The position numbers and the translations under genes are program-made. Positions 1 through 64,000 of a DNA stretch of 64,000 bases are shown here, piece by piece; position 1 is the first letter of the stretch, and each line of letters begins with the position of its first letter. Origin of the DNA: Acidobacteriota bacterium (lineage in GTDB: Bacteria; Acidobacteriota; UBA6911); contig OY761556.1 in assembly GCA_963664705.1 (NCBI GenBank), positions 5,472,001-5,536,000 on the forward strand, read 5' to 3'. The notes below the pieces were generated by a model that saw nothing but the letters and a program-made list of their open reading frames with translations, did not search any database and was not told where the DNA came from.

Positions 1-526
1 CCCTTGGCAAAATCGGCGCTCCCTGCGCCGAACCTGACTCGAAATCGAGTTGATGGGCAAACTCGTGAAAGACAACATTTCTCCCCTGGTGTGGATCCGC
101 CACATCTCTCTGTATATCCTTCCAGGACAGAACAATATTTCCAAAGGACCAGGATTCGCCGCTGCGTCCCTGCATCCCCTCCCGGATTGTTCCATCCGGC
201 TGTCTGGACGAATGAGGCGCCACGTAAGATCGGGGATAAACAAGAATGGTGCGCAATTTCGCGTACATGTCGCTTTGGCCGCCAAGCAGCAAAATACAGG
301 CATGTCCGGCAATGGTAACTCGGATCTCATCGGAAATCTCCTGACCGCCGCAGCCTTCAAATGCCTTTTCATCCAGAAATACCTGTATGAGCCCACGCAG
401 CCTGTCCCGATCCTCGGGAAGGAGGCAGTGGTCGTAAGGCATTCTCTGCCGCAGAATGGCTTCCCATTCCTCCGGAAAAGGATTCTCCATTAATCCCCGT
501 CGTCGCCGCGCTTTCAGTCCGAGCAT
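1..526 (-). CDS. Zinc metallopeptidase, M90/MtfA family (3' end runs off the window)
   Basis: Not in the ORF track. Manual minus-strand translation from ATG at 526 (GGGAGG SD upstream) gives MLGLKARRRRGLMENPFPEEW...FLDEKAFEGCGG...ILVYP...GESWSFGNIVLSW...NVVFHEFAHQLD, with an HExxH motif and MtfA-type motifs. Confidence 0.85.
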   Translation of the reverse strand, partial: MLGLKARRRRGLMENPFPEEWEAILRQRMPYDHCLLPEDRDRLRGLIQVFLDEKAFEGCGGQEISDEIRVTIAGHACILLLGGQSDMYAKLRTILVYPRSYVAPHSSRQPDGTIREGMQGRSGESWSFGNIVLSWKDIQRDVADPHQGRNVVFHEFAHQLDFESGSAQGAPILPR

Positions 527-752
527 TGAGACCTCCCACTGTTTGCCGGGTGCTTCAACGTCCCATTTCGCCGGCAAGAGTAAATCTGGTTCCACCCCAG
601 CCGTTGGAGCCGGGACAACGGCGCTCCCAGTGGACCTCCTGACGAAATATGCAATTTAAAATCATCTTTGGTGGAGATATTCCATACGACTGACCTTGAC
701 ATGACCATGGAAGTATAGAGAATATGTACCGTTTAAGAAAAGGAGCATATAG

Positions 753-1892
753 ATGGCTAAGACCCGGGCTGTTGATTGTACTTGTGCAGGACAATACATT
801 TTTACGTCGGAATCTGTTACGGAAGGACATCCGGACAAGGTTTGCGACTTTATTGCCGATTCGATTCTGGATTCGTATCTGCAACAGGATGCAAAAAGCC
901 GGGTTGCCTGTGAGGTTCTCTGCAAAGAAAACATCGTGGTCATCGCCGGCGAAATGACTTCCGGTGGACAGGTGGATCATGAAGCGGTTGCGCGCCAGGC
1001 AATTCGCGAAATCGGCTATGTCGATTCATCCGAGCCGTTCAACGCAGACGGCGTCACGGTCAAGCAGTTTGTCACCAAACAGTCTGCCGAAATTGCCCAG
1101 GGCGTCAATGTTGAGCAGAATGTTGAAAATGAACAGGGCGCCGGAGACCAGGGCATCATGTTCGGCTATGCCACGGATGAGACCGCTGAGCTTATGCCGT
1201 TGCCGATCCTGTTGGCACATCGCCTGGCTAAAGGTCTCGCGGATGATCGGCGCAATGGAACCGCGCCATGGCTCCGTCCTGATGGCAAGACCCAGGTCTC
1301 AGTTCAATACAATGATTACACGCCAGTTGCCGTCACCGACATTATCGTCTCCCCGCAGCATACTGCTTCCGTCCCGCGCGAAAAGATTATCGAATATGTC
1401 GTCGAATTGCTGGCTCCGCGCGTGCTCGGTGACTGGTTCACAAAAGAAATCCAGTTCCACGTGAACCCGACCGGCAGCTTCGTACTGGGCGGCCCGTCCG
1501 CAGATGCGGGCGTGACAGGCAGAAAAATTATCGTGGATACCTATGGCGGCGCCGGCCGGCATGGTGGCGGTGCATTCAGCGGCAAGGATCCTTCCAAGGT
1601 GGATCGCAGCGGTGCGTATTTCTGCAGATTTATCGCGCGTCAGCTCATCTCGAAAAAACTCGCCCGCCGTGCCGAAATTCAGATTTCCTATGCGATCGGA
1701 GAGGCTCGTCCGCTATCCGTTCGAGTGGATACCTTTGGGACCGGCGATGCGGATGCTGCAGCCGAATACGTCAAGAGCATGGATTTTCGTCCCGCCGCAA
1801 TCATCGATCAATTCAAGTTGCTGCGGCCGATCTATCGCATGACCACGAATTACGGCCATTTCGGCAAACCCGGCCTGCCCTGGGAAGAGTAG
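753..1892 (+). CDS. metK: S-adenosylmethionine synthetase
   Basis: FTSESVTEGHPDK, GAGDQGIMFGYA, GRKIIVDTYGG, GGGAFSGKDPSKVDRS, YGHFG. Confidence 0.97.
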   Translation: MAKTRAVDCTCAGQYIFTSESVTEGHPDKVCDFIADSILDSYLQQDAKSRVACEVLCKENIVVIAGEMTSGGQVDHEAVARQAIREIGYVDSSEPFNADGVTVKQFVTKQSAEIAQGVNVEQNVENEQGAGDQGIMFGYATDETAELMPLPILLAHRLAKGLADDRRNGTAPWLRPDGKTQVSVQYNDYTPVAVTDIIVSPQHTASVPREKIIEYVVELLAPRVLGDWFTKEIQFHVNPTGSFVLGGPSADAGVTGRKIIVDTYGGAGRHGGGAFSGKDPSKVDRSGAYFCRFIARQLISKKLARRAEIQISYAIGEARPLSVRVDTFGTGDADAAAEYVKSMDFRPAAIIDQFKLLRPIYRMTTNYGHFGKPGLPWEE

Positions 1893-1897
1893 ATAGG

Positions 1898-2064
1898 AAT
1901 TACGAAGTACGAATGACGAATGACGAATTGAAGCCGCGCCGCGGTGGCGGTTCAATTCGTCATTTGCATTTATGGCCCAGCTCATTTGGACAAATCGCTC
2001 TCTACTTTGTCTTTCAATTCGTCATTCGTCACTCGTCATTCGTCACTCGTCACTCGTAATTCGT
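1898..2064. repeat. Heptamer (ATGACGA/TCGTCAY) tandem arrays in inverted orientation; probable bidirectional terminator
   Basis: AATGACGAATTGAA (1919-1932) pairs with TTCAATTCGTCATT (1951-1964 and again from 2013). Lies between convergent metK and adh. Confidence 0.75.
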
Positions 2065-3063
2065 CAATAGAACGGCTGCTCCCTGAATCCTCCCTTCACG
2101 CAGACGAGACAACGCTTCGTTGGCACTTGTCAGAGGAAAAACCTCTACCTCGGTTCTGACCGGTACCTTTGGCGCCAGGGCAAGAAGCTCTTCGCCGTCA
2201 CGGCGCGATAGATTCGCAACGGAACGCAAAATCCGCTCTTCCCAGAGGATCTGATAGGGGAACTGGGGGATGTCACTCATATGAATCCCGCCGCAAACCA
2301 CAACGCCTCCTTTAACCGTGGCTCGAAGCGCTGCCGGAACAAGCGCTCCGACCGGTGCAAAAATCAACGCGGCATCCAGCGGTTCCGGCGGCATTTCCGT
2401 TGAATCGCCGGCCCAGACGGCTCCCAAACCCAGGGCAAATGTTTTTGCGTGGCTGTCTCCCGGGCGTGTAAAGGCAAACACTTGCCTTCCCTGGAACACC
2501 GCTACCTGGGCGACAATGTGTGCCGCTCCGCCAAATCCATAAATCCCGATGCGCTTCGCTTCTTCACCGGCCATGCGATAGGAGCGATAGCCGATCAGGC
2601 CCGCGCATAGCAGCGGCGCCGCTTCCGCATCGGTGTACGAATCGGGAATGGCGAAGCAGTACCGCGTATCGGCAACTGCATATTCGGCATATCCGCCATC
2701 GAGGGTGTAGCCGGTGAACTTGGGGCGATCGCACAAATTCTCTTTGTTGATCCGGCAATACTGGCATTCTCCACAGGTGTATCCCACCCATGGAATGCCA
2801 ATCCGGTCTCCCAGCCGGAAGCTGTGCACTCCGGGGCCCTGTTGTACAACCGTTCCGACGATCTCATGCCCGGGTATGATCGGAAGCTTCGCATCTGGCA
2901 GTTCGCCGTCGACCACATGCAAATCCGTCCGACATACACCGCATGCGATCACTTTGACAAGAACCTGCCCGGGGCCCGGTTTGGGCATGGGAACATCGGC
3001 GTAAACCAGGGCCTGCCCCGGAGTATGCAATACCATGGCCTTCATAGTTGCCGGCAATCGCAT
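2050..3063 (-). CDS. Zinc-dependent alcohol dehydrogenase family protein
   Basis: GVCRTDLH, GHEIVG, CGECQYC...C structural Zn cluster, APLLCAGLIGY, GIYGFG. Confidence 0.93.
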   Translation of the reverse strand: MRLPATMKAMVLHTPGQALVYADVPMPKPGPGQVLVKVIACGVCRTDLHVVDGELPDAKLPIIPGHEIVGTVVQQGPGVHSFRLGDRIGIPWVGYTCGECQYCRINKENLCDRPKFTGYTLDGGYAEYAVADTRYCFAIPDSYTDAEAAPLLCAGLIGYRSYRMAGEEAKRIGIYGFGGAAHIVAQVAVFQGRQVFAFTRPGDSHAKTFALGLGAVWAGDSTEMPPEPLDAALIFAPVGALVPAALRATVKGGVVVCGGIHMSDIPQFPYQILWEERILRSVANLSRRDGEELLALAPKVPVRTEVEVFPLTSANEALSRLREGRIQGAAVLLTNYE

Positions 3064-3173
3064 GATTCACCTCGATGTTGATGATACAATGGAGACACGT
3101 TTTGGGGGGAGGCGGGAAGCATCGGCGCTTCCCCGCACATGCAGCATTTTAAAACAGGAGAGGAGACAGGAAA

Positions 3174-3704
3174 ATGATCTATTATGGAGCCAAAGAGCTT
3201 GCAGCGAGTGCCCGCGTTGTTCGAGGCAATACAATTCTAATTGCCCAGGATATTTCGGAAGACAATTACCAGTTCAAACCTGTGCCGGACTATCGCAGCG
3301 TGGCTCAGATGCTCGCGCATATCGCCCTGTCTTATCGTTTTCAATACCAGGTTCACGCGATCGAGAAAAGAAACACGCTGGAAGGATTTGATTTTCCTGC
3401 CCTGATGAAGGTACTCCTCGAAGAGGAAAACATAACCCGGACAAAATCCCAGGCCATTGATCTGCTGCAAAAAGAAGGAGAAAAGTGGGCCGGCTGGGTG
3501 GAGGGCTTGTCCGATGCATTCCTTGCGGAACCGGTGCAGATGCCCGCAGGCTCCATGCCCTCGCAGAAAAGCCGCCTGGAAATGGTGCTTTCAGTGAAAG
3601 AGCACGAAATGCATCACCGCGGGCAACTTATGCTGATTCAGCGCTTGATGGGTGTTGTGCCGCATCTGACGCGCGAACGCCTGGCGCGCATGGCGCAAAG
3701 GTAG
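3174..3704 (+). CDS. DinB/YfiT-like protein
   Basis: RSVAQMLAHIA and C-terminal HEMHHRGQL motifs; AGGAG SD upstream. Confidence 0.88.
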   Translation: MIYYGAKELAASARVVRGNTILIAQDISEDNYQFKPVPDYRSVAQMLAHIALSYRFQYQVHAIEKRNTLEGFDFPALMKVLLEEENITRTKSQAIDLLQKEGEKWAGWVEGLSDAFLAEPVQMPAGSMPSQKSRLEMVLSVKEHEMHHRGQLMLIQRLMGVVPHLTRERLARMAQR

Positions 3705-3735
3705 CCGTTGCATCGGAGGCAGTGATAGTGGATGC

Positions 3736-5616
3736 CTATTTGACCAGGCTCATCTCTTTGTCGACGACAGGCTGCAATGCAGGATTAATGAGCTTTGCCT
3801 TGCGGTAGGCGTCGGCAGACTGGGCGCTCAGGCCCTTGGCCGCATAGCCACGAGCCAGGTTCAGATAGGCATCCGCATATTTGGGAAAGATCTCGATCGC
3901 CTTGCGGGCGTGCTCAATCGCCTGGTCGATTTCATTACTGCGCAGCAGGATGTACGCCATATTGTTGTGAGCGACTTCGGTTTGGGGATTGATGGCAATA
4001 GCCCTCTCGCAGGCTGTTCGGGCGGCTGCGTAGTCTCCCTTCATTATCAGGATGCCGGCCAGATTCTGTAAGACGGAATCGGAATCGGGATCAATCTGTT
4101 CAGCCTTTTTCAGGAAGGTCAATGCCTCCTGAAGATTCCCTTTGTAAACAGAAATTGAAGAGAGCCGCACATAGAGTTCGACAAGCCGCTGCGGCGGTTT
4201 GATGTAGGATCGGTTCCAGCTTTCCTCGGCGCGGAGGGACCAGAACTCCGCTTCTTTCATCTGGCCTGCCTGGAAGTAGTTATCCGAGAGGTTGTTTGCA
4301 ATAATCACGGAGTCTGGGGAACGCTTTATAGTTTCCGTATATAAAATCCTGTTGTTACGCCACATGCCTGCAGTGCCGTAAAGCAGAAATGCGAAAATAA
4401 CACACACCGCCGCTGAAAAGCCGAGAACAATTCTCTCTTCCGAAATGCCGGAGATCGATGGCTTCCTCTTCACGACCTTTTGAACCAATAGCGGGATCAA
4501 AAGACAGGAAGCAAAGGAAGGAATATAGAGGTAACGGTCCGCAAAAACATTTTCGCCAATGCCTGAGATGTTCAAGACTGGGATCAGCGAGATAAAGATA
4601 AAGCCGAAAAGAAACAATACCTTTCTATCATTGCGCAAAAGCCATGCTGCCCCAGCATATACCAGAATCATCAGAATGGCTGAGATGCTGCGCAAGTCTC
4701 CGATAGATGTCGTCGGATGAAAGACGTGAAAAGCATTGATGTTGAAAGGGACGAACGCCTTGGCGATGTATTCTCCCAGCAGGACTATCGAGCTCAGGAC
4801 GCGGCTTCCAAAATCAAGATCGATCGGTACCTGATCGTTTTGAAAGTGGGATAAGGCGTGAATGCGGAACCCCGCATAGATTCCAAAAGAGGCCACCAGT
4901 GCCGCATATCGATTCCAGTGCAGCTTCCTGCCAAGACAAACGTCCAGCCACAGGACGACCAGTGGAAGCATAAAGGCCATTTCTTTTGAGAAAAGTGCGC
5001 CCAGAAAAAGCAGGGCACCCATCACCACCGTTTTCCATGTCGTTGAATGGTCCGAATCAAAATAAATAGAGAGAGCCCCGAAGTAAAAGACGGCACACAA
5101 CGGGTCGGTGATTCCTGCAATCCAGGCGATAGATTCTGCGTGCACGGGGTGCAACGCAAAAAGGAATCCTCCGGCCGCGCTCGCCGTTCTATTTCGTGTC
5201 AACCGATATCCCAGGAGCGCCACCAACAGGGTGCTGAGGCAATGAAGCAGGACGTTGATGAGATGGTAGCCCTGGGGCTTTAGGCCGGAGATTGCGTAGC
5301 CGACCGCGTGCGCGAGCATATGCAGAGGGCGGTAATAATTTCCCGGCTGATTCCCATTCCGGTAGCTCCACACATCTACAAAGAAAAATTTGCCGACCTG
5401 GGACCAGTCGCGTATCCAGGGGTTTCTCAAAACCTGTATGTCATCGTCGTATACAAAATCAAAGGCAAGGGTCTGTGCGAAGGAGAAGAATGCAACCAGG
5501 CACAAAGTGCACAGTATCCACCAGGGGAAAGCTCTGAAAGCAGATTCCCGGATAACTGAACTGTGAACGGAATCATGGACGGCGCTTTGTTTCTTTCTGC
5601 TGCTTGCCTTTCCCAA
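3736..5616 (-). CDS. TMTC-like GT-C membrane glycosyltransferase with C-terminal TPRs
   Basis: DFVYDD, YYRP, FALHPVHAESIAWI, LFSKE and ADRYLYIPS in a polytopic membrane N-terminus, followed by TPR repeats; TTG start. Confidence 0.8.
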   Translation of the reverse strand: MGKASSRKKQSAVHDSVHSSVIRESAFRAFPWWILCTLCLVAFFSFAQTLAFDFVYDDDIQVLRNPWIRDWSQVGKFFFVDVWSYRNGNQPGNYYRPLHMLAHAVGYAISGLKPQGYHLINVLLHCLSTLLVALLGYRLTRNRTASAAGGFLFALHPVHAESIAWIAGITDPLCAVFYFGALSIYFDSDHSTTWKTVVMGALLFLGALFSKEMAFMLPLVVLWLDVCLGRKLHWNRYAALVASFGIYAGFRIHALSHFQNDQVPIDLDFGSRVLSSIVLLGEYIAKAFVPFNINAFHVFHPTTSIGDLRSISAILMILVYAGAAWLLRNDRKVLFLFGFIFISLIPVLNISGIGENVFADRYLYIPSFASCLLIPLLVQKVVKRKPSISGISEERIVLGFSAAVCVIFAFLLYGTAGMWRNNRILYTETIKRSPDSVIIANNLSDNYFQAGQMKEAEFWSLRAEESWNRSYIKPPQRLVELYVRLSSISVYKGNLQEALTFLKKAEQIDPDSDSVLQNLAGILIMKGDYAAARTACERAIAINPQTEVAHNNMAYILLRSNEIDQAIEHARKAIEIFPKYADAYLNLARGYAAKGLSAQSADAYRKAKLINPALQPVVDKEMSLVK

Positions 5617-5761
5617 TGCTGTGTCTCCTCACAAAGCGAGTCATTCTATAATTGTTGGTTGGGTGGATGAAGCAAAATTGTGCGCGCTCTCTGTCGACCT
5701 GGAGCGAGCCCGTTGCGATGGGAGGTGAGTCTACTGACCGTTGCTTTCCTTTGCTTTCAGG

Positions 5762-6577
5762 CTATTCTTCCAGCTTTCTGTTCTTGGCTTCAGGAGTCTT
5801 TACCGCATTTTGAAGGCTGCGCAGCAGTTCTTCTATCTGGGCGATCTCGTCCTCTGCCGCAAGCTCTCTGGCCCGATGGAGGGCGGCAATGGCGAGTATG
5901 AGGTCTCCATTGATTGCGTGGATAAGGCCTAGATTGAAATGGACGCTGGCGGAACTGGGCTCAATGACGGCGGAAATATCGTAATGAAGACGAGCCAGCC
6001 GGAACTCCCCTGCTTCGAAATAGAGATGTGCCAGGTTGAAATGTGCCTCAAAATGGCGAGGGTCATGGCGTAGAGCCTTGGTAAATTGATCGAAGGCTCC
6101 CGTTGTATTGTTTGCTTCATAATCGAGAATTCCCAGGTTGCAGTATGCATCGGAAATGCACTCGCCGCCTTGTATGGCCTTTGTATACATGTCTACTGCC
6201 CGTCGATCCCCCTGCTCGTGCAGGATCAGCGCCTCTTCAAATGGGCTGAGGCGGATGGGAAGCTGCAGGAGCCGGCCTCCCTTTTCCGGGAAGAGGTTCA
6301 GCTGCCCATTCAATTCCGCTTCAATCTGGCGCGTGGACATTCCCTGGTTGCGAAGCTCACGGGCGCGGCGGAACTGAGTTAAGGCGTGGAAATCATATCG
6401 AAGTTCGCCCTCCGGGCTCGCGGCGCAGGATTGAATGATGCCCTCGCGCGTCCATTTACGGATCGAGTGTTCGCTCAATCCGAATTGACGGCTTATTTCA
6501 CGGACGGTGTAGGTCGCCTGAACTCTCTGAAGCCCCTGGGATTGAGCTGCTTTCGGAAACTCAAGGACGACGCTCAT
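5762..6577 (-). CDS. MerR-type HTH plus TPR repeat protein
   Basis: YTVREISRQFGLSEHSIRKW...LRYDFHAL (MerR-like HTH); AYCNLG, AHFNLA, VHFNLG (TPRs). Confidence 0.8.
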   Translation of the reverse strand: MSVVLEFPKAAQSQGLQRVQATYTVREISRQFGLSEHSIRKWTREGIIQSCAASPEGELRYDFHALTQFRRARELRNQGMSTRQIEAELNGQLNLFPEKGGRLLQLPIRLSPFEEALILHEQGDRRAVDMYTKAIQGGECISDAYCNLGILDYEANNTTGAFDQFTKALRHDPRHFEAHFNLAHLYFEAGEFRLARLHYDISAVIEPSSASVHFNLGLIHAINGDLILAIAALHRARELAAEDEIAQIEELLRSLQNAVKTPEAKNRKLEE

Positions 6578-6692
6578 AGTGGTTCAAGATTCCTCTGACA
6601 TGCGGAATTCCGATCTCACGAATCGCTGGCTGCCATTCTTCTGCTGTGATTCAGGCTACCGACTCCTCTTTATAACACAGCGGCAGTTTTCC

Positions 6693-7538
6693 TCAAGCGC
6701 GTTTTCTTCCTTTTGAGGCTTTCGCTTCTGCCGGCTCTTTGCCCGTTGCTTTGATCATCCGGTGCCGTTGAGTTTTTGCCTGCTCAATGCTTTGTTTCAG
6801 CGCCTTCATAATATCGACAATGGGCTGTGGCTCTTCCCCGACGGTAATGACTTCCTTCCCGCGAATTTTTGCGTCAATAATCTCCCGAAGCGCATCGTCG
6901 TACCGGTCGCGCAGCTCAATCTCCACAAGGGGTTTGGTCATGGTATCCAGGAGATTGCGCGCAAGCTTCAATTGCTCGGTGTCGACCGATTGAGTCTTCA
7001 TCTCGGGAACATCTCTCATCGATCGGATTTCGCCGGGATATCTCAGTTTATAGAGCACCAGCCCGCCATCGTGTGGAGAGATGGAGACCATGTCCTCGCG
7101 ATCGCGGAGCACAACTCTTCCCACGCCGACTTTACCGCTGTCCCGAAGCGCTTCATAAAAGAGAGAGTAGGTGTTTGCTGCCACAGCCCCGTCCGGACCG
7201 ACGAAATACGGGGATTCGTATAACATCGGGTCCATGTCGGCCGCGCTGATGAATCCCTCAATGTCGACAATCTTCGTGCTTTCGAGACGCACTTTTGCAA
7301 AATCCTCCGGCTCGATGATCACGTATTGTTCCGGTTCGTACTGGAATCCTTTGACAATATCCTGAGTCGAGAGCACCTGGTTGCATTTCTTGCAGCGTTT
7401 GTCATAGCCGACCGGTCCATTGCATGACCGGTGTACCTGGTTGAATTTGATGCTCTCCGCCGGATCGATTGCGCTGTACAGGCGGACGGGTATGGTAACA
7501 AGCGAAAAACGAATGTGACCTTTCCAGATAGATCGCAT
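6693..7538 (-). CDS. ku: Non-homologous end-joining protein Ku
   Basis: MRSIWKGHIRFSLVTIPVRLYSA, IVKGFQY, DRYDDALREIIDAK, DIMKALKQSI. Start moved from 7571 to ATG 7538 because of the GAGGTG SD. Confidence 0.93.
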   Translation of the reverse strand: MRSIWKGHIRFSLVTIPVRLYSAIDPAESIKFNQVHRSCNGPVGYDKRCKKCNQVLSTQDIVKGFQYEPEQYVIIEPEDFAKVRLESTKIVDIEGFISAADMDPMLYESPYFVGPDGAVAANTYSLFYEALRDSGKVGVGRVVLRDREDMVSISPHDGGLVLYKLRYPGEIRSMRDVPEMKTQSVDTEQLKLARNLLDTMTKPLVEIELRDRYDDALREIIDAKIRGKEVITVGEEPQPIVDIMKALKQSIEQAKTQRHRMIKATGKEPAEAKASKGRKRA

Positions 7539-7575
7539 GATCGGCACCTCTCTACTAAAACAGTACCACATGGGC

Positions 7576-7626
7576 CTTTGAGTCTTCGAGTCTTCGAGGT
7601 AAACTCAAAATCTCGAAGACTCAAAG
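7576..7626. repeat. REP-like palindrome built on a 9-mer (TCTTCGAGT/G) unit
   Basis: CTTTGAGTCTTCGAG (7576-7590) and CTCGAAGACTCAAAG (7612-7626) form a perfect 15-bp inverted repeat. Confidence 0.75.
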
Positions 7627-7627
7627 T

Positions 7628-8698
7628 ATGCCCGAATATTTCCGAACGGAAAAAACTGACTACATACTCGCCAAAGCGCTGGCAGGTGACCGGCTTTCGG
7701 CGCAGGAAGCCCTGGATCTCTATCATGAGGCCGACTTCCTCAAAGTGATTGCCGCCGCGCGCGAAATGCGCAATCGCAAACAGGACCCCGCTGTTGTGAC
7801 CTATACGATGTTTCGGATCGTGAATTACACGACGATCTGCAACGTGAATTGTCTGTTCTGCAGCTATCATCAGCCTCCGGGATCTCCAGCAGGCGTGGTT
7901 TTGTCCATTGAAGCCGTCGGCGAGAAAATGCAGGAAGCCGTTGCGCTTGGCGCCAACCAGCTTTTCCTTCAAGGCGGAGTCAATCCGGACATCCCGTTTG
8001 ATTATTATGTGCAGGTCATTGGCAGCATCAAAAAGAGGTTTGGCCAGGATATCCATATCCGCGCCTTTTCCCCGGTTGAGCTCCTCTTCATGGAACGATC
8101 CACGGGCATGCCGCTGCGCGAGGTCATCCGTCGGCTGAAAGCGGCCGGCATGGATTCTGTACCGGGGGCTGGCGCGGAAATACTCAGCGATAGAATGCGG
8201 TCCCTCCTCTCTCCGAACAAAGGCTCGGTCGCGGATTGGGTACGGGCTATGCGCACCTGCCACGAGGAAGGTTTGCCCGGCAGCGCGAATATTGTGATCG
8301 GATCGTGTGAAACTCGTGAGGAAATCATCGAACACCTTCGCATTGTCCGGGAGCTTCAGGATCAAACCCGGGGCTTTCTTGCATTCATCCCGTGGACCTT
8401 TCAAAGACAGACAAACCGATTTCAGATTCGTAATGTCCCGGCGCCCGAATACTTGAAGCTTCTTGGAATATGCCGGCTATTTCTCGACAATATCGCTCAT
8501 ATCGAGGCGTCTATCCTGGTATTGGGTCGTGGCACGGGGGCGATTGCGCTTCAGGCCGGGGCTGACGATATCTCCTCGGTGGTGATTGAAGAAAACGTTC
8601 TGACGAGCCATGGACTGAATACGGAGGAACAGGCGCGGGAGTTTATTCGGGAAAGTGGTTTTACTCCGATGAAACGGGATCTTCTCTACCGAATCTGA
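7628..8698 (+). CDS. mqnC: Radical SAM CofH/MqnC family; probable cyclic dehypoxanthine futalosine synthase
   Basis: [16 protein letters not shown] (CxxxCxxC), [31 protein letters not shown]. Confidence 0.75.
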
Positions 8699-8701
8699 CC
8701 G

Positions 8702-9214
8702 CTATTTGTCCGTGAGTTCTTTGGCAAGCCGGTAGAAGCGGATGGCGTTATCGACATCGCCCAGTTCTTTGCAGAGGGCCGCTTTAAAGGTGTAGATATC
8801 TGCTTTGTTGGCGTTGGAAAACGGTATTGGGGCGGCCAGGCTGGAATCCATTATCCTCTGGGCAAGAATGAATTGCTTTGCCTCGAAAAGCTTATAACCG
8901 ATCGTCAGCAGGCTTTGGGCAATGGGTCCTTCGAATTTGGCACCCAGTCTGAGATCGAGCACCTTTTTCCACTCCGGCTCAACCTGGTCATAAGTTTTGT
9001 TTTCGATGAGAAGCAGGATGAGTTCATGCTGAACGGCGGCTGTCTTGAGTTTTCTTTGAACGTCGGCGCCTGTTTCATCAGGGACAGCGTTGAGCGGCTG
9101 AACAGCGACGGCAATATTGGTCTGGATGAACCCGACTGATGAGATAAAAAGGAAGAAGAACAACAGCGCTCTATAGTTTTTCTTCACAATTATCTTTTTG
9201 ATATGAGTAAACAT
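8702..9214 (-). CDS. Exported helical/TPR-like hypothetical protein
   Basis: N-terminal hydrophobic segment; C-terminal TPR-like KAALCKELGDVDNAIRFYRLA; third gene of the ECF cluster. Confidence 0.6.
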   Translation of the reverse strand: MFTHIKKIIVKKNYRALLFFFLFISSVGFIQTNIAVAVQPLNAVPDETGADVQRKLKTAAVQHELILLLIENKTYDQVEPEWKKVLDLRLGAKFEGPIAQSLLTIGYKLFEAKQFILAQRIMDSSLAAPIPFSNANKADIYTFKAALCKELGDVDNAIRFYRLAKELTDK

Positions 9215-9235
9215 GTTGTTCTCCCGCTACTGCGC

Positions 9236-9745
9236 TCAACGCCCGTTCAAATATGCTTCAAACGGGTTTTTCCCTGCAAAACGGAGCGGAGCTCCGTTGA
9301 CATCGATGCTGAATGGATTGCCGGTATTGGGTCTCGTTGCCAATGCCGCCCGCGAACGATCGATTTCGGCGAGGATTCTGCCGTTTTCAACCCCCTGCCG
9401 CACGTGAATAGCCGAAATAATAACCGCAAACAGAAGGATGGGAGCACAGGCGTACGCCCACGCTCTGGGTTTGAAAGACAGTCGAAACAGGGCCAGAAAA
9501 TCCGATAAACGACGGTTCTCAGGTTCGGAATCAATTCTTCTGAAAAGCTGGGCTTTGATGTGCGCCGGAGGCTGCATTTCGGGCAGAGCCTGCCGTAGCG
9601 CCTTCTCGCCAAATTGAACAAGCTCCAGGACGGAGGCGCAGTGCTGGCAGGATTCAAGGTGCCGCTCTAAATCCTGTGCGGCATGTCCGGAGAGCTCTCC
9701 GTCGACGTATGCCGATAATAAATTTTCCAGCCTGCAATGGCTCAT
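9236..9745 (-). CDS. Zinc-finger (zf-HC2/ZAS) membrane anti-sigma factor
   Basis: C...LLSAYVDGEL...HLESCQHC plus one TM segment; directly downstream of the ECF sigma gene. Confidence 0.88.
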   Translation of the reverse strand: MSHCRLENLLSAYVDGELSGHAAQDLERHLESCQHCASVLELVQFGEKALRQALPEMQPPAHIKAQLFRRIDSEPENRRLSDFLALFRLSFKPRAWAYACAPILLFAVIISAIHVRQGVENGRILAEIDRSRAALATRPNTGNPFSIDVNGAPLRFAGKNPFEAYLNGR

Positions 9746-9757
9746 TTTAACCCTTTT

Positions 9758-10372
9758 TTACTTCCGCATCTTTTCTGCAATGATCATTCGGGCTCGATGT
9801 ACATCCATCTTGACCGATGAAATACTGCGCCCGACAATTCCCGATATTTCCTGGTAACTCAGTCCCTGCAATGTGGCCAGTATCAGTGTCTCTCTATACT
9901 GTATCGGAAGCTTTTTGAACACTGTTCGTATCTTCTGTCCCAGTTCGGCCGAAATCAGTTTGTGTTCCGGGTTGCCATCCAGATCCGGGCTCTTCAGAAC
10001 GAGTATCAACCCGTTTTCATCATCGTCCAGTGAATCGGGCCTTAATTTTATCTTCCGGTGCCTTTTATAAACTTCATTTCGGGCTATCTTATACAGCCAC
10101 TGTTCAAAATGCTCCAGCTCGCGAAGGCCTTTTAGGTTTCGATAGGCCAGGAAGAACGTGTTTTGAGTAACATCTTCCGCGTCTTCCTTGACCCCAACCA
10201 TATGGGATGCGAAGTTAAAAATCTTCGCAGCGAACAGGTCGTAAATATCTGAAAAGGCCTGGGAATCCCCGGTCGCAGCTTTCTGCAGCAAACTCTCCAG
10301 AGGAGAATTCGATGCCTCCGCTTTTGCGCCGTCCGGCGAAACCGTGTTGTTTAGCCTCTCCATTGTTCCCAT
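9758..10372 (-). CDS. ECF RNA polymerase sigma factor
   Basis: GDSQAF, DAEDVTQNTF, FEQWLYKIARN, GLSYQEIS, VKMDVHRAR. Confidence 0.92.
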   Translation of the reverse strand: MGTMERLNNTVSPDGAKAEASNSPLESLLQKAATGDSQAFSDIYDLFAAKIFNFASHMVGVKEDAEDVTQNTFFLAYRNLKGLRELEHFEQWLYKIARNEVYKRHRKIKLRPDSLDDDENGLILVLKSPDLDGNPEHKLISAELGQKIRTVFKKLPIQYRETLILATLQGLSYQEISGIVGRSISSVKMDVHRARMIIAEKMRK

Positions 10373-10553
10373 GCAAAAGGTGTCCGGTTGAGAAATTGCC
10401 GGGCTCTATTGTGCACGTAACTGGAAACATTGGCAACTCCGGTTCGCGGATCCAGCTGCTTGCGCGGACCTGCATTTATATCGATCTGCAAGATAGGAAA
10501 AGGTCACAACTATTTTTATATATATAACTAACAGCTTTTAAAAAAGGTCCCAC

Positions 10554-10589
10554 AAAAAGAAAAAGGGCGGCGCTTTGAGGCGCCGCCCT
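10554..10589 (-). terminator. Strong intrinsic terminator of the 498-aa surface protein gene
   Basis: Perfect 10-bp stem AGGGCGGCGC/GCGCCGCCCT with a 6-nt loop, followed by a T-rich run on the minus strand, about 22 nt after the stop codon. Confidence 0.85.
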
Positions 10590-10611
10590 GAAAGGCAAAC
10601 TAGGCAGAAGT

Positions 10612-12108
10612 CTAGTTGTTCAGGCCTGTCCCGTAGAGTACGAGCAGAGGATAGCCCTGAGCCATAACGCTGAAGCTCGGATCAGCAATGAAGCTGACGC
10701 CATGGGCATCGCTGAAGTTGGTCTGGAAGAAGACCTGACCCTGGAAGCTTGTCACGCCAGCGGCAGCGCCGAGGTCAGACAGCAGAACTGACCATTCGCC
10801 ACCAGCCGGGATCTGACCAGCTGTATCCAAGCCGAGACCGGGCTTTACAGTTGCGCTGGTCTGGATGACCAGAGGCGTGGTGCCATCAGCAGGAACCAAC
10901 CAAGCTTTGACGGTTCCGGGCTGAGCGGCAGCAAAGAACGGTGTCGCCGGAGTCAAACCAACGGCGGCGATTCTGTTGACGCCAGTCGGGTTGCCAATTG
11001 CGAAACCGGTGTTGAATCCAGGTACCCATGCACTGAACGGGGTATACAGCAGCGTCATTGCCTGTCCAACAGCGAAGGAAATGGCTGTGTTAACCGTTCT
11101 GGCAGCATAGCGAATCGGGCTCTGGCCGGCCTGTGTTCCCACTGCGATAGGCAGAACTGCGGTAGCCGAAAGCGGAGGAGCAAGTGTCGCCGTGATGGCG
11201 GCGGTGCCGGGGGTCAGAGGTACCGGTCCAACAGCCGAGAAGGACATAGGAACGGTGATCGTATCCAGAAGCTGCGGATTCTGGCTGTAAATGTTGATGG
11301 TAAGACCAGTGGCGCTGGCCGAAACCAATCTAGCATCAAAAGAAGGAGTGCTAGTGGTCAGAACCTGGCCGGAAGTGTACCCGGTGGTGACGAACGTGAA
11401 TCCGGACGGCGGAGCCACGGTCAGGGCCAACTGGGTCGGGTTGGTGGCGCCCTTGGTTTCAAAGGCGTTCGCGAACAATTCAGTAATGATCACGTTACCG
11501 CTGGAGGTGCCGCCAGTCTGGGCAACCTGCGGGAAGGTGTAGGAGGTAGCCGTGAAAGCGATTACTTCGGTTACCTGCGCAACAGGAACGAAATTGTTGG
11601 TGATCGTGCCGACTCCAACGCTGTTCGTTACGGTGGCGTTAACAACTGTATTAATGGCTGCGCTGGTCGCGGCCACATTAACACGGACACCCGTGATTCT
11701 CACGAACTGCTGAGAAATCGGGGTGGCCACAGGGGCGCCTGCGAATGACAGCAGGATGGCGCTGCCAGGAGCAGTCGTGCTCACGGTCACGTTACCGGCT
11801 GTACAAGCCACCGGCGTGCCGAAGCTGGTGCTGGTGATCGGATTGTTGCTGTTGCAACCCAGCACGTAGATCTGCATATCGGTGATTGCCGATATCGGAG
11901 CGCTGTACGTGATTGTGATGCTTTCACCTACCGGAATCGTTCCAGTGACGAGAGGTACAAAGTCAACCTCGCCAACAAGCCCTGTCTGGGCATTTGGAGC
12001 GACTGCGATAGTTGCATACGTCGTGGTCATGCTTGTCTGGGCAAAAGAAGCAGCCGAGACGAGCAAGATCAGCCCGAAGGCCAAAGACAGAATTTTCACT
12101 GATTTCAT
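10612..12108 (-). CDS. Secreted Ala/Thr/Ser/Val-rich protein, putative major S-layer protein
   Basis: Sec signal peptide (SFA|Q); about 5% charged residues by hand count; motifs ITGVRVN, GFNTGFAIGNP, FQGQ...NFSDAHG..FIAD; AGGAG SD, long leader and strong terminator. Confidence 0.65.
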   Translation of the reverse strand: MKSVKILSLAFGLILLVSAASFAQTSMTTTYATIAVAPNAQTGLVGEVDFVPLVTGTIPVGESITITYSAPISAITDMQIYVLGCNSNNPITSTSFGTPVACTAGNVTVSTTAPGSAILLSFAGAPVATPISQQFVRITGVRVNVAATSAAINTVVNATVTNSVGVGTITNNFVPVAQVTEVIAFTATSYTFPQVAQTGGTSSGNVIITELFANAFETKGATNPTQLALTVAPPSGFTFVTTGYTSGQVLTTSTPSFDARLVSASATGLTINIYSQNPQLLDTITVPMSFSAVGPVPLTPGTAAITATLAPPLSATAVLPIAVGTQAGQSPIRYAARTVNTAISFAVGQAMTLLYTPFSAWVPGFNTGFAIGNPTGVNRIAAVGLTPATPFFAAAQPGTVKAWLVPADGTTPLVIQTSATVKPGLGLDTAGQIPAGGEWSVLLSDLGAAAGVTSFQGQVFFQTNFSDAHGVSFIADPSFSVMAQGYPLLVLYGTGLNN

Positions 12109-12297
12109 CTATCTCAATCTCCTATAGGATTTGATTGTTGGGTTCTGCATTGTGAAAATTGTGTTGATCGGTTGTTTAGCGCTAACGAATTAACGAAAAT
12201 TCCAGATTCTTCAGATGCGAACCCTGGCAGATTCCTCTCTGCCTACTTCTTATCTGAAGAGTGTCTGGGCTGAAAACCCAGACTTCTGCGCTAAGCA

Positions 12298-12325
12298 ATG
12301 ATAATGATCCATTGGTGATTGTAAA
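12298..12325 (-). promoter_or_regulatory. Candidate sigma70 promoter for the S-layer-like gene
   Basis: TTTACA-16 nt-TATCAT on the minus strand, with an AT-rich tract upstream. Confidence 0.4.
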
Positions 12326-12420
12326 GTCACAAATATTTCATAATATTTTTATCTTTTCTATTTTAGCCAATAACTGAAGAGTTTTCTATTAGATACCGAT
12401 AATGTCCAAAGATGGAAAAT

Positions 12421-12436
12421 TGTGAGCTGGCGCACA
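12421..12436. promoter_or_regulatory. Candidate CRP/FNR-type operator
   Basis: TGTGA-GCTGGC-GCACA, one mismatch from TGTGA-N6-TCACA, in the divergent intergenic region. Confidence 0.3.
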
Positions 12437-12568
12437 GGATAAGGCAATATTTCTCTTTACATTTTCTATAATTTGCCAATAATCTCAGTATCTATCTTGC
12501 AAGGCTAGTCCATTGCCTGAGGTAGTTCATTAGATCAGAACAGTCTTAAACCAAAGCCCGGAAGGATT

Positions 12569-14083
12569 ATGGCGATACGGTTCAGGTTAGCAGATATCAC
12601 CATGAGTAAGAAGCGCCGTCCCCTATGGGCGTTTTGGACCCTGATTGTGCTGATTTCCGTCTGCATCGTAACGTCTCTCGGCCAGACACTCCTGCAGTCA
12701 AGAAAGCATTCGGCTCCCACATCGACCTCGGAGAGAATCAGCCTGGCGTTGGACAATCCGGTTTTCAGCCCTCTGATGCCGAGCCGTTCCCGAATGCCGC
12801 AATTCCCGGCTGGCGCGCATGTGATTTACGGCGGGGATGTGCAGCCTCCGTCTTCTGAAGGCGTATGGTGGGCAGTGGGCGTCACTGCGGATTTAAGCGT
12901 GCCGGAGTCCTCAAGCGCAGCATCCGCTTCATCGGTTGCCGCCAGCGGGCGCAGCCTGCGCAGTTTCTTCCCGGTCCGTCGATCGATCAACTTCAATCGG
13001 CGCTCAAGCGCGGGCGATGCTGTCAATCTGGCAGTAACGGATCTTCTGGAAGCCTTGAAGGAGCGGGAACTCAAGCGTCAAGCAAACAAAGGCGAGGTCA
13101 TTGCCAATCCTTTTGAAGAAGCAGCCTTGAAGGAATCCTCCGAAAAACAGACGGCTTCGACGGAAAGAACGACCAAAGCCGCCGATGTCCAGACAACAAA
13201 AGAGGAAACCAAGCGAAGTCCGGAGGCCAGCGGCGGGACTTCTGTTCAGCGGCGCAATTTTGTTTTGATTGGCAGTTTTGCGGATCAGCTTCTCAGCCTT
13301 ATTCCTGCAAGTTCGGATCAGGGCTTCCTGCATAACGAATCAAGTACCAAAGCCTTTGGATTTGATATTGCCGATGCAAGACAATATTTCGATCTCAATG
13401 TGATACTGCGCAGCCAGGATAGTCAGGAATCTGTTGCCTTCGGCGACCTCAATGGCGATGGAGCGCTTGACGCTGTCGTAACCAACAAGCTGGTGAACCA
13501 GACGCTTGTTTACCTCAATGATGGACAGGGGAATTACACCCTTTGCACGGGCATATTTGGCGGCAACGGCCCCGCGATGGCGGCGATTGGCGAATTCAGC
13601 GAAGATAAATCGCCGGATGTCGCGATCATGCTTCAAGCGGACCGACGGATTGTTGCCGATGGAAAAGGGTTGAGAAAGTTCGTGTTTCTGCCGGCATCCG
13701 ATATTGCTACCGATGGATATTCTTCCATGCTGCCTTATGACTTCGATGGCGACGGGCTGCAGGATCTCCTGTTGGCGGATTACCGGAACTCAAGCACAAC
13801 TCTATACCGGAACGTTGGCCAAGGATTTTTTGCCGCCGCCGATGTTTTTGCACTGCAAACGATTCCGTTGCTACAGGTCAAATCGGATATCAACGGAGAT
13901 GGAATTGAGGATTTGATACTGGCACAGCGCGTGGGAAACCGTGTTTCAATCGTATACCAAAACGGCCTGGATGGCACATTCACCAGCCTGGCCAATACGA
14001 TTTTTGATTCCTCAATCTACTATGCTGTGGGCGATTTCGATCAGGATGGTGTGATCGATATCGCTATTGCCCGCCTTCGATAA
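12569..14083 (+). CDS. FG-GAP/VCBS repeat protein with N-terminal membrane anchor or signal
   Basis: GDLNGDGALD, DFDGDGLQD, DINGDGIED, GDFDQDGVID (DxDxDG repeats); the start may be 12602. Confidence 0.8.
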   Translation: MAIRFRLADITMSKKRRPLWAFWTLIVLISVCIVTSLGQTLLQSRKHSAPTSTSERISLALDNPVFSPLMPSRSRMPQFPAGAHVIYGGDVQPPSSEGVWWAVGVTADLSVPESSSAASASSVAASGRSLRSFFPVRRSINFNRRSSAGDAVNLAVTDLLEALKERELKRQANKGEVIANPFEEAALKESSEKQTASTERTTKAADVQTTKEETKRSPEASGGTSVQRRNFVLIGSFADQLLSLIPASSDQGFLHNESSTKAFGFDIADARQYFDLNVILRSQDSQESVAFGDLNGDGALDAVVTNKLVNQTLVYLNDGQGNYTLCTGIFGGNGPAMAAIGEFSEDKSPDVAIMLQADRRIVADGKGLRKFVFLPASDIATDGYSSMLPYDFDGDGLQDLLLADYRNSSTTLYRNVGQGFFAAADVFALQTIPLLQVKSDINGDGIEDLILAQRVGNRVSIVYQNGLDGTFTSLANTIFDSSIYYAVGDFDQDGVIDIAIARLR

Positions 14084-14139
14084 CCTTCCACTGGCATCAT
14101 TATTTCCGGGGTTGGTACCTCGGGTTTTCGTCAAAAACA

Positions 14140-14206
14140 AAAGCGCCACGAATTGCACAAAGTTCACGAATGCCCCTCGTGGAATTTGCGCAATTCGTGG
14201 CGCTTT
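14140..14206. repeat. REP-like palindrome (GCCACGAATT family); probable bidirectional terminator
   Basis: Perfect 17-bp arms AAAGCGCCACGAATTGC/GCAATTCGTGGCGCTTT between convergent genes. Confidence 0.75.
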
Positions 14207-14249
14207 ATCTTTTCAGAGACTAAAGCCCGTCAAGTCAGGTCCTATGCCG

Positions 14250-16565
14250 CTATTGCAGGATCTGAGGAGTAATTGCACTTAACGAACGGATGTCCTGAGT
14301 TCCAAACAAAGCCACGCTCATCAGCGGGAAATCGCTTCGGATTCGAAAATAGCCGCCGACCTGTCCCGCCGCTGCCGGCACAAGCTGGCTGATCATTCTC
14401 GCAATTTTTGCATGTGCTGGAAGCGAGGACTGATAGGATCCTACCAGGCTTCCGTCTTTTTGATATACATCCAGCGTAAATCCTGTTGGCTGATCATTCG
14501 GATTCTGCAGGGCAATCCCTGTGTAGTACCCGCCGCCTTCCGCTACCTGGGAGTAGATGCAATCGGTTGCAGGCGTGAGAACCAGTGGAAGCGTTGCGGA
14601 AGCGGATCCATCCGATCCTGAGTATCGGATTGCTCCCGCGATAGCCGGACTTATCTGGAAAGGACTAATGCTGGGTCCGACCTCAATACTGAAGGATCCC
14701 GTCACAAGGTTTGATCCAAGGCTGGGAAAGAGACTCGCAAATGAGCGACTGACCTGTGCTCCTGGAGCAATGGATATTCCTACGGGATTTCCCTGCACCG
14801 GAATCTGCTGGCCGGAATCGTCCAAAAGGGTCAATGTGATCGCCGCGGTGATTTGACTGCTGCTGTTTACCAAATCCAGTTCCGTGGAATACAGCCCTCC
14901 CGTTGCAAAATGGGGTACATAGGACTTCTGAATGGTTGATGGGAACTGAGCCGGAAGCACATTCGATTCAAGGGAGTTGCCAAAATTGTTGCGCAGCATG
15001 AATCCTTCGTCGGAGCGCGCTTTGATATACCCGCCGTCAAAGGCACTCAGGTTGATCCCAAAAATATCACGGACATCTTTCAGGAGTATGCCGCCGGCAG
15101 GCAGAGTTTCGCTTTTGCTTGCAAGCACCGTCCCCCCGGCATCAAGCAAGTCGAAATTGACAGTGGCGCTTGAGGCTGAGGGATTATACGTTTCCAGGAG
15201 ATTGTAGTAGCCAAGCCCTTCCCGAAAGAGAACCGGCATGAGCAAATTAAGCGAACTCGTAATTTCTCCGTTGCTGCCGTCAAGTCTCGGTCCCGCAACG
15301 TCACCGAGTATATAGAAGCCCTTGATGTTTGAATGAGCGCTAACCCGGATTGTGCCGGCGGAAGAAGCGTTAAAGGAAGCCCCGAATATTTCCAACGCCA
15401 TTTTTGCATACTGACCGTTTGGGGGCAGCATGACATTCACGGGATTGGTAATATCTTTTCCTTCAAGGATTTTACCGTCGCTGTCATAGGCAGTCAGAGT
15501 CGCCATAACAAGAAAATCCTCGGGGTTTGTCAGGGCGATGCCCGTGTTTGTCGCTTCGTGCGCAGCCAGAAATGGGAAGACAAGTATCGTCGAACCGGTA
15601 GAGAGCTCGGATGTGTCAGGGACAAGCCGCTCGACATAACGTGGGACTTTTGTGGTATCTGTTCCGATTGGCCCTATCGCCGCCTGAAACTGAATTACGC
15701 CCTGGGCGGTTTCCGGTATCTGCGTCAAGTTGACGTTGAATCGAAAAGTCTCAATTGCCGCCGAACTGCCCTGCGCGGCGATAAACTGGTAGACCACATC
15801 AGTGGAGCCATCGGCTCGAGGGATCGTTTCGGGTTCGCCCGAAAGCGTTATAAACGTTGCACCCGTATTGGCCACACCCATCGCATCAAATGTGATCTGG
15901 GCCCCACTGGGAAGTGGCGGATATGGAGTGATGCGGATCTGGGTCGGTGTTGTCTGTCCGCCGATCCCCACAGAGTCCGAAAAGGCATTTGGGTACTGCT
16001 CGGAAACATCGACATAACTGCTGCTATTGGCTTCACCATTGATCCAAGAGAGCAATGGACTGCCTTGTTGGACCGAGATCGGTCCCTTGACCGCGTCGAT
16101 CACCACCGGATTTCCCTGCCATGCATCAATCAGATTTCCGCCGACACTTGCGTTCGAGATAACCACTTTTACAGAGTCTACGTCGTTCCCCGCAATCGCG
16201 ACCCGAACTCCCGAAATGAGTATCATATCTCCCGTGGTGCCGTCGGCCGGTACGTCAACGATAAGCGAATTGCCGGAGATAATTGGAGTTGATTCAACGC
16301 CGGCCAGCCCCCCCGTTCCACTTACCTCGATTTCTGAAGCGTCATTGTTAACAATCGGGCAGGAATAGGTGAGGATGAAAGGAACCGCTACAGTTGTTCC
16401 GGTAAGCACAGTGAATGAAATGCTACCCGCCTGTTCCGCACGTCCTATGTCGGCGGCAGTCACCGGCCCGCTGGCCACAACGAAAGAAGCCTGGGCGAAT
16501 ATTGACGGGCATAATAGGAAGAGCGAAACCAGCACTGTGAGAATATGAACCGGTTTGACCTGCAT
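14250..16565 (-). CDS. Secreted S-layer-like paralog with repeated C-terminal beta-rich modules
   Basis: Signal peptide (IFA|Q); N-half colinear with 10612-12108; repeated modules NTGIALTNP, STELDLVN, YTGIALQNP. Confidence 0.65.
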   Translation of the reverse strand: MQVKPVHILTVLVSLFLLCPSIFAQASFVVASGPVTAADIGRAEQAGSISFTVLTGTTVAVPFILTYSCPIVNNDASEIEVSGTGGLAGVESTPIISGNSLIVDVPADGTTGDMILISGVRVAIAGNDVDSVKVVISNASVGGNLIDAWQGNPVVIDAVKGPISVQQGSPLLSWINGEANSSSYVDVSEQYPNAFSDSVGIGGQTTPTQIRITPYPPLPSGAQITFDAMGVANTGATFITLSGEPETIPRADGSTDVVYQFIAAQGSSAAIETFRFNVNLTQIPETAQGVIQFQAAIGPIGTDTTKVPRYVERLVPDTSELSTGSTILVFPFLAAHEATNTGIALTNPEDFLVMATLTAYDSDGKILEGKDITNPVNVMLPPNGQYAKMALEIFGASFNASSAGTIRVSAHSNIKGFYILGDVAGPRLDGSNGEITSSLNLLMPVLFREGLGYYNLLETYNPSASSATVNFDLLDAGGTVLASKSETLPAGGILLKDVRDIFGINLSAFDGGYIKARSDEGFMLRNNFGNSLESNVLPAQFPSTIQKSYVPHFATGGLYSTELDLVNSSSQITAAITLTLLDDSGQQIPVQGNPVGISIAPGAQVSRSFASLFPSLGSNLVTGSFSIEVGPSISPFQISPAIAGAIRYSGSDGSASATLPLVLTPATDCIYSQVAEGGGYYTGIALQNPNDQPTGFTLDVYQKDGSLVGSYQSSLPAHAKIARMISQLVPAAAGQVGGYFRIRSDFPLMSVALFGTQDIRSLSAITPQILQ

Positions 16566-16877
16566 ACGTTATACCTCCGCAAGATAGAACATCAGTAGGC
16601 TCCATACAGCGCGCCCTTGGTGTTTCCAAATACCCCCACCATAAAGCTTATAATATGGAAAACCTAATGACCAGATGGCCTAATATATTAATTATTAAAG
16701 AGTTACCAGCGTCCAGACATCTCCGCAAGCCTGATGCCGGTCCGGAAAGAATCCGCCTGCCAGCAATCCGCCGGCTTGCCGCTTTTCCGGGCGCGCCCGA
16801 AAGCGGGGACAAACGGCAATTGCTGTTCACGCAGGTATTTCCGGAGACCCCGGTAGACATTTCGGCAGAATCAGAGG

Positions 16878-19838
16878 TTATTCGTAGAATAAATCGGTGT
16901 GGGAGAGATTCTTGTCCATGGGTGCTTTGTATTGATCCATTCGCGCGAGTGCCATAATTTTATCGCTTGGAGTATATTCCGGGACGATCTCTTTCATTTT
17001 GTCGACCAGGTCGGGGAGGTTTTTGGAATCGACCATGGAACCTAAATCCTTCAACCACTCTCTCACTTTTTCCGGGCTGACATAGCCACCGTCTAAAACT
17101 CTGATTTTCTCGTGAGAGGTCGGTTTAATGCCCTCACCTTCCAATCGGACTTCCTCAAACAACTTCTCGCCTGGACGGAGCCCGGTATAGACGATTGGGA
17201 TATCGATTTCGGGATCAAGCCCTGAAAGACGTATTAGCGCACGCGCCAGTTCAACAATCTTCACCGGTTCACCCATCTCCAATACGAAAATTTCGCCACC
17301 ATCGCCCATTGTTGAAGCCTGAAGGACCAGTTGCACGGCTTCCGGAATGGTCATGAAATATCGTTGGACCTCTGGATGGGTGACCGTGATCGGTTTTCGG
17401 GCTGCAATCTGTTGTTCAAAGATAGGCACAACACTGCCGCGGCTTCCAAGGACATTCCCGAATCGTACCGATACAAAGCGCGTGGAATGATGTTGCAGGC
17501 TCAGGATCAGCAATTCCGCAATACGTTTTGTCGCCCCCATGATGTTGGTGGGATTGACCGCCTTGTCGGAGGAGATCATCACAAAATCCTCAACCTTGAA
17601 TTGCTTTGAGACCAATGCCACATTGCGTGTTCCAAAGACATTGTTCCTGATTGCCTGAAAGCAGTTCAGCTCCATCATGGGTACGTGCTTATAAGCCGCG
17701 GCATGAAAGACCGAGTTAGGCCGATGGCTGCCAAAGGTTTCCTGCAATTGGTGCATGTCCAGAATGTCGCCGATCACCGAAATGCAGTTCACCGCGGGAT
17801 AGTTTTCTCTAAGCTCGTTCCCGATCTGGAAAAGGTCGCTTTCCGATCGTTCAAACAAAACGATTTTGGCCGGATCGAACGCGGCTATCTGACGGCACAA
17901 TTCGGATCCGATCGATCCGGCAGCGCCCGTGATCAGGACCACTTTGCCCTGCAGCTTGGTCCGGATATTCGCCAAATCCAGCTTTACAGGCTTTCGACCC
18001 AGAAGATCTTCGACTCGAACGTTGCGCAGGTTGCCTACCGATAACGCTCCTTTGATAATGTCGCCTATTGCGGGAAGCGTTTTGAACTCCACCTTGCACT
18101 CACGGCATTTATCAATGATGCGCTGGATCTGCCGGCCGGATGCCGACGGAATCGCTATAAAAATGTGGCCGACATCATTTCCTTTTATGAGGTCGGGGAG
18201 TGCATCAACATTTCCGAGGACTTTGACCCCCTGAATCTTTATTCCTTTCTTGCTCGGATCGTCGTCCACAAACCCCACGGCGTTGTAATCCAACTGTTCA
18301 TTGTCCCGCAGTTCGCGGGCAATAACGCTTCCTGCCCGTCCCGCGCCGATAATGAGAGTGTTTGTCTGGGTCAGGTAAATCCGGGCGCTTTCATAATAGG
18401 CCCTGACCGCAAAGCGAGCGCCGCCCACCATCAGAATGGTCAGGATTGGATCGATGACGAAAAGGGATCGGGGATAATTGCTTAAGCCATAGGTGAGGCC
18501 AATGCCTGCATAGATGAGTGGCGCGGAAACCGCCGCCGCCTTAATGATATCCAACAGGTCGCTCATCCCGACGTACCGCCACCAGCCGCTGAACAAACGA
18601 AAAATGGAAAATACGATCAGCTTGATCAGCAGGACAAGAAGCAGTGTGCTGAAAAAAACCGCGCGATATGGGTCCGGGAGGCTGATGTCCAGCCTCAACA
18701 TGAAGCTCAAGTAATAGCTGAGCGAAATCAGGCATAAGTGAGAAAAAACAATCACCAGCTTGCGATAGCGCAAAGCATAAGCCCGAACGTGCGGTTTCAG
18801 CGATGCTGCAGCGTTTCGTTCGCACCCGGAGACGAAGAGCCAGAGGCCAAGAGCCAGAACCGGGAGAACAACAACGCCGTCAATGGCCAATCCGATTTGT
18901 CCCTGTGACCATGAGAATGCCAGCGCGGCGCCGGCGAGCGAAAGCGAACCATAAAGAAGAGCAACGGAACCGGGTCCCTGCCCCGCGATCATCAGGCGCT
19001 GATACAGGTGAGAGCGGTGCGCGAGAAACACATTTTCGTGATTGATAAGCCTGCGAAAAAAAGTGAGGACGGTATCGAAAACAAAAGGCCAGACAAGCAT
19101 CAGGCCGACAAAAAAGGCTCCAGGCATTCCGGGGTTCAGCCTGGTACAAATCAGCGGGAAAACCGCGAAACTGTACCCCAGAAAGGCGCTTCCCACATCG
19201 CCCATGAAGATTCTTGCCGGCGTCCAATTGTGCCGCAGGAACCCCATACTGCTGGCGACAATTAGAATTCCGGGAACAGAAAGCATGGTTTGGCCGCTGA
19301 TGATTCCAACGTAGCACCAACCTGCGCCGGCGATAACTGCTTGCAGCCCCGCAATACCGTCGCTGCCATCCATGAAGTTGTAGGCGTTGGTGAGCCCCAC
19401 AATCCAGAGGAAAGTAAGAAAAAGGCCGACGTATCCCAAATCCACCGGAGTGTGAAAAGGTAAGGAGATCTTCGTCCAATACCCACATCCCATGATGGCT
19501 ATCGCGGCTGCAATGCTGTGCATCAGGAAGCGGATCCAACTGGGAAGAGGATGCAGATCATCCAGCCAACTGACAATCGCTATCAGCAACGCGCCAATGA
19601 CATAATATGGAAATCCCGGCCAGAGTTGAGATGGCTGCAATACCCTCCAGCCGATGCCGCCAAGAAGCGTGATGAGAACGATCGCCAGACCTCCCCCGCG
19701 CGGCGTCGGTCGGACGTGTGAACTGCGTTCATTCGGAATGTCCAGGATTTGACGCTTTCGAGCCCAGTCGCCGTAGACTCGCACCAAGAAATAGGAAATT
19801 AGGAATGCCATGAATGCAATGGCAAACAATAAGTGCAT
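16878..19838 (-). CDS. Fusion of a WecA/WbpL-like polyprenyl-phosphate HexNAc-1-P transferase and a CapD/WbpM/PglF-like UDP-GlcNAc 4,6-dehydratase
   Basis: N-terminal DIPNERSSH..PTPRGGG, NAYNFMDGSDG, IFMGDVGS, AHRSHLYQ; C-terminal TGAAGSIGSEL, HAAAYKHVP, SSDKAVNPTNIMGATKR, RFGNVLGSRGSV, GLRPGEKL; one open frame. Confidence 0.9.
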   Translation of the reverse strand: MHLLFAIAFMAFLISYFLVRVYGDWARKRQILDIPNERSSHVRPTPRGGGLAIVLITLLGGIGWRVLQPSQLWPGFPYYVIGALLIAIVSWLDDLHPLPSWIRFLMHSIAAAIAIMGCGYWTKISLPFHTPVDLGYVGLFLTFLWIVGLTNAYNFMDGSDGIAGLQAVIAGAGWCYVGIISGQTMLSVPGILIVASSMGFLRHNWTPARIFMGDVGSAFLGYSFAVFPLICTRLNPGMPGAFFVGLMLVWPFVFDTVLTFFRRLINHENVFLAHRSHLYQRLMIAGQGPGSVALLYGSLSLAGAALAFSWSQGQIGLAIDGVVVLPVLALGLWLFVSGCERNAAASLKPHVRAYALRYRKLVIVFSHLCLISLSYYLSFMLRLDISLPDPYRAVFFSTLLLVLLIKLIVFSIFRLFSGWWRYVGMSDLLDIIKAAAVSAPLIYAGIGLTYGLSNYPRSLFVIDPILTILMVGGARFAVRAYYESARIYLTQTNTLIIGAGRAGSVIARELRDNEQLDYNAVGFVDDDPSKKGIKIQGVKVLGNVDALPDLIKGNDVGHIFIAIPSASGRQIQRIIDKCRECKVEFKTLPAIGDIIKGALSVGNLRNVRVEDLLGRKPVKLDLANIRTKLQGKVVLITGAAGSIGSELCRQIAAFDPAKIVLFERSESDLFQIGNELRENYPAVNCISVIGDILDMHQLQETFGSHRPNSVFHAAAYKHVPMMELNCFQAIRNNVFGTRNVALVSKQFKVEDFVMISSDKAVNPTNIMGATKRIAELLILSLQHHSTRFVSVRFGNVLGSRGSVVPIFEQQIAARKPITVTHPEVQRYFMTIPEAVQLVLQASTMGDGGEIFVLEMGEPVKIVELARALIRLSGLDPEIDIPIVYTGLRPGEKLFEEVRLEGEGIKPTSHEKIRVLDGGYVSPEKVREWLKDLGSMVDSKNLPDLVDKMKEIVPEYTPSDKIMALARMDQYKAPMDKNLSHTDLFYE

Positions 19839-19876
19839 CGGAACACCAATCGGTTTTCGGTTGAAAAGACGCGCGA

Positions 19877-20746
19877 TTATACCAGTCCGAGATCAATCAG
19901 TTCCATACGAATCCCCTCGAAAAAGGAGCGGGGCTTATACCCGAAATCCATGGTTGCGGGCGAGTGGTCAAAACATTTGTCCTCGATGAGCCTCAGGATC
20001 TGCTCGGATTTGATGGGTAAACGGAACGGAAGATGCTCGCAGGCGCGCAATATCCACACAAACGGAGCCGTCGGGAAAGGCAGCTTTAGGACAGGCCGAT
20101 GCAACAGATTCCCAATGGTGGTGATGACTTCACTGAAGGACAGAGCCGTGCCGCCGGATAGGTTGTAAGAGTTTTTGATCGATTCCTTTGACTGGAGGCA
20201 CTGAATGACGGCATTGGCGATATCATCAACGTATACCGGTTGCTGCAGCGCGTTACCGCCGCCAAAAACAGGCACGCAATGCCATCGACGGATGAGGCGG
20301 ATCAGACGGCACATATTCCGATCGCGGGAGCTGCCGTAGATCATGGTGGGGCGCAACACCGTGTAGTTGAGGCTGCTGTTTTGAATGGTTTTTTCGGCGG
20401 CCAGCCGGACCGCTTTGCTGGGCGCATTCAACCTGGTGAAAATGGAAGTTGTGCTGATGAAAATTGCCCGTTGTACGCCGGCCCGCTCCGCCGCTTTTAC
20501 AATTGCCGGCGCATGACCGAATCCAATCGACGCAATGTTGGCCAGCACATCCATGCCTGCCATCGCCTGATGAAGGGAATCCGTATTGCCAAGGTCCCCG
20601 CGTATAATGCGGACCTGCGACGGAAGCCTGGCGGCATCGCTCTGTGGGCGTACCAGACATGTCACTTCAGCTCCCTGATCCAGCAAACGGGGCACGAGTC
20701 GGCTTCCAGTAAAGCCAGTCGCTCCGGTTACCAGTACCTTCATCAT
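19877..20746 (-). CDS. NAD-dependent epimerase/dehydratase (atypical SDR)
   Basis: VLVTGATGFTG, LRPTMIYG, QPVYVDD. Confidence 0.85.
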   Translation of the reverse strand: MMKVLVTGATGFTGSRLVPRLLDQGAEVTCLVRPQSDAARLPSQVRIIRGDLGNTDSLHQAMAGMDVLANIASIGFGHAPAIVKAAERAGVQRAIFISTTSIFTRLNAPSKAVRLAAEKTIQNSSLNYTVLRPTMIYGSSRDRNMCRLIRLIRRWHCVPVFGGGNALQQPVYVDDIANAVIQCLQSKESIKNSYNLSGGTALSFSEVITTIGNLLHRPVLKLPFPTAPFVWILRACEHLPFRLPIKSEQILRLIEDKCFDHSPATMDFGYKPRSFFEGIRMELIDLGLV

Positions 20747-21993
20747 CTCCCTCTCCCGGCAAATTCGGCTCTGGTATGCTCGAGAATCTCCAGATAACGT
20801 TTTGCAAGTGCCTGGCGCGAGTAGTTTTCGACGACGAAATGCCGCCCGCGTTGCCCCATGGTTCGTGATTCTTCGGCATGGGCGTGCATCCGGCGAATCC
20901 CGGTGGCAATCGCTGCCGCATTCTCGGGTTCAACCACCAGGGCCGCTCCAGACCGGTTCAATATGTCCGCAGCCTCGCCTCGGACGCTGGCGACAATCGG
21001 TCGCTCCATTGCCAGAATTTCAAACATTTTCGATGGTATAAAAGTGTCGAACAGAGGGATTGCTCTCAACGGAACAAGGCAAACGTCGGAAAGCGCATAA
21101 TAGTTGCGGACCTCCTCCTTTCCAACCGGATCAAGGAATTGGACGTTCGACAGCCGCTTCTCCGCAGCCGCGCGAACGAGGCGGTCCTTTTCAGCACCCT
21201 CTCCAACGAAAAGAAAGCGGATTTGCGATTCGTTGGATAATAGTTCTGCGGATTCGAGTATTTTTGTGAGAGCTTGCGAGATTCCGTGGGCGCCGATGTA
21301 TAGAACGACAAACTTGCCCTCCAGTCCCAGCTGCAACCGCAATCCGGGATTTGCCTGGTCGGGACGCCAGAAATCAATATCCGCGCCGTTTAAAATTGTC
21401 GAAACCTTTTTTCCCGGGATCCCTCGTGACACAAGATTACTTCGAAAGGATTCGGTAACTGTGATGATATGGTCCGCGCGTCGATATAGCGCGAGTTCCC
21501 ATTTTTCGAGCCATCGAATCAGAAAAGGATTTTGGAGCACTCCCAGTTCTACGAAGATTGCAGGCCATAAATCACGAACCTCCATTACAAACGGAATGCC
21601 GAGGCGATTCGATAATGCGGCTGCCGACATTGCCGCAAAAAAGGTAGGGGAAGTGCCAATTGCGATGTCCTGCTTTACGATTCGATGATTGGTAAGAATA
21701 CGCGCGGACGGCCAAAAGGAGAGATGACCTATAGTTTTCTTCAGGATACCTTTGTTGGGCGTGACATAGGTCCAGTTGCGATACACCCGAATTCCGTCGA
21801 GGTCCTCATGCATTCGAAGCGCGGGCCTATAGCCGGGATACAGTTTGCCGGCAGGATGATTGGGAAAGCAGGTCACTACAGAAACATCATTCCCCAATGA
21901 CAGCCATTGCCGTGCGAAATCATGAATACGAGCGGAAGGAGCTCCGATCTCAGGCGTAAAGTAGTGGGAGTAATATGCAATTTTCATTTGCAT
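20743..21993 (-). CDS. GT4 glycosyltransferase, WbuB-like
   Basis: YFTPEIGAPSAR, FPNHP, EVRDLWP, NGAD, PSKMFE. Confidence 0.9.
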   Translation of the reverse strand: MQMKIAYYSHYFTPEIGAPSARIHDFARQWLSLGNDVSVVTCFPNHPAGKLYPGYRPALRMHEDLDGIRVYRNWTYVTPNKGILKKTIGHLSFWPSARILTNHRIVKQDIAIGTSPTFFAAMSAAALSNRLGIPFVMEVRDLWPAIFVELGVLQNPFLIRWLEKWELALYRRADHIITVTESFRSNLVSRGIPGKKVSTILNGADIDFWRPDQANPGLRLQLGLEGKFVVLYIGAHGISQALTKILESAELLSNESQIRFLFVGEGAEKDRLVRAAAEKRLSNVQFLDPVGKEEVRNYYALSDVCLVPLRAIPLFDTFIPSKMFEILAMERPIVASVRGEAADILNRSGAALVVEPENAAAIATGIRRMHAHAEESRTMGQRGRHFVVENYSRQALAKRYLEILEHTRAEFAGRGR

Positions 21994-23969
21994 TCAGGTG
22001 TTCCATTTTGGGATAGGCTCAACAAGGATTCGCGTCCGGCATAGTCGATCCTAACTTGCACCTGGCCCGCTTCTCTCTGCAATATCGCCTGGCCGGCAGA
22101 GCCCTTCGATATCAAATATCCAAAGCAAACAGGCAAATCCGCGTTTGGCTGCATTGAAAGCACCGTGTTGGGTTCTCTTTCACCGAAAAACTCCGAATAC
22201 CAACCCTGTGGTTGAGGAGTCATCGCGCCGCGCTGCAGTTGATTGCTGCTGGCACCAAAAGTGGAAACAAACAGTTCCACAGCGGTTCCCTCTATATGCC
22301 AAAGCCCATCCTGAATCTCCTCCAGCCCGAGTTTGGGATGGAGATGCAGATAACTGACCGTTTTTGCAGGTGCCGTTCCATGAATCTCATCCAAGATCAG
22401 CCAGAATTGTCCAGGCTTCCAATACAAGGTGCGACGATGTATTGCTTGCGTGGCAAGGCGCATATAGCCATCATGGCTGCCCTGCACCACCAGATACTCC
22501 GGTGTCTCCAGCCAAAATACCTTTCCCGGCCGGGCACGCCGGGCTACTCGAAAACTGCTCCAAACCTCCGACTGGTTGGCTCCGTCCAGTTCCACCGTAT
22601 TGTGGGCTCTTGTCGAACGAAAGTAATCACGCCACTTTCCCGCGGCGTATCCATGGACTCCCGAATCGACAAAGATCCGCTCTCCGGATACGCGCAGTTC
22701 AAAGGAGAGCAAGTCCGCATGCGCATGAGCGGGCAGATAATCCGGGCAGGGTTTTCCTGCATCAAAAATGAGGTGGTCGCGAAGAGAGTCGTCCCGCATT
22801 ATGTAATACCGGCTGTCTGGGAGCTCCCGGCTCGGCACCAAGTCCGTATTCAAAGGATACCCCGCAAAGCGATTCCATCCCTCAGATCCAAAAAGGAGCA
22901 GCGGATAAAGACCGAAACTCTCGCTCCGCTTGAATTGCGGATCATTGAAATAGACAGCGCCCGCCGCCAGAAGATCAAAAAATGAAGTGCCTTCCCATGT
23001 CGTGTCTTTGAGAAGCGGCAATGCCCCATCGACTGGGGCGATATCAATCAAATAGCCGAGCATCCGCCGTACCGCGTCTTCCAGCCAATCCGGCACGCTT
23101 TCTTTCTGCTGACGAAGACAAAGCGCTATTTCCAGGCAATGCTTCAATACCTGGCAATGATAGCCGGGACTACGCTCAAAATGTCCGCCATCGCGTAGGA
23201 CCTGTTCTGCAAGTTCGCGCTGCAGCCGCTGCATAAGCGTCCCCAGTGATTGCGAGGCAGTTCCACCCGGGCTTGCTAATTCCCAGAAAATCAGTCCGCG
23301 GAGATTTGCGATCAGGTGATTTCCCCGTACATCGGTCTCCAGATCATGAGCCAGGATGTATGCCTGCGCCGAAAGGCTGGCCCGAAACCGCACATCAAAG
23401 GATGGATCGGCCGCCAGTCGGTCTGCAAAACCTGATAAGGCCTGCAGCCAGTTGATCATCCGAATGGAAATGGTGTATGGGTGCCATCCGTTGCCGCGAA
23501 TGCGATCGTTGTAGTCGATCCACGATGAAGCGATGGATCGGAATGTCTGGTATGCCGCTTCAGAATCACGACACACGGAATAGACCAGCAAATCCTGCAG
23601 ATAATCGAAATAATGAAGATGGTAAAGCCATAGTTGACTAAGACTCGAGTCCTGCCATCGAATCCCCGCATCGAATGGGACGGTGTACTTCAAAAAACAA
23701 AAGCGTTTACTGAGCAACCGTTCAGCATTCTCTGCGGATGCGGTCACATGTTCCTTCCAGGGACCGCTTCCCGCGAGCACTGCTGCATCCCAATGGAGAA
23801 TTCTCGGCGGATTTAAATCCGTTGCGGAAATACTCGGAACCTGTTTGTCGATGACCTTCCACCAGGCGTGGCGCAAATATCGACGGCCGCGGCAAAATAT
23901 CTGTTCTGCTCGCAAATGCCGCGCCGTGCTTAGGAACAACCTGGCCCGATGCATCGACTCCATGTTCAT
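21984..23969 (-). CDS. Heparinase II/III-like protein
   Basis: LWLYHLHYFDY, GNHLIAN, DGGHFERSPGYH, HAHADLLSFEL, RSTRAHNTV. Confidence 0.88.
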   Translation of the reverse strand: MNMESMHRARLFLSTARHLRAEQIFCRGRRYLRHAWWKVIDKQVPSISATDLNPPRILHWDAAVLAGSGPWKEHVTASAENAERLLSKRFCFLKYTVPFDAGIRWQDSSLSQLWLYHLHYFDYLQDLLVYSVCRDSEAAYQTFRSIASSWIDYNDRIRGNGWHPYTISIRMINWLQALSGFADRLAADPSFDVRFRASLSAQAYILAHDLETDVRGNHLIANLRGLIFWELASPGGTASQSLGTLMQRLQRELAEQVLRDGGHFERSPGYHCQVLKHCLEIALCLRQQKESVPDWLEDAVRRMLGYLIDIAPVDGALPLLKDTTWEGTSFFDLLAAGAVYFNDPQFKRSESFGLYPLLLFGSEGWNRFAGYPLNTDLVPSRELPDSRYYIMRDDSLRDHLIFDAGKPCPDYLPAHAHADLLSFELRVSGERIFVDSGVHGYAAGKWRDYFRSTRAHNTVELDGANQSEVWSSFRVARRARPGKVFWLETPEYLVVQGSHDGYMRLATQAIHRRTLYWKPGQFWLILDEIHGTAPAKTVSYLHLHPKLGLEEIQDGLWHIEGTAVELFVSTFGASSNQLQRGAMTPQPQGWYSEFFGEREPNTVLSMQPNADLPVCFGYLISKGSAGQAILQREAGQVQVRIDYAGRESLLSLSQNGTPECK

Positions 23970-24139
23970 TCTAAGATGCCCGTTCGTGCATGGAATAGAA
24001 GGCTACACCAGTAACTAAAAATGATACACACGATACCCCAGATTGCCCCATAGCTCACCAGGGTTTTCTACCAAGAGCCAAGATTCCAGATTTTGGCTTT
24101 GATGGTGGAGAGGATGTGAACGGTTGGAGTGGATGTTTA

Positions 24140-25864
24140 TCACAGAGGGCCGCTGCCCGTGGATTCCAAACGCGAGCGCGATGCCAGGATCCTCTCGAAA
24201 TGCTTCAAAACCGCTTCTACATTCTGTCTCCAGGTAAACGCACCGAGAACCATGTCCCGGGCATGATTCCCCAAGGTCTGGCGATCGAGAGGACTCATGC
24301 GAATGGCGTTACGAATGCCTTCCACCAGCGAATCCAGATCTCCAGGTTTAACAAGGAGAGCAGCGGCACTATCCTGATCGCGCCTCTTTTGTTGGGGTTC
24401 TCCCGGCTTCCATCCCCGGAGAACCAATCCAATCTGGTCCAGGTCGGAAGCCACGATGGGCTTTGCCATCGCCATATATTCGAACAGCTTTGTCGGGCTG
24501 CCAAAAAAGGGAGTCCCATCGGGGTTCGGGACATGAGGAGAAAGGCAGACATCGGACGCAGCCAATATGCCAGGCGTCTCATGTTGTGCGCGATACCCGG
24601 GAAGCGAAACAAAAGGAACATCTTTCAGAATCGAGCGGACCTTTTCTCCATACTGTCCATCTCCTACCAGGAGGAAATGTACCTTATGGCGCTCCAGCAA
24701 CGGACGATCATGAGCCTCCAGGTGTCGAATGGCTTTTGCCAGGATTTCGGTGCCATGCCATTGCCCGAAAGTTCCGACAAAGGTGAAAAGGTCTGCGTCT
24801 GCAGGGATGCCGAGATTCCGCCGTATTTCCCGCACCGATGATGAACCAAACCGCGCCGGGTCAAAGGTAGAAAGATCCACGCAATTGGGATAGAAAAGGA
24901 CCCTGTCCTCAGGAATTCCTGCGGCGCATACCTGTTTTCGGATCTCCTCCGACACGACCACCACGAGATCCGACATCATAAGATTGGCAATCTCGATCTG
25001 TTCGCCTATGGATTGGAAATGAAGGGGATCGCCCCAGTTGCGCTGGATCCAGGTCTCAAATCCATTGAACTCGAGGATCAGCGGTATCCCCAGCCTATGA
25101 CGCAAATAAATGCCGGTCATATCGTGCAGACTGTACCGCTGGTAGATAAAGTCCGGCTGGAATTCACTGATCTCTTTCAGCACGGCCCGGACAAACTTCC
25201 GATGATAGCGAAAACAATTCAATTCATGAGGGAAGGCAGCCATGGAATGAGGGGTAACGGATGCCTGGGCAACTTCGGAATTTATCAGGGGTTGCCGTGT
25301 TACGGCCACGAGCCGTACTTTTTTGCCGAGCGCACATAAGGCGTTGACAACGCCGGCAACGTGACCGATGGAGCCTCCCACCGGCACTCCAAAATTCAAT
25401 GCGGGTTTCAGATAGAGACATTTGTCTCCGATCCGCCCGGAATAGCGGATGCTTTTAGGTTGCCGACAAATCCGGCTACGACGGGAGACGTTTGCTGCCA
25501 GAGCTCCAAAACCACAGGCAATTCCAGCAACGATCCTTCCCACTGAGACGGGGAAAAGATATCGATGGATCGGGACCGGCGCTTTCCCCTGCGGAGCAAA
25601 CCAGCGTTTGGCGCGTGGAATGGCCATTGCAATCAGGGAAAGGATGTCTTTGAAGATGACCAGATCGGCATCTTCGCCGGTTACCGTGACTGTGGAAACG
25701 TCAAAGGCGCGGATGGTTTGGAATGCCTTGGCAAGGCCTCCCCTTCGCAGGGAGGCCAAATCCATATAGATGGCAGTGCTGGCGGAATAGGCCTCACGCA
25801 GTTCCTTTCGGAGCGGAACCGGTGAGAGGATGAGTTGGGTGTGGGCAGACTGCATCCGGTTCAT
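24140..25864 (-). CDS. GT4 glycosyltransferase with N-terminal extension
   Basis: GGSIGHVAGV, FIYQRYS, LEFNG, FVGTFGQWHG, FFGSPTKLFEYMAM. Start set at 25864 (ATGA overlap with the upstream stop). Confidence 0.85.
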   Translation of the reverse strand: MNRMQSAHTQLILSPVPLRKELREAYSASTAIYMDLASLRRGGLAKAFQTIRAFDVSTVTVTGEDADLVIFKDILSLIAMAIPRAKRWFAPQGKAPVPIHRYLFPVSVGRIVAGIACGFGALAANVSRRSRICRQPKSIRYSGRIGDKCLYLKPALNFGVPVGGSIGHVAGVVNALCALGKKVRLVAVTRQPLINSEVAQASVTPHSMAAFPHELNCFRYHRKFVRAVLKEISEFQPDFIYQRYSLHDMTGIYLRHRLGIPLILEFNGFETWIQRNWGDPLHFQSIGEQIEIANLMMSDLVVVVSEEIRKQVCAAGIPEDRVLFYPNCVDLSTFDPARFGSSSVREIRRNLGIPADADLFTFVGTFGQWHGTEILAKAIRHLEAHDRPLLERHKVHFLLVGDGQYGEKVRSILKDVPFVSLPGYRAQHETPGILAASDVCLSPHVPNPDGTPFFGSPTKLFEYMAMAKPIVASDLDQIGLVLRGWKPGEPQQKRRDQDSAAALLVKPGDLDSLVEGIRNAIRMSPLDRQTLGNHARDMVLGAFTWRQNVEAVLKHFERILASRSRLESTGSGPL

Positions 25865-28002
25865 TTCAGCCCTTGGATAGCATTGGTTCTTTGCGCGATC
25901 GCCCACTCCGCGCATAATGTGGCGCGGTAACCATCCCAGGCAGTGACCCCCAATTCGCCTTGTCCGCGCAGAGCATCGTAAAAGTTTTGGAGTTGCTCTT
26001 TCTGGCCTTTCTCGATCTTTGGCGTTTTTAAACCCTTTGAGTCAATTCCCCAGACATCAAGAGAACGAAAGTCGTCGAGAATAAAGGACGCTCCGCCGGC
26101 AAATACCTCAACCCGCTCCTTGCCCGCACCGCCTGCGCCATCTCCAGTGTAGATCAAGGTGCCGATTGAGCCATCCCCGAATTCGACAACCGCCACCGCC
26201 TCATCGCGCTTCTTTCCTGCGGGAGATGTGGAATGCACGGCCGTTGGCTCTGCTGCGGCCAGGAAGGACATGAAATCGAAGAAATGTACTCCCTCACCCA
26301 AAATGCGCCCTCCGCCTTGCACGGGATCGAGCAGCCAGTGCTCTGGCGGGAGAGATCCGGCGTTTACGCGATAGATAATATTTTTGGGGCCGGCAATCCG
26401 TGTCAGAAGGCGCTTCAATAGTGCCGCATGTGGCGAGAAGCGCCGGTTGAAACCGACGGTCAGCAGGGCTTTCTTTTGCTCGACCATTTTTGCCAGTTCT
26501 TCGCCCTGCTGTGCCGTCATGGTCATGGGCTTTTCAACAAACACCGATTTGCCCGCTTCGATGGCGGCGCGCGCAATGGGGTAATGCAGATCATGGCGCG
26601 TTGCAATATAGACAACCTCAATCGCAGGGTCTGACAGCATTTCCCTATAGTCTGTGCATCCCCGGAGGAATCCATCTTTCTCCACCGCGCCGCGAACGGT
26701 AAGCCCCGTCCTGCCGCATACCGATGTTAAAGAAAACCCGGCATGAGCCTTGATCAATGGGAAAAGCATTGCGCGAAAATAGCCGCCATATCCAACCACT
26801 CCGACATGGATTGCATCGGATTTGCTTCGGGGAGAGGCTGCCCGGGCGGGGGCATAGGTTGTAATGCGAGGGGTAGTCTCCGCCGCAAGCTTATAATCGA
26901 GGATCACGCCGATCGGTCTCTTGTCGGATGCAAGCGAAGCATAGGCTTCCGGCGCCTTTTCGACCGGATACACTGCGTCAATCAACTCGCGAACAGGAAG
27001 CAAGCCTGCTGAGATCTGACGCAGGACTTCTTCAAGATTTCTTCCCTCTGTCCAGCGGACGTAGCCGAAGGGATAGTCATGGCCTTTTTCCTCATATTCG
27101 GAATCGTAGCGGCCCGGGCCGTAGGACGTAGAGATAAAGAAATCGAGCTCCTTTTTGTATATTTTGTCTCGCTGGATACGAATTGGGACATCACCCACGA
27201 GAACCACACGCCCCTTCCTGCGACATGCCTCAAAAGCTTTATTCAAAAGCGCGGGATCGCCTCCGCCCGCCGTCACGATCACGGCATCGGCACCACGTTG
27301 TTCGGTTCTCTCCATCACGCCGGTGGCAAAATCCCGTTGGGAAACGTTGAATCCCGAATGCATTCCCAGCCGTGTTGCGAGCTGGATCCGGTCGTCCTTC
27401 ACATCCACTCCAATGGTTACGCAACCGCTTGCTCGCAGCATTTGAACGGTGAGTTGACCCAACAGTCCGAGCCCGACCACAACCACGCGATCACCGATGG
27501 ATGGGGCACACCGCCTGACTCCTTGCAACGCAATGGCTCCCAGTGTGCCGAACGCTGCCTCTTCGAATGACACGGCATCGGGAATCCTGGCTGCCAGGTT
27601 CTGCGGGACAAAGTTGATGGCTGCATGATTGGCAAATCCAACCCCGCAGCAGGCTACGCGATCGCCCGGCCGAAAGCGCATTACGTCGGGAGCGACATCC
27701 AGGACGACACCTGCGCAGGAATAGCCTGTCACCTGTTCACTCGAAAGTCTGCCTTTGACAAGATCGACCGTGTTCTGTAGACCATGGCTGGAGATTCGAT
27801 CAATGACTTTGCGTACCAATTGGGGGTTGCGGATTGCCTTCATGACAAGGCTCTCCTGTTTTCCACTGCCGATTCCCGCCGATTCCGTACCGGCGCTGAT
27901 CAGGGAGTGACTTGTCCGGATCAGGATTCCGCCCGGTTGCAACGCCGGTTCCGGAACGTCGACCACACGGATCTCACCTCGCATGACTGCAACTTGAAGC
28001 AC
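25861..28002 (-). CDS. Bi-domain oxidoreductase (MDR-like plus Gfo/Idh/MocA)
   Basis: SLISAGTE, GYSCAG, GLGLLG, SYGPGRYD, YVRWTE; C-half IATRHDLH, VEKP, VGFNRRF, GEGVHFFD. Confidence 0.9.
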   Translation of the reverse strand: MLQVAVMRGEIRVVDVPEPALQPGGILIRTSHSLISAGTESAGIGSGKQESLVMKAIRNPQLVRKVIDRISSHGLQNTVDLVKGRLSSEQVTGYSCAGVVLDVAPDVMRFRPGDRVACCGVGFANHAAINFVPQNLAARIPDAVSFEEAAFGTLGAIALQGVRRCAPSIGDRVVVVGLGLLGQLTVQMLRASGCVTIGVDVKDDRIQLATRLGMHSGFNVSQRDFATGVMERTEQRGADAVIVTAGGGDPALLNKAFEACRRKGRVVLVGDVPIRIQRDKIYKKELDFFISTSYGPGRYDSEYEEKGHDYPFGYVRWTEGRNLEEVLRQISAGLLPVRELIDAVYPVEKAPEAYASLASDKRPIGVILDYKLAAETTPRITTYAPARAASPRSKSDAIHVGVVGYGGYFRAMLFPLIKAHAGFSLTSVCGRTGLTVRGAVEKDGFLRGCTDYREMLSDPAIEVVYIATRHDLHYPIARAAIEAGKSVFVEKPMTMTAQQGEELAKMVEQKKALLTVGFNRRFSPHAALLKRLLTRIAGPKNIIYRVNAGSLPPEHWLLDPVQGGGRILGEGVHFFDFMSFLAAAEPTAVHSTSPAGKKRDEAVAVVEFGDGSIGTLIYTGDGAGGAGKERVEVFAGGASFILDDFRSLDVWGIDSKGLKTPKIEKGQKEQLQNFYDALRGQGELGVTAWDGYRATLCAEWAIAQRTNAIQGLK

Positions 28003-30034
28003 TCGGTTTTTCTCCTTCCTGGTTGCTTGCCGTTAAAGCCCAGGTGAGCTCAAACGGGAGTTTCGCGCGAATGGAAGCGACACAAACAGGTCGTGCCTGC
28101 TTGATGCCATAGGACGGGGCAAACCAGCCTTCCCGCTCTTCAAATCGCATTTGCGGCCCGGATTCCTGCTGGATGGTTACAGTAAAGCAATCCGGCCAGC
28201 AGATCTCAATCACTTTTCCCGACTTGAACTGCAAGGTGGTCCCGGGCGCAGCGTGGAAAAAGAACTCGATCAGATGTTCGGATTCTCCTTCAAGCCGGTC
28301 ATACAGTCGCATATGCGGTTCATTCGAATCCAGTTCAAATTTCCTAAATACTGTTACGGGGTCAGATAACCGCCGATATCCCGTGTGGCCGGCACCAAAA
28401 GTATATTTTCCATCATCACAACCGCACATAACATCGATGGGTTGCGCATCGTTGCCGAGGAACCAAAGCGTCGGCGGCGAAAGGAAGTGATTGATTTCCT
28501 CTCCATCCACACGAATCGTGTTGTGAAATTCCGTTGATCGGAAGCGATTGCGCCATTCCGGCGAAGCCGTGTAGACAAACAGACCCGAATCGGTGAGCAC
28601 GGGGCGGCCGCATACGTGCCACTCGAAGGAGAGGCAATCGTTATGTCCGTGTCCGCCGAGACCTTTGAATCCAACCGGTCCGGCATCGATGAACAAATAG
28701 TGTTGTGGCGAGTGAAAGAGGTAGAAACCGGCGTCCTTGAATTGACTCCATCCGGCAGTCGGACTGAAAGAAGCCGGCCGGGAGTTCTCCTTAAGGGCAG
28801 ATGGACCGAGCAGCCAAAGAGAGTATTCGCGGGGAGCGAAGGCATCAGAGATATCCTCGCCGCTCCCGAAAAGCGCATGCCCTGCCTCCAGCAGGTATCG
28901 ATGATCCCGAATAGCGGTGTTGTCAAAAATGACGACTCGCCCGTCATCGGCATCGCCGATTACCGGAGATGCCCCGCCGGGAGTGACGTAGGCTTGAACA
29001 AACCGGATCATGCGTTCGAGTTTATTCCAGTAGACATCCGAGGGAGCCTGTCCCGACAACTGCATCAGGCGTGCACCGGTCAGAAAGATTTCCAGCGTCA
29101 GGCGGTGATAGGGAACCGAACCTTCTATATCCACGCCGTCATCCGTCACCTGAAGCCGGATTTCCTCCTCAAGGATAGCCGATCCGCGTCGGAACCATTC
29201 TTTACCCTCGGCAAAATCCCGAAAGAGCGCACCGCAGGCAACCATTCCGAGAGCATCGGCGATGTAATGATTGCCATTGATGTGCGCCATCTCCAGATGA
29301 TCCGGGATCCACAATCCGTGTCTATACAAGTCAGTGAGGATTTCGTCGAGGAAGCCGTCGTCAAAAGGAGCATCGGCAAACAGAGCCAAGGCCCAAATCC
29401 AGTTCGTGGCACGAATGGCAACCTCCATTGTGCATGCCCAATTGACTCCGAAACCGGCTGGGTTTGACCGGATCCACGATCGGATTTGTGCCTGAAATTC
29501 AGATAAGACGCGCGGGTCGCGGTCAATGAGCCACGCTTGACCTAAAGTGACCAAATGATAGCCTCGGGATAATTCCCAGGGAACCTTGACATCATTCGGC
29601 AGGTGCAGTTCGGCATAATCCATTTGGGTCGAGCGCCCAAGAGTCCAGCGCAGCCCGGACTTAAAGTCAAGGTGCCAGTCGATTTCGGTGCCGAGCCGCT
29701 TTGGACCGGATCCAAGAAGACTAAATTCGTGATCGAGTATTTTCCCGATTCTCTCCTGAAGGCTGATCCGGGCTGGAGCCATCGAATGCGCGTACAGACC
29801 GCGCAACTGTTCTCTTTCCGATTCACTGTAAATGAATCCGGTCGATACCAGGTTTTGCCAGAAGGAGCCGAGCGATGGATACCCGGTTTCAGAGGCAAGT
29901 GCTCCAGCGTTGAGGCGACGCAGCCTCCGCAGCAACCACCGCGAGCGAATCAGCCGGGTCACTTCCTGCGTCGCGCGTCGCGCCAGATATCCTGGATTCC
30001 GGGCAGCGCGCTTTAGGAGTGCAATGGCTCTCAT
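27974..30034 (-). CDS. Heparinase II/III-like protein (second copy, different subtype)
   Basis: DVKVPWELSR, GVNWACTMEVAIR, NHY, EGSVPYH, GDADDG, GGHGHNDCLSFE, RSTEFHNT. Confidence 0.88.
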   Translation of the reverse strand: MRAIALLKRAARNPGYLARRATQEVTRLIRSRWLLRRLRRLNAGALASETGYPSLGSFWQNLVSTGFIYSESEREQLRGLYAHSMAPARISLQERIGKILDHEFSLLGSGPKRLGTEIDWHLDFKSGLRWTLGRSTQMDYAELHLPNDVKVPWELSRGYHLVTLGQAWLIDRDPRVLSEFQAQIRSWIRSNPAGFGVNWACTMEVAIRATNWIWALALFADAPFDDGFLDEILTDLYRHGLWIPDHLEMAHINGNHYIADALGMVACGALFRDFAEGKEWFRRGSAILEEEIRLQVTDDGVDIEGSVPYHRLTLEIFLTGARLMQLSGQAPSDVYWNKLERMIRFVQAYVTPGGASPVIGDADDGRVVIFDNTAIRDHRYLLEAGHALFGSGEDISDAFAPREYSLWLLGPSALKENSRPASFSPTAGWSQFKDAGFYLFHSPQHYLFIDAGPVGFKGLGGHGHNDCLSFEWHVCGRPVLTDSGLFVYTASPEWRNRFRSTEFHNTIRVDGEEINHFLSPPTLWFLGNDAQPIDVMCGCDDGKYTFGAGHTGYRRLSDPVTVFRKFELDSNEPHMRLYDRLEGESEHLIEFFFHAAPGTTLQFKSGKVIEICWPDCFTVTIQQESGPQMRFEEREGWFAPSYGIKQARPVCVASIRAKLPFELTWALTASNQEGEKPSASSCSHAR

Positions 30035-32052
30035 GCGGCTGTCTCCCGGTGTGCTCCATCAATCCATGTGTCGAACCAGGCAACTGCATTATAAAAAGTC
30101 CAAACATACAGCGCAAAATCCGCCCGCCCGGCGCGGTGGCGCTGCAGCATATTTAGAACGGAATCGCATTTAGCCGGGAAATAGTCGAAAAATCGCGTAG
30201 CACGGAACTGGGCTTCCACAGCTTTGCCGAAATCGCCACGGAGCCACTCCACCATGGGAGCTCCAAACCCCATTTTGGGTCGGTCAATGATATCGTTGGG
30301 GATCAGGTTCCGGACCGCTTCCTTCAGCACCCATTTGGTTGTGCCATTTTTCACTTTCAGGCCCATCGGCAGGTTCATTGTGAACTCGACCAGCTTATGG
30401 TCAAGAAACGGGACGCGAGGCTCAATGGAAACGGACATCCCTATTTTATCGACGCGCATTAATAGAAGCTCCGGAAGCCTCAGTTTGAATTCGGTGTAGA
30501 TCATTCGCGTCAGAAAATCGTTTCCGGGCGCGAGCCGGTCGAGTCGCTCGAAAAAGGATTGAATGACGGCATAGGTATCGGTTGTATCGTATGTGCGAGG
30601 AAGCAGTTTGGAATTCCACATTGCTTCAGGAATACCAAGTGATTCAATGCGCTCCCGATCGATGAGCCTTGATTTGCGGGACTCGCTCAATACCATGGCC
30701 CCGCTCCAAAAGGCTTCACGGTCAAAGCCCGCCCGGTAGATTACATCCAGATAAGGGTCGTGACGATCGTGGATCGCGGTTATGCCATGGGCAATGCGCC
30801 CTGCCGAGTGTTTGACAAAGCGAGGCAGATGCGCGAAAGCCCTCCAGAAGTTGCGGTACATTTGCAGATGCATCATGTAATTGCGATAGCCGCAAAACTG
30901 CTCGTCGCTGCCTTCGCCCACCTGCACGACAATCGTGCCGCTGTCGCGGACCAGTTTGGAAACAAAATAAAGTGGAATGCAGACCCAATCCGCAATCGGC
31001 TCGTCCTGTGAAAAAATCAGCCTTGGCAGATAGTCTCGCATCGTTTTTTCGTCCACCAGGATTTCATGGTGTTCGGTTTTAAATACGCTTGCGATCTTTC
31101 GCGCATAGCTCAGCTCATTCAGGTAATCATGATCGGAAAACCCAACCGTGAAAGTCCGTACCGGGGAGTCGAGATGTTTCGACATAAGAGCCACGTTTGT
31201 GGATGAGTCAATGCCGCCGGAGAGAAAGACGCCGAAAGGAACGTCCGACATCATTCGTTTTTCGATAGCCGAATCGAGGAGATCCCGGGTTCGTCGGATC
31301 GCATAGTCCTCGAGCGCCTTACCCGAGAGGCCGCGGAGTTCCAGTACATCCTCTCCCGATCCGGGTAATGCATCCCAGTAGCGCTCTGCGGACATATCGC
31401 CGGACGCTGCAATGAACGCCCTGTGTCCTGCAGGCATTTTATAAATGCCGCGAAACATTGTGAGCGGCGCAGGAGTCGTTAGAAAACTGAGATAGTGATA
31501 GACGGAAGTCGGTTCAATATCCGCGGTGAACGAAGGAAGGTTCAGAATAGCCTTTATCTCGGAAGCGAATATGAAAGCAGACTTGTTCCAGGCGAAATAT
31601 AGGGGCTTAATGCCGACGCGATCACGGGCGAGAAGCAGGCGCTGCTTTTTCTCGTCCCATATTCCGATGGCAAACATTCCTTCGAGACGCTCGACGACCC
31701 TTTCGCCCCATTGCTCGTATCCGTGAACAATAACTTCGGTGTCCGAATGGTCGGTTCTAAACTGATGCCCCTTCTCCAAAAGCTCCCGCCGAAGAGATTT
31801 ATGGTTATATATCTCGCCGTTGAAAACGATGTGGACGGTTCCATCTTCATTTTGCATCGGCTGGTTGGCGTTTGCGGACAGATCCACGATGGCCAGACGA
31901 CGAAAGCCCAGACCGAGACGTCTTTCCGGAGACAGCCACAAGCCGTGTCCATCCGGTCCCCGGTGGACCATCGAATCGCGCATACGCGCGAGAATCTCGC
32001 CATCTACCGGTTCAGAACTATGCAAAGAGAGCCAGCCGACAATGCCGCACAT
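30031..32052 (-). CDS. asnB: Asparagine synthase (glutamine-hydrolysing)-like amidotransferase
   Basis: MCGI N-terminus, HRGPD, FNGEIYNH, RDRVGIKPLY, LSGGIDS, GEGSDE, RVPFLDH, KMGF. Confidence 0.92.
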   Translation of the reverse strand: MCGIVGWLSLHSSEPVDGEILARMRDSMVHRGPDGHGLWLSPERRLGLGFRRLAIVDLSANANQPMQNEDGTVHIVFNGEIYNHKSLRRELLEKGHQFRTDHSDTEVIVHGYEQWGERVVERLEGMFAIGIWDEKKQRLLLARDRVGIKPLYFAWNKSAFIFASEIKAILNLPSFTADIEPTSVYHYLSFLTTPAPLTMFRGIYKMPAGHRAFIAASGDMSAERYWDALPGSGEDVLELRGLSGKALEDYAIRRTRDLLDSAIEKRMMSDVPFGVFLSGGIDSSTNVALMSKHLDSPVRTFTVGFSDHDYLNELSYARKIASVFKTEHHEILVDEKTMRDYLPRLIFSQDEPIADWVCIPLYFVSKLVRDSGTIVVQVGEGSDEQFCGYRNYMMHLQMYRNFWRAFAHLPRFVKHSAGRIAHGITAIHDRHDPYLDVIYRAGFDREAFWSGAMVLSESRKSRLIDRERIESLGIPEAMWNSKLLPRTYDTTDTYAVIQSFFERLDRLAPGNDFLTRMIYTEFKLRLPELLLMRVDKIGMSVSIEPRVPFLDHKLVEFTMNLPMGLKVKNGTTKWVLKEAVRNLIPNDIIDRPKMGFGAPMVEWLRGDFGKAVEAQFRATRFFDYFPAKCDSVLNMLQRHRAGRADFALYVWTFYNAVAWFDTWIDGAHRETAA

Positions 32053-32569
32053 TTATTTACCTGAGAAGAAAAAGAGCACGCCCGTTGATCCCGGCATCCT
32101 CACACTTTCCCGTAGCCCTCTAGATCGGGTTCTGATTGCCGGCAGGGATCAACCCGGCGAAAGACAGCCTTGACCCATAGGTCCGATTTCGTCTGAGGTG
32201 TCCGCTATCGGTATATGAGAAACAGGGTATTTTACGACGGTCTCCCCGCCGCTGTGAAGCATTGCTTTATCCATGGGTTTACCGCTGGATTTGAGAGCCC
32301 TTAGCTCCTGAATCGAAAACAATGCAGGATTGGTCCCATGCGATCCTGCCTGCCCGATCGATTCCCCCAATCCAAAATGCCCCCGGCACTTTTATATTGC
32401 CTTTCACTGAATTAATAACTATTTTCGATATCCTGACAATGGTGTCTGATGCTGTTGGCGGGAAGAGCCGCGAACTTTAACCACCACGGACAACTCAAGT
32501 TCACAACGGAGCGGCAATTGGCAGCGGGGAAAAGACCACTCCCTGGCGCGGCGCCGGCTTAGGTTTAAT

Positions 32570-35500
32570 ATGAATTCCAGATTGCAGGCTTTTTGTAAAA
32601 CGCTCATGGAGGCCGGCTGGCTAGCGGCCGTGGCGATCATTCCGCTGTTCTTTAACGCCTCTTCCATTCAGACATTTGAGCCGGGCAAGTCATTTGTGCT
32701 CAAAAGTCTGGCGCTGATTTCCGGGGCAGCCTGGCTGCTAAGGCGAATAGACGAAGGCGGCCTGCAAATCGGGCAACAATTTAAGTCTCTCATGCGGAAG
32801 CCGTTGGTATTTCCTGTCTTCATTCTCGCGGGAGTTTATCTGGTGAGTTCCGCGCTTTCGGTGGCGCCTCATCTTAGCTGGTGGGGTGCGTACTATGAAG
32901 CCCAGGGGACAGCGACATTCCTGTGCTATGCAGTTTTTTTCCTTATTGTCCTGACCGAATTGCGCAGCCCCGACCAGGTGAACAGATTGCAATACACCAT
33001 TGTGTTGACCAGCATTCCTGTCGCAGGCTATGCGGTGACGCAGCGTTTTGGAGGAGACCCCTTTCGGTGGGAAGATGCATTTGATGGCCGTTCCGGTGGG
33101 AGCATGGGAAATCCCATTTTTCTGGGCGGCTATCTGATTATGGTAATTCCCCTGACTTTTTGCCGGCTCATTGATGGGCTAAAAGTGTTCCGAAGTGTCT
33201 CTGACCGACGGCCTGTTTTAGTGCGCGCTTGTTTTTGCGGCCTGGCTTTGGTGCTACAGGTTCTGGCTCTTCTTTATACCGAAAGTCGCGGGCCCCTGCT
33301 GGGCTTGGCTGTCGCCGGCTATTTTTGCCTTTCGATTTATCTGATTTTGAGCAAATCGCCTCGACAATCCGGCGCCGCGATTTCTGTTACCCCTGTTTTG
33401 TTGGGAGTTTTTATTCCTGTTCTTGCGCTGGCGGCGGTCCTCCTGGCTTCACGCTTTTTCCCGGGACATGTTTTTGCATGTCTTGAGGTTGTGGTTGCCA
33501 TCATCGCGATTTTGTTTTGGAGCATCTGGAAAACCGCGTGGGGCCGGTCCTGGCTTTGGCTGACATTTCTCGTCCAACCCCTGGTTCTATCTCTTGCGGT
33601 TGCGGTTATTCCGGCGAACATTGCATTCAGAAGTCAGGGGCCGATCGCACCTTTCGGCCGCATTACGCAGCTCTCGGATCCGGGAGTTAAATACAGAGAG
33701 GGTCTTTGGGAGACCGGGGCGCGTTTTCTGAAGGATGGCCCCAAAGCAGATCTGCCGGATGGAACTCCCGATAGCTATCACGTTTTGCGTTCCGTTCTGG
33801 GCTATGGCCCGGAATGTACGTGGTTCGTTACCAATACACTCGCGACTCCTTCATTGATTCGCTACCGCTTCCAGGAATCTGAGAATCGGATGCACAATGA
33901 GATATTTGACGATCTCATCACAACCGGCTATGCCGGGACAGTGGCATATCTGATCCTTGTGGCCAGTGCTTTTTACTACTCTCTTCAGTTTGTCGGATTT
34001 TCCTTTGAGCGGCGCGCCAGGATTGGTTTCGTCGTGCTTGCCATTATCGGGGTCCTTGCCGGCTTATTGATTCCGTGGATGGCCGGCATCCCGCAGTTCA
34101 TAGGCCTTGGGATTACGGTGGGGCTGTTGGCCGGTATTTTTGCATCGATTCTCTGGAGCGGGATTCGATCGCAAGGTGGAGTGGAAATTAGCGCGCGTCA
34201 ACTGCTGGTTCTTGGAATCCTTGGCGCGCTCACCGCTCACTTTATTGAGATTTCAGTAGCGGTTTCCGTCACGTCTACCCGTGTCTATTTCTATCTGTAC
34301 CTGGCGCTGATTGCCGTCTGTTGTTCCGGAGATTGGGTCGCGCAGGAACAGCCCGCAAAGCGCGCCAAAGCCAAATCCTTGAATGCAGAAGCGAATCCAT
34401 GGGTAGCCTTTGCCGCGATCGCCTCCGTTATCGTGTTCGTGCAAACCTGGTGTTTTACCTTTAGCCCCGGAAATGAAACGAGCGCGATCGAGCTTTTCTC
34501 CAAATGCTGGTTCGGCACTTTCGATGGAGGTCAGACCCGGGTCCACACGGCAGTATTGTTGATGCTGCTGACGATTTTTGCCGGTGCGGCCCTTACGTAT
34601 GCCGAGGCTTCCAAGACATCCGCTTGGAAATCCATCATCGGCTTTTCCGCCTTGCTGGCGGGGGTGTGGCTCATTGCGGGCCTGATGTCGGCCTACTTTT
34701 GGGCAGGGTTGGATAACCCAACGCCCCTTGATTACTCCCAACATGCCGAAGCGCGGATGACCCTGTTCGTATTTGGCTGTTTGTTTCTGATCGCAGCAGT
34801 AACTCTTATTCTGCGCGCTGCCGGGCTGCCCGGATCAAAGGATAATTCCGTTCGGAGTTTCGCTGTAATCGCCGGAATTCTCCTGATCATTGGGGCCGGG
34901 ATAGGGACCTGGCGATTGACACTTCGCCCGGCATGGGCAGATATTGCGGCACGCACCGCGCGCATCTATGAATCCACTGGAGATGCTCGCTCTGCCTCCC
35001 TTTTGTACGAAAGAGCCGTAGGGCTGTCGCCCCAAGTGATCCAATACCATTTCTATCTCGGACTGGCACAGATTAAAGCTGCGGGTTTCGATCGTATACG
35101 GTTGGACCAGGCGCGGGCAACCCTGCAAGAAGCCCAAGCTCTGAATGCTTTGGATCCTGTTGTCTACCGGACTTTTGGCACATACCATCTGTATGTGGGG
35201 GAACATTCCTCTGATCCGCAGACTCGGAATACGGAAATTACCCAGGCGATAGGATATTTTGAAAAGGCGCAGAAACTGGCTCCCGGCTATCCCAATGCGT
35301 ACGATGAAAAAGGACGATGCCTTTCACTCCTGGGCAGCTATGAACAGGCGGAGAATGTTTTTCAAAGATCGATGCAGATGCATCCGGATTACTGGCTCAC
35401 TTACAAATACAGGGGTGAGATGCAGTATCGGCAAAGAAATTTTGAGGCTGCGCTTCAAAGTTTCAACAAGGCAGCGGGACTAAATCCAAATGACCTGGAC

Positions 35501-35755
35501 TGCCCGAAAAACGCCGGCGTCCTGCTCGTTCTTCTGGGCCGGCCGGGCGAGGCCATTCGCATAACTCTGGAAGCGCTAAAAAAGGCCCCCAATGATTCCA
35601 TGCTGCTGGCAAACGTCGCGTCCTGGTATTTCCTCGCAGGAGATTACAATGCAGGCACCGATTTTGCGAAGCGTGCCTATGACCTAATTCCAGGCGCATC
35701 TAAAGGTAGTTTTGCGGATTATAGGGAGAAGCTGCAGAATAAAACGTGGAACTAG
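32570..35755 (+). CDS. Large O-antigen ligase/O-oligosaccharyltransferase-like (Wzy_C) membrane protein with C-terminal TPRs
   Basis: GSMGNPIFLGGYL, TESRGPLLG, GYGPE, RMHNE; many TM segments; TPR tail. Confidence 0.8.
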   Translation: MNSRLQAFCKTLMEAGWLAAVAIIPLFFNASSIQTFEPGKSFVLKSLALISGAAWLLRRIDEGGLQIGQQFKSLMRKPLVFPVFILAGVYLVSSALSVAPHLSWWGAYYEAQGTATFLCYAVFFLIVLTELRSPDQVNRLQYTIVLTSIPVAGYAVTQRFGGDPFRWEDAFDGRSGGSMGNPIFLGGYLIMVIPLTFCRLIDGLKVFRSVSDRRPVLVRACFCGLALVLQVLALLYTESRGPLLGLAVAGYFCLSIYLILSKSPRQSGAAISVTPVLLGVFIPVLALAAVLLASRFFPGHVFACLEVVVAIIAILFWSIWKTAWGRSWLWLTFLVQPLVLSLAVAVIPANIAFRSQGPIAPFGRITQLSDPGVKYREGLWETGARFLKDGPKADLPDGTPDSYHVLRSVLGYGPECTWFVTNTLATPSLIRYRFQESENRMHNEIFDDLITTGYAGTVAYLILVASAFYYSLQFVGFSFERRARIGFVVLAIIGVLAGLLIPWMAGIPQFIGLGITVGLLAGIFASILWSGIRSQGGVEISARQLLVLGILGALTAHFIEISVAVSVTSTRVYFYLYLALIAVCCSGDWVAQEQPAKRAKAKSLNAEANPWVAFAAIASVIVFVQTWCFTFSPGNETSAIELFSKCWFGTFDGGQTRVHTAVLLMLLTIFAGAALTYAEASKTSAWKSIIGFSALLAGVWLIAGLMSAYFWAGLDNPTPLDYSQHAEARMTLFVFGCLFLIAAVTLILRAAGLPGSKDNSVRSFAVIAGILLIIGAGIGTWRLTLRPAWADIAARTARIYESTGDARSASLLYERAVGLSPQVIQYHFYLGLAQIKAAGFDRIRLDQARATLQEAQALNALDPVVYRTFGTYHLYVGEHSSDPQTRNTEITQAIGYFEKAQKLAPGYPNAYDEKGRCLSLLGSYEQAENVFQRSMQMHPDYWLTYKYRGEMQYRQRNFEAALQSFNKAAGLNPNDLDCPKNAGVLLVLLGRPGEAIRITLEALKKAPNDSMLLANVASWYFLAGDYNAGTDFAKRAYDLIPGASKGSFADYREKLQNKTWN

Positions 35756-35806
35756 GCTTTACCTGCGGGTGATAAAACCTGACTTGACCGAAATAGTAAC
35801 CCCATT

Positions 35807-36020
35807 AACCGCGAAGACCTCGAAGACCGCAAAGAAAATATTCTTGCGGTTATCGTTCTCGCCAGATCATACGCTGGATTCCATCCTTGAAGCCTCATAC
35901 ATCAGGCACCGCTGAATCGACAATAGGATGCGCAACTTCTTTCCTATCCATCACGCCATCTCATTGCCCGGCAGCAAAATGAGCCAATAGATCTTTGCGG
36001 TCTTCGAGGTCTTCGCGGTT
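35807..36020. mobile_element. Small non-autonomous element with perfect 29-bp inverted repeats (REPIN/MITE-like)
   Basis: AACCGCGAAGACCTCGAAGACCGCAAAGA (35807-35835) and its exact reverse complement (35992-36020). Confidence 0.6.
35850..35951 (-). pseudogene. Internally deleted GxxExxY-family-like remnant
   Basis: Translates as MDRKEVAHPIVDSAVPDV*GFKDGIQRMIWRER*, resembling the N-terminus (..IVDxA) and C-terminus (..KDGIxR) of GxxExxY proteins with the core missing. Confidence 0.5.
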
Positions 36021-36105
36021 CAAAGAAAAAACTGATAACTTAAAAAAGTTATAGAGTGAAGCTGCAGAACAAAACGTGGAACTAGGTTTTACCTGCGGGT
36101 GATAA

Positions 36106-36159
36106 AACGCCACGAATTACGCAGATGCTCTTTGCGAACTCTGCGTAACCCGTGGCGTT
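36106..36159. repeat. REP-like palindrome (GCCACGAATT family)
   Basis: AACGCCACGAATTACGCAGA ... TCTGCGTAACCCGTGGCGTT; related to 14140-14206. Confidence 0.65.
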
Positions 36160-36172
36160 GTTGTTTCAGCCA

Positions 36173-38878
36173 TCAATTCGATTTTGGATCCGGCGTGGGA
36201 GTCTGCTTATTTCCCGGTGCTTCCGTCTTCGGAGTTTTTTCCTTACTGGTGTTTTTCTCCACCTTCTTTTCCTGGTTCGCTCTTTCTTTCCTGGCGTCCT
36301 GGATCTCTTCCGCCCTCTCCTTATCCTTCTCGTTCTGGAATTTGCGGACGTGCTTCAGGGAATCCTTCAACTCCTGAGACATGTCATGAAGTTTTTCCGG
36401 CGTGCGGATCACGTGCGGAGTAATCAGAATGATCAGTTCGGTTCTGGCGGCATTTCGGGTTGTTTGCCCGAATAGGGCTCCCAGGATCGGAATCTGGGAA
36501 AGGAATGGGATCCCGCTCCGCGATTCATTACTGCTGTCACGAATCAACCCCGCGATCGCGACTGTTTCGCCATCTTTTACGGATAGCGTTGTGGATACGC
36601 TTGTTTTGGAAAAACTGGGAGCACTGGTTTCTCCGATAGGAGTGCTGGCTCCCGGGGCGCTGATTTCCTGCACCAGGTCCATGGTAACGGAACCTGAAGC
36701 AGAGATGCGGGGAACCACGATCAGCGTAATCCCGGTGTCGCGGTATTCCACACTGGTCGTGCTGCCACCAACGGAAGGAGTAAAACTCGTGCCCGGATAG
36801 GGTATTTCAGAGCCGACCATGATTTGAGCCTGCTGCCCATCAAGCGCAAGAACGGAGGGCGATTCCAGCACCTTTACTTTTGTTTTCAGTCGAAGCGCTT
36901 CAATGGAGGCCATGATTTCCCGGGCGTTGCCGACAGGAACAAAAGTCTTTGCAGTCAACAAGCCATCCGAAGTGAGATCTCCGGTGGTTAATTTGGTATC
37001 TCCCTTAGCCTGGAGTGCGGCCGCCACGCCAAAATTCAGGCTGTCGGTCAAGTCCACTTCAAAAATTCGTGCATCGATCAATGCCTGCCGAGGCATGACA
37101 TCCATTTTCTTGATGGTTTCAGAGATATAGGCGTAGTCCGCCGAAGTAGCCTGGATAATGAGCGAATTGTTGATGTCATCCACCACCATGCGGACGGTAT
37201 CCTGCAATCCCGTGAGCTGGCCGCCGCGCAAAACCTGGGAGCTGATGGTCCTCTGATTATTGAGTTGAGGCCCGAGTTGCCGGCCGGCGCTGAAAGCGCC
37301 TCCGCCAAATCCTCCGTATCCTCCGCTATATCCCCCCCCATATCCGCTCGATGATCCCATGCTGGAACCGCCACCAAAAAGCCCTGATCCGGACTGGCCC
37401 GCAACCGAACCTCCGCCAGTTGCGAGACTGGTTCCGGAACCAAAGGTGCTCTGGCCGCTTCTGTTTATTCCGGCGGTTCCTGTCGGACTTGTGCTTCCCC
37501 CGCCAGATCCTCCCGCATTGCTGCCCGTGGATCCCTCGCCGCCATACAAAGCCGAAAGCATCATGGCAATATTGGAGGCTGTTGAATTTTCAACAATGTA
37601 TACGTAGGTTTGAATGTTTTTTGCGGAAGACGAGTCGAGCTCCCTAATCCAGCCCTTTACTTCCTCAAGCGCTCTCTTGGAGCTGGTCATCACGAAAATT
37701 GCATTGATGCGATCAAGGGAAACAAAAGAAACGCCAGTGGCCGAATCTTTTGATCCGGATCCATAAAGCTTTTTGAGATCATCGACCACGTCTGATGAAG
37801 AATTGTTTTGGACCTTGACCAGCTCAACCAAATCCGGGTCGAGATAGTTGTTGTCGAGCATCCGGACGATCTGAAGAATCCTGGAAATACTGTCCGTGTA
37901 ATCGGTCAGGATAAGCATATTCAGCCGCTCGAATGGCATGATGGCTCCTCCCTCGGTCATGAACAGTTTTATAGGTTCAATCAGATCCTTTACCGGCACA
38001 TATTCAACACGGATGATATTCGTGGTCAGCCGCGTCGATTTTGGGCTTTCCTCTTTGGCCGCAGGAGCAGGGGCGGTCAGTTTTTCGCCTTTTCTTGCGG
38101 CTTCCTGCTTGGCCAGAGTTTGAAACGTGGAAAGGGTGCCCGGATTTGCTCCCGCCGGTCCCATCGAAGGAGGCATGTTTGCCGGTAATTTGGCCGGTGA
38201 AGATGGCGATTCCTTAACGCCCGTTGAGCCGGGCAAGTACTCGATGATATCGACGCCTCTCTTTAAGGCCGAAGAAATCGGAATGATCTGGTAGATACCC
38301 CCCTGTCGTACCAGGGCGGCATTGTTGTTCTTGAGTATGATATTGAACAGAGGCAGGACGTCATCCTTAGAAAGGGCTTCCGAAGTGAGAAGATTCACGG
38401 TCCCCTTCACTTCCGGATCCACGATCACGGGAGTCAAACCCAGCATGCTGGTAATCTGGTTGACGAAATCATACAGATCCGCGTTCTCGAAATTCAGCTT
38501 TACTTTTCCAGCCTGTGAAGTGGAAGCCGGAACGGCAGGCGCTACCGGAGGGGCTGTGGGTTGCGGCTGCGGCGGCTGAGGCTGAGCCGATTGCGGCTGA
38601 GGCGGTGCCGGCTGTGGAGGCACCGGCTGCGAAGGCACGGGAGTTGCAACCGGGCGTGGCTGCTGGGCCGGCGGGACCTCCGGGTTCGGTTTGGCAATAG
38701 GCTGCACTTGCAGCAGTTGCTTCGAGAGGATTTCCAGTGCGCGCCGCCTGGTTTCGTCTGTACTGGGAAGACGCGCTGGATCCTGGGATGTCCATGCTAT
38801 CGAAGACAAGCCGCTTAAGAACAGCGCGGCTAGAATTACGATGATGGCTTTCCTTAAAATCTTAGTACTCATGGCCAT
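36173..38878 (-). CDS. gspD: Type II secretion secretin GspD
   Basis: LNFENADL, VDPEVKGTV, DDINNSLII, PRQALIDARIFEV, VGSEIPY, SGIPFLSQIPILGALFG, RTELIILITPHV. Start set at 38878 (signal peptide). Confidence 0.92.
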   Translation of the reverse strand: MAMSTKILRKAIIVILAALFLSGLSSIAWTSQDPARLPSTDETRRRALEILSKQLLQVQPIAKPNPEVPPAQQPRPVATPVPSQPVPPQPAPPQPQSAQPQPPQPQPTAPPVAPAVPASTSQAGKVKLNFENADLYDFVNQITSMLGLTPVIVDPEVKGTVNLLTSEALSKDDVLPLFNIILKNNNAALVRQGGIYQIIPISSALKRGVDIIEYLPGSTGVKESPSSPAKLPANMPPSMGPAGANPGTLSTFQTLAKQEAARKGEKLTAPAPAAKEESPKSTRLTTNIIRVEYVPVKDLIEPIKLFMTEGGAIMPFERLNMLILTDYTDSISRILQIVRMLDNNYLDPDLVELVKVQNNSSSDVVDDLKKLYGSGSKDSATGVSFVSLDRINAIFVMTSSKRALEEVKGWIRELDSSSAKNIQTYVYIVENSTASNIAMMLSALYGGEGSTGSNAGGSGGGSTSPTGTAGINRSGQSTFGSGTSLATGGGSVAGQSGSGLFGGGSSMGSSSGYGGGYSGGYGGFGGGAFSAGRQLGPQLNNQRTISSQVLRGGQLTGLQDTVRMVVDDINNSLIIQATSADYAYISETIKKMDVMPRQALIDARIFEVDLTDSLNFGVAAALQAKGDTKLTTGDLTSDGLLTAKTFVPVGNAREIMASIEALRLKTKVKVLESPSVLALDGQQAQIMVGSEIPYPGTSFTPSVGGSTTSVEYRDTGITLIVVPRISASGSVTMDLVQEISAPGASTPIGETSAPSFSKTSVSTTLSVKDGETVAIAGLIRDSSNESRSGIPFLSQIPILGALFGQTTRNAARTELIILITPHVIRTPEKLHDMSQELKDSLKHVRKFQNEKDKERAEEIQDARKERANQEKKVEKNTSKEKTPKTEAPGNKQTPTPDPKSN

Positions 38879-39063
38879 GTGGCTTCCTCTCCTCGAGAGT
38901 TTCCGCAAAACTGAATAAACACTGCGGAACCGCAACGGACGATCTGATTGCGTCCAGATAAAACTTTTGTTTCCATTAGCCCAAGGTGCGATCAACAACC
39001 TTCAGGCGAGGCGGAATGGCCTCATCGGTAGTGCCGATGATCCTGTCGCTACCGTACAAACAA

Positions 39064-39894
39064 CTAACGCAAGGGACGAACGACATCGCCAAACGGCGTT
39101 CTTATCACACGCGAAGCTCCGGGTTCTGCTGCCGGTGCCGATGGGGCTGCCGCAGGCTGAGCCGCAGCGCCTCGTGAAGCTCCGGCCTGGGCGCCCGGTT
39201 GACTCGCCGATGGCTGACTTGACGATCCGACTGCTGTTACCGACGTTCTTGGAGGCGCAACCACTCCCGTGCCTCCTACGCTGATAGGCGTGCCGCCCAC
39301 GATGCTGCCCTGACCGATCGGTACTACACGAGTCGACAGAATCGGAGTTTTGCCGCCAGTCGCTTTCTTGGCACCTTCGCGCAGAGGGATGACTTCCCGA
39401 CGCGTGCCACTGGTAAGAACAATGTGATCCTGCTGGATTTCGGTAATCGTATAGCCCTGATACACATCGCCGATCTTCTTGAACTGCGCCCGGCGTCCTC
39501 CCCGGTCATTCGGTACCATCGCCGCTCCCGGCTCAATAATGGAAGCTTTCCGCTCATTATCCGCAATCGTTATGCCCACGAGTATGGGTTTGACCGTTAA
39601 CGGCGGAGGTTCCGGCGGAGCGAGATTGACCACGACCTCCTCTTTGCTTCTAATGTCGGCGAATACGTTCTTTTCCGGGATGACCGCGAACTCGGCGGCA
39701 TTGTACTTGGCGGGCGAAAAGGCTTTGGGCGCCTGCTTCTCCGGAAGCATCATCTTTTTGAGATCCGGCGCCGGCTGGATTTTTGCCACGCTGTTTTGAG
39801 CCTTGAAGTGTCGGATCGCCACGCGAAGCTGCCATCCGAGCTCAGCCGTAATCGCAAGCAGGAGTAAGTTAATTGCAATCCATTTTTTCGTCAT
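39064..39894 (-). CDS. T2SS accessory protein, GspC/PilP-like, with Pro/Ala-rich tail
   Basis: N-terminal TM, LVGITI...ASII, KIGDVYQGYTITEIQQDHIVL; lies between gspM and gspD. Confidence 0.65.
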   Translation of the reverse strand: MTKKWIAINLLLLAITAELGWQLRVAIRHFKAQNSVAKIQPAPDLKKMMLPEKQAPKAFSPAKYNAAEFAVIPEKNVFADIRSKEEVVVNLAPPEPPPLTVKPILVGITIADNERKASIIEPGAAMVPNDRGGRRAQFKKIGDVYQGYTITEIQQDHIVLTSGTRREVIPLREGAKKATGGKTPILSTRVVPIGQGSIVGGTPISVGGTGVVAPPRTSVTAVGSSSQPSASQPGAQAGASRGAAAQPAAAPSAPAAEPGASRVIRTPFGDVVRPLR

Positions 39895-39952
39895 CCTGAC
39901 CTTCTTCGCTCCCGCACCAATGTTTCCGCGGGCGCTGCATCAAAAAACTGAA

Positions 39953-40567
39953 TCATCCGTCAATACGAAGCGCTGCCAAACTTGCCTGGGCAGCAGGCTT
40001 CTCTTTTGGCTTTTCTTCCTGGGTGCGAATAAATCCCGATATAACCATGCTGGGCCGAATCTCGTACCGCTTCTGGATTCGGAGGCTGCTGACAACCAGT
40101 TCATCCACTTTCAGCAGCTTCTCATAGCTTTCAATGGCGGCAAGGAATTGCACCAATTGTTCAGGCGTGCAATTGGCCTCTATCCTGATCGATATTTTCG
40201 TGGCGATGTCAGGGATCTTCCTGTCGGGCTGAATATTGCGCTGAGGAATTTCGACTCCGCTCTGGTCCGCCAGTTCTTTGACCACTCGCTGCAGCTCCGC
40301 TCCGGCCATACTTGCATTCTCGCCGGGCAGGAAATAGGAGAGGTCCTTTTGCAGCTGCTTCTGATACTGATCCAGGCGGGTCTTGTAAACGTCCTCACGG
40401 CTCAACGTATCCCTCTGACTCCGCAGCATTCTCTTTTTCAGTTCCACTTCCTGGGATAGATTCTGACTGTCCGGGATCAGCTCCGTAGCTGCATAGTAGA
40501 TCCCCACCACCAGCAAAGCTCCAATGGCAATCAGAATGGACATTTTTTCTCTCGGAGTCACCTTCAC
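39953..40567 (-). CDS. gspM: T2SS GspM/PilO-like
   Basis: TPREK plus TM, coiled coil, AGAELQ, QLVQFLAAIE; operon position. Confidence 0.7.
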   Translation of the reverse strand: MKVTPREKMSILIAIGALLVVGIYYAATELIPDSQNLSQEVELKKRMLRSQRDTLSREDVYKTRLDQYQKQLQKDLSYFLPGENASMAGAELQRVVKELADQSGVEIPQRNIQPDRKIPDIATKISIRIEANCTPEQLVQFLAAIESYEKLLKVDELVVSSLRIQKRYEIRPSMVISGFIRTQEEKPKEKPAAQASLAALRIDG

Positions 40568-40570
40568 GGG

Positions 40571-41971
40571 CTATTTCTCCAATCTTGCTTCAAACGTGAA
40601 ACGCTCTTTGCCTACTGAAGCATCTTTGTAAATGACGCCCTTGGCCACCACATCCTTCAATAACGGCGATTTTTCCAGCTTTGGGATCAGATCCGATGCG
40701 GAGGAACTGAAGCCGGATATCGTAAGCAGTCCGTCCACACATCTGTAGCTCTGCAGATACGTATCGTTTGGAAGGATTGTGGTTAATTCTCTCAGAATCT
40801 CCAGGTTCATATCCCGGCCGCCCAGGAGCTCTTCCATGGACTTAATCTTCTTATTGAGCACGTCCGATTGAGTCCGGTAAGCTTGAACGCGTTCCACCGG
40901 TTTTTTAAGAATTTGGATTTGCCGGTCGAGTTCACTGGCCAGCGCCCGATTCTGCACGGTTCCCCGATACGCCAATGCGCAGAGCAGCCCAATGATGACC
41001 AGGCCGAGGATGGCTGCCGGTATATACCCCCAGCGGCTTTGCTGGATCCTGCGATCCTGCGGCAGAAGATTGATCTTGATCGCGGGGCGCCGGTTCAGTC
41101 CTGTATATGCAAGCCCAAGCGCTGAAGCTGCCTCCTGCATTTTGGGCCTGTTTTCGTTCGGGACATTCAGAGCCGCGATGCAGTTTCGCATCAGGTCGCA
41201 ATCCGGGAGGACTTCCTGAATCTCCGCGCAGGCACTTTCGGAGGATTCCCCTGTGAGAACAATTTTTTCTATGGTTCCTTCCGGGCCAAGACGAATCTTC
41301 GAAGCGGCCTCATCCGTTTCACGCAGGACGATGTCTTGCCATGCCACCTGGTCTGCTCGCGGAACTTCTTTGGAGTAGACCAGCGCGCCCTGCCGCAGCG
41401 CTGCGATCTCGAGCGATGAAGTATTCAGATCGCCAAGAATAAAAGTCTTATCCAGCCGGTTTTTGTCGTTTTGCAAAAGCAGGTTCGCCAACCCCATGGA
41501 GCCACAGATGACGGTTCCCGGCCGGATCCCGACGGAAAGCAGAAAACCCAGGATTTCATCCAGCATCGTTTTGCGAACCATGGCCAGCATGACTGTCAGG
41601 CGTTTGCCGGCTCCGTTGCCGGAGATCAGCGTATAGTCGTGATAAAACTTGTCTTCATCGGTCGGCTCGAAGGATTGGACCTGGTACTGAACAACCTGCT
41701 TCAGATTATCCGCAACCTCAGCGGGTAAATCGAGATAGCGCAGCACGATGTCCTTGCGTGGAATTCCGAGAACAATATTTTCGCGGTTGAGCCCCTTCGA
41801 CTTGAAGAAGGCATGAATCTCGCGCTTGAGATCCTCAGGATTCCGTTGCCGGTAGCCAGCAAAACGCACGAAATGTGTAAACACACTATCCGAATAGTTG
41901 CTTTGCAGCGAGGCAATCAGCAAGTCTTCCCCGCGCAGTTCGACTCCGACACTGGTTTTTAAATAAATCAT
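40571..41971 (-). CDS. gspL: T2SS GspL/PilM-PilN-like
   Basis: Actin-like N-domain, INLLP plus TM, LRELTTILP, ISGFS, LEKSP. Confidence 0.75.
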   Translation of the reverse strand: MIYLKTSVGVELRGEDLLIASLQSNYSDSVFTHFVRFAGYRQRNPEDLKREIHAFFKSKGLNRENIVLGIPRKDIVLRYLDLPAEVADNLKQVVQYQVQSFEPTDEDKFYHDYTLISGNGAGKRLTVMLAMVRKTMLDEILGFLLSVGIRPGTVICGSMGLANLLLQNDKNRLDKTFILGDLNTSSLEIAALRQGALVYSKEVPRADQVAWQDIVLRETDEAASKIRLGPEGTIEKIVLTGESSESACAEIQEVLPDCDLMRNCIAALNVPNENRPKMQEAASALGLAYTGLNRRPAIKINLLPQDRRIQQSRWGYIPAAILGLVIIGLLCALAYRGTVQNRALASELDRQIQILKKPVERVQAYRTQSDVLNKKIKSMEELLGGRDMNLEILRELTTILPNDTYLQSYRCVDGLLTISGFSSSASDLIPKLEKSPLLKDVVAKGVIYKDASVGKERFTFEARLEK

Positions 41972-43047
41972 GGCGTCATGCCTTCATAATCCGGAACGTT
42001 TTCGTTCCAGTACAGGGTTCGATACTGCCTGTTCGGAACAGGATCAATATTGATGATACATCGAATAACACGGCGCACTTTCGAATTCAGGGCGTGCGCC
42101 GAAGCCGTGAGCGTATAAAAGCCGGATTGGTTTGTGGTCAGATAGGGCTGAGTCTTGGCATCCAGACTGATCCCGAGGTCGCGGGATATGTCCAGTATCG
42201 TTTTAAAAGGTTTGACATGACGTCGGTCATAGATAGCCCTTGCCGCGTCCGCTGTCATCATCGGAACAGACTGCAATACGGCCAACGGTGCATAATTGAC
42301 GTTCACCTGAGGGTTGGTTGAATAAACCGTCAGGTATCGCGATAGCCCATAGCGATAGGTTATTGCACCGTTTAAATCCTTTTCCGGATGCCCGTAAAAG
42401 TACTCCGGCGTAATGCCGCGGATAAGCAGCAGTTCTTCAATCGTGTCAATCCGTCCATTCTTGGCTTTGTAGGGAGGGTTCAGGGACTGATAGTAATCGT
42501 TCTCAGCCCCATTGATTCGATGTGCGGAATCCGCGTCGCGCCAATCGAGAATGGAATCCGCAATGATGTCCGAATCGGGCTTTTTGATTCCGCACGCCTC
42601 GACCAGGCTTCGCAACTGTTCCTCGTTGACACTGTTTACCGGGAGTTTTCCGGATTCGTCCTGCAACTCCACCCGATATTCCCCACCGCCCAATGTGCCT
42701 GTAATCACCCCCTGATCCAAAGGATCGGGCGTATCCTGCAATTCCACCTGCCGCAAACCGGCGGTGCTCTTTCGCACCATCAGCTGATATACGGTGGCGG
42801 CGATTCCAGCCCTTGCCACAAAATAAGAGTCCTCCAGGGACTGAGCATTCCGGGCCGCTGCCACTTCCACAAAAGTCTCTCTCGAAAAACTAAAGGCAAT
42901 AACGGTTAGCGCCGTCAGGATCCATAGCAGAGCGATCAGGATGACTCCATGTTCAGTCTTCGGATGCCGGATAGCAGTCGCCCGCGGGATGCCACCGCCG
43001 ACCGCCTTTTCACCGACAATGAATGACTGACGCCTAACGAACTTCAT
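41968..43047 (-). CDS. gspK: T2SS minor pseudopilin GspK
   Basis: GVILIALLW, DESGKL.VN, ILDWRDAD, GAENDYY, EELLLIRGI. Confidence 0.9.
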   Translation of the reverse strand: MKFVRRQSFIVGEKAVGGGIPRATAIRHPKTEHGVILIALLWILTALTVIAFSFSRETFVEVAAARNAQSLEDSYFVARAGIAATVYQLMVRKSTAGLRQVELQDTPDPLDQGVITGTLGGGEYRVELQDESGKLPVNSVNEEQLRSLVEACGIKKPDSDIIADSILDWRDADSAHRINGAENDYYQSLNPPYKAKNGRIDTIEELLLIRGITPEYFYGHPEKDLNGAITYRYGLSRYLTVYSTNPQVNVNYAPLAVLQSVPMMTADAARAIYDRRHVKPFKTILDISRDLGISLDAKTQPYLTTNQSGFYTLTASAHALNSKVRRVIRCIINIDPVPNRQYRTLYWNENVPDYEGMTP

Positions 43048-43831
43048 TGCCTCTTCCTCTGATCCCCAAGGGATTGTTCAACTGATTGATCCCAAACGGA
43101 TTAATAAAAGTAGTCCGCCAATCATAAGGTTCCGCTTTGAGAGGCACGACCATATGACGGTTCAAATTGTTTCCACGCGGGTCACGCGATATCATGGTAA
43201 ACGATACCGCCAGCGGCAACCGGCCGATCTTCTGGCCGTCCCATTCCTGTACCCATTGCGATCCGTTATTGTTGTCTCCCGGATCGAAATACTCCAAAAG
43301 GCAACTGGAGAGATTCTCAAAAATCGGAACAGCGCGGGAACCGGATACGGATATTCCCTCTTCAGGCGTATCTCCCAGATACCGGGCTTCCCTTTCCACC
43401 AGTGCATACTCGCCGTTGTGGTCCTGGTCGACGTCATACGACACCATCGTGAGCCCCGGGCTTACCTGGAACTGTAGGGAGTTCAAACTGATAAACTGAA
43501 CGCCGTCCTTTTTCCCGCTAAATAGCAGTGCCCCGGTTCCGCCCGGTTGCTGGGAATCCATCTCAAGCAGCGCATAGGCTGAAGCCATCTGTTTTCTGAC
43601 CAGGTTCAGAATGCTTCGGTGCCGCTGATTGGCATCCATGAATTCCGTACCTCTTGACCAGGACCGGATGCTGACTCGAAACACCGCCCACAAGGCGACC
43701 GCCATGATGGCCACAAGCGTTACCGCCACCAGCATCTCGAGCAGCGTGAATCCGGCCATTCCCCGCGAGTCGGATCTGTGGATCCGCCCGGTTCGAATGA
43801 CAGATTCCTGGGTTTTGGCTGCACTGATCAT
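43034..43831 (-). CDS. gspJ: T2SS minor pseudopilin GspJ
   Basis: G|FTLLEMLVA type IV signal; WVQEWDG...LPLAV. Confidence 0.8.
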   Translation of the reverse strand: MISAAKTQESVIRTGRIHRSDSRGMAGFTLLEMLVAVTLVAIMAVALWAVFRVSIRSWSRGTEFMDANQRHRSILNLVRKQMASAYALLEMDSQQPGGTGALLFSGKKDGVQFISLNSLQFQVSPGLTMVSYDVDQDHNGEYALVEREARYLGDTPEEGISVSGSRAVPIFENLSSCLLEYFDPGDNNNGSQWVQEWDGQKIGRLPLAVSFTMISRDPRGNNLNRHMVVPLKAEPYDWRTTFINPFGINQLNNPLGIRGRGNEVR

Positions 43832-44328
43832 TACCGCGTCCCCATTTTCTGATCCTGAGGCGTTGTTTTTACCAGCTTCAGTGTCTGCAACCGATAATCC
43901 GATCCCCTGGAATCCGGGCTGAACATCTCCACGGTGTAGCAGAGCAGTTTCACCGGAATGTTCAGTTGAGAATTCCTGTCGGGAAGCCGTTCGGAATTCG
44001 GGAGCGAGTAGTTGTCCACGCGTACCGTCCAGCGCGTGCCATCCTCGAAATCTCCGTTAAAGCTCGTAGGCTCCAGAATGGCATCATCAAGAAGCGCCAA
44101 TTCCATCACTGCTTCCGCATGTTCTACTGTGCGTGTTCTTAACTGAACCTTTCGTATGTTGCCCAACGATCCTGAAATCAAAGACAGCGTCAATGCCGCC
44201 CCAAGGGCCAGCACCGTGAGCGCAACCAGTACTTCCAGCAAAGTGAATCCGGAATCCGCCTTCCTGCGACTGCTCACCGCAGCGGCCTTGAAAAAATGCC
44301 CCGGATGAAGTTTGCGAAGCGGATTCAC
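43831..44328 (-). CDS. gspI: T2SS minor pseudopilin GspI
   Basis: G|FTLLEVLVAL; operon order. Confidence 0.78.
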   Translation of the reverse strand: MNPLRKLHPGHFFKAAAVSSRRKADSGFTLLEVLVALTVLALGAALTLSLISGSLGNIRKVQLRTRTVEHAEAVMELALLDDAILEPTSFNGDFEDGTRWTVRVDNYSLPNSERLPDRNSQLNIPVKLLCYTVEMFSPDSRGSDYRLQTLKLVKTTPQDQKMGTR

Positions 44329-44807
44329 TGCAAATTCTCCCCCGACCCCTGCTCGATGCGGGCGCCGCCCGTAATCGGGTCGGTAAAAACTCTGAAAAAA
44401 GATCCGGTATCGGACTTCAGCAGCACCTCCGCATCGTCCGAACTCCCGTTGGGCAGAAACCGAACCGTCATCGGGTCTTCCCTTACTTCATTTCCTGCCA
44501 GAGTCATGCGCTGGATCTTCACATCCCTGGGCAGGATGTAGCTGCGATTTCCCTCGCCGAAATTGTCCGTGAGCACAAATTGCTGTTTGTCCTTATAAAC
44601 TGCAACGCACATACCGGACTGCTCGGTGACCGCCTTTTCCCGGGCATATCGAAATGTATTCAGAACGTCCCGCGCCGAGGTTCTCAGGTGCAGGGACGAC
44701 GTCCCACGCGAAAGGGATGGATAGGCCAACCCTACCGCCAGTGAGATGACGAGCACCACCACGATCAGCTCTATGAGTGTGAACCCCTGGTCGCTATGTC
44801 GATGCAT
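44325..44807 (-). CDS. gspH: T2SS minor pseudopilin GspH
   Basis: G|FTLIEL, AREKAV, RFLPNGSS, DPITG. Confidence 0.8.
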   Translation of the reverse strand: MHRHSDQGFTLIELIVVVLVISLAVGLAYPSLSRGTSSLHLRTSARDVLNTFRYAREKAVTEQSGMCVAVYKDKQQFVLTDNFGEGNRSYILPRDVKIQRMTLAGNEVREDPMTVRFLPNGSSDDAEVLLKSDTGSFFRVFTDPITGGARIEQGSGENLQ

Positions 44808-44813
44808 AATCCC

Positions 44814-45296
44814 CTATTTCCAGCTGCAGATGTCGTCGTCGTTGCCTTCCGTGCCATCCGCACCGGCGGAATACAGATCGAAGTCTCCATGCATTCCGGG
44901 ACACCGGTATAAAAACGGCTTCCCCCAACTATCCTTCGGAACCTCTTTGGAAAGGTAAGGGCCTTTCCAGGTATCGGCATTGGCCGGGTTCCGAACAAGC
45001 GAATCCAGGCCCTCCGCTGTCGTCGGGAATCGCCCCACATCGAAGGAATACATTTGCAGCGCACCTTCGAGTTCCTTTATCTGGATTTTTGTGATCTGGT
45101 CTTTTCCCTTGGCAAGCTTATCGTAGACCCTGGGGGCGACAACCGCTGCAAGGAGGCCCAGGATTACCAGGACAACAATGAGTTCGATCAGCGTAAATCC
45201 CTTTTCCGACCTGCGTTCGTCATTTGCGAACATATCTTTCCTCCCGGCCTCATCTTTTGCCCGGTTTTTCATTGCTCGAAAAATGTCGTCGTTCAT
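44814..45296 (-). CDS. gspG: T2SS major pseudopilin GspG
   Basis: G|FTLIELIVVLVILGLL, GRFPTTAEGL, WKGPYL, PKDSWG, DLYSAGADG; start codon uncertain. Confidence 0.93.
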   Translation of the reverse strand: MNDDIFRAMKNRAKDEAGRKDMFANDERRSEKGFTLIELIVVLVILGLLAAVVAPRVYDKLAKGKDQITKIQIKELEGALQMYSFDVGRFPTTAEGLDSLVRNPANADTWKGPYLSKEVPKDSWGKPFLYRCPGMHGDFDLYSAGADGTEGNDDDICSWK

Positions 45297-45306
45297 TCGT
45301 CATTCA

Positions 45307-46527
45307 TCACAGTGGTATGTCATTGATGCTGAATATGGCCATTAACATGGACACGACAATGGTTCCAATCACGACTCCCATTACCAGGATGAGAGCCGGT
45401 TCAAAAAACGAGATCAGGTTCTTGATGCTGTTGCGCACCTCAACGTCGTACACCTCGGCAACCTGAATAAGCATGGCGTCGAGTTTTCCGGATTCCTCTC
45501 CCACTTCGATCAGGTGCATGGCCAGGGGCGGAAACACGCCGCTCTGTTTCATTGGCTGCGTTATCCCTTCCCCTTTTTTTATTCCGTTCCGTATAGGCTC
45601 GATGGTGTTCGCGATGCTCTGATTTGCGATGATCTCGCGCACGATGGTCATCGATTGAAGAAGCGGGACGCCGCCATGCAATAGTGTCCCCAGCGAACGG
45701 GAAAAGCGTGCGACCTCGACCTTTTGAAGAACAGTGCCGACGAGTGGAACGCGCAGCATCCATCGATCCCATTTCAGCCTGCCTTCGCTGCTTTCGCGGA
45801 AGCGCTTGAAATAAATGAATGCCAGGCCGATGGCCAGGATGGCGGCCCACCAATAGTAGGTAAGAAAAGTGCTGAGACCTTTGAGGAAAGCCATGGGCAG
45901 CGGGAGCGGCACTCCCATGTCCTGGAAAATCGATGTGAATTTCGGGACAACGAAAAGCGTAAGAATGATGACGCTTGCCAAGCCGACGACCGAAAGCAGG
46001 ATCGGATAAACCATGGCTCCGACGATATACGATCTCAGGTTTTCGCTGGTTTCAAGGTAAGTGGCGAGCCGGGTCAGGATTTCTTCCAGCACTCCGCCCG
46101 CTTCTCCCGCCTTGACCATGCTTATGTACACTTTGGGGAAAACCGCCGGATATTTTGCCAGAGCTTCGGAGAAGGACTTGCCCCCCTTCACTTCCTTCAG
46201 CACATCCTGGATGACTTCCGACATCGCGGGGCTTTCTGCAAGCTGCCCCAGAACTGCCAGGCTGCGATCCAGCGGGAATCCGGCACGCACAAGGGTGTGA
46301 AGCTCCTGCGTAAAGATCAAAAGATCCTTGCGGCGCACCTTTTTCCGTTTCCAGGGCCACTCGATCTCGCGCCTGAAGATCGCTTGCTTGGTTTGGGACC
46401 CGATATTGATGGGAAGCAGCCCCATTTCCTGCAGCTTTAAGGACACAGTTCCGTTATCCGAGGCTTCCATGGTCCCCTCGACGATCTTGCCTTCAAAGGT
46501 GCTTGCCTTATAGCTATAGGACGGCAT
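45307..46527 (-). CDS. gspF: T2SS inner membrane platform protein GspF
   Basis: AGEAGG.L, YP, LPLP, VGEESGKL, EP; start set at 46527 (MPSYSYKA). Confidence 0.92.
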   Translation of the reverse strand: MPSYSYKASTFEGKIVEGTMEASDNGTVSLKLQEMGLLPINIGSQTKQAIFRREIEWPWKRKKVRRKDLLIFTQELHTLVRAGFPLDRSLAVLGQLAESPAMSEVIQDVLKEVKGGKSFSEALAKYPAVFPKVYISMVKAGEAGGVLEEILTRLATYLETSENLRSYIVGAMVYPILLSVVGLASVIILTLFVVPKFTSIFQDMGVPLPLPMAFLKGLSTFLTYYWWAAILAIGLAFIYFKRFRESSEGRLKWDRWMLRVPLVGTVLQKVEVARFSRSLGTLLHGGVPLLQSMTIVREIIANQSIANTIEPIRNGIKKGEGITQPMKQSGVFPPLAMHLIEVGEESGKLDAMLIQVAEVYDVEVRNSIKNLISFFEPALILVMGVVIGTIVVSMLMAIFSINDIPL

Positions 46528-46638
46528 CGTATGGTCCCACAATTTCGGATTGCGGAGTACAATTTGCGGAATGGAATGCCTTTTCTTCAGTCCACAATTC
46601 GAAATTCGAAATCCGTGATTCGTAAATAGAATTCATAA

Positions 46639-48363
46639 CTAGGTTTCCTGCGTAACCCGGAGGACTTCCGCGATCGTCGTTATCCCCTGCCGGACCTTCA
46701 ACCACCCGTCATCCCGCAGAGAACGCATACCGTTCTCATTGGCTTTTTTCCGAATCTGGTTGGAGTCTGCTTTTCCTACCGTAAGCTTGCGAATGTCATC
46801 GTTAATCACCATCAGTTCATAGATGCCAAGCCGGCCGGTGAAACCGGTGTTGCCGCATTTTTCGCAGCCGGCTCCTTCATAAAAACGAGCCGGGCCTTCT
46901 TTGCGGTCGCCGCGCCGGAATCCGATTTCGTCCAACATTTCCGGTACAGGGAATACCTCGGTTTTGCAGGCCGGGCAAATCACCCGGACAAGGCGCTGCG
47001 CAAGAACGCCCAAAAGCGAGGATGCGATCAGATAGTCCTGGGCTCCCATATCGATCAGACGCGTGATGGCGCTCGGAGCATCGTTGGTGTGCAGCGTGGA
47101 AAAAACAAGATGTCCGGTCAAGGCTGCGCGGATGGCGATCTCCGCCGTTTCCAGGTCGCGGATTTCGCCGACCATGATCACGTCCGGATCCTGCCTGACG
47201 ATGTGTCTAAGACCGGCCGCAAAGGTCAACCCGATCTGCGGATTGACGTGGATCTGGTTGACGCCGTCGATCTGGTATTCGATCGGGTCTTCAATCGTGA
47301 TGATCTTTTTGTCCGGCAGGTTAATGGTACTCAATCCACTGTACAGCGTCGTGGTTTTGCCGCTTCCGGTGGGGCCCGTAACCATGAAAATACCGTGCGG
47401 ACGCCGTATCAGAGATTCGAATTCGCGCAGAGAATCTTCGGGGAATCCCAGGTTGCGGATGTCGTAGAGGCTCGTGTTGCTCTTGTCCAGGATACGCATG
47501 ACCACGCTTTCCCCGTATAGCGTCGGCAGCGTCGAAACACGCAAGTCGATATCTTTCCCGAGTACCTTCAACTTAATTCGTCCATCCTGCGGCAGCCGCC
47601 GCTCCGCAATGTTCAGTTTGGACATGATTTTGACGCGGCTGATCAGCGCGGCCTTCAGCTTTTTGGGCGGGGACTCGACGTCATGCAGGAGGCCGTCAAT
47701 CCGGTACCGCACCTTCAGATCCTTTTCAAAAGGCTCGATGTGAATGTCACTGGCGCGGCTTTCAATTGCTTTGGAGATGAGAAGGTTTACCAGGCGGATG
47801 ACAGGGGCTTCCGATGCAAGATCCTTGAGCTGCTCGATATCCTCGATCTCATCCAGGCTCTCGATGTTGCCATCATCGATTCCTTCAATAATCCTACCCA
47901 GCGTGCTGGCCGCTGAGCCGTAGAATTTCTCCAGCATATCCATGATTTCGCTTTCGGCCCCGAGCAGCGGCCGCAGCTGATATCCGGTCGCCTGCCGGAC
48001 CGAGTCCAGCGTGGCGCTGTCCAGCGGATCCGTCATGGCAAGCGTTAACACGCTGTTTTCAAGAGAGACGGGGATAAACTTGCACTGCTTCATAAACCTG
48101 AACGTGAGGACATTTTCAAGCACAGGGCCGGGCGGATAATCCGTAACGGATAAAGCCGGGATATTGAGATGCTCGGAGACAACCGCGAGACAATCCTTCT
48201 CGGAAACATATCCGAGATCTACCAGAAGCTTGCCCAGTTTTTCCCGCGATTCAGCCTGAAGGTTGAGCGCTGTGCGCAGTTCCTCCTCGTCGATAAGGCC
48301 GCGTTCGAGGAAGACCTGCCCGATAAGCTTTTTTGATTTGAGGTTCTCGACTTTAATACTCAA
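46639..48363 (-). CDS. gspE: T2SS ATPase GspE
   Basis: ASDIHIEP, ERRLPQDG, Walker A GPTGSGKTT, EDPIE, RQDPDVIMVGEIRD, Cys4 motif; TTG start. Confidence 0.95.
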   Translation of the reverse strand: MSIKVENLKSKKLIGQVFLERGLIDEEELRTALNLQAESREKLGKLLVDLGYVSEKDCLAVVSEHLNIPALSVTDYPPGPVLENVLTFRFMKQCKFIPVSLENSVLTLAMTDPLDSATLDSVRQATGYQLRPLLGAESEIMDMLEKFYGSAASTLGRIIEGIDDGNIESLDEIEDIEQLKDLASEAPVIRLVNLLISKAIESRASDIHIEPFEKDLKVRYRIDGLLHDVESPPKKLKAALISRVKIMSKLNIAERRLPQDGRIKLKVLGKDIDLRVSTLPTLYGESVVMRILDKSNTSLYDIRNLGFPEDSLREFESLIRRPHGIFMVTGPTGSGKTTTLYSGLSTINLPDKKIITIEDPIEYQIDGVNQIHVNPQIGLTFAAGLRHIVRQDPDVIMVGEIRDLETAEIAIRAALTGHLVFSTLHTNDAPSAITRLIDMGAQDYLIASSLLGVLAQRLVRVICPACKTEVFPVPEMLDEIGFRRGDRKEGPARFYEGAGCEKCGNTGFTGRLGIYELMVINDDIRKLTVGKADSNQIRKKANENGMRSLRDDGWLKVRQGITTIAEVLRVTQET

Positions 48364-48970
48364 GGATTTTCACCCTCTGTCTGAATTCTTTATACCGGTC
48401 TGTTTTGCGCCCAAACTCATCAAGGTCTTTTTTGGAGGCGGTCATCACAATTGTCTTGTTTGCATTCGGTTCATCCGGGAAAACCCGGTCCTCAAAGAAA
48501 CCGACAATGGTGATGCTGTCGCTCTTCCGAAGCTGACGGAAACTATCCCCTTTTTCCATCAGTACCCGGATCAACTTTTCTTTGAGTTCTTCAATGCGCC
48601 TTTTTTTGGCTTCCGGCCCGGCGTCCACCTTGGAACGGATCTGGCCGAACGGAGTGTTGACCACCGCTCGGTGAATATTAATCATAAAAGACACACTTAT
48701 TCCATAGTCCGGCAAATACGCACCCTTTGCCTTTTGAACCAGTGCAAACGGGCTGCTGCTGAAACTGCTGCTAATTACATCATTTACCACATCTTCGAAC
48801 TTGAGAATATCCCGTTGTGTTTGTGCATAATCGAGTCTTGTGTCGTCGGCGGATTCCTGGCCCGACCCCGCAGGCATCGCTGCCAGGGAAAACGTGAGAA
48901 TCCAGACGACAATTAGAACAACAGCATAGCCTTTAACTGCAGGCAGTTCTATGGCATTCGGGTCTTCCAT
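48353..48970 (-). CDS. Exported hypothetical protein
   Basis: TM/signal segment then GAYLPDYGISVSF; stop overlaps the gspE start; start set at ATG 48970. Confidence 0.65.
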   Translation of the reverse strand: MEDPNAIELPAVKGYAVVLIVVWILTFSLAAMPAGSGQESADDTRLDYAQTQRDILKFEDVVNDVISSSFSSSPFALVQKAKGAYLPDYGISVSFMINIHRAVVNTPFGQIRSKVDAGPEAKKRRIEELKEKLIRVLMEKGDSFRQLRKSDSITIVGFFEDRVFPDEPNANKTIVMTASKKDLDEFGRKTDRYKEFRQRVKILEY

Positions 48971-48993
48971 ATGCCTCTGTGCGCCTCTAGCGA

Positions 48994-49536
48994 TCAATTC
49001 CGGTTTCCACTGCGAGCGGCACTGACGCGTGCCGTACGCGAATACAACCAATGATTCTGCTCCACGGTATCCAGCATTTTCTGGATCATCAGATAATTTT
49101 GCTCGTTGGTACGCATTTCGCTATCGTCCAGGGCCCGCTTCACCAGGTCCCGGACTTCACTCTTGCTGTAAGAGACGTCATCCGGCGCCCGTCGGAAGAG
49201 ACTCGTACGAAACGAAAAACCATCCTTCGTCCAGGTTAGTTCGGTATTGGCGAGCGCCAGGAAACAGAGAAGAACCATGGCAGCAATCGCGCCATAACGC
49301 GCAAGCTTCCAATAGTTTATCCGCTTTTCCTTCAATTCCTGCCTCGCCATGGATACGCTTCGAAGCGGGGATTCATCCTTCCATCCCTGGAGATACTTCT
49401 GCGTTTGCTTCAAATCATCGAGTTCCTGCCGACATTCCGCACAGGTCTGGAGATGGGCTTTCACCTCGGGACTTGCCTCCGAGGGATCGTCATACAACAG
49501 ATCCGCAAAGCTCTCCCGAATCTCATCGCAATGCAT
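48994..49536 (-). CDS. zf-HC2 anti-sigma factor
   Basis: MHC...HLQTCAEC plus TM; follows the ECF sigma gene. Confidence 0.85.
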   Translation of the reverse strand: MHCDEIRESFADLLYDDPSEASPEVKAHLQTCAECRQELDDLKQTQKYLQGWKDESPLRSVSMARQELKEKRINYWKLARYGAIAAMVLLCFLALANTELTWTKDGFSFRTSLFRRAPDDVSYSKSEVRDLVKRALDDSEMRTNEQNYLMIQKMLDTVEQNHWLYSRTARVSAARSGNRN

Positions 49537-49633
49537 GGCTGAACTCCCGCAAAGATCCATATCCCAAATTTCAGATTTCAAATGAGTTCTGAAATTTAAA
49601 ATCAAGAATTTGAAATTGGATATCTATTAGCAC

Positions 49634-50200
49634 TTATCGTCCTTTTATTCCTAAACGTCTCAGATTCCGCTGCACATCTTTGAGTCCGTGGTAGAGGCGG
49701 GATTTTGCGGTGGAGAGCGGGCATTCCATTACATCCGCCAGTTCTTCCAGGCTCAATCCCATGTATTCCTTCAACACAATCGCGGACCGGTGATCGTCAC
49801 TGAGTCCTGACAGCGCTTTCTGAATAATGTCAATGGTTTCCAGTCTGTCCCCGCGATCTTCGGCAGCAAGCCCGAAGACAACGGTGCTCTCGGCATCTCC
49901 TTTGTCCTGTACCGGGCTGCTCAGCGATAGATGGGACACTCTGGATCTCCTGCGTGCCCGGCAATGATTCAGCGCAATCTGGTATAGCCAGGTGGAAAAA
50001 CTGCCGGGATCCCGCAACCCCCTGAGGGACCTGAAAACCGAGAGAAACGTTTCCTGCACGATATCCTGGGCATCTTCTCGATTGCCAACCATGCGCCAGG
50101 CGAGGTTATATATCTTCCGCTCCCAGCAATGGACAATCCTGCTGAAGGCCTCTTCTTCTCCCGCGAGAAATCTTCGGACCGCCTCCTCGGTTTCTATCAT
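49634..50200 (-). CDS. ECF RNA polymerase sigma factor
   Basis: GEEEAF, DAQDIVQETF, FSTWLYQIALN, TAKSRLYHG. Confidence 0.92.
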   Translation of the reverse strand: MIETEEAVRRFLAGEEEAFSRIVHCWERKIYNLAWRMVGNREDAQDIVQETFLSVFRSLRGLRDPGSFSTWLYQIALNHCRARRRSRVSHLSLSSPVQDKGDAESTVVFGLAAEDRGDRLETIDIIQKALSGLSDDHRSAIVLKEYMGLSLEELADVMECPLSTAKSRLYHGLKDVQRNLRRLGIKGR

Positions 50201-50352
50201 GCATAGATCCCTTGATGAAGGCAGCCACAGCTATGGATAACGATAATGGCAGGAAAGTCTAAAGAAAATGACGAATGACGGCTAAAGAATGATGCCTTTG
50301 GATCTGAGCACTGAGCATTTTGTGGTTTTATTTGGCAAGTCGTCATTCTTGA

Positions 50353-50400
50353 TTCAAAGCTACAGGTCGCAGGACTTCAACCTGCGACCTGTAACTTGAA
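50353..50400. terminator. Hairpin downstream of guaB
   Basis: Perfect 13-bp stem TACAGGTCGCAGG/CCTGCGACCTGTA; weak U-tract. Confidence 0.5.
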
Positions 50401-50421
50401 ATGCGCCAATTATGAATAAGG

Positions 50422-51921
<1,500 letters not shown>

Positions 51922-51926
51922 TTAAC

Positions 51927-52031
51927 ATCGGGGACGTCCCACCCATTCGCCGGTTTTTTGAGCGGTGTATCGAATGGAGTCCCGCCTATGCACCCCGTAA
52001 AAAGCAGGTGAATGAGCGGGACGTCCCCGAT
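51927..52031. repeat. Long imperfect palindrome (GGGGACGTCCC REP-like)
   Basis: ATCGGGGACGTCCC/GGGACGTCCCCGAT perfect 14 bp, extending imperfectly inward; fills the secA-guaB spacer. Confidence 0.7.
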
Positions 52032-52034
52032 TTA

Positions 52035-54707
52035 TTACGAACCGTGACACTTTTTGAATTTCTTGCCGCTGCCGCAGGGGCAGAGGTCATTTCTTCCTAC
52101 CTTTGCGACTTCGCGTTTTGACGGAGCGGGAGCTGCGCCATCACCGCCGCTGTACTGCAGATTCTGCTCTCGTGGCGCTTTCCTGCGTGCTTCTTCATGT
52201 TCCTTTTCCCGGGCATCCTGTTCATCCCTGCTGTTGATCGGTTCAAACAGGTAGAGGAACCGGATGGTTTCCTCCTCTATTCTCGATTGAAGCTCCTCAA
52301 ACATATTGAAGCTTTCTTTTTTATACTCAATCAGAGGATCTCTTTGCCCGTAGCCGCGGAGACCGATACCCTCTTTCAAATGGTCCAGGGCATAAAGATG
52401 ATCTTTCCACTGATTATCCAGGATCTGCAGCATGATCATGCGTTCCTGGAATCGTATGTATTCTGTCCCCAGGCGCTGTTCTTTTTCCTCATATAGCTTG
52501 CGGATGCTGTCGGGAATCTTGTCGGCAAGCTGCTCAAATGTAGCATTCTTGAGATCGAGCCCGAGTTGGGCGATATCCGTGCCGAACTGATTGCCGACGC
52601 TGACTCTGAGTCCTTCGATGTCCCACGTGTCCATGGGCTTTCCGCGCGGCGTATAGCGATCCATCATGTCTGTGATGATGTCGTTGGCGAGCTCCAGGAT
52701 GTACTCCCGCTGATCCGCTCCCTCGAGAAGCTCCCGCCGCAAGGAATAGATGGCTTCCCGCTGCTTATTCATGACGTCGTCATATTCGAGCAGATGCTTG
52801 CGGATTTCAAAGTTGCGGGCTTCTACCTGTCTCTGCGCGCGCTCGATCTGCCGCGTTATGAGCTTGCTCTCAATCGGCACTCCTTCTTCCATGCCCAGCG
52901 ACTGCATGATTCCGGAGATACGGTCACTCGCAAAAATGCGCATCAAGTCATCTTCAAGGGACAGATAGAATCTGGAAGATCCCGGGTCGCCCTGGCGTCC
53001 CGCGCGTCCGCGCAGCTGATTGTCGATGCGCCGCGCTTCGTGCCGTTCGGTTCCAAGGATATGCAGCCCGCCCATATTTACAACGTCGTCGTGATCTTTG
53101 GGACAAACTTCCATCCAGTGGGTCCGGATCTTCTCGTAATCCTCCTTCGGCATGGTCTGCGGGTCGAGCCCCTTTTCCCGCAGGGTCTGCATGGTCAGGA
53201 ATTCGGGGTTGCCGCCAAGCAGAATATCGGTTCCGCGTCCGGCCATGTTGGTCGCGATGGTTACGGCTTTTTTTCGGCCGGCCTGTGCGACGATCTCCGC
53301 TTCCTTCGCATGGTATTTGGCGTTCAGGACAACGTGTGGAATACCCTGTCTCTTGAGAAGCGTGCTCAGCTTTTCCGATTTCTCAATCGAGATGGTACCG
53401 ACGAGAACCGGCCGGCCTTTTTCATACAGGTCTTTGATTTCGTCCACAACGGCGGTGTACTTTTCGCGCTCCGTCCGGTAGATGATGTCGGCGTGCTCCG
53501 TGCGGATCAGCGACCGGTTGGTCGGGATGACGTTCACTTCGAGCTTGTAGATCTTGTAGAACTCTTCCGCTTCCGTCTCGGCCGTACCGGTCATGCCGCC
53601 CAGCTTTTTATACATGCGGAAGTAGTTTTGGAAGGTGATGGTGGCCAGCGTCTGGTTTTCTCTTTCGATTTTGACGTTCTCTTTGGCTTCCAGGGCCTGG
53701 TGGAGACCGTCGCTATAGCGGCGTCCCGGCATGAGCCGGCCGGTGAATTCATCGACGATGACAACCTCGCCTTCCTTCACCATGTAATCGACATCTCTCT
53801 TAAAGAGAAGGTGCGCCTTCAAAGCCTGGTAGGTGTGATGCACCCAGTCCATGTTTTGCGGCTCAAAGAGATTGCCGACGCCGAGCAGTTTTTCAGCCTT
53901 CTCCACGCCTTCTTCTGTGAGATTTACCGTCCGGGCCTTTTCATCGATCTGGAAATCAATATCGCGCCGCAGTTTTGGCACGATTCGGTCTACGCGATAG
54001 TATTTGTCGGTGGATTCTTCTGCGGGTCCCGAAATGATCAGCGGCGTTCGCGCTTCATCGATCAGGATGGAGTCGACTTCATCGACAATGGCGAAATGGA
54101 ATCCGCGCTGTACGCAGTCGCGGATATCATATTTCATGTTGTCGCGCAGATAATCAAATCCCAGTTCGTTATTCGTGCCGTAGGTGATGTCGCAGCCGTA
54201 GGCGGCCTGTCTTTCCTCATCCGTCAGAGGGTGTTGAATGCAATCCACCGAGAGGCCCAGCCCCTTGTAGATCTTACCCATCCATTCAGAATCGCGGCCA
54301 GCCAGGTAGTCGTTCACAGTCACGATATGAACGCCCTTTCCTTCCAGCGCGTTCAAGTAGGCCGGGAGCGTGGCGACGAGCGTTTTTCCTTCACCGGTCT
54401 TCATTTCGGCGATGCGCCCTTTGTGCAGAAAAATTCCGCCAATGAGCTGCACATCGAAATGGCGCATGTTCAGGATCCGTTTCCCGGCTTCGCGCACTGC
54501 CGCAAAAGCTTCGGGCAAGATATCGTCTATGGGTTCGCCATTGGCTAGTCTCTCCTTGAACTTCGGAGTCAGGTCTGCCAACTGCTGATCAGAACGACGA
54601 GCCATTTCCGATTCGAGCTCATTAATGCGCCGAACGATAGGGGCAATCTGCTTCAAATCTCTATCGTTTTTGCTGCCTACTATTTTGGTGAGAATCGTGC
54701 TGAACAT
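52035..54707 (-). CDS. secA: Preprotein translocase ATPase SecA
   Basis: [55 protein letters not shown] motif [13 protein letters not shown]. Confidence 0.99.
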
Positions 54708-54885
54708 TGGAGAATATCTCCGGATGGGTATAAATGCGGTAATCTAACAGATAGAAGAGCCTGAGTCAATCCACGCTAAAGCTTTGAGATTCTTTGAGTC
54801 CTGGAATCTTTCCGGCTTATCTTCTGCCCATGGTGATGCGAAATCAGGACTTGACTTACTCTAGGGGCTGGCAGATCTTTGAGCA

Positions 54886-55458
54886 ATGATCGACGCCATC
54901 CGAAAAGCTATAGCCGAAAGCCTCGAACTCAAAAAGACCTTTTTCCAAAAAAATGAGCAGCTCATCGCTAACGTCGCTCGCGAAATCTGTTCCGCTCTCG
55001 AGCAGGGGCGCAAGGTGCTGATCTTCGGTAATGGCGGAAGTGCGGCTGACGCTCAACATATTGCAGCAGAATGGGTTGGAAGATTTCAGCGTGAGCGGAG
55101 GCCGCTCCCGGCCGTTGCTTTGACCACCGACACTTCCATCCTGACTGCGATCGGGAATGATTACGGCTATGATCAGGTGTTTGTACGACAGCTGCAAGCA
55201 TTGGGCCGGGAAGGAGATATCGCCATTGCCATCTCCACGAGCGGCAATTCCCCGAACGTCCTCCTTGCGGCGGAGGCTGCGAGCGAACTGGGGATGGTTA
55301 CCATCGGTCTGACCGGCAGGGACGGCGGGAGATTGGGGCCGAAAGTTCAATACCATCTCAATGTTCCGCACAGCCTTTCGGCAAGAATCCAGGAAGTCCA
55401 TATCATGGTGGGGCATATCCTGTGCGAACTCGCCGACGACAACATGAAAGGGCTATGA
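54886..55458 (+). CDS. gmhA: Phosphoheptose isomerase
   Basis: GNGGSAADAQH, GNDYG, STSGNS, RIQEVHI. Confidence 0.95.
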   Translation: MIDAIRKAIAESLELKKTFFQKNEQLIANVAREICSALEQGRKVLIFGNGGSAADAQHIAAEWVGRFQRERRPLPAVALTTDTSILTAIGNDYGYDQVFVRQLQALGREGDIAIAISTSGNSPNVLLAAEAASELGMVTIGLTGRDGGRLGPKVQYHLNVPHSLSARIQEVHIMVGHILCELADDNMKGL

Positions 55459-55462
55459 TTCC

Positions 55463-56434
55463 ATGTCCAAGTACCGGGTTCGGCCTTTCGGCCTGGGCGG
55501 TATCCAAACCTATCCGTTGAAAAGTCGAACAAGCAAAGTGGCCGTCGACCTATTTGCCCAGGCTCACGAGAAAGGCGGGACTGTTTCTGAGTTTCTGCAA
55601 GGGCTTCCATCCATTCTGGCGGCAAAGAACCTCAAAGATCTGGCGTGCGCGATTGTCAATGCTCGAGGCAACGGAAAACCGACGATCTGGGGTATGGGCG
55701 GGCATGTCATCAAAACGGGATTATCCCCTGTTCTGATTGATCTTATGGACAGAGGGCTTGTGACGTCCCTGGCATTCAACGGCTCCTGCCTGGTTCATGA
55801 TTATGAAATCGCTTTAATTGGTTCCACGAGTGAGGATGTGGATGAGCAGCTTCAGACCGGAGCTTTTGGGATGGCTGAGGAAACCGGAAAAGGCATCAAC
55901 CAGGCAATCCGGGAGGGCGTGGAAGAAGGACTTGGGATTGGTGAGTCCCTCGGGCGGCATCTGGCAAAGCTGAATCCGCCCTTCGGACGGTACAGCCTCC
56001 TGCTGCAGGCATACCTGAGAAATATTCCGGTCACGGTTCATGTAACGGTCGGCGCGGATATCATTCACAATCATCCGGATGTTTCCCCGGCCGCGATCGG
56101 AACCGGAAGCCACCGGGATTTTCTGCTTCTGGCCGGCCTTATCGCGGATATGAATGGGGGAGGTGTTTATCTCAACTGCGGATCAGCGGTGACGTTGCCC
56201 GAGGTCTTTCTCAAGTGCGTTACGCTCATTAGAAACAGCGGGCAGCCGTTAAAGGATTTCACCACAGCCAACCTTGACTTTATCCAGCACTACCGACCGA
56301 CCGAGAACGTCATCCGGAGGCCGGTCAAAAATGGTGGAAGAGGCATTGCTATCACCGGCCACCATGAGATCACCATTCCGCTGCTGGCGGCCTGGCTTGT
56401 CGAGCTTTCCCCAGATACAAGGAATGATGAGTAG
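55463..56434 (+). CDS. Deoxyhypusine synthase-like protein (GSU2086-type)
   Basis: WGMGGHVIK, HDYEIA, TSEDV, FGMAEET, GSAVTLPEVFLK, GHHEI. Confidence 0.75.
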   Translation: MSKYRVRPFGLGGIQTYPLKSRTSKVAVDLFAQAHEKGGTVSEFLQGLPSILAAKNLKDLACAIVNARGNGKPTIWGMGGHVIKTGLSPVLIDLMDRGLVTSLAFNGSCLVHDYEIALIGSTSEDVDEQLQTGAFGMAEETGKGINQAIREGVEEGLGIGESLGRHLAKLNPPFGRYSLLLQAYLRNIPVTVHVTVGADIIHNHPDVSPAAIGTGSHRDFLLLAGLIADMNGGGVYLNCGSAVTLPEVFLKCVTLIRNSGQPLKDFTTANLDFIQHYRPTENVIRRPVKNGGRGIAITGHHEITIPLLAAWLVELSPDTRNDE

Positions 56435-56472
56435 CGATTGATTTTGGATTGAACGGCGGAAACGGATGAAGG

Positions 56473-57279
56473 TTACCGCTCCGGCAGGCCGACCTTTTCC
56501 CGGAGCTTGATAAGAACTTCAGCATTTTCCATAAAATCGATAAAGCGCTTGTCCTGCCGGACATGATCAAAATCCGGTTGCTTCCGGATCGCATCGATAT
56601 CGGTAAATCCATCCGTGATTGCCTGTTTAAGATACTCGATGGTCAGATCCACCTCTCCCGAAGTCGCCATCAGACGCGCCATGAAGTAGCGGCGTTCTGC
56701 GGAAGATGCGCTGTTGCCAACAAGGCTCACCGCGCTGTTTCGCAACACATTTCGATCGAGCGCCAGCCCTTTGCGCCACTCTTCCATTCCCTTTTCGTAT
56801 TTTTTCCGCTCGAAATAAAGAGAGCCCATATTCATATGAAAGGAGGCTTCGTCATTCTTCATGTTGAGGGCTTTTTTATAATACTTTTCAGCCTTTTTGA
56901 GATCCTTCTGGGCGAAGTAAGCGGATCCGAGATTATTGTAGGCAGAAGGATATTTCGGATTCAGATTGATGGAGCGCGTGAAGGACGTGACCGCCTCCTG
57001 GTAGTACTTCAATTGCAGATAGGCGATTCCGAGTTTGTTAAAAACAAAAGCGTTGTTGGGGTTGTAGCGCGACGATTCAAGATATTTGATCAGCGCGGAG
57101 TAGAAATCCTTCCGGTTGAAGGCCAGATCTCCCTCCTGTGCCGCGGAGTTTGCCTTCAGAATATCTTCATCCGTTACGCGAACCTGCACCACCTTGTGGC
57201 AGCCGGCCAACAAACCGCAGGCAAACACAAATACAACTATCGGGAACTTCAGGCGCGAGTACCAGTTCTTTTTCCGCAC
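56473..57279 (-). CDS. TPR lipoprotein
   Basis: Lipobox LLAG|C; TPRs (NKLGIAY, AYNNLGSAY); GTG start. Confidence 0.8.
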   Translation of the reverse strand: MRKKNWYSRLKFPIVVFVFACGLLAGCHKVVQVRVTDEDILKANSAAQEGDLAFNRKDFYSALIKYLESSRYNPNNAFVFNKLGIAYLQLKYYQEAVTSFTRSINLNPKYPSAYNNLGSAYFAQKDLKKAEKYYKKALNMKNDEASFHMNMGSLYFERKKYEKGMEEWRKGLALDRNVLRNSAVSLVGNSASSAERRYFMARLMATSGEVDLTIEYLKQAITDGFTDIDAIRKQPDFDHVRQDKRFIDFMENAEVLIKLREKVGLPER

Positions 57280-57359
57280 ATCAGACTCCCATCCTGTGCG
57301 CGATCATCCTGGCTATATTTTAGACTTGAGGTGCTTGCTATGCAAGTGAGGACACGCTC

Positions 57360-57749
57360 CTAGAGCGTTCCTACGAAAGTGGATCCCTCGGTTTTGAAAG
57401 TGAGATCCCGCTCAAAGAGTATAAAGTCGACCCGTACGCTGTACTGGACCCGGATGTGCACCTGGCCTGCGAATCGTTCTACCGAAATATTCTGGCGCGT
57501 AAGGCGAATTTCGTTTCGCCTGCCGATGTCTATGATGTCTTTGGCGATGGTCTCGTCGTCAAGGAAGTGAGCACCGGCCCGGCTGACCTCTGTCTTTACA
57601 CCCGATTCCAGATTGAAATCGGCATAAAGAATCGGAGCAAGGACTATGCCCAGATAGATGGCTACTCCGACAATGACGATCAGGAGCATGCATCCAACTA
57701 TTCCTTTCCCTTCTGTTTCATTCAGACGTCGGAAGTAATCGGATCTCAT
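57360..57749 (-). CDS. DUF4845-like small membrane protein
   Basis: Pilin-like G-hydrophobic N-terminus, APILY, VQYSVRV; downstream of lepA. Confidence 0.6.
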   Translation of the reverse strand: MRSDYFRRLNETEGKGIVGCMLLIVIVGVAIYLGIVLAPILYADFNLESGVKTEVSRAGAHFLDDETIAKDIIDIGRRNEIRLTRQNISVERFAGQVHIRVQYSVRVDFILFERDLTFKTEGSTFVGTL

Positions 57750-57885
57750 TTTCTACACTTCTCCTGGGGGATGTTCAATTCATCGGCAGTATTGGAAAAC
57801 TCATTAAATCTGTGTCGAAAGAAATGCTGAACGGCCATCCAACCTACTATAAAAATCGAGGTTTTAGAAGTCGGATTCCAGCCTT

Positions 57886-59688
57886 TTACTGTTCGACTTT
57901 CAGAATGGCGAGGAAAGCGTCCTGTGGGATCTCGACTTTCCCCAATTTTTTCATCCGCTTCTTCCCTTCTTTCTGTTTTTCCAGGAGCTTTCTTTTCCGC
58001 GTGATATCGCCGCCGTAGCATTTTGCCAGAACGTTTTTCCGCATGGCGCGAACGACTTCCCTTGCGATGATCTTGCTTCCGATGGCAGCCTGAATAGGCA
58101 CTTCGAACATCTGCCGTGGGATAAGTTCCTTCATTTTTACTGCCAGCGCCCGGCCGCGCGTTATTGCGAAATCCTGATGAACGATAAGCGAAAGCGCATC
58201 CACCGGTTCCCCGGCCACCATGATGTCCAACCGGACCAGCTTCGATTCCTGGTATCCACTGAAGTGATAATCCAGCGAGGCGTACCCGCGGGAAGCAGAC
58301 TTCATCCGATCATAAAAATCGAGCACAATCTCATTCAGAGGAAGCTCATAGGTGATGAGTACACGGTTTTGAGTGATGTATTCAAAGCCCTTCTGCACTC
58401 CCCGCTTCTCTTCCGCGAGTTTCAGGATGGGGCCGACAAACTCATCATTGGTGAGAATCATGGCTTTGATCAGCGGCTCTTCGAATTTGGCGATTTCCTG
58501 CACATCGGGAAGCTTGGAAGGGTTGTGGATTTCCAGGACTTCCCCTTTGGTTGTCGTGATGCGATAGCGCACGCCGGGGGCTGTTGTGATCAAATCCAGA
58601 TTGAACTCGCGCTCAAGCCGTTCCTGAACGATTTCCATGTGGAGCAGACCGAGGAATCCGCATCGGAACCCGAATCCGAGGGCTCCGGAAGTATCCGGTT
58701 CGTAAAAGAAAGCGGAATCGTTAAGCTGCAATTTACCGAGCGCATCCCGGAGATCCTCGTAGGCCTCACTATTTGTAGGGTAGAGCCCCGCAAACACCAT
58801 CGGCTTGACTTCCTGAAATCCAGGGAATGGTTCCGGCGTCTGGCGTGCATCTTCGGTAATGGTGTCGCCAATCTTGGTATCGGCTACCCGTTTGATATTG
58901 GCAATGACAAAGCCTACCTCTCCGACCGAAAGCTCCTCGACTTCCACCAGTTTTGGAGTGAGGACACCCACCTGCTCCACGTTGAAGCTCTGCTGGGTTG
59001 CCACCATCCGGATTTTCTGCCCTTTTCTAAGCGTCCCATCGATCACTCGTACGAGGACAATGACACCTCTGTAGGCGTCAAACCAGGAGTCGAAAATCAA
59101 AGCTTTGAGCGGAGCTTCATAGTCTCCTTTGGGCGGAGGCAGCCGATGGACAATGGCTTCGAGAATTTCCTCCGTTCCGATTCCCTGCTTGGCGCTGGCC
59201 AGGATTGCATCTTTGGGATCCAGGCCGATGATGTTCTCCAACTGATCCTGGATGCGCGGGATTTCCGCACTGGGCAGATCGATCTTATTGATGACAGGAA
59301 CTATTTCCAGATGATGATCCAAGGCAAGGTATGTATTGGCGAGCGTTTGTGCCTCCACACCCTGCGCGGCATCGACAATCAGAAGGGCGCCTTCGCACGC
59401 GGAAAGACTTCTGGAAACCTCGTAAGAGAAGTCGACATGACCCGGTGTGTCGATCAGATTGAGAACATAGTCCTCTCCATTTTGAGCCCGGTAGTTGAGG
59501 CGGACCGAATGCGCTTTGATCGTGATGCCCCGTTCCCGCTCCAGGTCCATGGCATCCAGGACCTGGTCAGACATTTCCCGCTTGGTCAGAGCGCCGGTGC
59601 GCTCGAGAAGCCTGTCGGCCAGCGTAGATTTGCCGTGATCGATATGGGCAATAATCGAAAAATTACGGATATGGCTCTTATCACTCAA
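57886..59688 (-). CDS. lepA: Elongation factor 4
   Basis: [54 protein letters not shown]. Confidence 0.99.
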
Positions 59689-59740
59689 AATTTATGTTCC
59701 TCAATTCCCTTAGATTCGCACTTGCGAGCTATTAACTATA

Positions 59741-59793
59741 CCTCGAAGACCCGAAGGCTCGAAGAATTCCTTTGAGTCTTCGAGTCTGCGAGG
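59741..59793. repeat. REP-like palindrome of the 9-mer family
   Basis: CCTCGAAGACCCGAAGGCTCGAAG/CTTTGAGTCTTCGAGTCTGCGAGG; the right arm shares 18 identical nt with 7576-7593. Confidence 0.7.
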
Positions 59794-59824
59794 TTCAGGG
59801 GGTATAATATTCATTTTTGGATAC

Positions 59825-61909
59825 ATGGCCAGAAAACCTGCAACCGACACAGATCTGACGTATTCCGATATTTCTTATGGGAAGGCGCTTATCCACTCTT
59901 CCCGATTTGAAATCAGCACTCCGTTCCAGCCTTGCGGCAACCAGGCCGAAGCTATTGCTCAGCTTGTGAACGGTGTATCCAATGGCGAAAAGCACCAGGT
60001 ACTTCTCGGCGTCACCGGCTCGGGGAAGACGTTTACCATGGCCAAAACGATCGAAGCGCTGCAGCGACCGGCCGTTGTTCTGGCGCACAACAAAACGCTG
60101 GCCGCTCAGTTATACCGCGAATTCAAAAACTTTTTCCCCAATAATGCCGTCGAATATTTTGTTTCCTACTACGACTACTACCAACCGGAAGCATATATCG
60201 CATCCACCGATACCTACATTGAAAAGGATGCCTTGATCAACGATGAGATTGACCGGTTGCGTCACTCGGCAACGCGTTCGCTCTTCGAGCGGAGAGATTG
60301 CATCGTCGTTGCCAGCGTTTCCTGCATCTATGGACTCGGTTCTCCGGAAGCCTATTATGGGATGCTCCTGTTTCTGGAAAAGGGGCAACAGATCAAACGG
60401 GATGAAATACTGCGGCGCCTCGTCGAGATGCAGTATTCGCGGCAGGACTATGGCCTGGAGCGCGGATGTTTCCGCGCGCGCGGCGACATTGTGGAGGTCT
60501 TTCCAACCTACGAGGATTATGCCGTCCGCATCGATCTGTTCGGGGATGAAATCGAATCCATTGCCCAGATTGATCCGATAACCGGGCGCGTGCTGAAAAA
60601 GCACGAACGGATGCCCGTCTATCCGAAGTCGCATTATGTGCAGCCGCGGGATCAATTGCTGAGGGCGATGGGCAGCATACGGGAGGAACTCGAAGAGTGG
60701 AGAACGAAGCTGGAGCAGGAGGACAAGCTTTTGGAGGCACGCCGCCTGCACCAGCGGACGATGTTTGATCTCGAGATGATGAAAGAACTCGGGTATTGCC
60801 GCGGGATCGAGAACTATTCCCGCCACCTGACCGGGCGAAAACCGGGGGACCCTCCGCCGACGCTGCTGGACTACCTTCCACGCGAGTGGGTTTTGTTTAT
60901 CGATGAGAGTCATGCTACGGTTCCGCAGGTCCGTGGGATGTATTTCGGGGATCGGTCCCGCAAGGAAATCCTTGTGAAATACGGATTCCGGCTGCCATCC
61001 GCCCTGGACAATCGTCCGTTGAATTTCGCTGAGTTTGAAAACCGAGTGAATCAGGTTATATATGTGTCGGCCACTCCCGGTCCCTACGAACTTACAAAAT
61101 CAGCCGGCGTCGTCGTTGAACAAGTTGTTCGGCCGACAGGGCTGACCGATCCGCAGATAGAGATCCGACCCGTGGCTGGTCAGGTCGACAATCTGATGGA
61201 AGAAATCCGGCTTCGCGCGGAATGCAATGAAAGAGTGCTGGTCACTACGCTGACAAAGCGAATGTCTGAAGATCTTGCGGAATATTATACCGAGCTCGGA
61301 TTGAGAGTCCGTTACCTCCACTCTGAAATCGAAACGCTGGACAGGATCAAAATTCTCCGTTCTTTGCGCGCCGGGGAATTTGATGCCCTGATTGGAATCA
61401 ACCTTCTGCGCGAAGGGCTGGATCTTCCCGAGGTTTCCCTGGTTGCGATACTGGATGCGGACAAGGAAGGATTTTTGCGCTCCACTACCTCTCTCGTTCA
61501 GACCATAGGACGCGCGGCAAGGCATATTAACGGCAAAGCCATCCTTTATGCGGATGTGATTACCGGCTCCATGAAGGCGGCTATGGACGAAACCAGCCGT
61601 CGGCGCGCCATTCAACAGCAATACAATGAAGAGAACGACATTACACCTCAGTCGGTCATCAAGCCGCTTGATCCGGAATTGATGCGAATTTATGAAGGCG
61701 ATTACTACGAAGTGCCTGCCGTCGCCGAAGAAGGAAAAGAATATCGCACACTCGAGGAACTGAATCTCGAAATTCAGCGCCTTGAAGAGGAGATGCGAAA
61801 AGCCGCAAAGGAATACGAATTTGAGAAGGCGGCCGCTTTGCGCGACCAGGTTAAAAAACTGAAGAAAACAGCAATGGAGTTTATTTCCCAACCAGAGTCC
61901 TCCCCATGA
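59825..61909 (+). CDS. uvrB: Excinuclease ABC subunit B
   Basis: [44 protein letters not shown]. Confidence 0.99.
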
Positions 61910-63201
61910 TCCATTCACTGAATTCCTGTACATCACTGGCCGGTAGCGTTCTTGTACCGGGCGACAAGTCCATTTCCCATCGATACGCCATGATTGCGGC
62001 CATCGCCGAAGGCACGTCCGTAATTGAGCATTTTGCCGCCAGCCGCGATTGCCACAGCACGCTCGGCTGCCTGAGCGCATTAGGGGTCGAATTGTCCGAA
62101 TCGGGCAAGAGAGTAACAATCCGCGGAGCCGGGCTGCGCGGACTGAAAGCGCCTAGAGGTCTTCTCGACGCAGGGAATTCCGGAACCACCATTCGGCTTC
62201 TCTCCGGCATTCTGGCCGGGCATTCGTTCCAGTCCTCCATTTCGGGGGATGATTCCCTTTCGAGCCGTCCGATGGGAAGAATCATGCGGCCCCTGCGGGA
62301 AATGGGTGCGGCGATCGAGTCACGCGAAGGAGAACGTCCGCCGTTGAGCATTCGAGGCGGCAGACTCCAGGCAATCCGCTACAAGCTTCCAGTGGCAAGC
62401 GCACAGGTGAAGTCCTGCGTTCTTCTTGCCGGTTTGTATGCAGATGGGTCGACCGCAGTCGAGGAAATCGTTCCCACGCGCGATCACACGGAAGCTGCGC
62501 TTGTTGAGTTTGGAGGAACTGTACGCATTTCGGGGAATTGGATCGAGGTAGATCCTGAACCTCGACTGCAGGCGCGATGCCTGAGCGTTCCAGGAGATCT
62601 TTCCGGCGCCGCCTTTTTTCTTGTTGCGGCCGCGCTTGTCCCCGGTTCAGATCTGCGGATCCCCGCCATTGGCCTGAATAAAAGAAGACGGGAGCTTCTG
62701 AACTATCTTTTGCGAGCAGGCCTGGATATTTCCGTCGAGAATGAGACTGAAGAAGGGGGTGAGCCGCGCGGAGATTTGCGCGTGCGCTATAACGAAAAGG
62801 CTTTGAGAAAGGCGCTCCCACCAATTCAAGGCAATGAAACCGCAGCCTTGATTGACGAAATTCCCATCCTCTCCGTGCTGGGTTCCCAGGCGGATGGCGG
62901 TCTGGAAATTTCCGATGCCAAGGAACTGCGAGTGAAGGAAAGTGATCGTATCACCGCAATTGCCGAAAACCTGCGTGCGATGGATGCGCTCGTCGAGGAA
63001 AAGCCGGATGGCCTGCTGATTTCAGGTGGGCGGCGTTTGAAAGGTGCGGACATCATCACACGAAGTGATCACCGGATTGCCATGGCATTTGCCATTGCGG
63101 CGCTTGCAGCAGATGGGACTACACGCATTCACGATGCCGAGTCTGCCGACGTCAGCTTCCCCGGTTTCTGGCATGCTCTTTCCGGGGTCGGACCGAAGTA
63201 A
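61906..63201 (+). CDS. aroA: EPSP synthase
   Basis: [42 protein letters not shown]. Confidence 0.97.
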
Positions 63202-63243
63202 ATTGCTGATTCAAATAGATTCAAATATGCGGATGAATCCCGG

Positions 63244-63834
63244 TTATTTCTTCAGTGCGCGCTCAATGAGGGTTTTGAGGCGGGCGCGAGCTCTAAATAC
63301 CTTCAGTCGCGCTGCCTGCTCAGTACACTTGAGTGTTTCTGCGATCTTGGAGTAGGGAACAACCTCGAGGTCCCGGAGGACGACGGCCATGCGCTGCTGG
63401 TCGGGCAGTTGGTCCAGCATTTTCCGAAGAAGGGCCTGCAATTCCTGCCGGTCGTCTCCTGAATCGGGCGGAGTCTCGTTCTGATTGATCAGTTTTTCGA
63501 TACTGCCGGTGTCGTCCAGGCTCAGCTCGGTAAAGGTATGGGTTTTCTGGCGCCGGATGCGCCGGAGTTCGTCATAGCATTGATTGATGGCGATGCGATA
63601 CAGCCATGGAAAGAATGGGCGGCGCACATCAAATTTTGGCAATGAAAAATAGATTTTGGTAAAAATTTTCTGAGCTACATCTTCGACTTCACTTCGATAG
63701 CCGATGTAGTGGTAAGCCAGATTAAAGACGGTCTGCTGGTATTTGCGCACCAATTCTTCGAATGCAAGCGCATCCCCTTGTTGGCATTGCTCTACCAGCT
63801 TGCGATCGTCATCCGGGTATGGTTCCTGCCACAC
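63244..63834 (-). CDS. ECF RNA polymerase sigma factor
   Basis: GDALAFEELV, EDVAQ, WLYRIAINQCYD, KVFRAR. Confidence 0.92.
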   Translation of the reverse strand: MWQEPYPDDDRKLVEQCQQGDALAFEELVRKYQQTVFNLAYHYIGYRSEVEDVAQKIFTKIYFSLPKFDVRRPFFPWLYRIAINQCYDELRRIRRQKTHTFTELSLDDTGSIEKLINQNETPPDSGDDRQELQALLRKMLDQLPDQQRMAVVLRDLEVVPYSKIAETLKCTEQAARLKVFRARARLKTLIERALKK

Positions 63835-63843
63835 AGACGGATC

Positions 63844-64000
63844 CTATGGGTTAAGGGATATCTTGTGCAATCTCTCGCTCGCGGATTTCAGAGTCGAATC
63901 CTTTTTGCAGAAGCAAAAGCGGACATACCCGGATCCGCGTTCGGGCTCATGGAAAAAGCTGCTTCCCGGGACAACAGCTACTCCGATATCTTTGACAAGA
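63844..64000 (-). CDS. Class I/II PLP aminotransferase, C-terminal fragment
   Basis: Manual translation LVKDIGVAVVPGSSFF...YVRFCFCKK..TL..ASERL; 5' end lies outside the window. Confidence 0.8.
   Translation of the reverse strand, partial: LVKDIGVAVVPGSSFFHEPERGSGYVRFCFCKKDSTLKSASERLHKISLNP

Follow-up and report, generated by a model that had tools for sequence, protein, structure and literature searches.

The window is a 64,000-nucleotide stretch of an Acidobacteriota genome (G000; assembly GCA_963664705.1, contig OY761556.1, positions 5,472,001 to 5,536,000 of the forward strand), and its positions 1000–20999 are spanned with zero differences by one contig from a DNA run that may be the source sample. 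A first-pass annotation had described positions 10612–50200 as a candidate S-layer glycoprotein assembly line; the genes it named are all present where it placed them, and the interval is free of housekeeping genes, with mqnC/ku and guaB/secA as its flanks. The features are as follows, and no Rfam family or tRNA was found in the window:

3736..5505, minus strand: TPR-bearing multi-pass membrane protein whose homology is to GT-C/PMT enzymes; a second candidate protein glycosyltransferase
8702..10372, minus strand: second ECF sigma factor and anti-sigma factor with a small TPR-like gene; conserved next to the SLP gene
10564..10589, minus strand: intrinsic terminator directly 3' of SLP498 (10-bp stem, 9 GC pairs, T run)
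10612..12108, minus strand: SLP498, candidate major S-layer protein (498 aa), with a Sec-type signal (~23 aa) and a domain model
12109..12325, minus strand: promoter-like site, ~185-nt structured 5' leader and strong RBS of the SLP498 gene
12569..14083, plus strand: FG-GAP repeat protein (PF13517, E 1.9e-21), encoded divergently from SLP498 and bearing a single hydrophobic segment near its N terminus
14250..16565, minus strand: SLP771, two Ig-like domains like those of SLP498, then four tandem ASRAH-like repeats
16878..19838, minus strand: fused polyprenyl-phosphate HexNAc-1-P transferase (PF00953) and UDP-GlcNAc 4,6-dehydratase (PF02719), which we take to be WbpL-WbpM-like
19877..32052, minus strand: rest of the glycan operon (epimerase/reductase, GT4, heparinase II/III-like, GT4, bi-domain dehydrogenase, heparinase II/III-like, AsnB-type amidotransferase)
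32570..35755, plus strand: WaaL-fold membrane glycosyltransferase with C-terminal TPRs (1061 aa); protein or lipid A core as candidate acceptor
35774..36036, no strand: multicopy intergenic repeat element between the transferase gene and gspD
36173..48363, minus strand: type II secretion system (T2SS) operon gspE-F-G-H-I-J-K-L-M-C-D
48353..50200, minus strand: ECF sigma factor, zinc anti-sigma factor and conserved hypothetical gene, upstream of gspE

The membrane/TPR gene at 3736–5505 and the ECF/anti-sigma operon at 8702–10372, which travels with the locus, lie outside the first-pass range and were missed there. The trio at 48353–50200 stands ahead of gspE throughout the class, and the interval 35774–36036 has 117 blastn matches across the genome. 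The FG-GAP protein is real, as its PF13517 match indicates; its gene adjoins the SLP gene in most loci of this family, and no full-length match to it was found in the 5 SLP-negative relatives examined.

SLP498, SLP771 and the ASRAH-like domain

SLP498 has no Pfam or NCBIfam match, and its AF2 model is all-beta (pLDDT 94, pTM 0.86), with a mature layout of an Ig/cohesin-like D1 (1–157), D2 (158–327) and an ASRAH-like D3 (328–470). It belongs to a large, variable, Pfam-less family of Acidobacteriota (986 representatives at 50% identity) whose mean identity is 25% in D1 and D2 and 39% in D3. SLP498 thereby fits the features given for S-layer proteins as a class, which are secreted, 40–200 kDa, of modular beta-rich or Ig-like fold and of low sequence conservation (PMC13721041, in part), and its Ser+Thr content of 22.7% places it at the 99.7th percentile among 2792 proteins. 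Upstream lies a sigma-70-like site (12325–12298), the leader folds with z = −4.6, and the promoter and RBS ends of the leader are kept in relatives G002, G014 and G302; judged from sequence, leader, RBS and terminator fit high expression, although codon adaptation at only the 87th percentile of 3934 genes counts against the S-layer reading. In RNA run X1 a relative's contigs cover the SLP gene in pieces, along with 111 nt of its leader; such contigs are unsuited to ranking genes by expression and, since the run was found via the SLP gene, absent cover on neighbouring genes carries no meaning.

Searching PDB sequences with the SLP profile yielded a single match that was not credible (E 0.011), and Foldseek matches to the whole model, which were generic Ig-rich chains at TM ≤0.3 including the archaeal S-layer 7ptp, were set aside. 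The Slr4 profile PF19526 matches nothing in G000 (E ≤1) or in 53 family members (E ≤0.1); an atlas likens the locus to Slr4-bearing clusters (0.90 and 0.88), a single source, and we treat remote homology between SLP498 and Slr4 as a lead only. Phylum-wide, a 16-row SLP profile found 16 of 201 genomes, all of the same class, but it missed Bryobacterales members and its sensitivity is thus too low to define the family's range. The literature searched, with few subscription papers within reach, held no description of the SLP498 family or of any acidobacterial S-layer.

D3 is an eight-stranded beta-sandwich that aligns with TM1070 (1nc7; Z 11.2, rmsd 2.5, 104 aligned) and with ASRT (2II7; Z 8.3), and its N350, invariant in 148 alignment rows, is the ASRAH Asn that ends strand 2. 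TM1070 and ASRT are described as tetramers and other ASRAH members as dyads or tetrads, and the superfamily includes solo domains in the cytoplasm, fusions to amidases and lipoproteins of actinobacteria; the part of that paper covered mentions no S-layer or acidobacterial ASRAH family (PMC2739507, in part). Four D3 copies modelled together scored 0.87 (best control 0.02; the pass mark was also reached for 20 of the 30 solved homo-pairs and for 1 of the 23 single chains, counts that are only a rough guide for four copies), with contact agreement of at least 78% and pLDDT of at least 83 across runs. D3 is thus predicted to form a four-membered ring, with the caveats that the score may echo the solved TM1070 and ASRT tetramers and that the modelled symmetry concerns the four-fold D3 contact alone, a lattice requiring a second contact.

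The earlier proposal of two S-layer-like paralogues stands at the level of the family profile, which finds the 771-aa protein at E 2e-47, but the BLAST alignment is weak (27%, 396 columns, E 7e-6). The repeats of SLP771 lie at 322–441, 435–542, 540–661 and 663–767, DUF5719 matches repeat 4 (E 4.8e-7), the gene lies directly after gspD in G014, G001 and G002, and SLP771 is likely a minor lattice subunit. The ASRAH-like repeat occurs in 27 proteins of the genome; SLP498 alone is single-copy, and the other 26 carry 2, 3 or 4 copies. Dyad or tetrad proteins are also found in 25 of 29 genus relatives, mostly without SLP498, which counts against the S-layer reading and refutes the idea that tandem-repeat proteins occur only with the S-layer. 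It also counts against the S-layer reading that several families of the class have, linked to gspD, a gene for a D3 domain alone (~200 aa), near which an unrelated secreted protein of 600 aa is encoded. That 600-aa protein and a Soli_cterm protein gave no convincing match to SLP or repeat profiles.

Secretion genes, glycan operon and transferase

The gsp gene order was borne out, with a weak GspC match (E 7e-8). TIGR02533, TIGR01710, NF037980, NF040576 and TIGR02517 match above cut-off, NF053729 scores 52.9 bits against a cut-off of 38, and GspE carries the MshEN c-di-GMP motif; GspC–M, GspD with its N0 domain and GspE are joined by an unlinked prepilin peptidase, since gspO lies outside the locus and the one such gene is at 1.22 Mb in G000. 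Across the SLP family, gspD lies within 10 kb of the SLP gene in 41 of 77 loci (37 of the 54 with at least 6 kb of upstream sequence), and the SLP gene follows gspD immediately in 22; a conserved gsp-adjacent S-layer gene marks VapA/Slr4/NpdA-type loci, and SLP498 is the candidate here. This adjacency, the all-beta fold and the predicted four-fold hub favour the proposed export of a candidate S-layer protein by the adjacent T2SS. The same proposal had called the system dedicated, which it is not, since it is the only canonical T2SS in the genome and 14 of the 15 genus relatives that lack the SLP gene still have gspD (in G003 the whole gsp operon is intact and SLP genes are absent); with 26 other proteins sharing the surface domain, the T2SS is common to other surface proteins besides SLP498.

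The glycan operon was likewise described correctly in content (asnB, heparinase II/III-like, bi-domain dehydrogenase, GT4, heparinase II/III-like, GT4, epimerase, PF00953–PF02719 fusion), and none of its 15 kb codes for a flippase, a polymerase or an ABC transporter. Comparison gives no support to a 40-kb assembly line conserved as a unit, however: the SLP–gspD linkage recurs, but G001, G002, G014 and G301 do not have the operon between gspD and the 771-aa gene, and in G293 it lies off the 34-kb SLP/T2SS contig, with PF00953 and PF02719 on neighbouring genes, unfused and ordered as here (54% and 64% identical). The heparinase gene has close orthologues in G002 and G293 only, among 50 family genomes. 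GC content is 0.536 in the insert and 0.538 in the T2SS genes, so composition gives no sign of recent transfer. It is doubtful, though conceivable, that the operon's product sits on SLP498.

The 1061-aa enzyme had been called a Wzy_C–TPR transferase; as a Wzy_C protein the match is weak (PF04932, E 0.011; 36.8 bits summed, cut-off 31.7), but as a WaaL-like model it holds (AF2 pLDDT 91; WaaL 7tpj, Z 19.9, rmsd 5.4, 355 aligned). R240, R376 and H442 are conserved in 97 homologues and by their order would be equivalent to E. coli R215, R288 and H338, and this Arg/Arg/His set with the WaaL fold places the enzyme in the WaaL/Wzy_C superfamily. PDB sequence searches returned TPRs or nothing, and neither PglL_A (PF15864) nor Wzy_C_2 (PF11846) was matched (E ≤0.01 or 0.05); PilO also lacks PglL motifs (PMC3643930, in part), so the transferase may nevertheless have protein acceptors. 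Within the genus, 6 of the 8 relatives with the SLP gene have a full-length member of the transferase family and 0 of the 17 without it do; for a PMT_2 GT-C gene (≥60% identity) the corresponding figures are 5 of 8 and 0 of 17. In these counts kin are not independent and assemblies are mostly fragmented; on a uvrB tree the SLP label needs 6 changes, at least 3 of them forced. Because the transferase tracks the SLP gene, glycosylation or a glycan anchor stays likely, although G014 has the SLP gene and neither transferase, G019 and G290 have a PMT_2 homologue and no SLP match, glycosylation genes are labelled in only 11 of 55 of the wider loci with at least 5 kb downstream, and, in addition to lpxC and kdtA, six further Wzy_C genes are present in the genome. 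The earlier suggestion of subunit glycosylation thus keeps its recurring link to glycosylation genes, as far as gene content can suggest it, and loses the operon conserved at the site.

Interpretation

We consider it probable (about 0.68) that SLP498 is the main subunit of an S-layer, exported via the neighbouring T2SS and glycosylated or glycan-held. Its own promoter-like site, structured leader and terminator, taken with the linkage and the fold, fit a T2SS-exported S-layer protein, probably one of a square lattice like VapA, Slr4 and NpdA. Sec would carry SLP498 over the inner membrane and the T2SS would take it out of the periplasm, and the glycan that modifies or holds it would come from one of several candidate pathways. 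The D3 ring would form the lattice's four-fold node, with the remaining contacts left to the variable Ig-like arms, and SLP771 with its four tandem D3-like copies might occupy single nodes. The 15-kb operon may be a late arrival that builds an undecaprenyl-linked amino-sugar glycan, and the WaaL-fold/TPR enzyme would transfer lipid-linked glycan in the periplasm, to protein more likely than to lipid A.

Other enzymes may do the glycosylating, a possibility that we put somewhat below even: either a polyprenyl-phosphate/GT-C cluster or the 3736–5505 protein would modify SLP498, and the operon would be an unrelated surface-polysaccharide cassette in a variable spot. Such a cluster lies beside an SLP-family gene in 13 of the 21 genomes whose loci were compared, its genes have mostly 51–81% orthologues in G000 (31–35% for a 688-aa one) next to tufB, beside which the whole SLP locus lies in several other genera, and its PMT_2 gene tracks the SLP gene within the genus as counted above. 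Against this, the cluster sits at 3.295–3.305 Mb in G000, 2.2 Mb away, and is missing from G014, and PMT_2-type GT-C enzymes can modify lipids or polysaccharides too. The 3736–5505 protein has no Pfam match for its own N-terminal part, but its 23–24% homologues beside the SLP gene in G231 match PMT_2, and homologues occur in 10 of 77 SLP loci.

It is unlikely, though well worth weighing, that the operon makes an LPS O-polysaccharide which the WaaL-fold enzyme ligates to lipid A core and to which the S-layer is anchored non-covalently by its ASRAH domain. ASRAH domains have been proposed as sugar binders (PMC2739507, in part), and literature available in part describes homogeneous O-chains in all Aeromonas S-layer strains and an association of diderm S-layers with LPS. 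The closest solved fold of the transferase is WaaL, PglL_A and Wzy_C_2 are unmatched, lpxC and kdtA are present, and co-loss is accounted for equally well; on the other side, the six other Wzy_C genes could serve LPS, the TPR domain, probably periplasmic, suggests a protein partner, and one named transferase homologue (P0231) is from Anaerolineae, a group not known to make LPS.

We regard it as rather unlikely that SLP498 is a tetrameric surface lectin or adhesin using a general T2SS, with no crystalline layer: D1–D2 resemble adhesin and pilin Ig domains (Z 8–10), 26 other proteins carry the repeat and D3-only versions occur in other families, but the single-copy domain, stand-alone transcript features, divergence and fixed post-gspD position match known T2SS-linked S-layer genes. 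The full first-pass model, in which the operon at 16878–32052 builds an Und-PP glycan, the WaaL-fold/TPR enzyme glycosylates the subunits and the T2SS is exclusive to them, is improbable. In its favour, the stretch that separates gspD from the SLP genes contains both operon and transferase, G002 (SLP 52% identical) carries the transferase (55%) at its SLP locus and also an operon fragment at 75–85%, in G302 the transferase gene adjoins those for the FG-GAP protein and the SLP, O-OTase genes often adjoin their target gene (PMC3643930, in part) and SLP498 is Ser/Thr-rich. Against it, the operon is missing or off contig in the five relatives above and has no flippase, the transferase family sits in another GT4/sugar-transferase cluster in G001, G012 and G024, and the T2SS persists without the SLP gene.

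Acidobacteriota are abundant in soil and sediment, and a 2024 survey calls S-layers in them 'ambiguous' (preprint 10.1101/2024.05.28.596244, in part). Returning to the S-layer reading, the question gains a candidate family, a predicted node of symmetry, a route by which export is likely and a set of candidate glycosyltransferases, and with these named candidates in hand it is directly testable in cultured Bryobacterales. The reading would further provide a function for the secreted ASRAH/DUF5719 repeats, so far uncharacterised, and draw attention to an enzyme family of WaaL-fold/TPR type that is widespread. A far-reaching version, which we think unlikely to hold in full, is that many Acidobacteriota are coated by an undescribed square-lattice S-layer with an ASRAH-ring node, that ASRAH dyads to tetrads are a modular cargo tag (a node plug-in or T2SS address) on dozens of secreted proteins, and that the layer is O-glycosylated by exchangeable cassettes including the TPR/WaaL-fold transferase as a new protein O-oligosaccharyltransferase class.

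Comparison with known systems

The genes slr4, npdA and vapA follow gsp genes in the same order as here (PMC7821379, PMC10765051, both in part). Slr4 of Pseudoalteromonas tunicata shares a Sec signal, a size of ~50–57 kDa and a position directly downstream of the gsp operon (PMC7821379, in part), and the main text of that paper never uses 'glycosyl'; it forms a square lattice, whereas in SLP498 a four-fold node is only predicted, and it is a PF19526 protein of another phylum, whereas SLP498 falls outside PF19526 and its locus has an extra tandem-tetrad paralogue. VapA/AhsA of Aeromonas shares the cleaved signal peptide and a suspected O-polysaccharide link, and its T2SS-type export is also the likely route for SLP498 (PMC3658858, PMC10765051, both in part). 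Its lattice is tetragonal, as the predicted four-fold node would make that of SLP498; its export system is considered dedicated (sources in part), whereas the T2SS here is the sole canonical one and persists without the SLP gene. NpdA of Paracidovorax/Delftia is likewise a 52-kDa 'hypothetical' protein with a signal peptide, downstream of a 12-gene gsp cluster in an arrangement conserved across many genera; it is proteobacterial, P. citrulli has two gsp clusters, and its likeness to SLP498 is by description (PMC10765051, in part). The ASRAH superfamily shares with D3 the fold, the invariant Asn, single, dyad and tetrad copies and a tetramer, predicted for D3 (PMC2739507, in part), but its profile PF07100 gives no match. 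With WaaL/PglL (PF04932) the transferase shares the WaaL fold and the Arg, Arg, His order, and it differs in its ~21 probable membrane helices, its C-terminal TPR array and the absence of PglL_A and Wzy_C_2.

Gene content and linkage to type II secretion

Pfam and NCBIfam scans of 48 ORFs in the window (G000:C1:5472001-5536000; genome G000 is one 6.9 Mb contig) bore out the gene inventory of the first-pass annotation:

10612-12108: SLP498, the 498-aa candidate S-layer protein, no Pfam or NCBIfam family
FG-GAP protein
SLP771, the 771-aa paralogue of SLP498, weak DUF5719 match
16878-32052: glycan operon, eight genes
32570-35755 (+): 1061-aa membrane/TPR protein (the transferase), in divergent orientation
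gspE-F-G-H-I-J-K-L-M-C-D: type II secretion (T2SS) set
ECF/anti-sigma set

The prepilin peptidase gene lies elsewhere in the genome, outside the locus, and the interval holds no flippase, polymerase or ABC transporter gene. GspE (46639-48363) has an above-cut-off N-terminal MshEN c-di-GMP-binding motif, which suggests that export may be under c-di-GMP control. Two multicopy palindromic intergenic elements lie at 35774-36036 (117 blastn hits for the interval) and 14134-14206 (7 hits).

The genome collection yielded 77 SLP loci (from the best 80 of 112 stretches), and within this set gspD is present in 41 of the 77 and in 37 of the 54 that have at least 6 kb upstream; in 22 the gene called immediately after gspD is the SLP gene, and in 15 the SLP gene comes second or third. 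The gspD-linked loci are mostly from Bryobacterales, in which a TIGR03437 (Soli_cterm) protein is usually next. In the genome's own class the SLP profile matches 78 of 116 genomes, many through ~200-aa proteins consisting only of D3, the C-terminal domain of SLP498, and these are likewise near gspD. The Soli_cterm protein (~1150 aa, e.g., L148:10710-14159) is the commonest SLP-gene neighbour (46/77 loci from the same best 80 of 112 stretches), and may link the Solibacter C-terminal domain expansion with T2SS export. Where the gspD-linked gene is D3-only, a secreted 607-643-aa protein of no Pfam family follows the GT2 cluster (L022:4429-6285, L019 of G040, and G245) and could be those families' main surface protein. 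Another frequent neighbour, a secreted Ig-like protein of DUF1573/HYDIN type (L040:17396-18568, L085:5134-6210), is a possible chaperone; it was not found in G000.

The secretion system had been proposed to be dedicated to the S-layer, and this is not supported: the only GspG, GspK and GspC-type genes found in G000 (labels from homology) are those of the window, gspD is present in 14 of the 15 SLP-negative genus relatives searched, and the relative G003 keeps the whole gsp operon with the SLP block gone. The other secretin/ATPase clusters of G000 look pilus-like by homology. Our preferred reading, at a probability of roughly 70%, is an S-layer exported through this shared T2SS.

SLP498, its D3 domain and SLP771

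Records of related loci make Acidobacteriota the home of the SLP498 family, which numbers 986 representatives at 50% identity by a nine-row profile. The model of SLP498 (pLDDT 94, pTM 0.86, from a 148-row alignment) is almost all beta and has three domains; D1 and D2 give generic Ig, cohesin and pilin domain matches (Z 7-10), and D3 (mature residues 328-470) matches Thermotoga TM1070 (Z 11.2, rmsd 2.5, 104 aligned) and ASRT (Z 8.3). The available text of PMC2739507 places both in the ASRAH superfamily, describes TM1070 as a tetramer with dyads or tetrads among other members, and reports a near-invariant Asn at the end of strand 2, with sugar binding as a proposal; in SLP498 this Asn is N350, invariant in all 148 rows of the family alignment.

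Four copies of D3 are predicted to form a ring with head-to-tail faces (score 0.87 versus 0.02 for the best control; contact agreement at least 78% and pLDDT at least 83), judged by a mark that is only a rough guide for four copies with an alignment made for this analysis (solved homo-pairs reach it in 20 of 30 cases, single chains in 1 of 23). This pass may be explained by the TM1070 and ASRT tetramers already solved. D3 is more conserved than D1/D2 (39% versus 25% identity), and its interface columns more so than D3 as a whole (0.61 versus 0.50). We infer that the subunits form a lattice. Ser and Thr make up 22.7% of mature SLP498, and its gene has a promoter-like site, a strong RBS, a terminator and a ~185-nt 5' leader that folds at z -4.6, the promoter and RBS ends of which are kept in three relatives; codon adaptation is modest (87th percentile). 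Two or more tandem or nearby SLP genes in G165, G286 and G288 (L168-L170, L181-L184) suggest variant subunits. At L045:11661-13223 (G024), D2-D3 is fused to an unrelated N-terminal domain with no signal peptide, in prophage-like surroundings.

SLP771 has D1-D2 followed by four D3-like repeats, and the ring would be built from four chains in SLP498 and from one chain in SLP771. An iterated profile finds 74 such ASRAH-like repeats in 27 G000 proteins (two copies in 12, three in 7, four in 7, and one only in SLP498). Of 29 genus relatives, 25 have repeat proteins, and most of those lacking SLP498 are among them; the repeat therefore also occurs outside S-layer carriers. The 26 further G000 proteins (e.g., at C1 710532, 921135, 1077622, 1356910 and 3710244) have their 2-4 repeats N- or C-terminally and mostly signal-like N-termini; the one at 1356910-1360326 also has SLP D1-D2 (44% identity).

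The transferase and the glycan genes

The model of transferase residues 1-593 (pLDDT 91) has WaaL as its closest fold (Z 19.9, Foldseek E 2e-5), followed by RodA/FtsW (Z 11.5). R240, R376 and H442, conserved in 97 rows, follow the order of the WaaL/PglL catalytic triad in the available text of PMC3643930; PglL-specific profiles gave no match to the transferase, which by profile falls outside PglL. Helix count and charge point to periplasmic TPRs.

Full-length members of the transferase family co-occur with SLP genes: among genus relatives at least 85% complete, and with 15 candidates scored per genome, 6 of the 8 that have an SLP gene carry one and none of the 17 that lack it. For the PMT_2 gene, counted from 60% identity upward, the figures are 5/8 versus 0/17, with weaker matches (39-40%) in G006, G301 and the SLP-negative G019. 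The Fisher p-values, 1.6e-4 and 1.1e-3, overstate significance; on a quick uvrB tree (41 rows; G015 and G019 are absent, having no uvrB match) the SLP label requires six changes, at least three of them forced, which means that more than one event underlies the co-absence. G000, G002 and G302 have the transferase family inside the SLP locus, whereas in G001, G012, G024 and, as a paralogue at 2.51 Mb, G000 it accompanies a different sugar-transferase cluster. Members of another Wzy_C/TPR family (Pfam E 9.6e-14) follow gspD or adjoin the FG-GAP gene in G006, G097, G231, G292, G294, G296 and G301, and both tested transferases are missing from G014, which does have an SLP gene. The acceptor may be lipid A, with the glycan serving as S-layer anchor, since G000 carries six Wzy_C genes besides this one and makes LPS; diderm S-layers are reported to associate with LPS.

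SLP771 directly follows gspD in G014, G001 and G002, and in G301 nothing but a broken Wzy_C/TPR gene separates them, so the 19-kb block 16878-35755 is not at that position there. Of 50 family genomes, 7 have a match to the heparinase-like gene, and in only two of these, G002 (75%) and G293 (56%), is it a close one. In G293 the orthologous operon, in which two neighbouring genes take the place of the fused one, is on contigs apart from the 34-kb SLP/T2SS contig, and the latter contig carries an alternative glycosylation cluster (polyprenyl-phosphate GT2s, methyltransferases, an epimerase and a PMT_2-type GT-C). Loci of 21 genomes were examined, and in 13 this GT2/PMT_2 cluster stands beside the SLP-family gene; its G000 orthologues are at 3.295-3.305 Mb beside tufB, the position of the whole SLP locus in several other genera. 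In other families this place is taken by GT2 clusters. Among the loci of the wider set, 55 extend 5 kb or more downstream, and a gene that could be labelled as glycosylation was present in only 11 of these.

The fused gene of the window, 16878-19838 (-), naturally joins a PF00953 HexNAc-1-P transferase to a PF02719 dehydratase, and the 40 relatives searched gave no full-length match to it in fused form. A second G000 cluster (C1:563553-577725) contains dehydrogenase, GT4, heparinase-like and AsnB paralogues together with apparent ABC-transporter genes, as labelled from sequence.

Some glycan dependence of the S-layer, on the protein or as anchor, is probable; that the window operon's glycan is on the subunit is doubtful. 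The complete dedicated 40-kb assembly line first proposed is improbable: its gspD-SLP linkage stood, and its glycan block at this position and its dedicated T2SS did not.

Comparison with known S-layer systems

S-layers in Acidobacteriota are "ambiguous" in the available text of a 2024 preprint (10.1101/2024.05.28.596244), PMC5900883 names an S-layer only in a figure legend, and no description of the SLP498 family was found in the literature searched. The Slr4 profile PF19526 matched neither G000 nor the SLP family members searched, which places them by profile outside Slr4; Atlas look-alikes of the locus, a lead only, are Slr4-bearing clusters (0.90 and 0.88). A gsp-linked arrangement is reported for slr4, npdA and vapA (PMC7821379, PMC11094555, PMC10765051, PMC3658858 and preprint 2025.06.27.661923). 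The arrangement here, an S-layer-candidate gene linked to gspD, is like theirs, and by analogy this locus, though outside Slr4 and PglL by profile, would work as the VapA, Slr4 and NpdA loci do.
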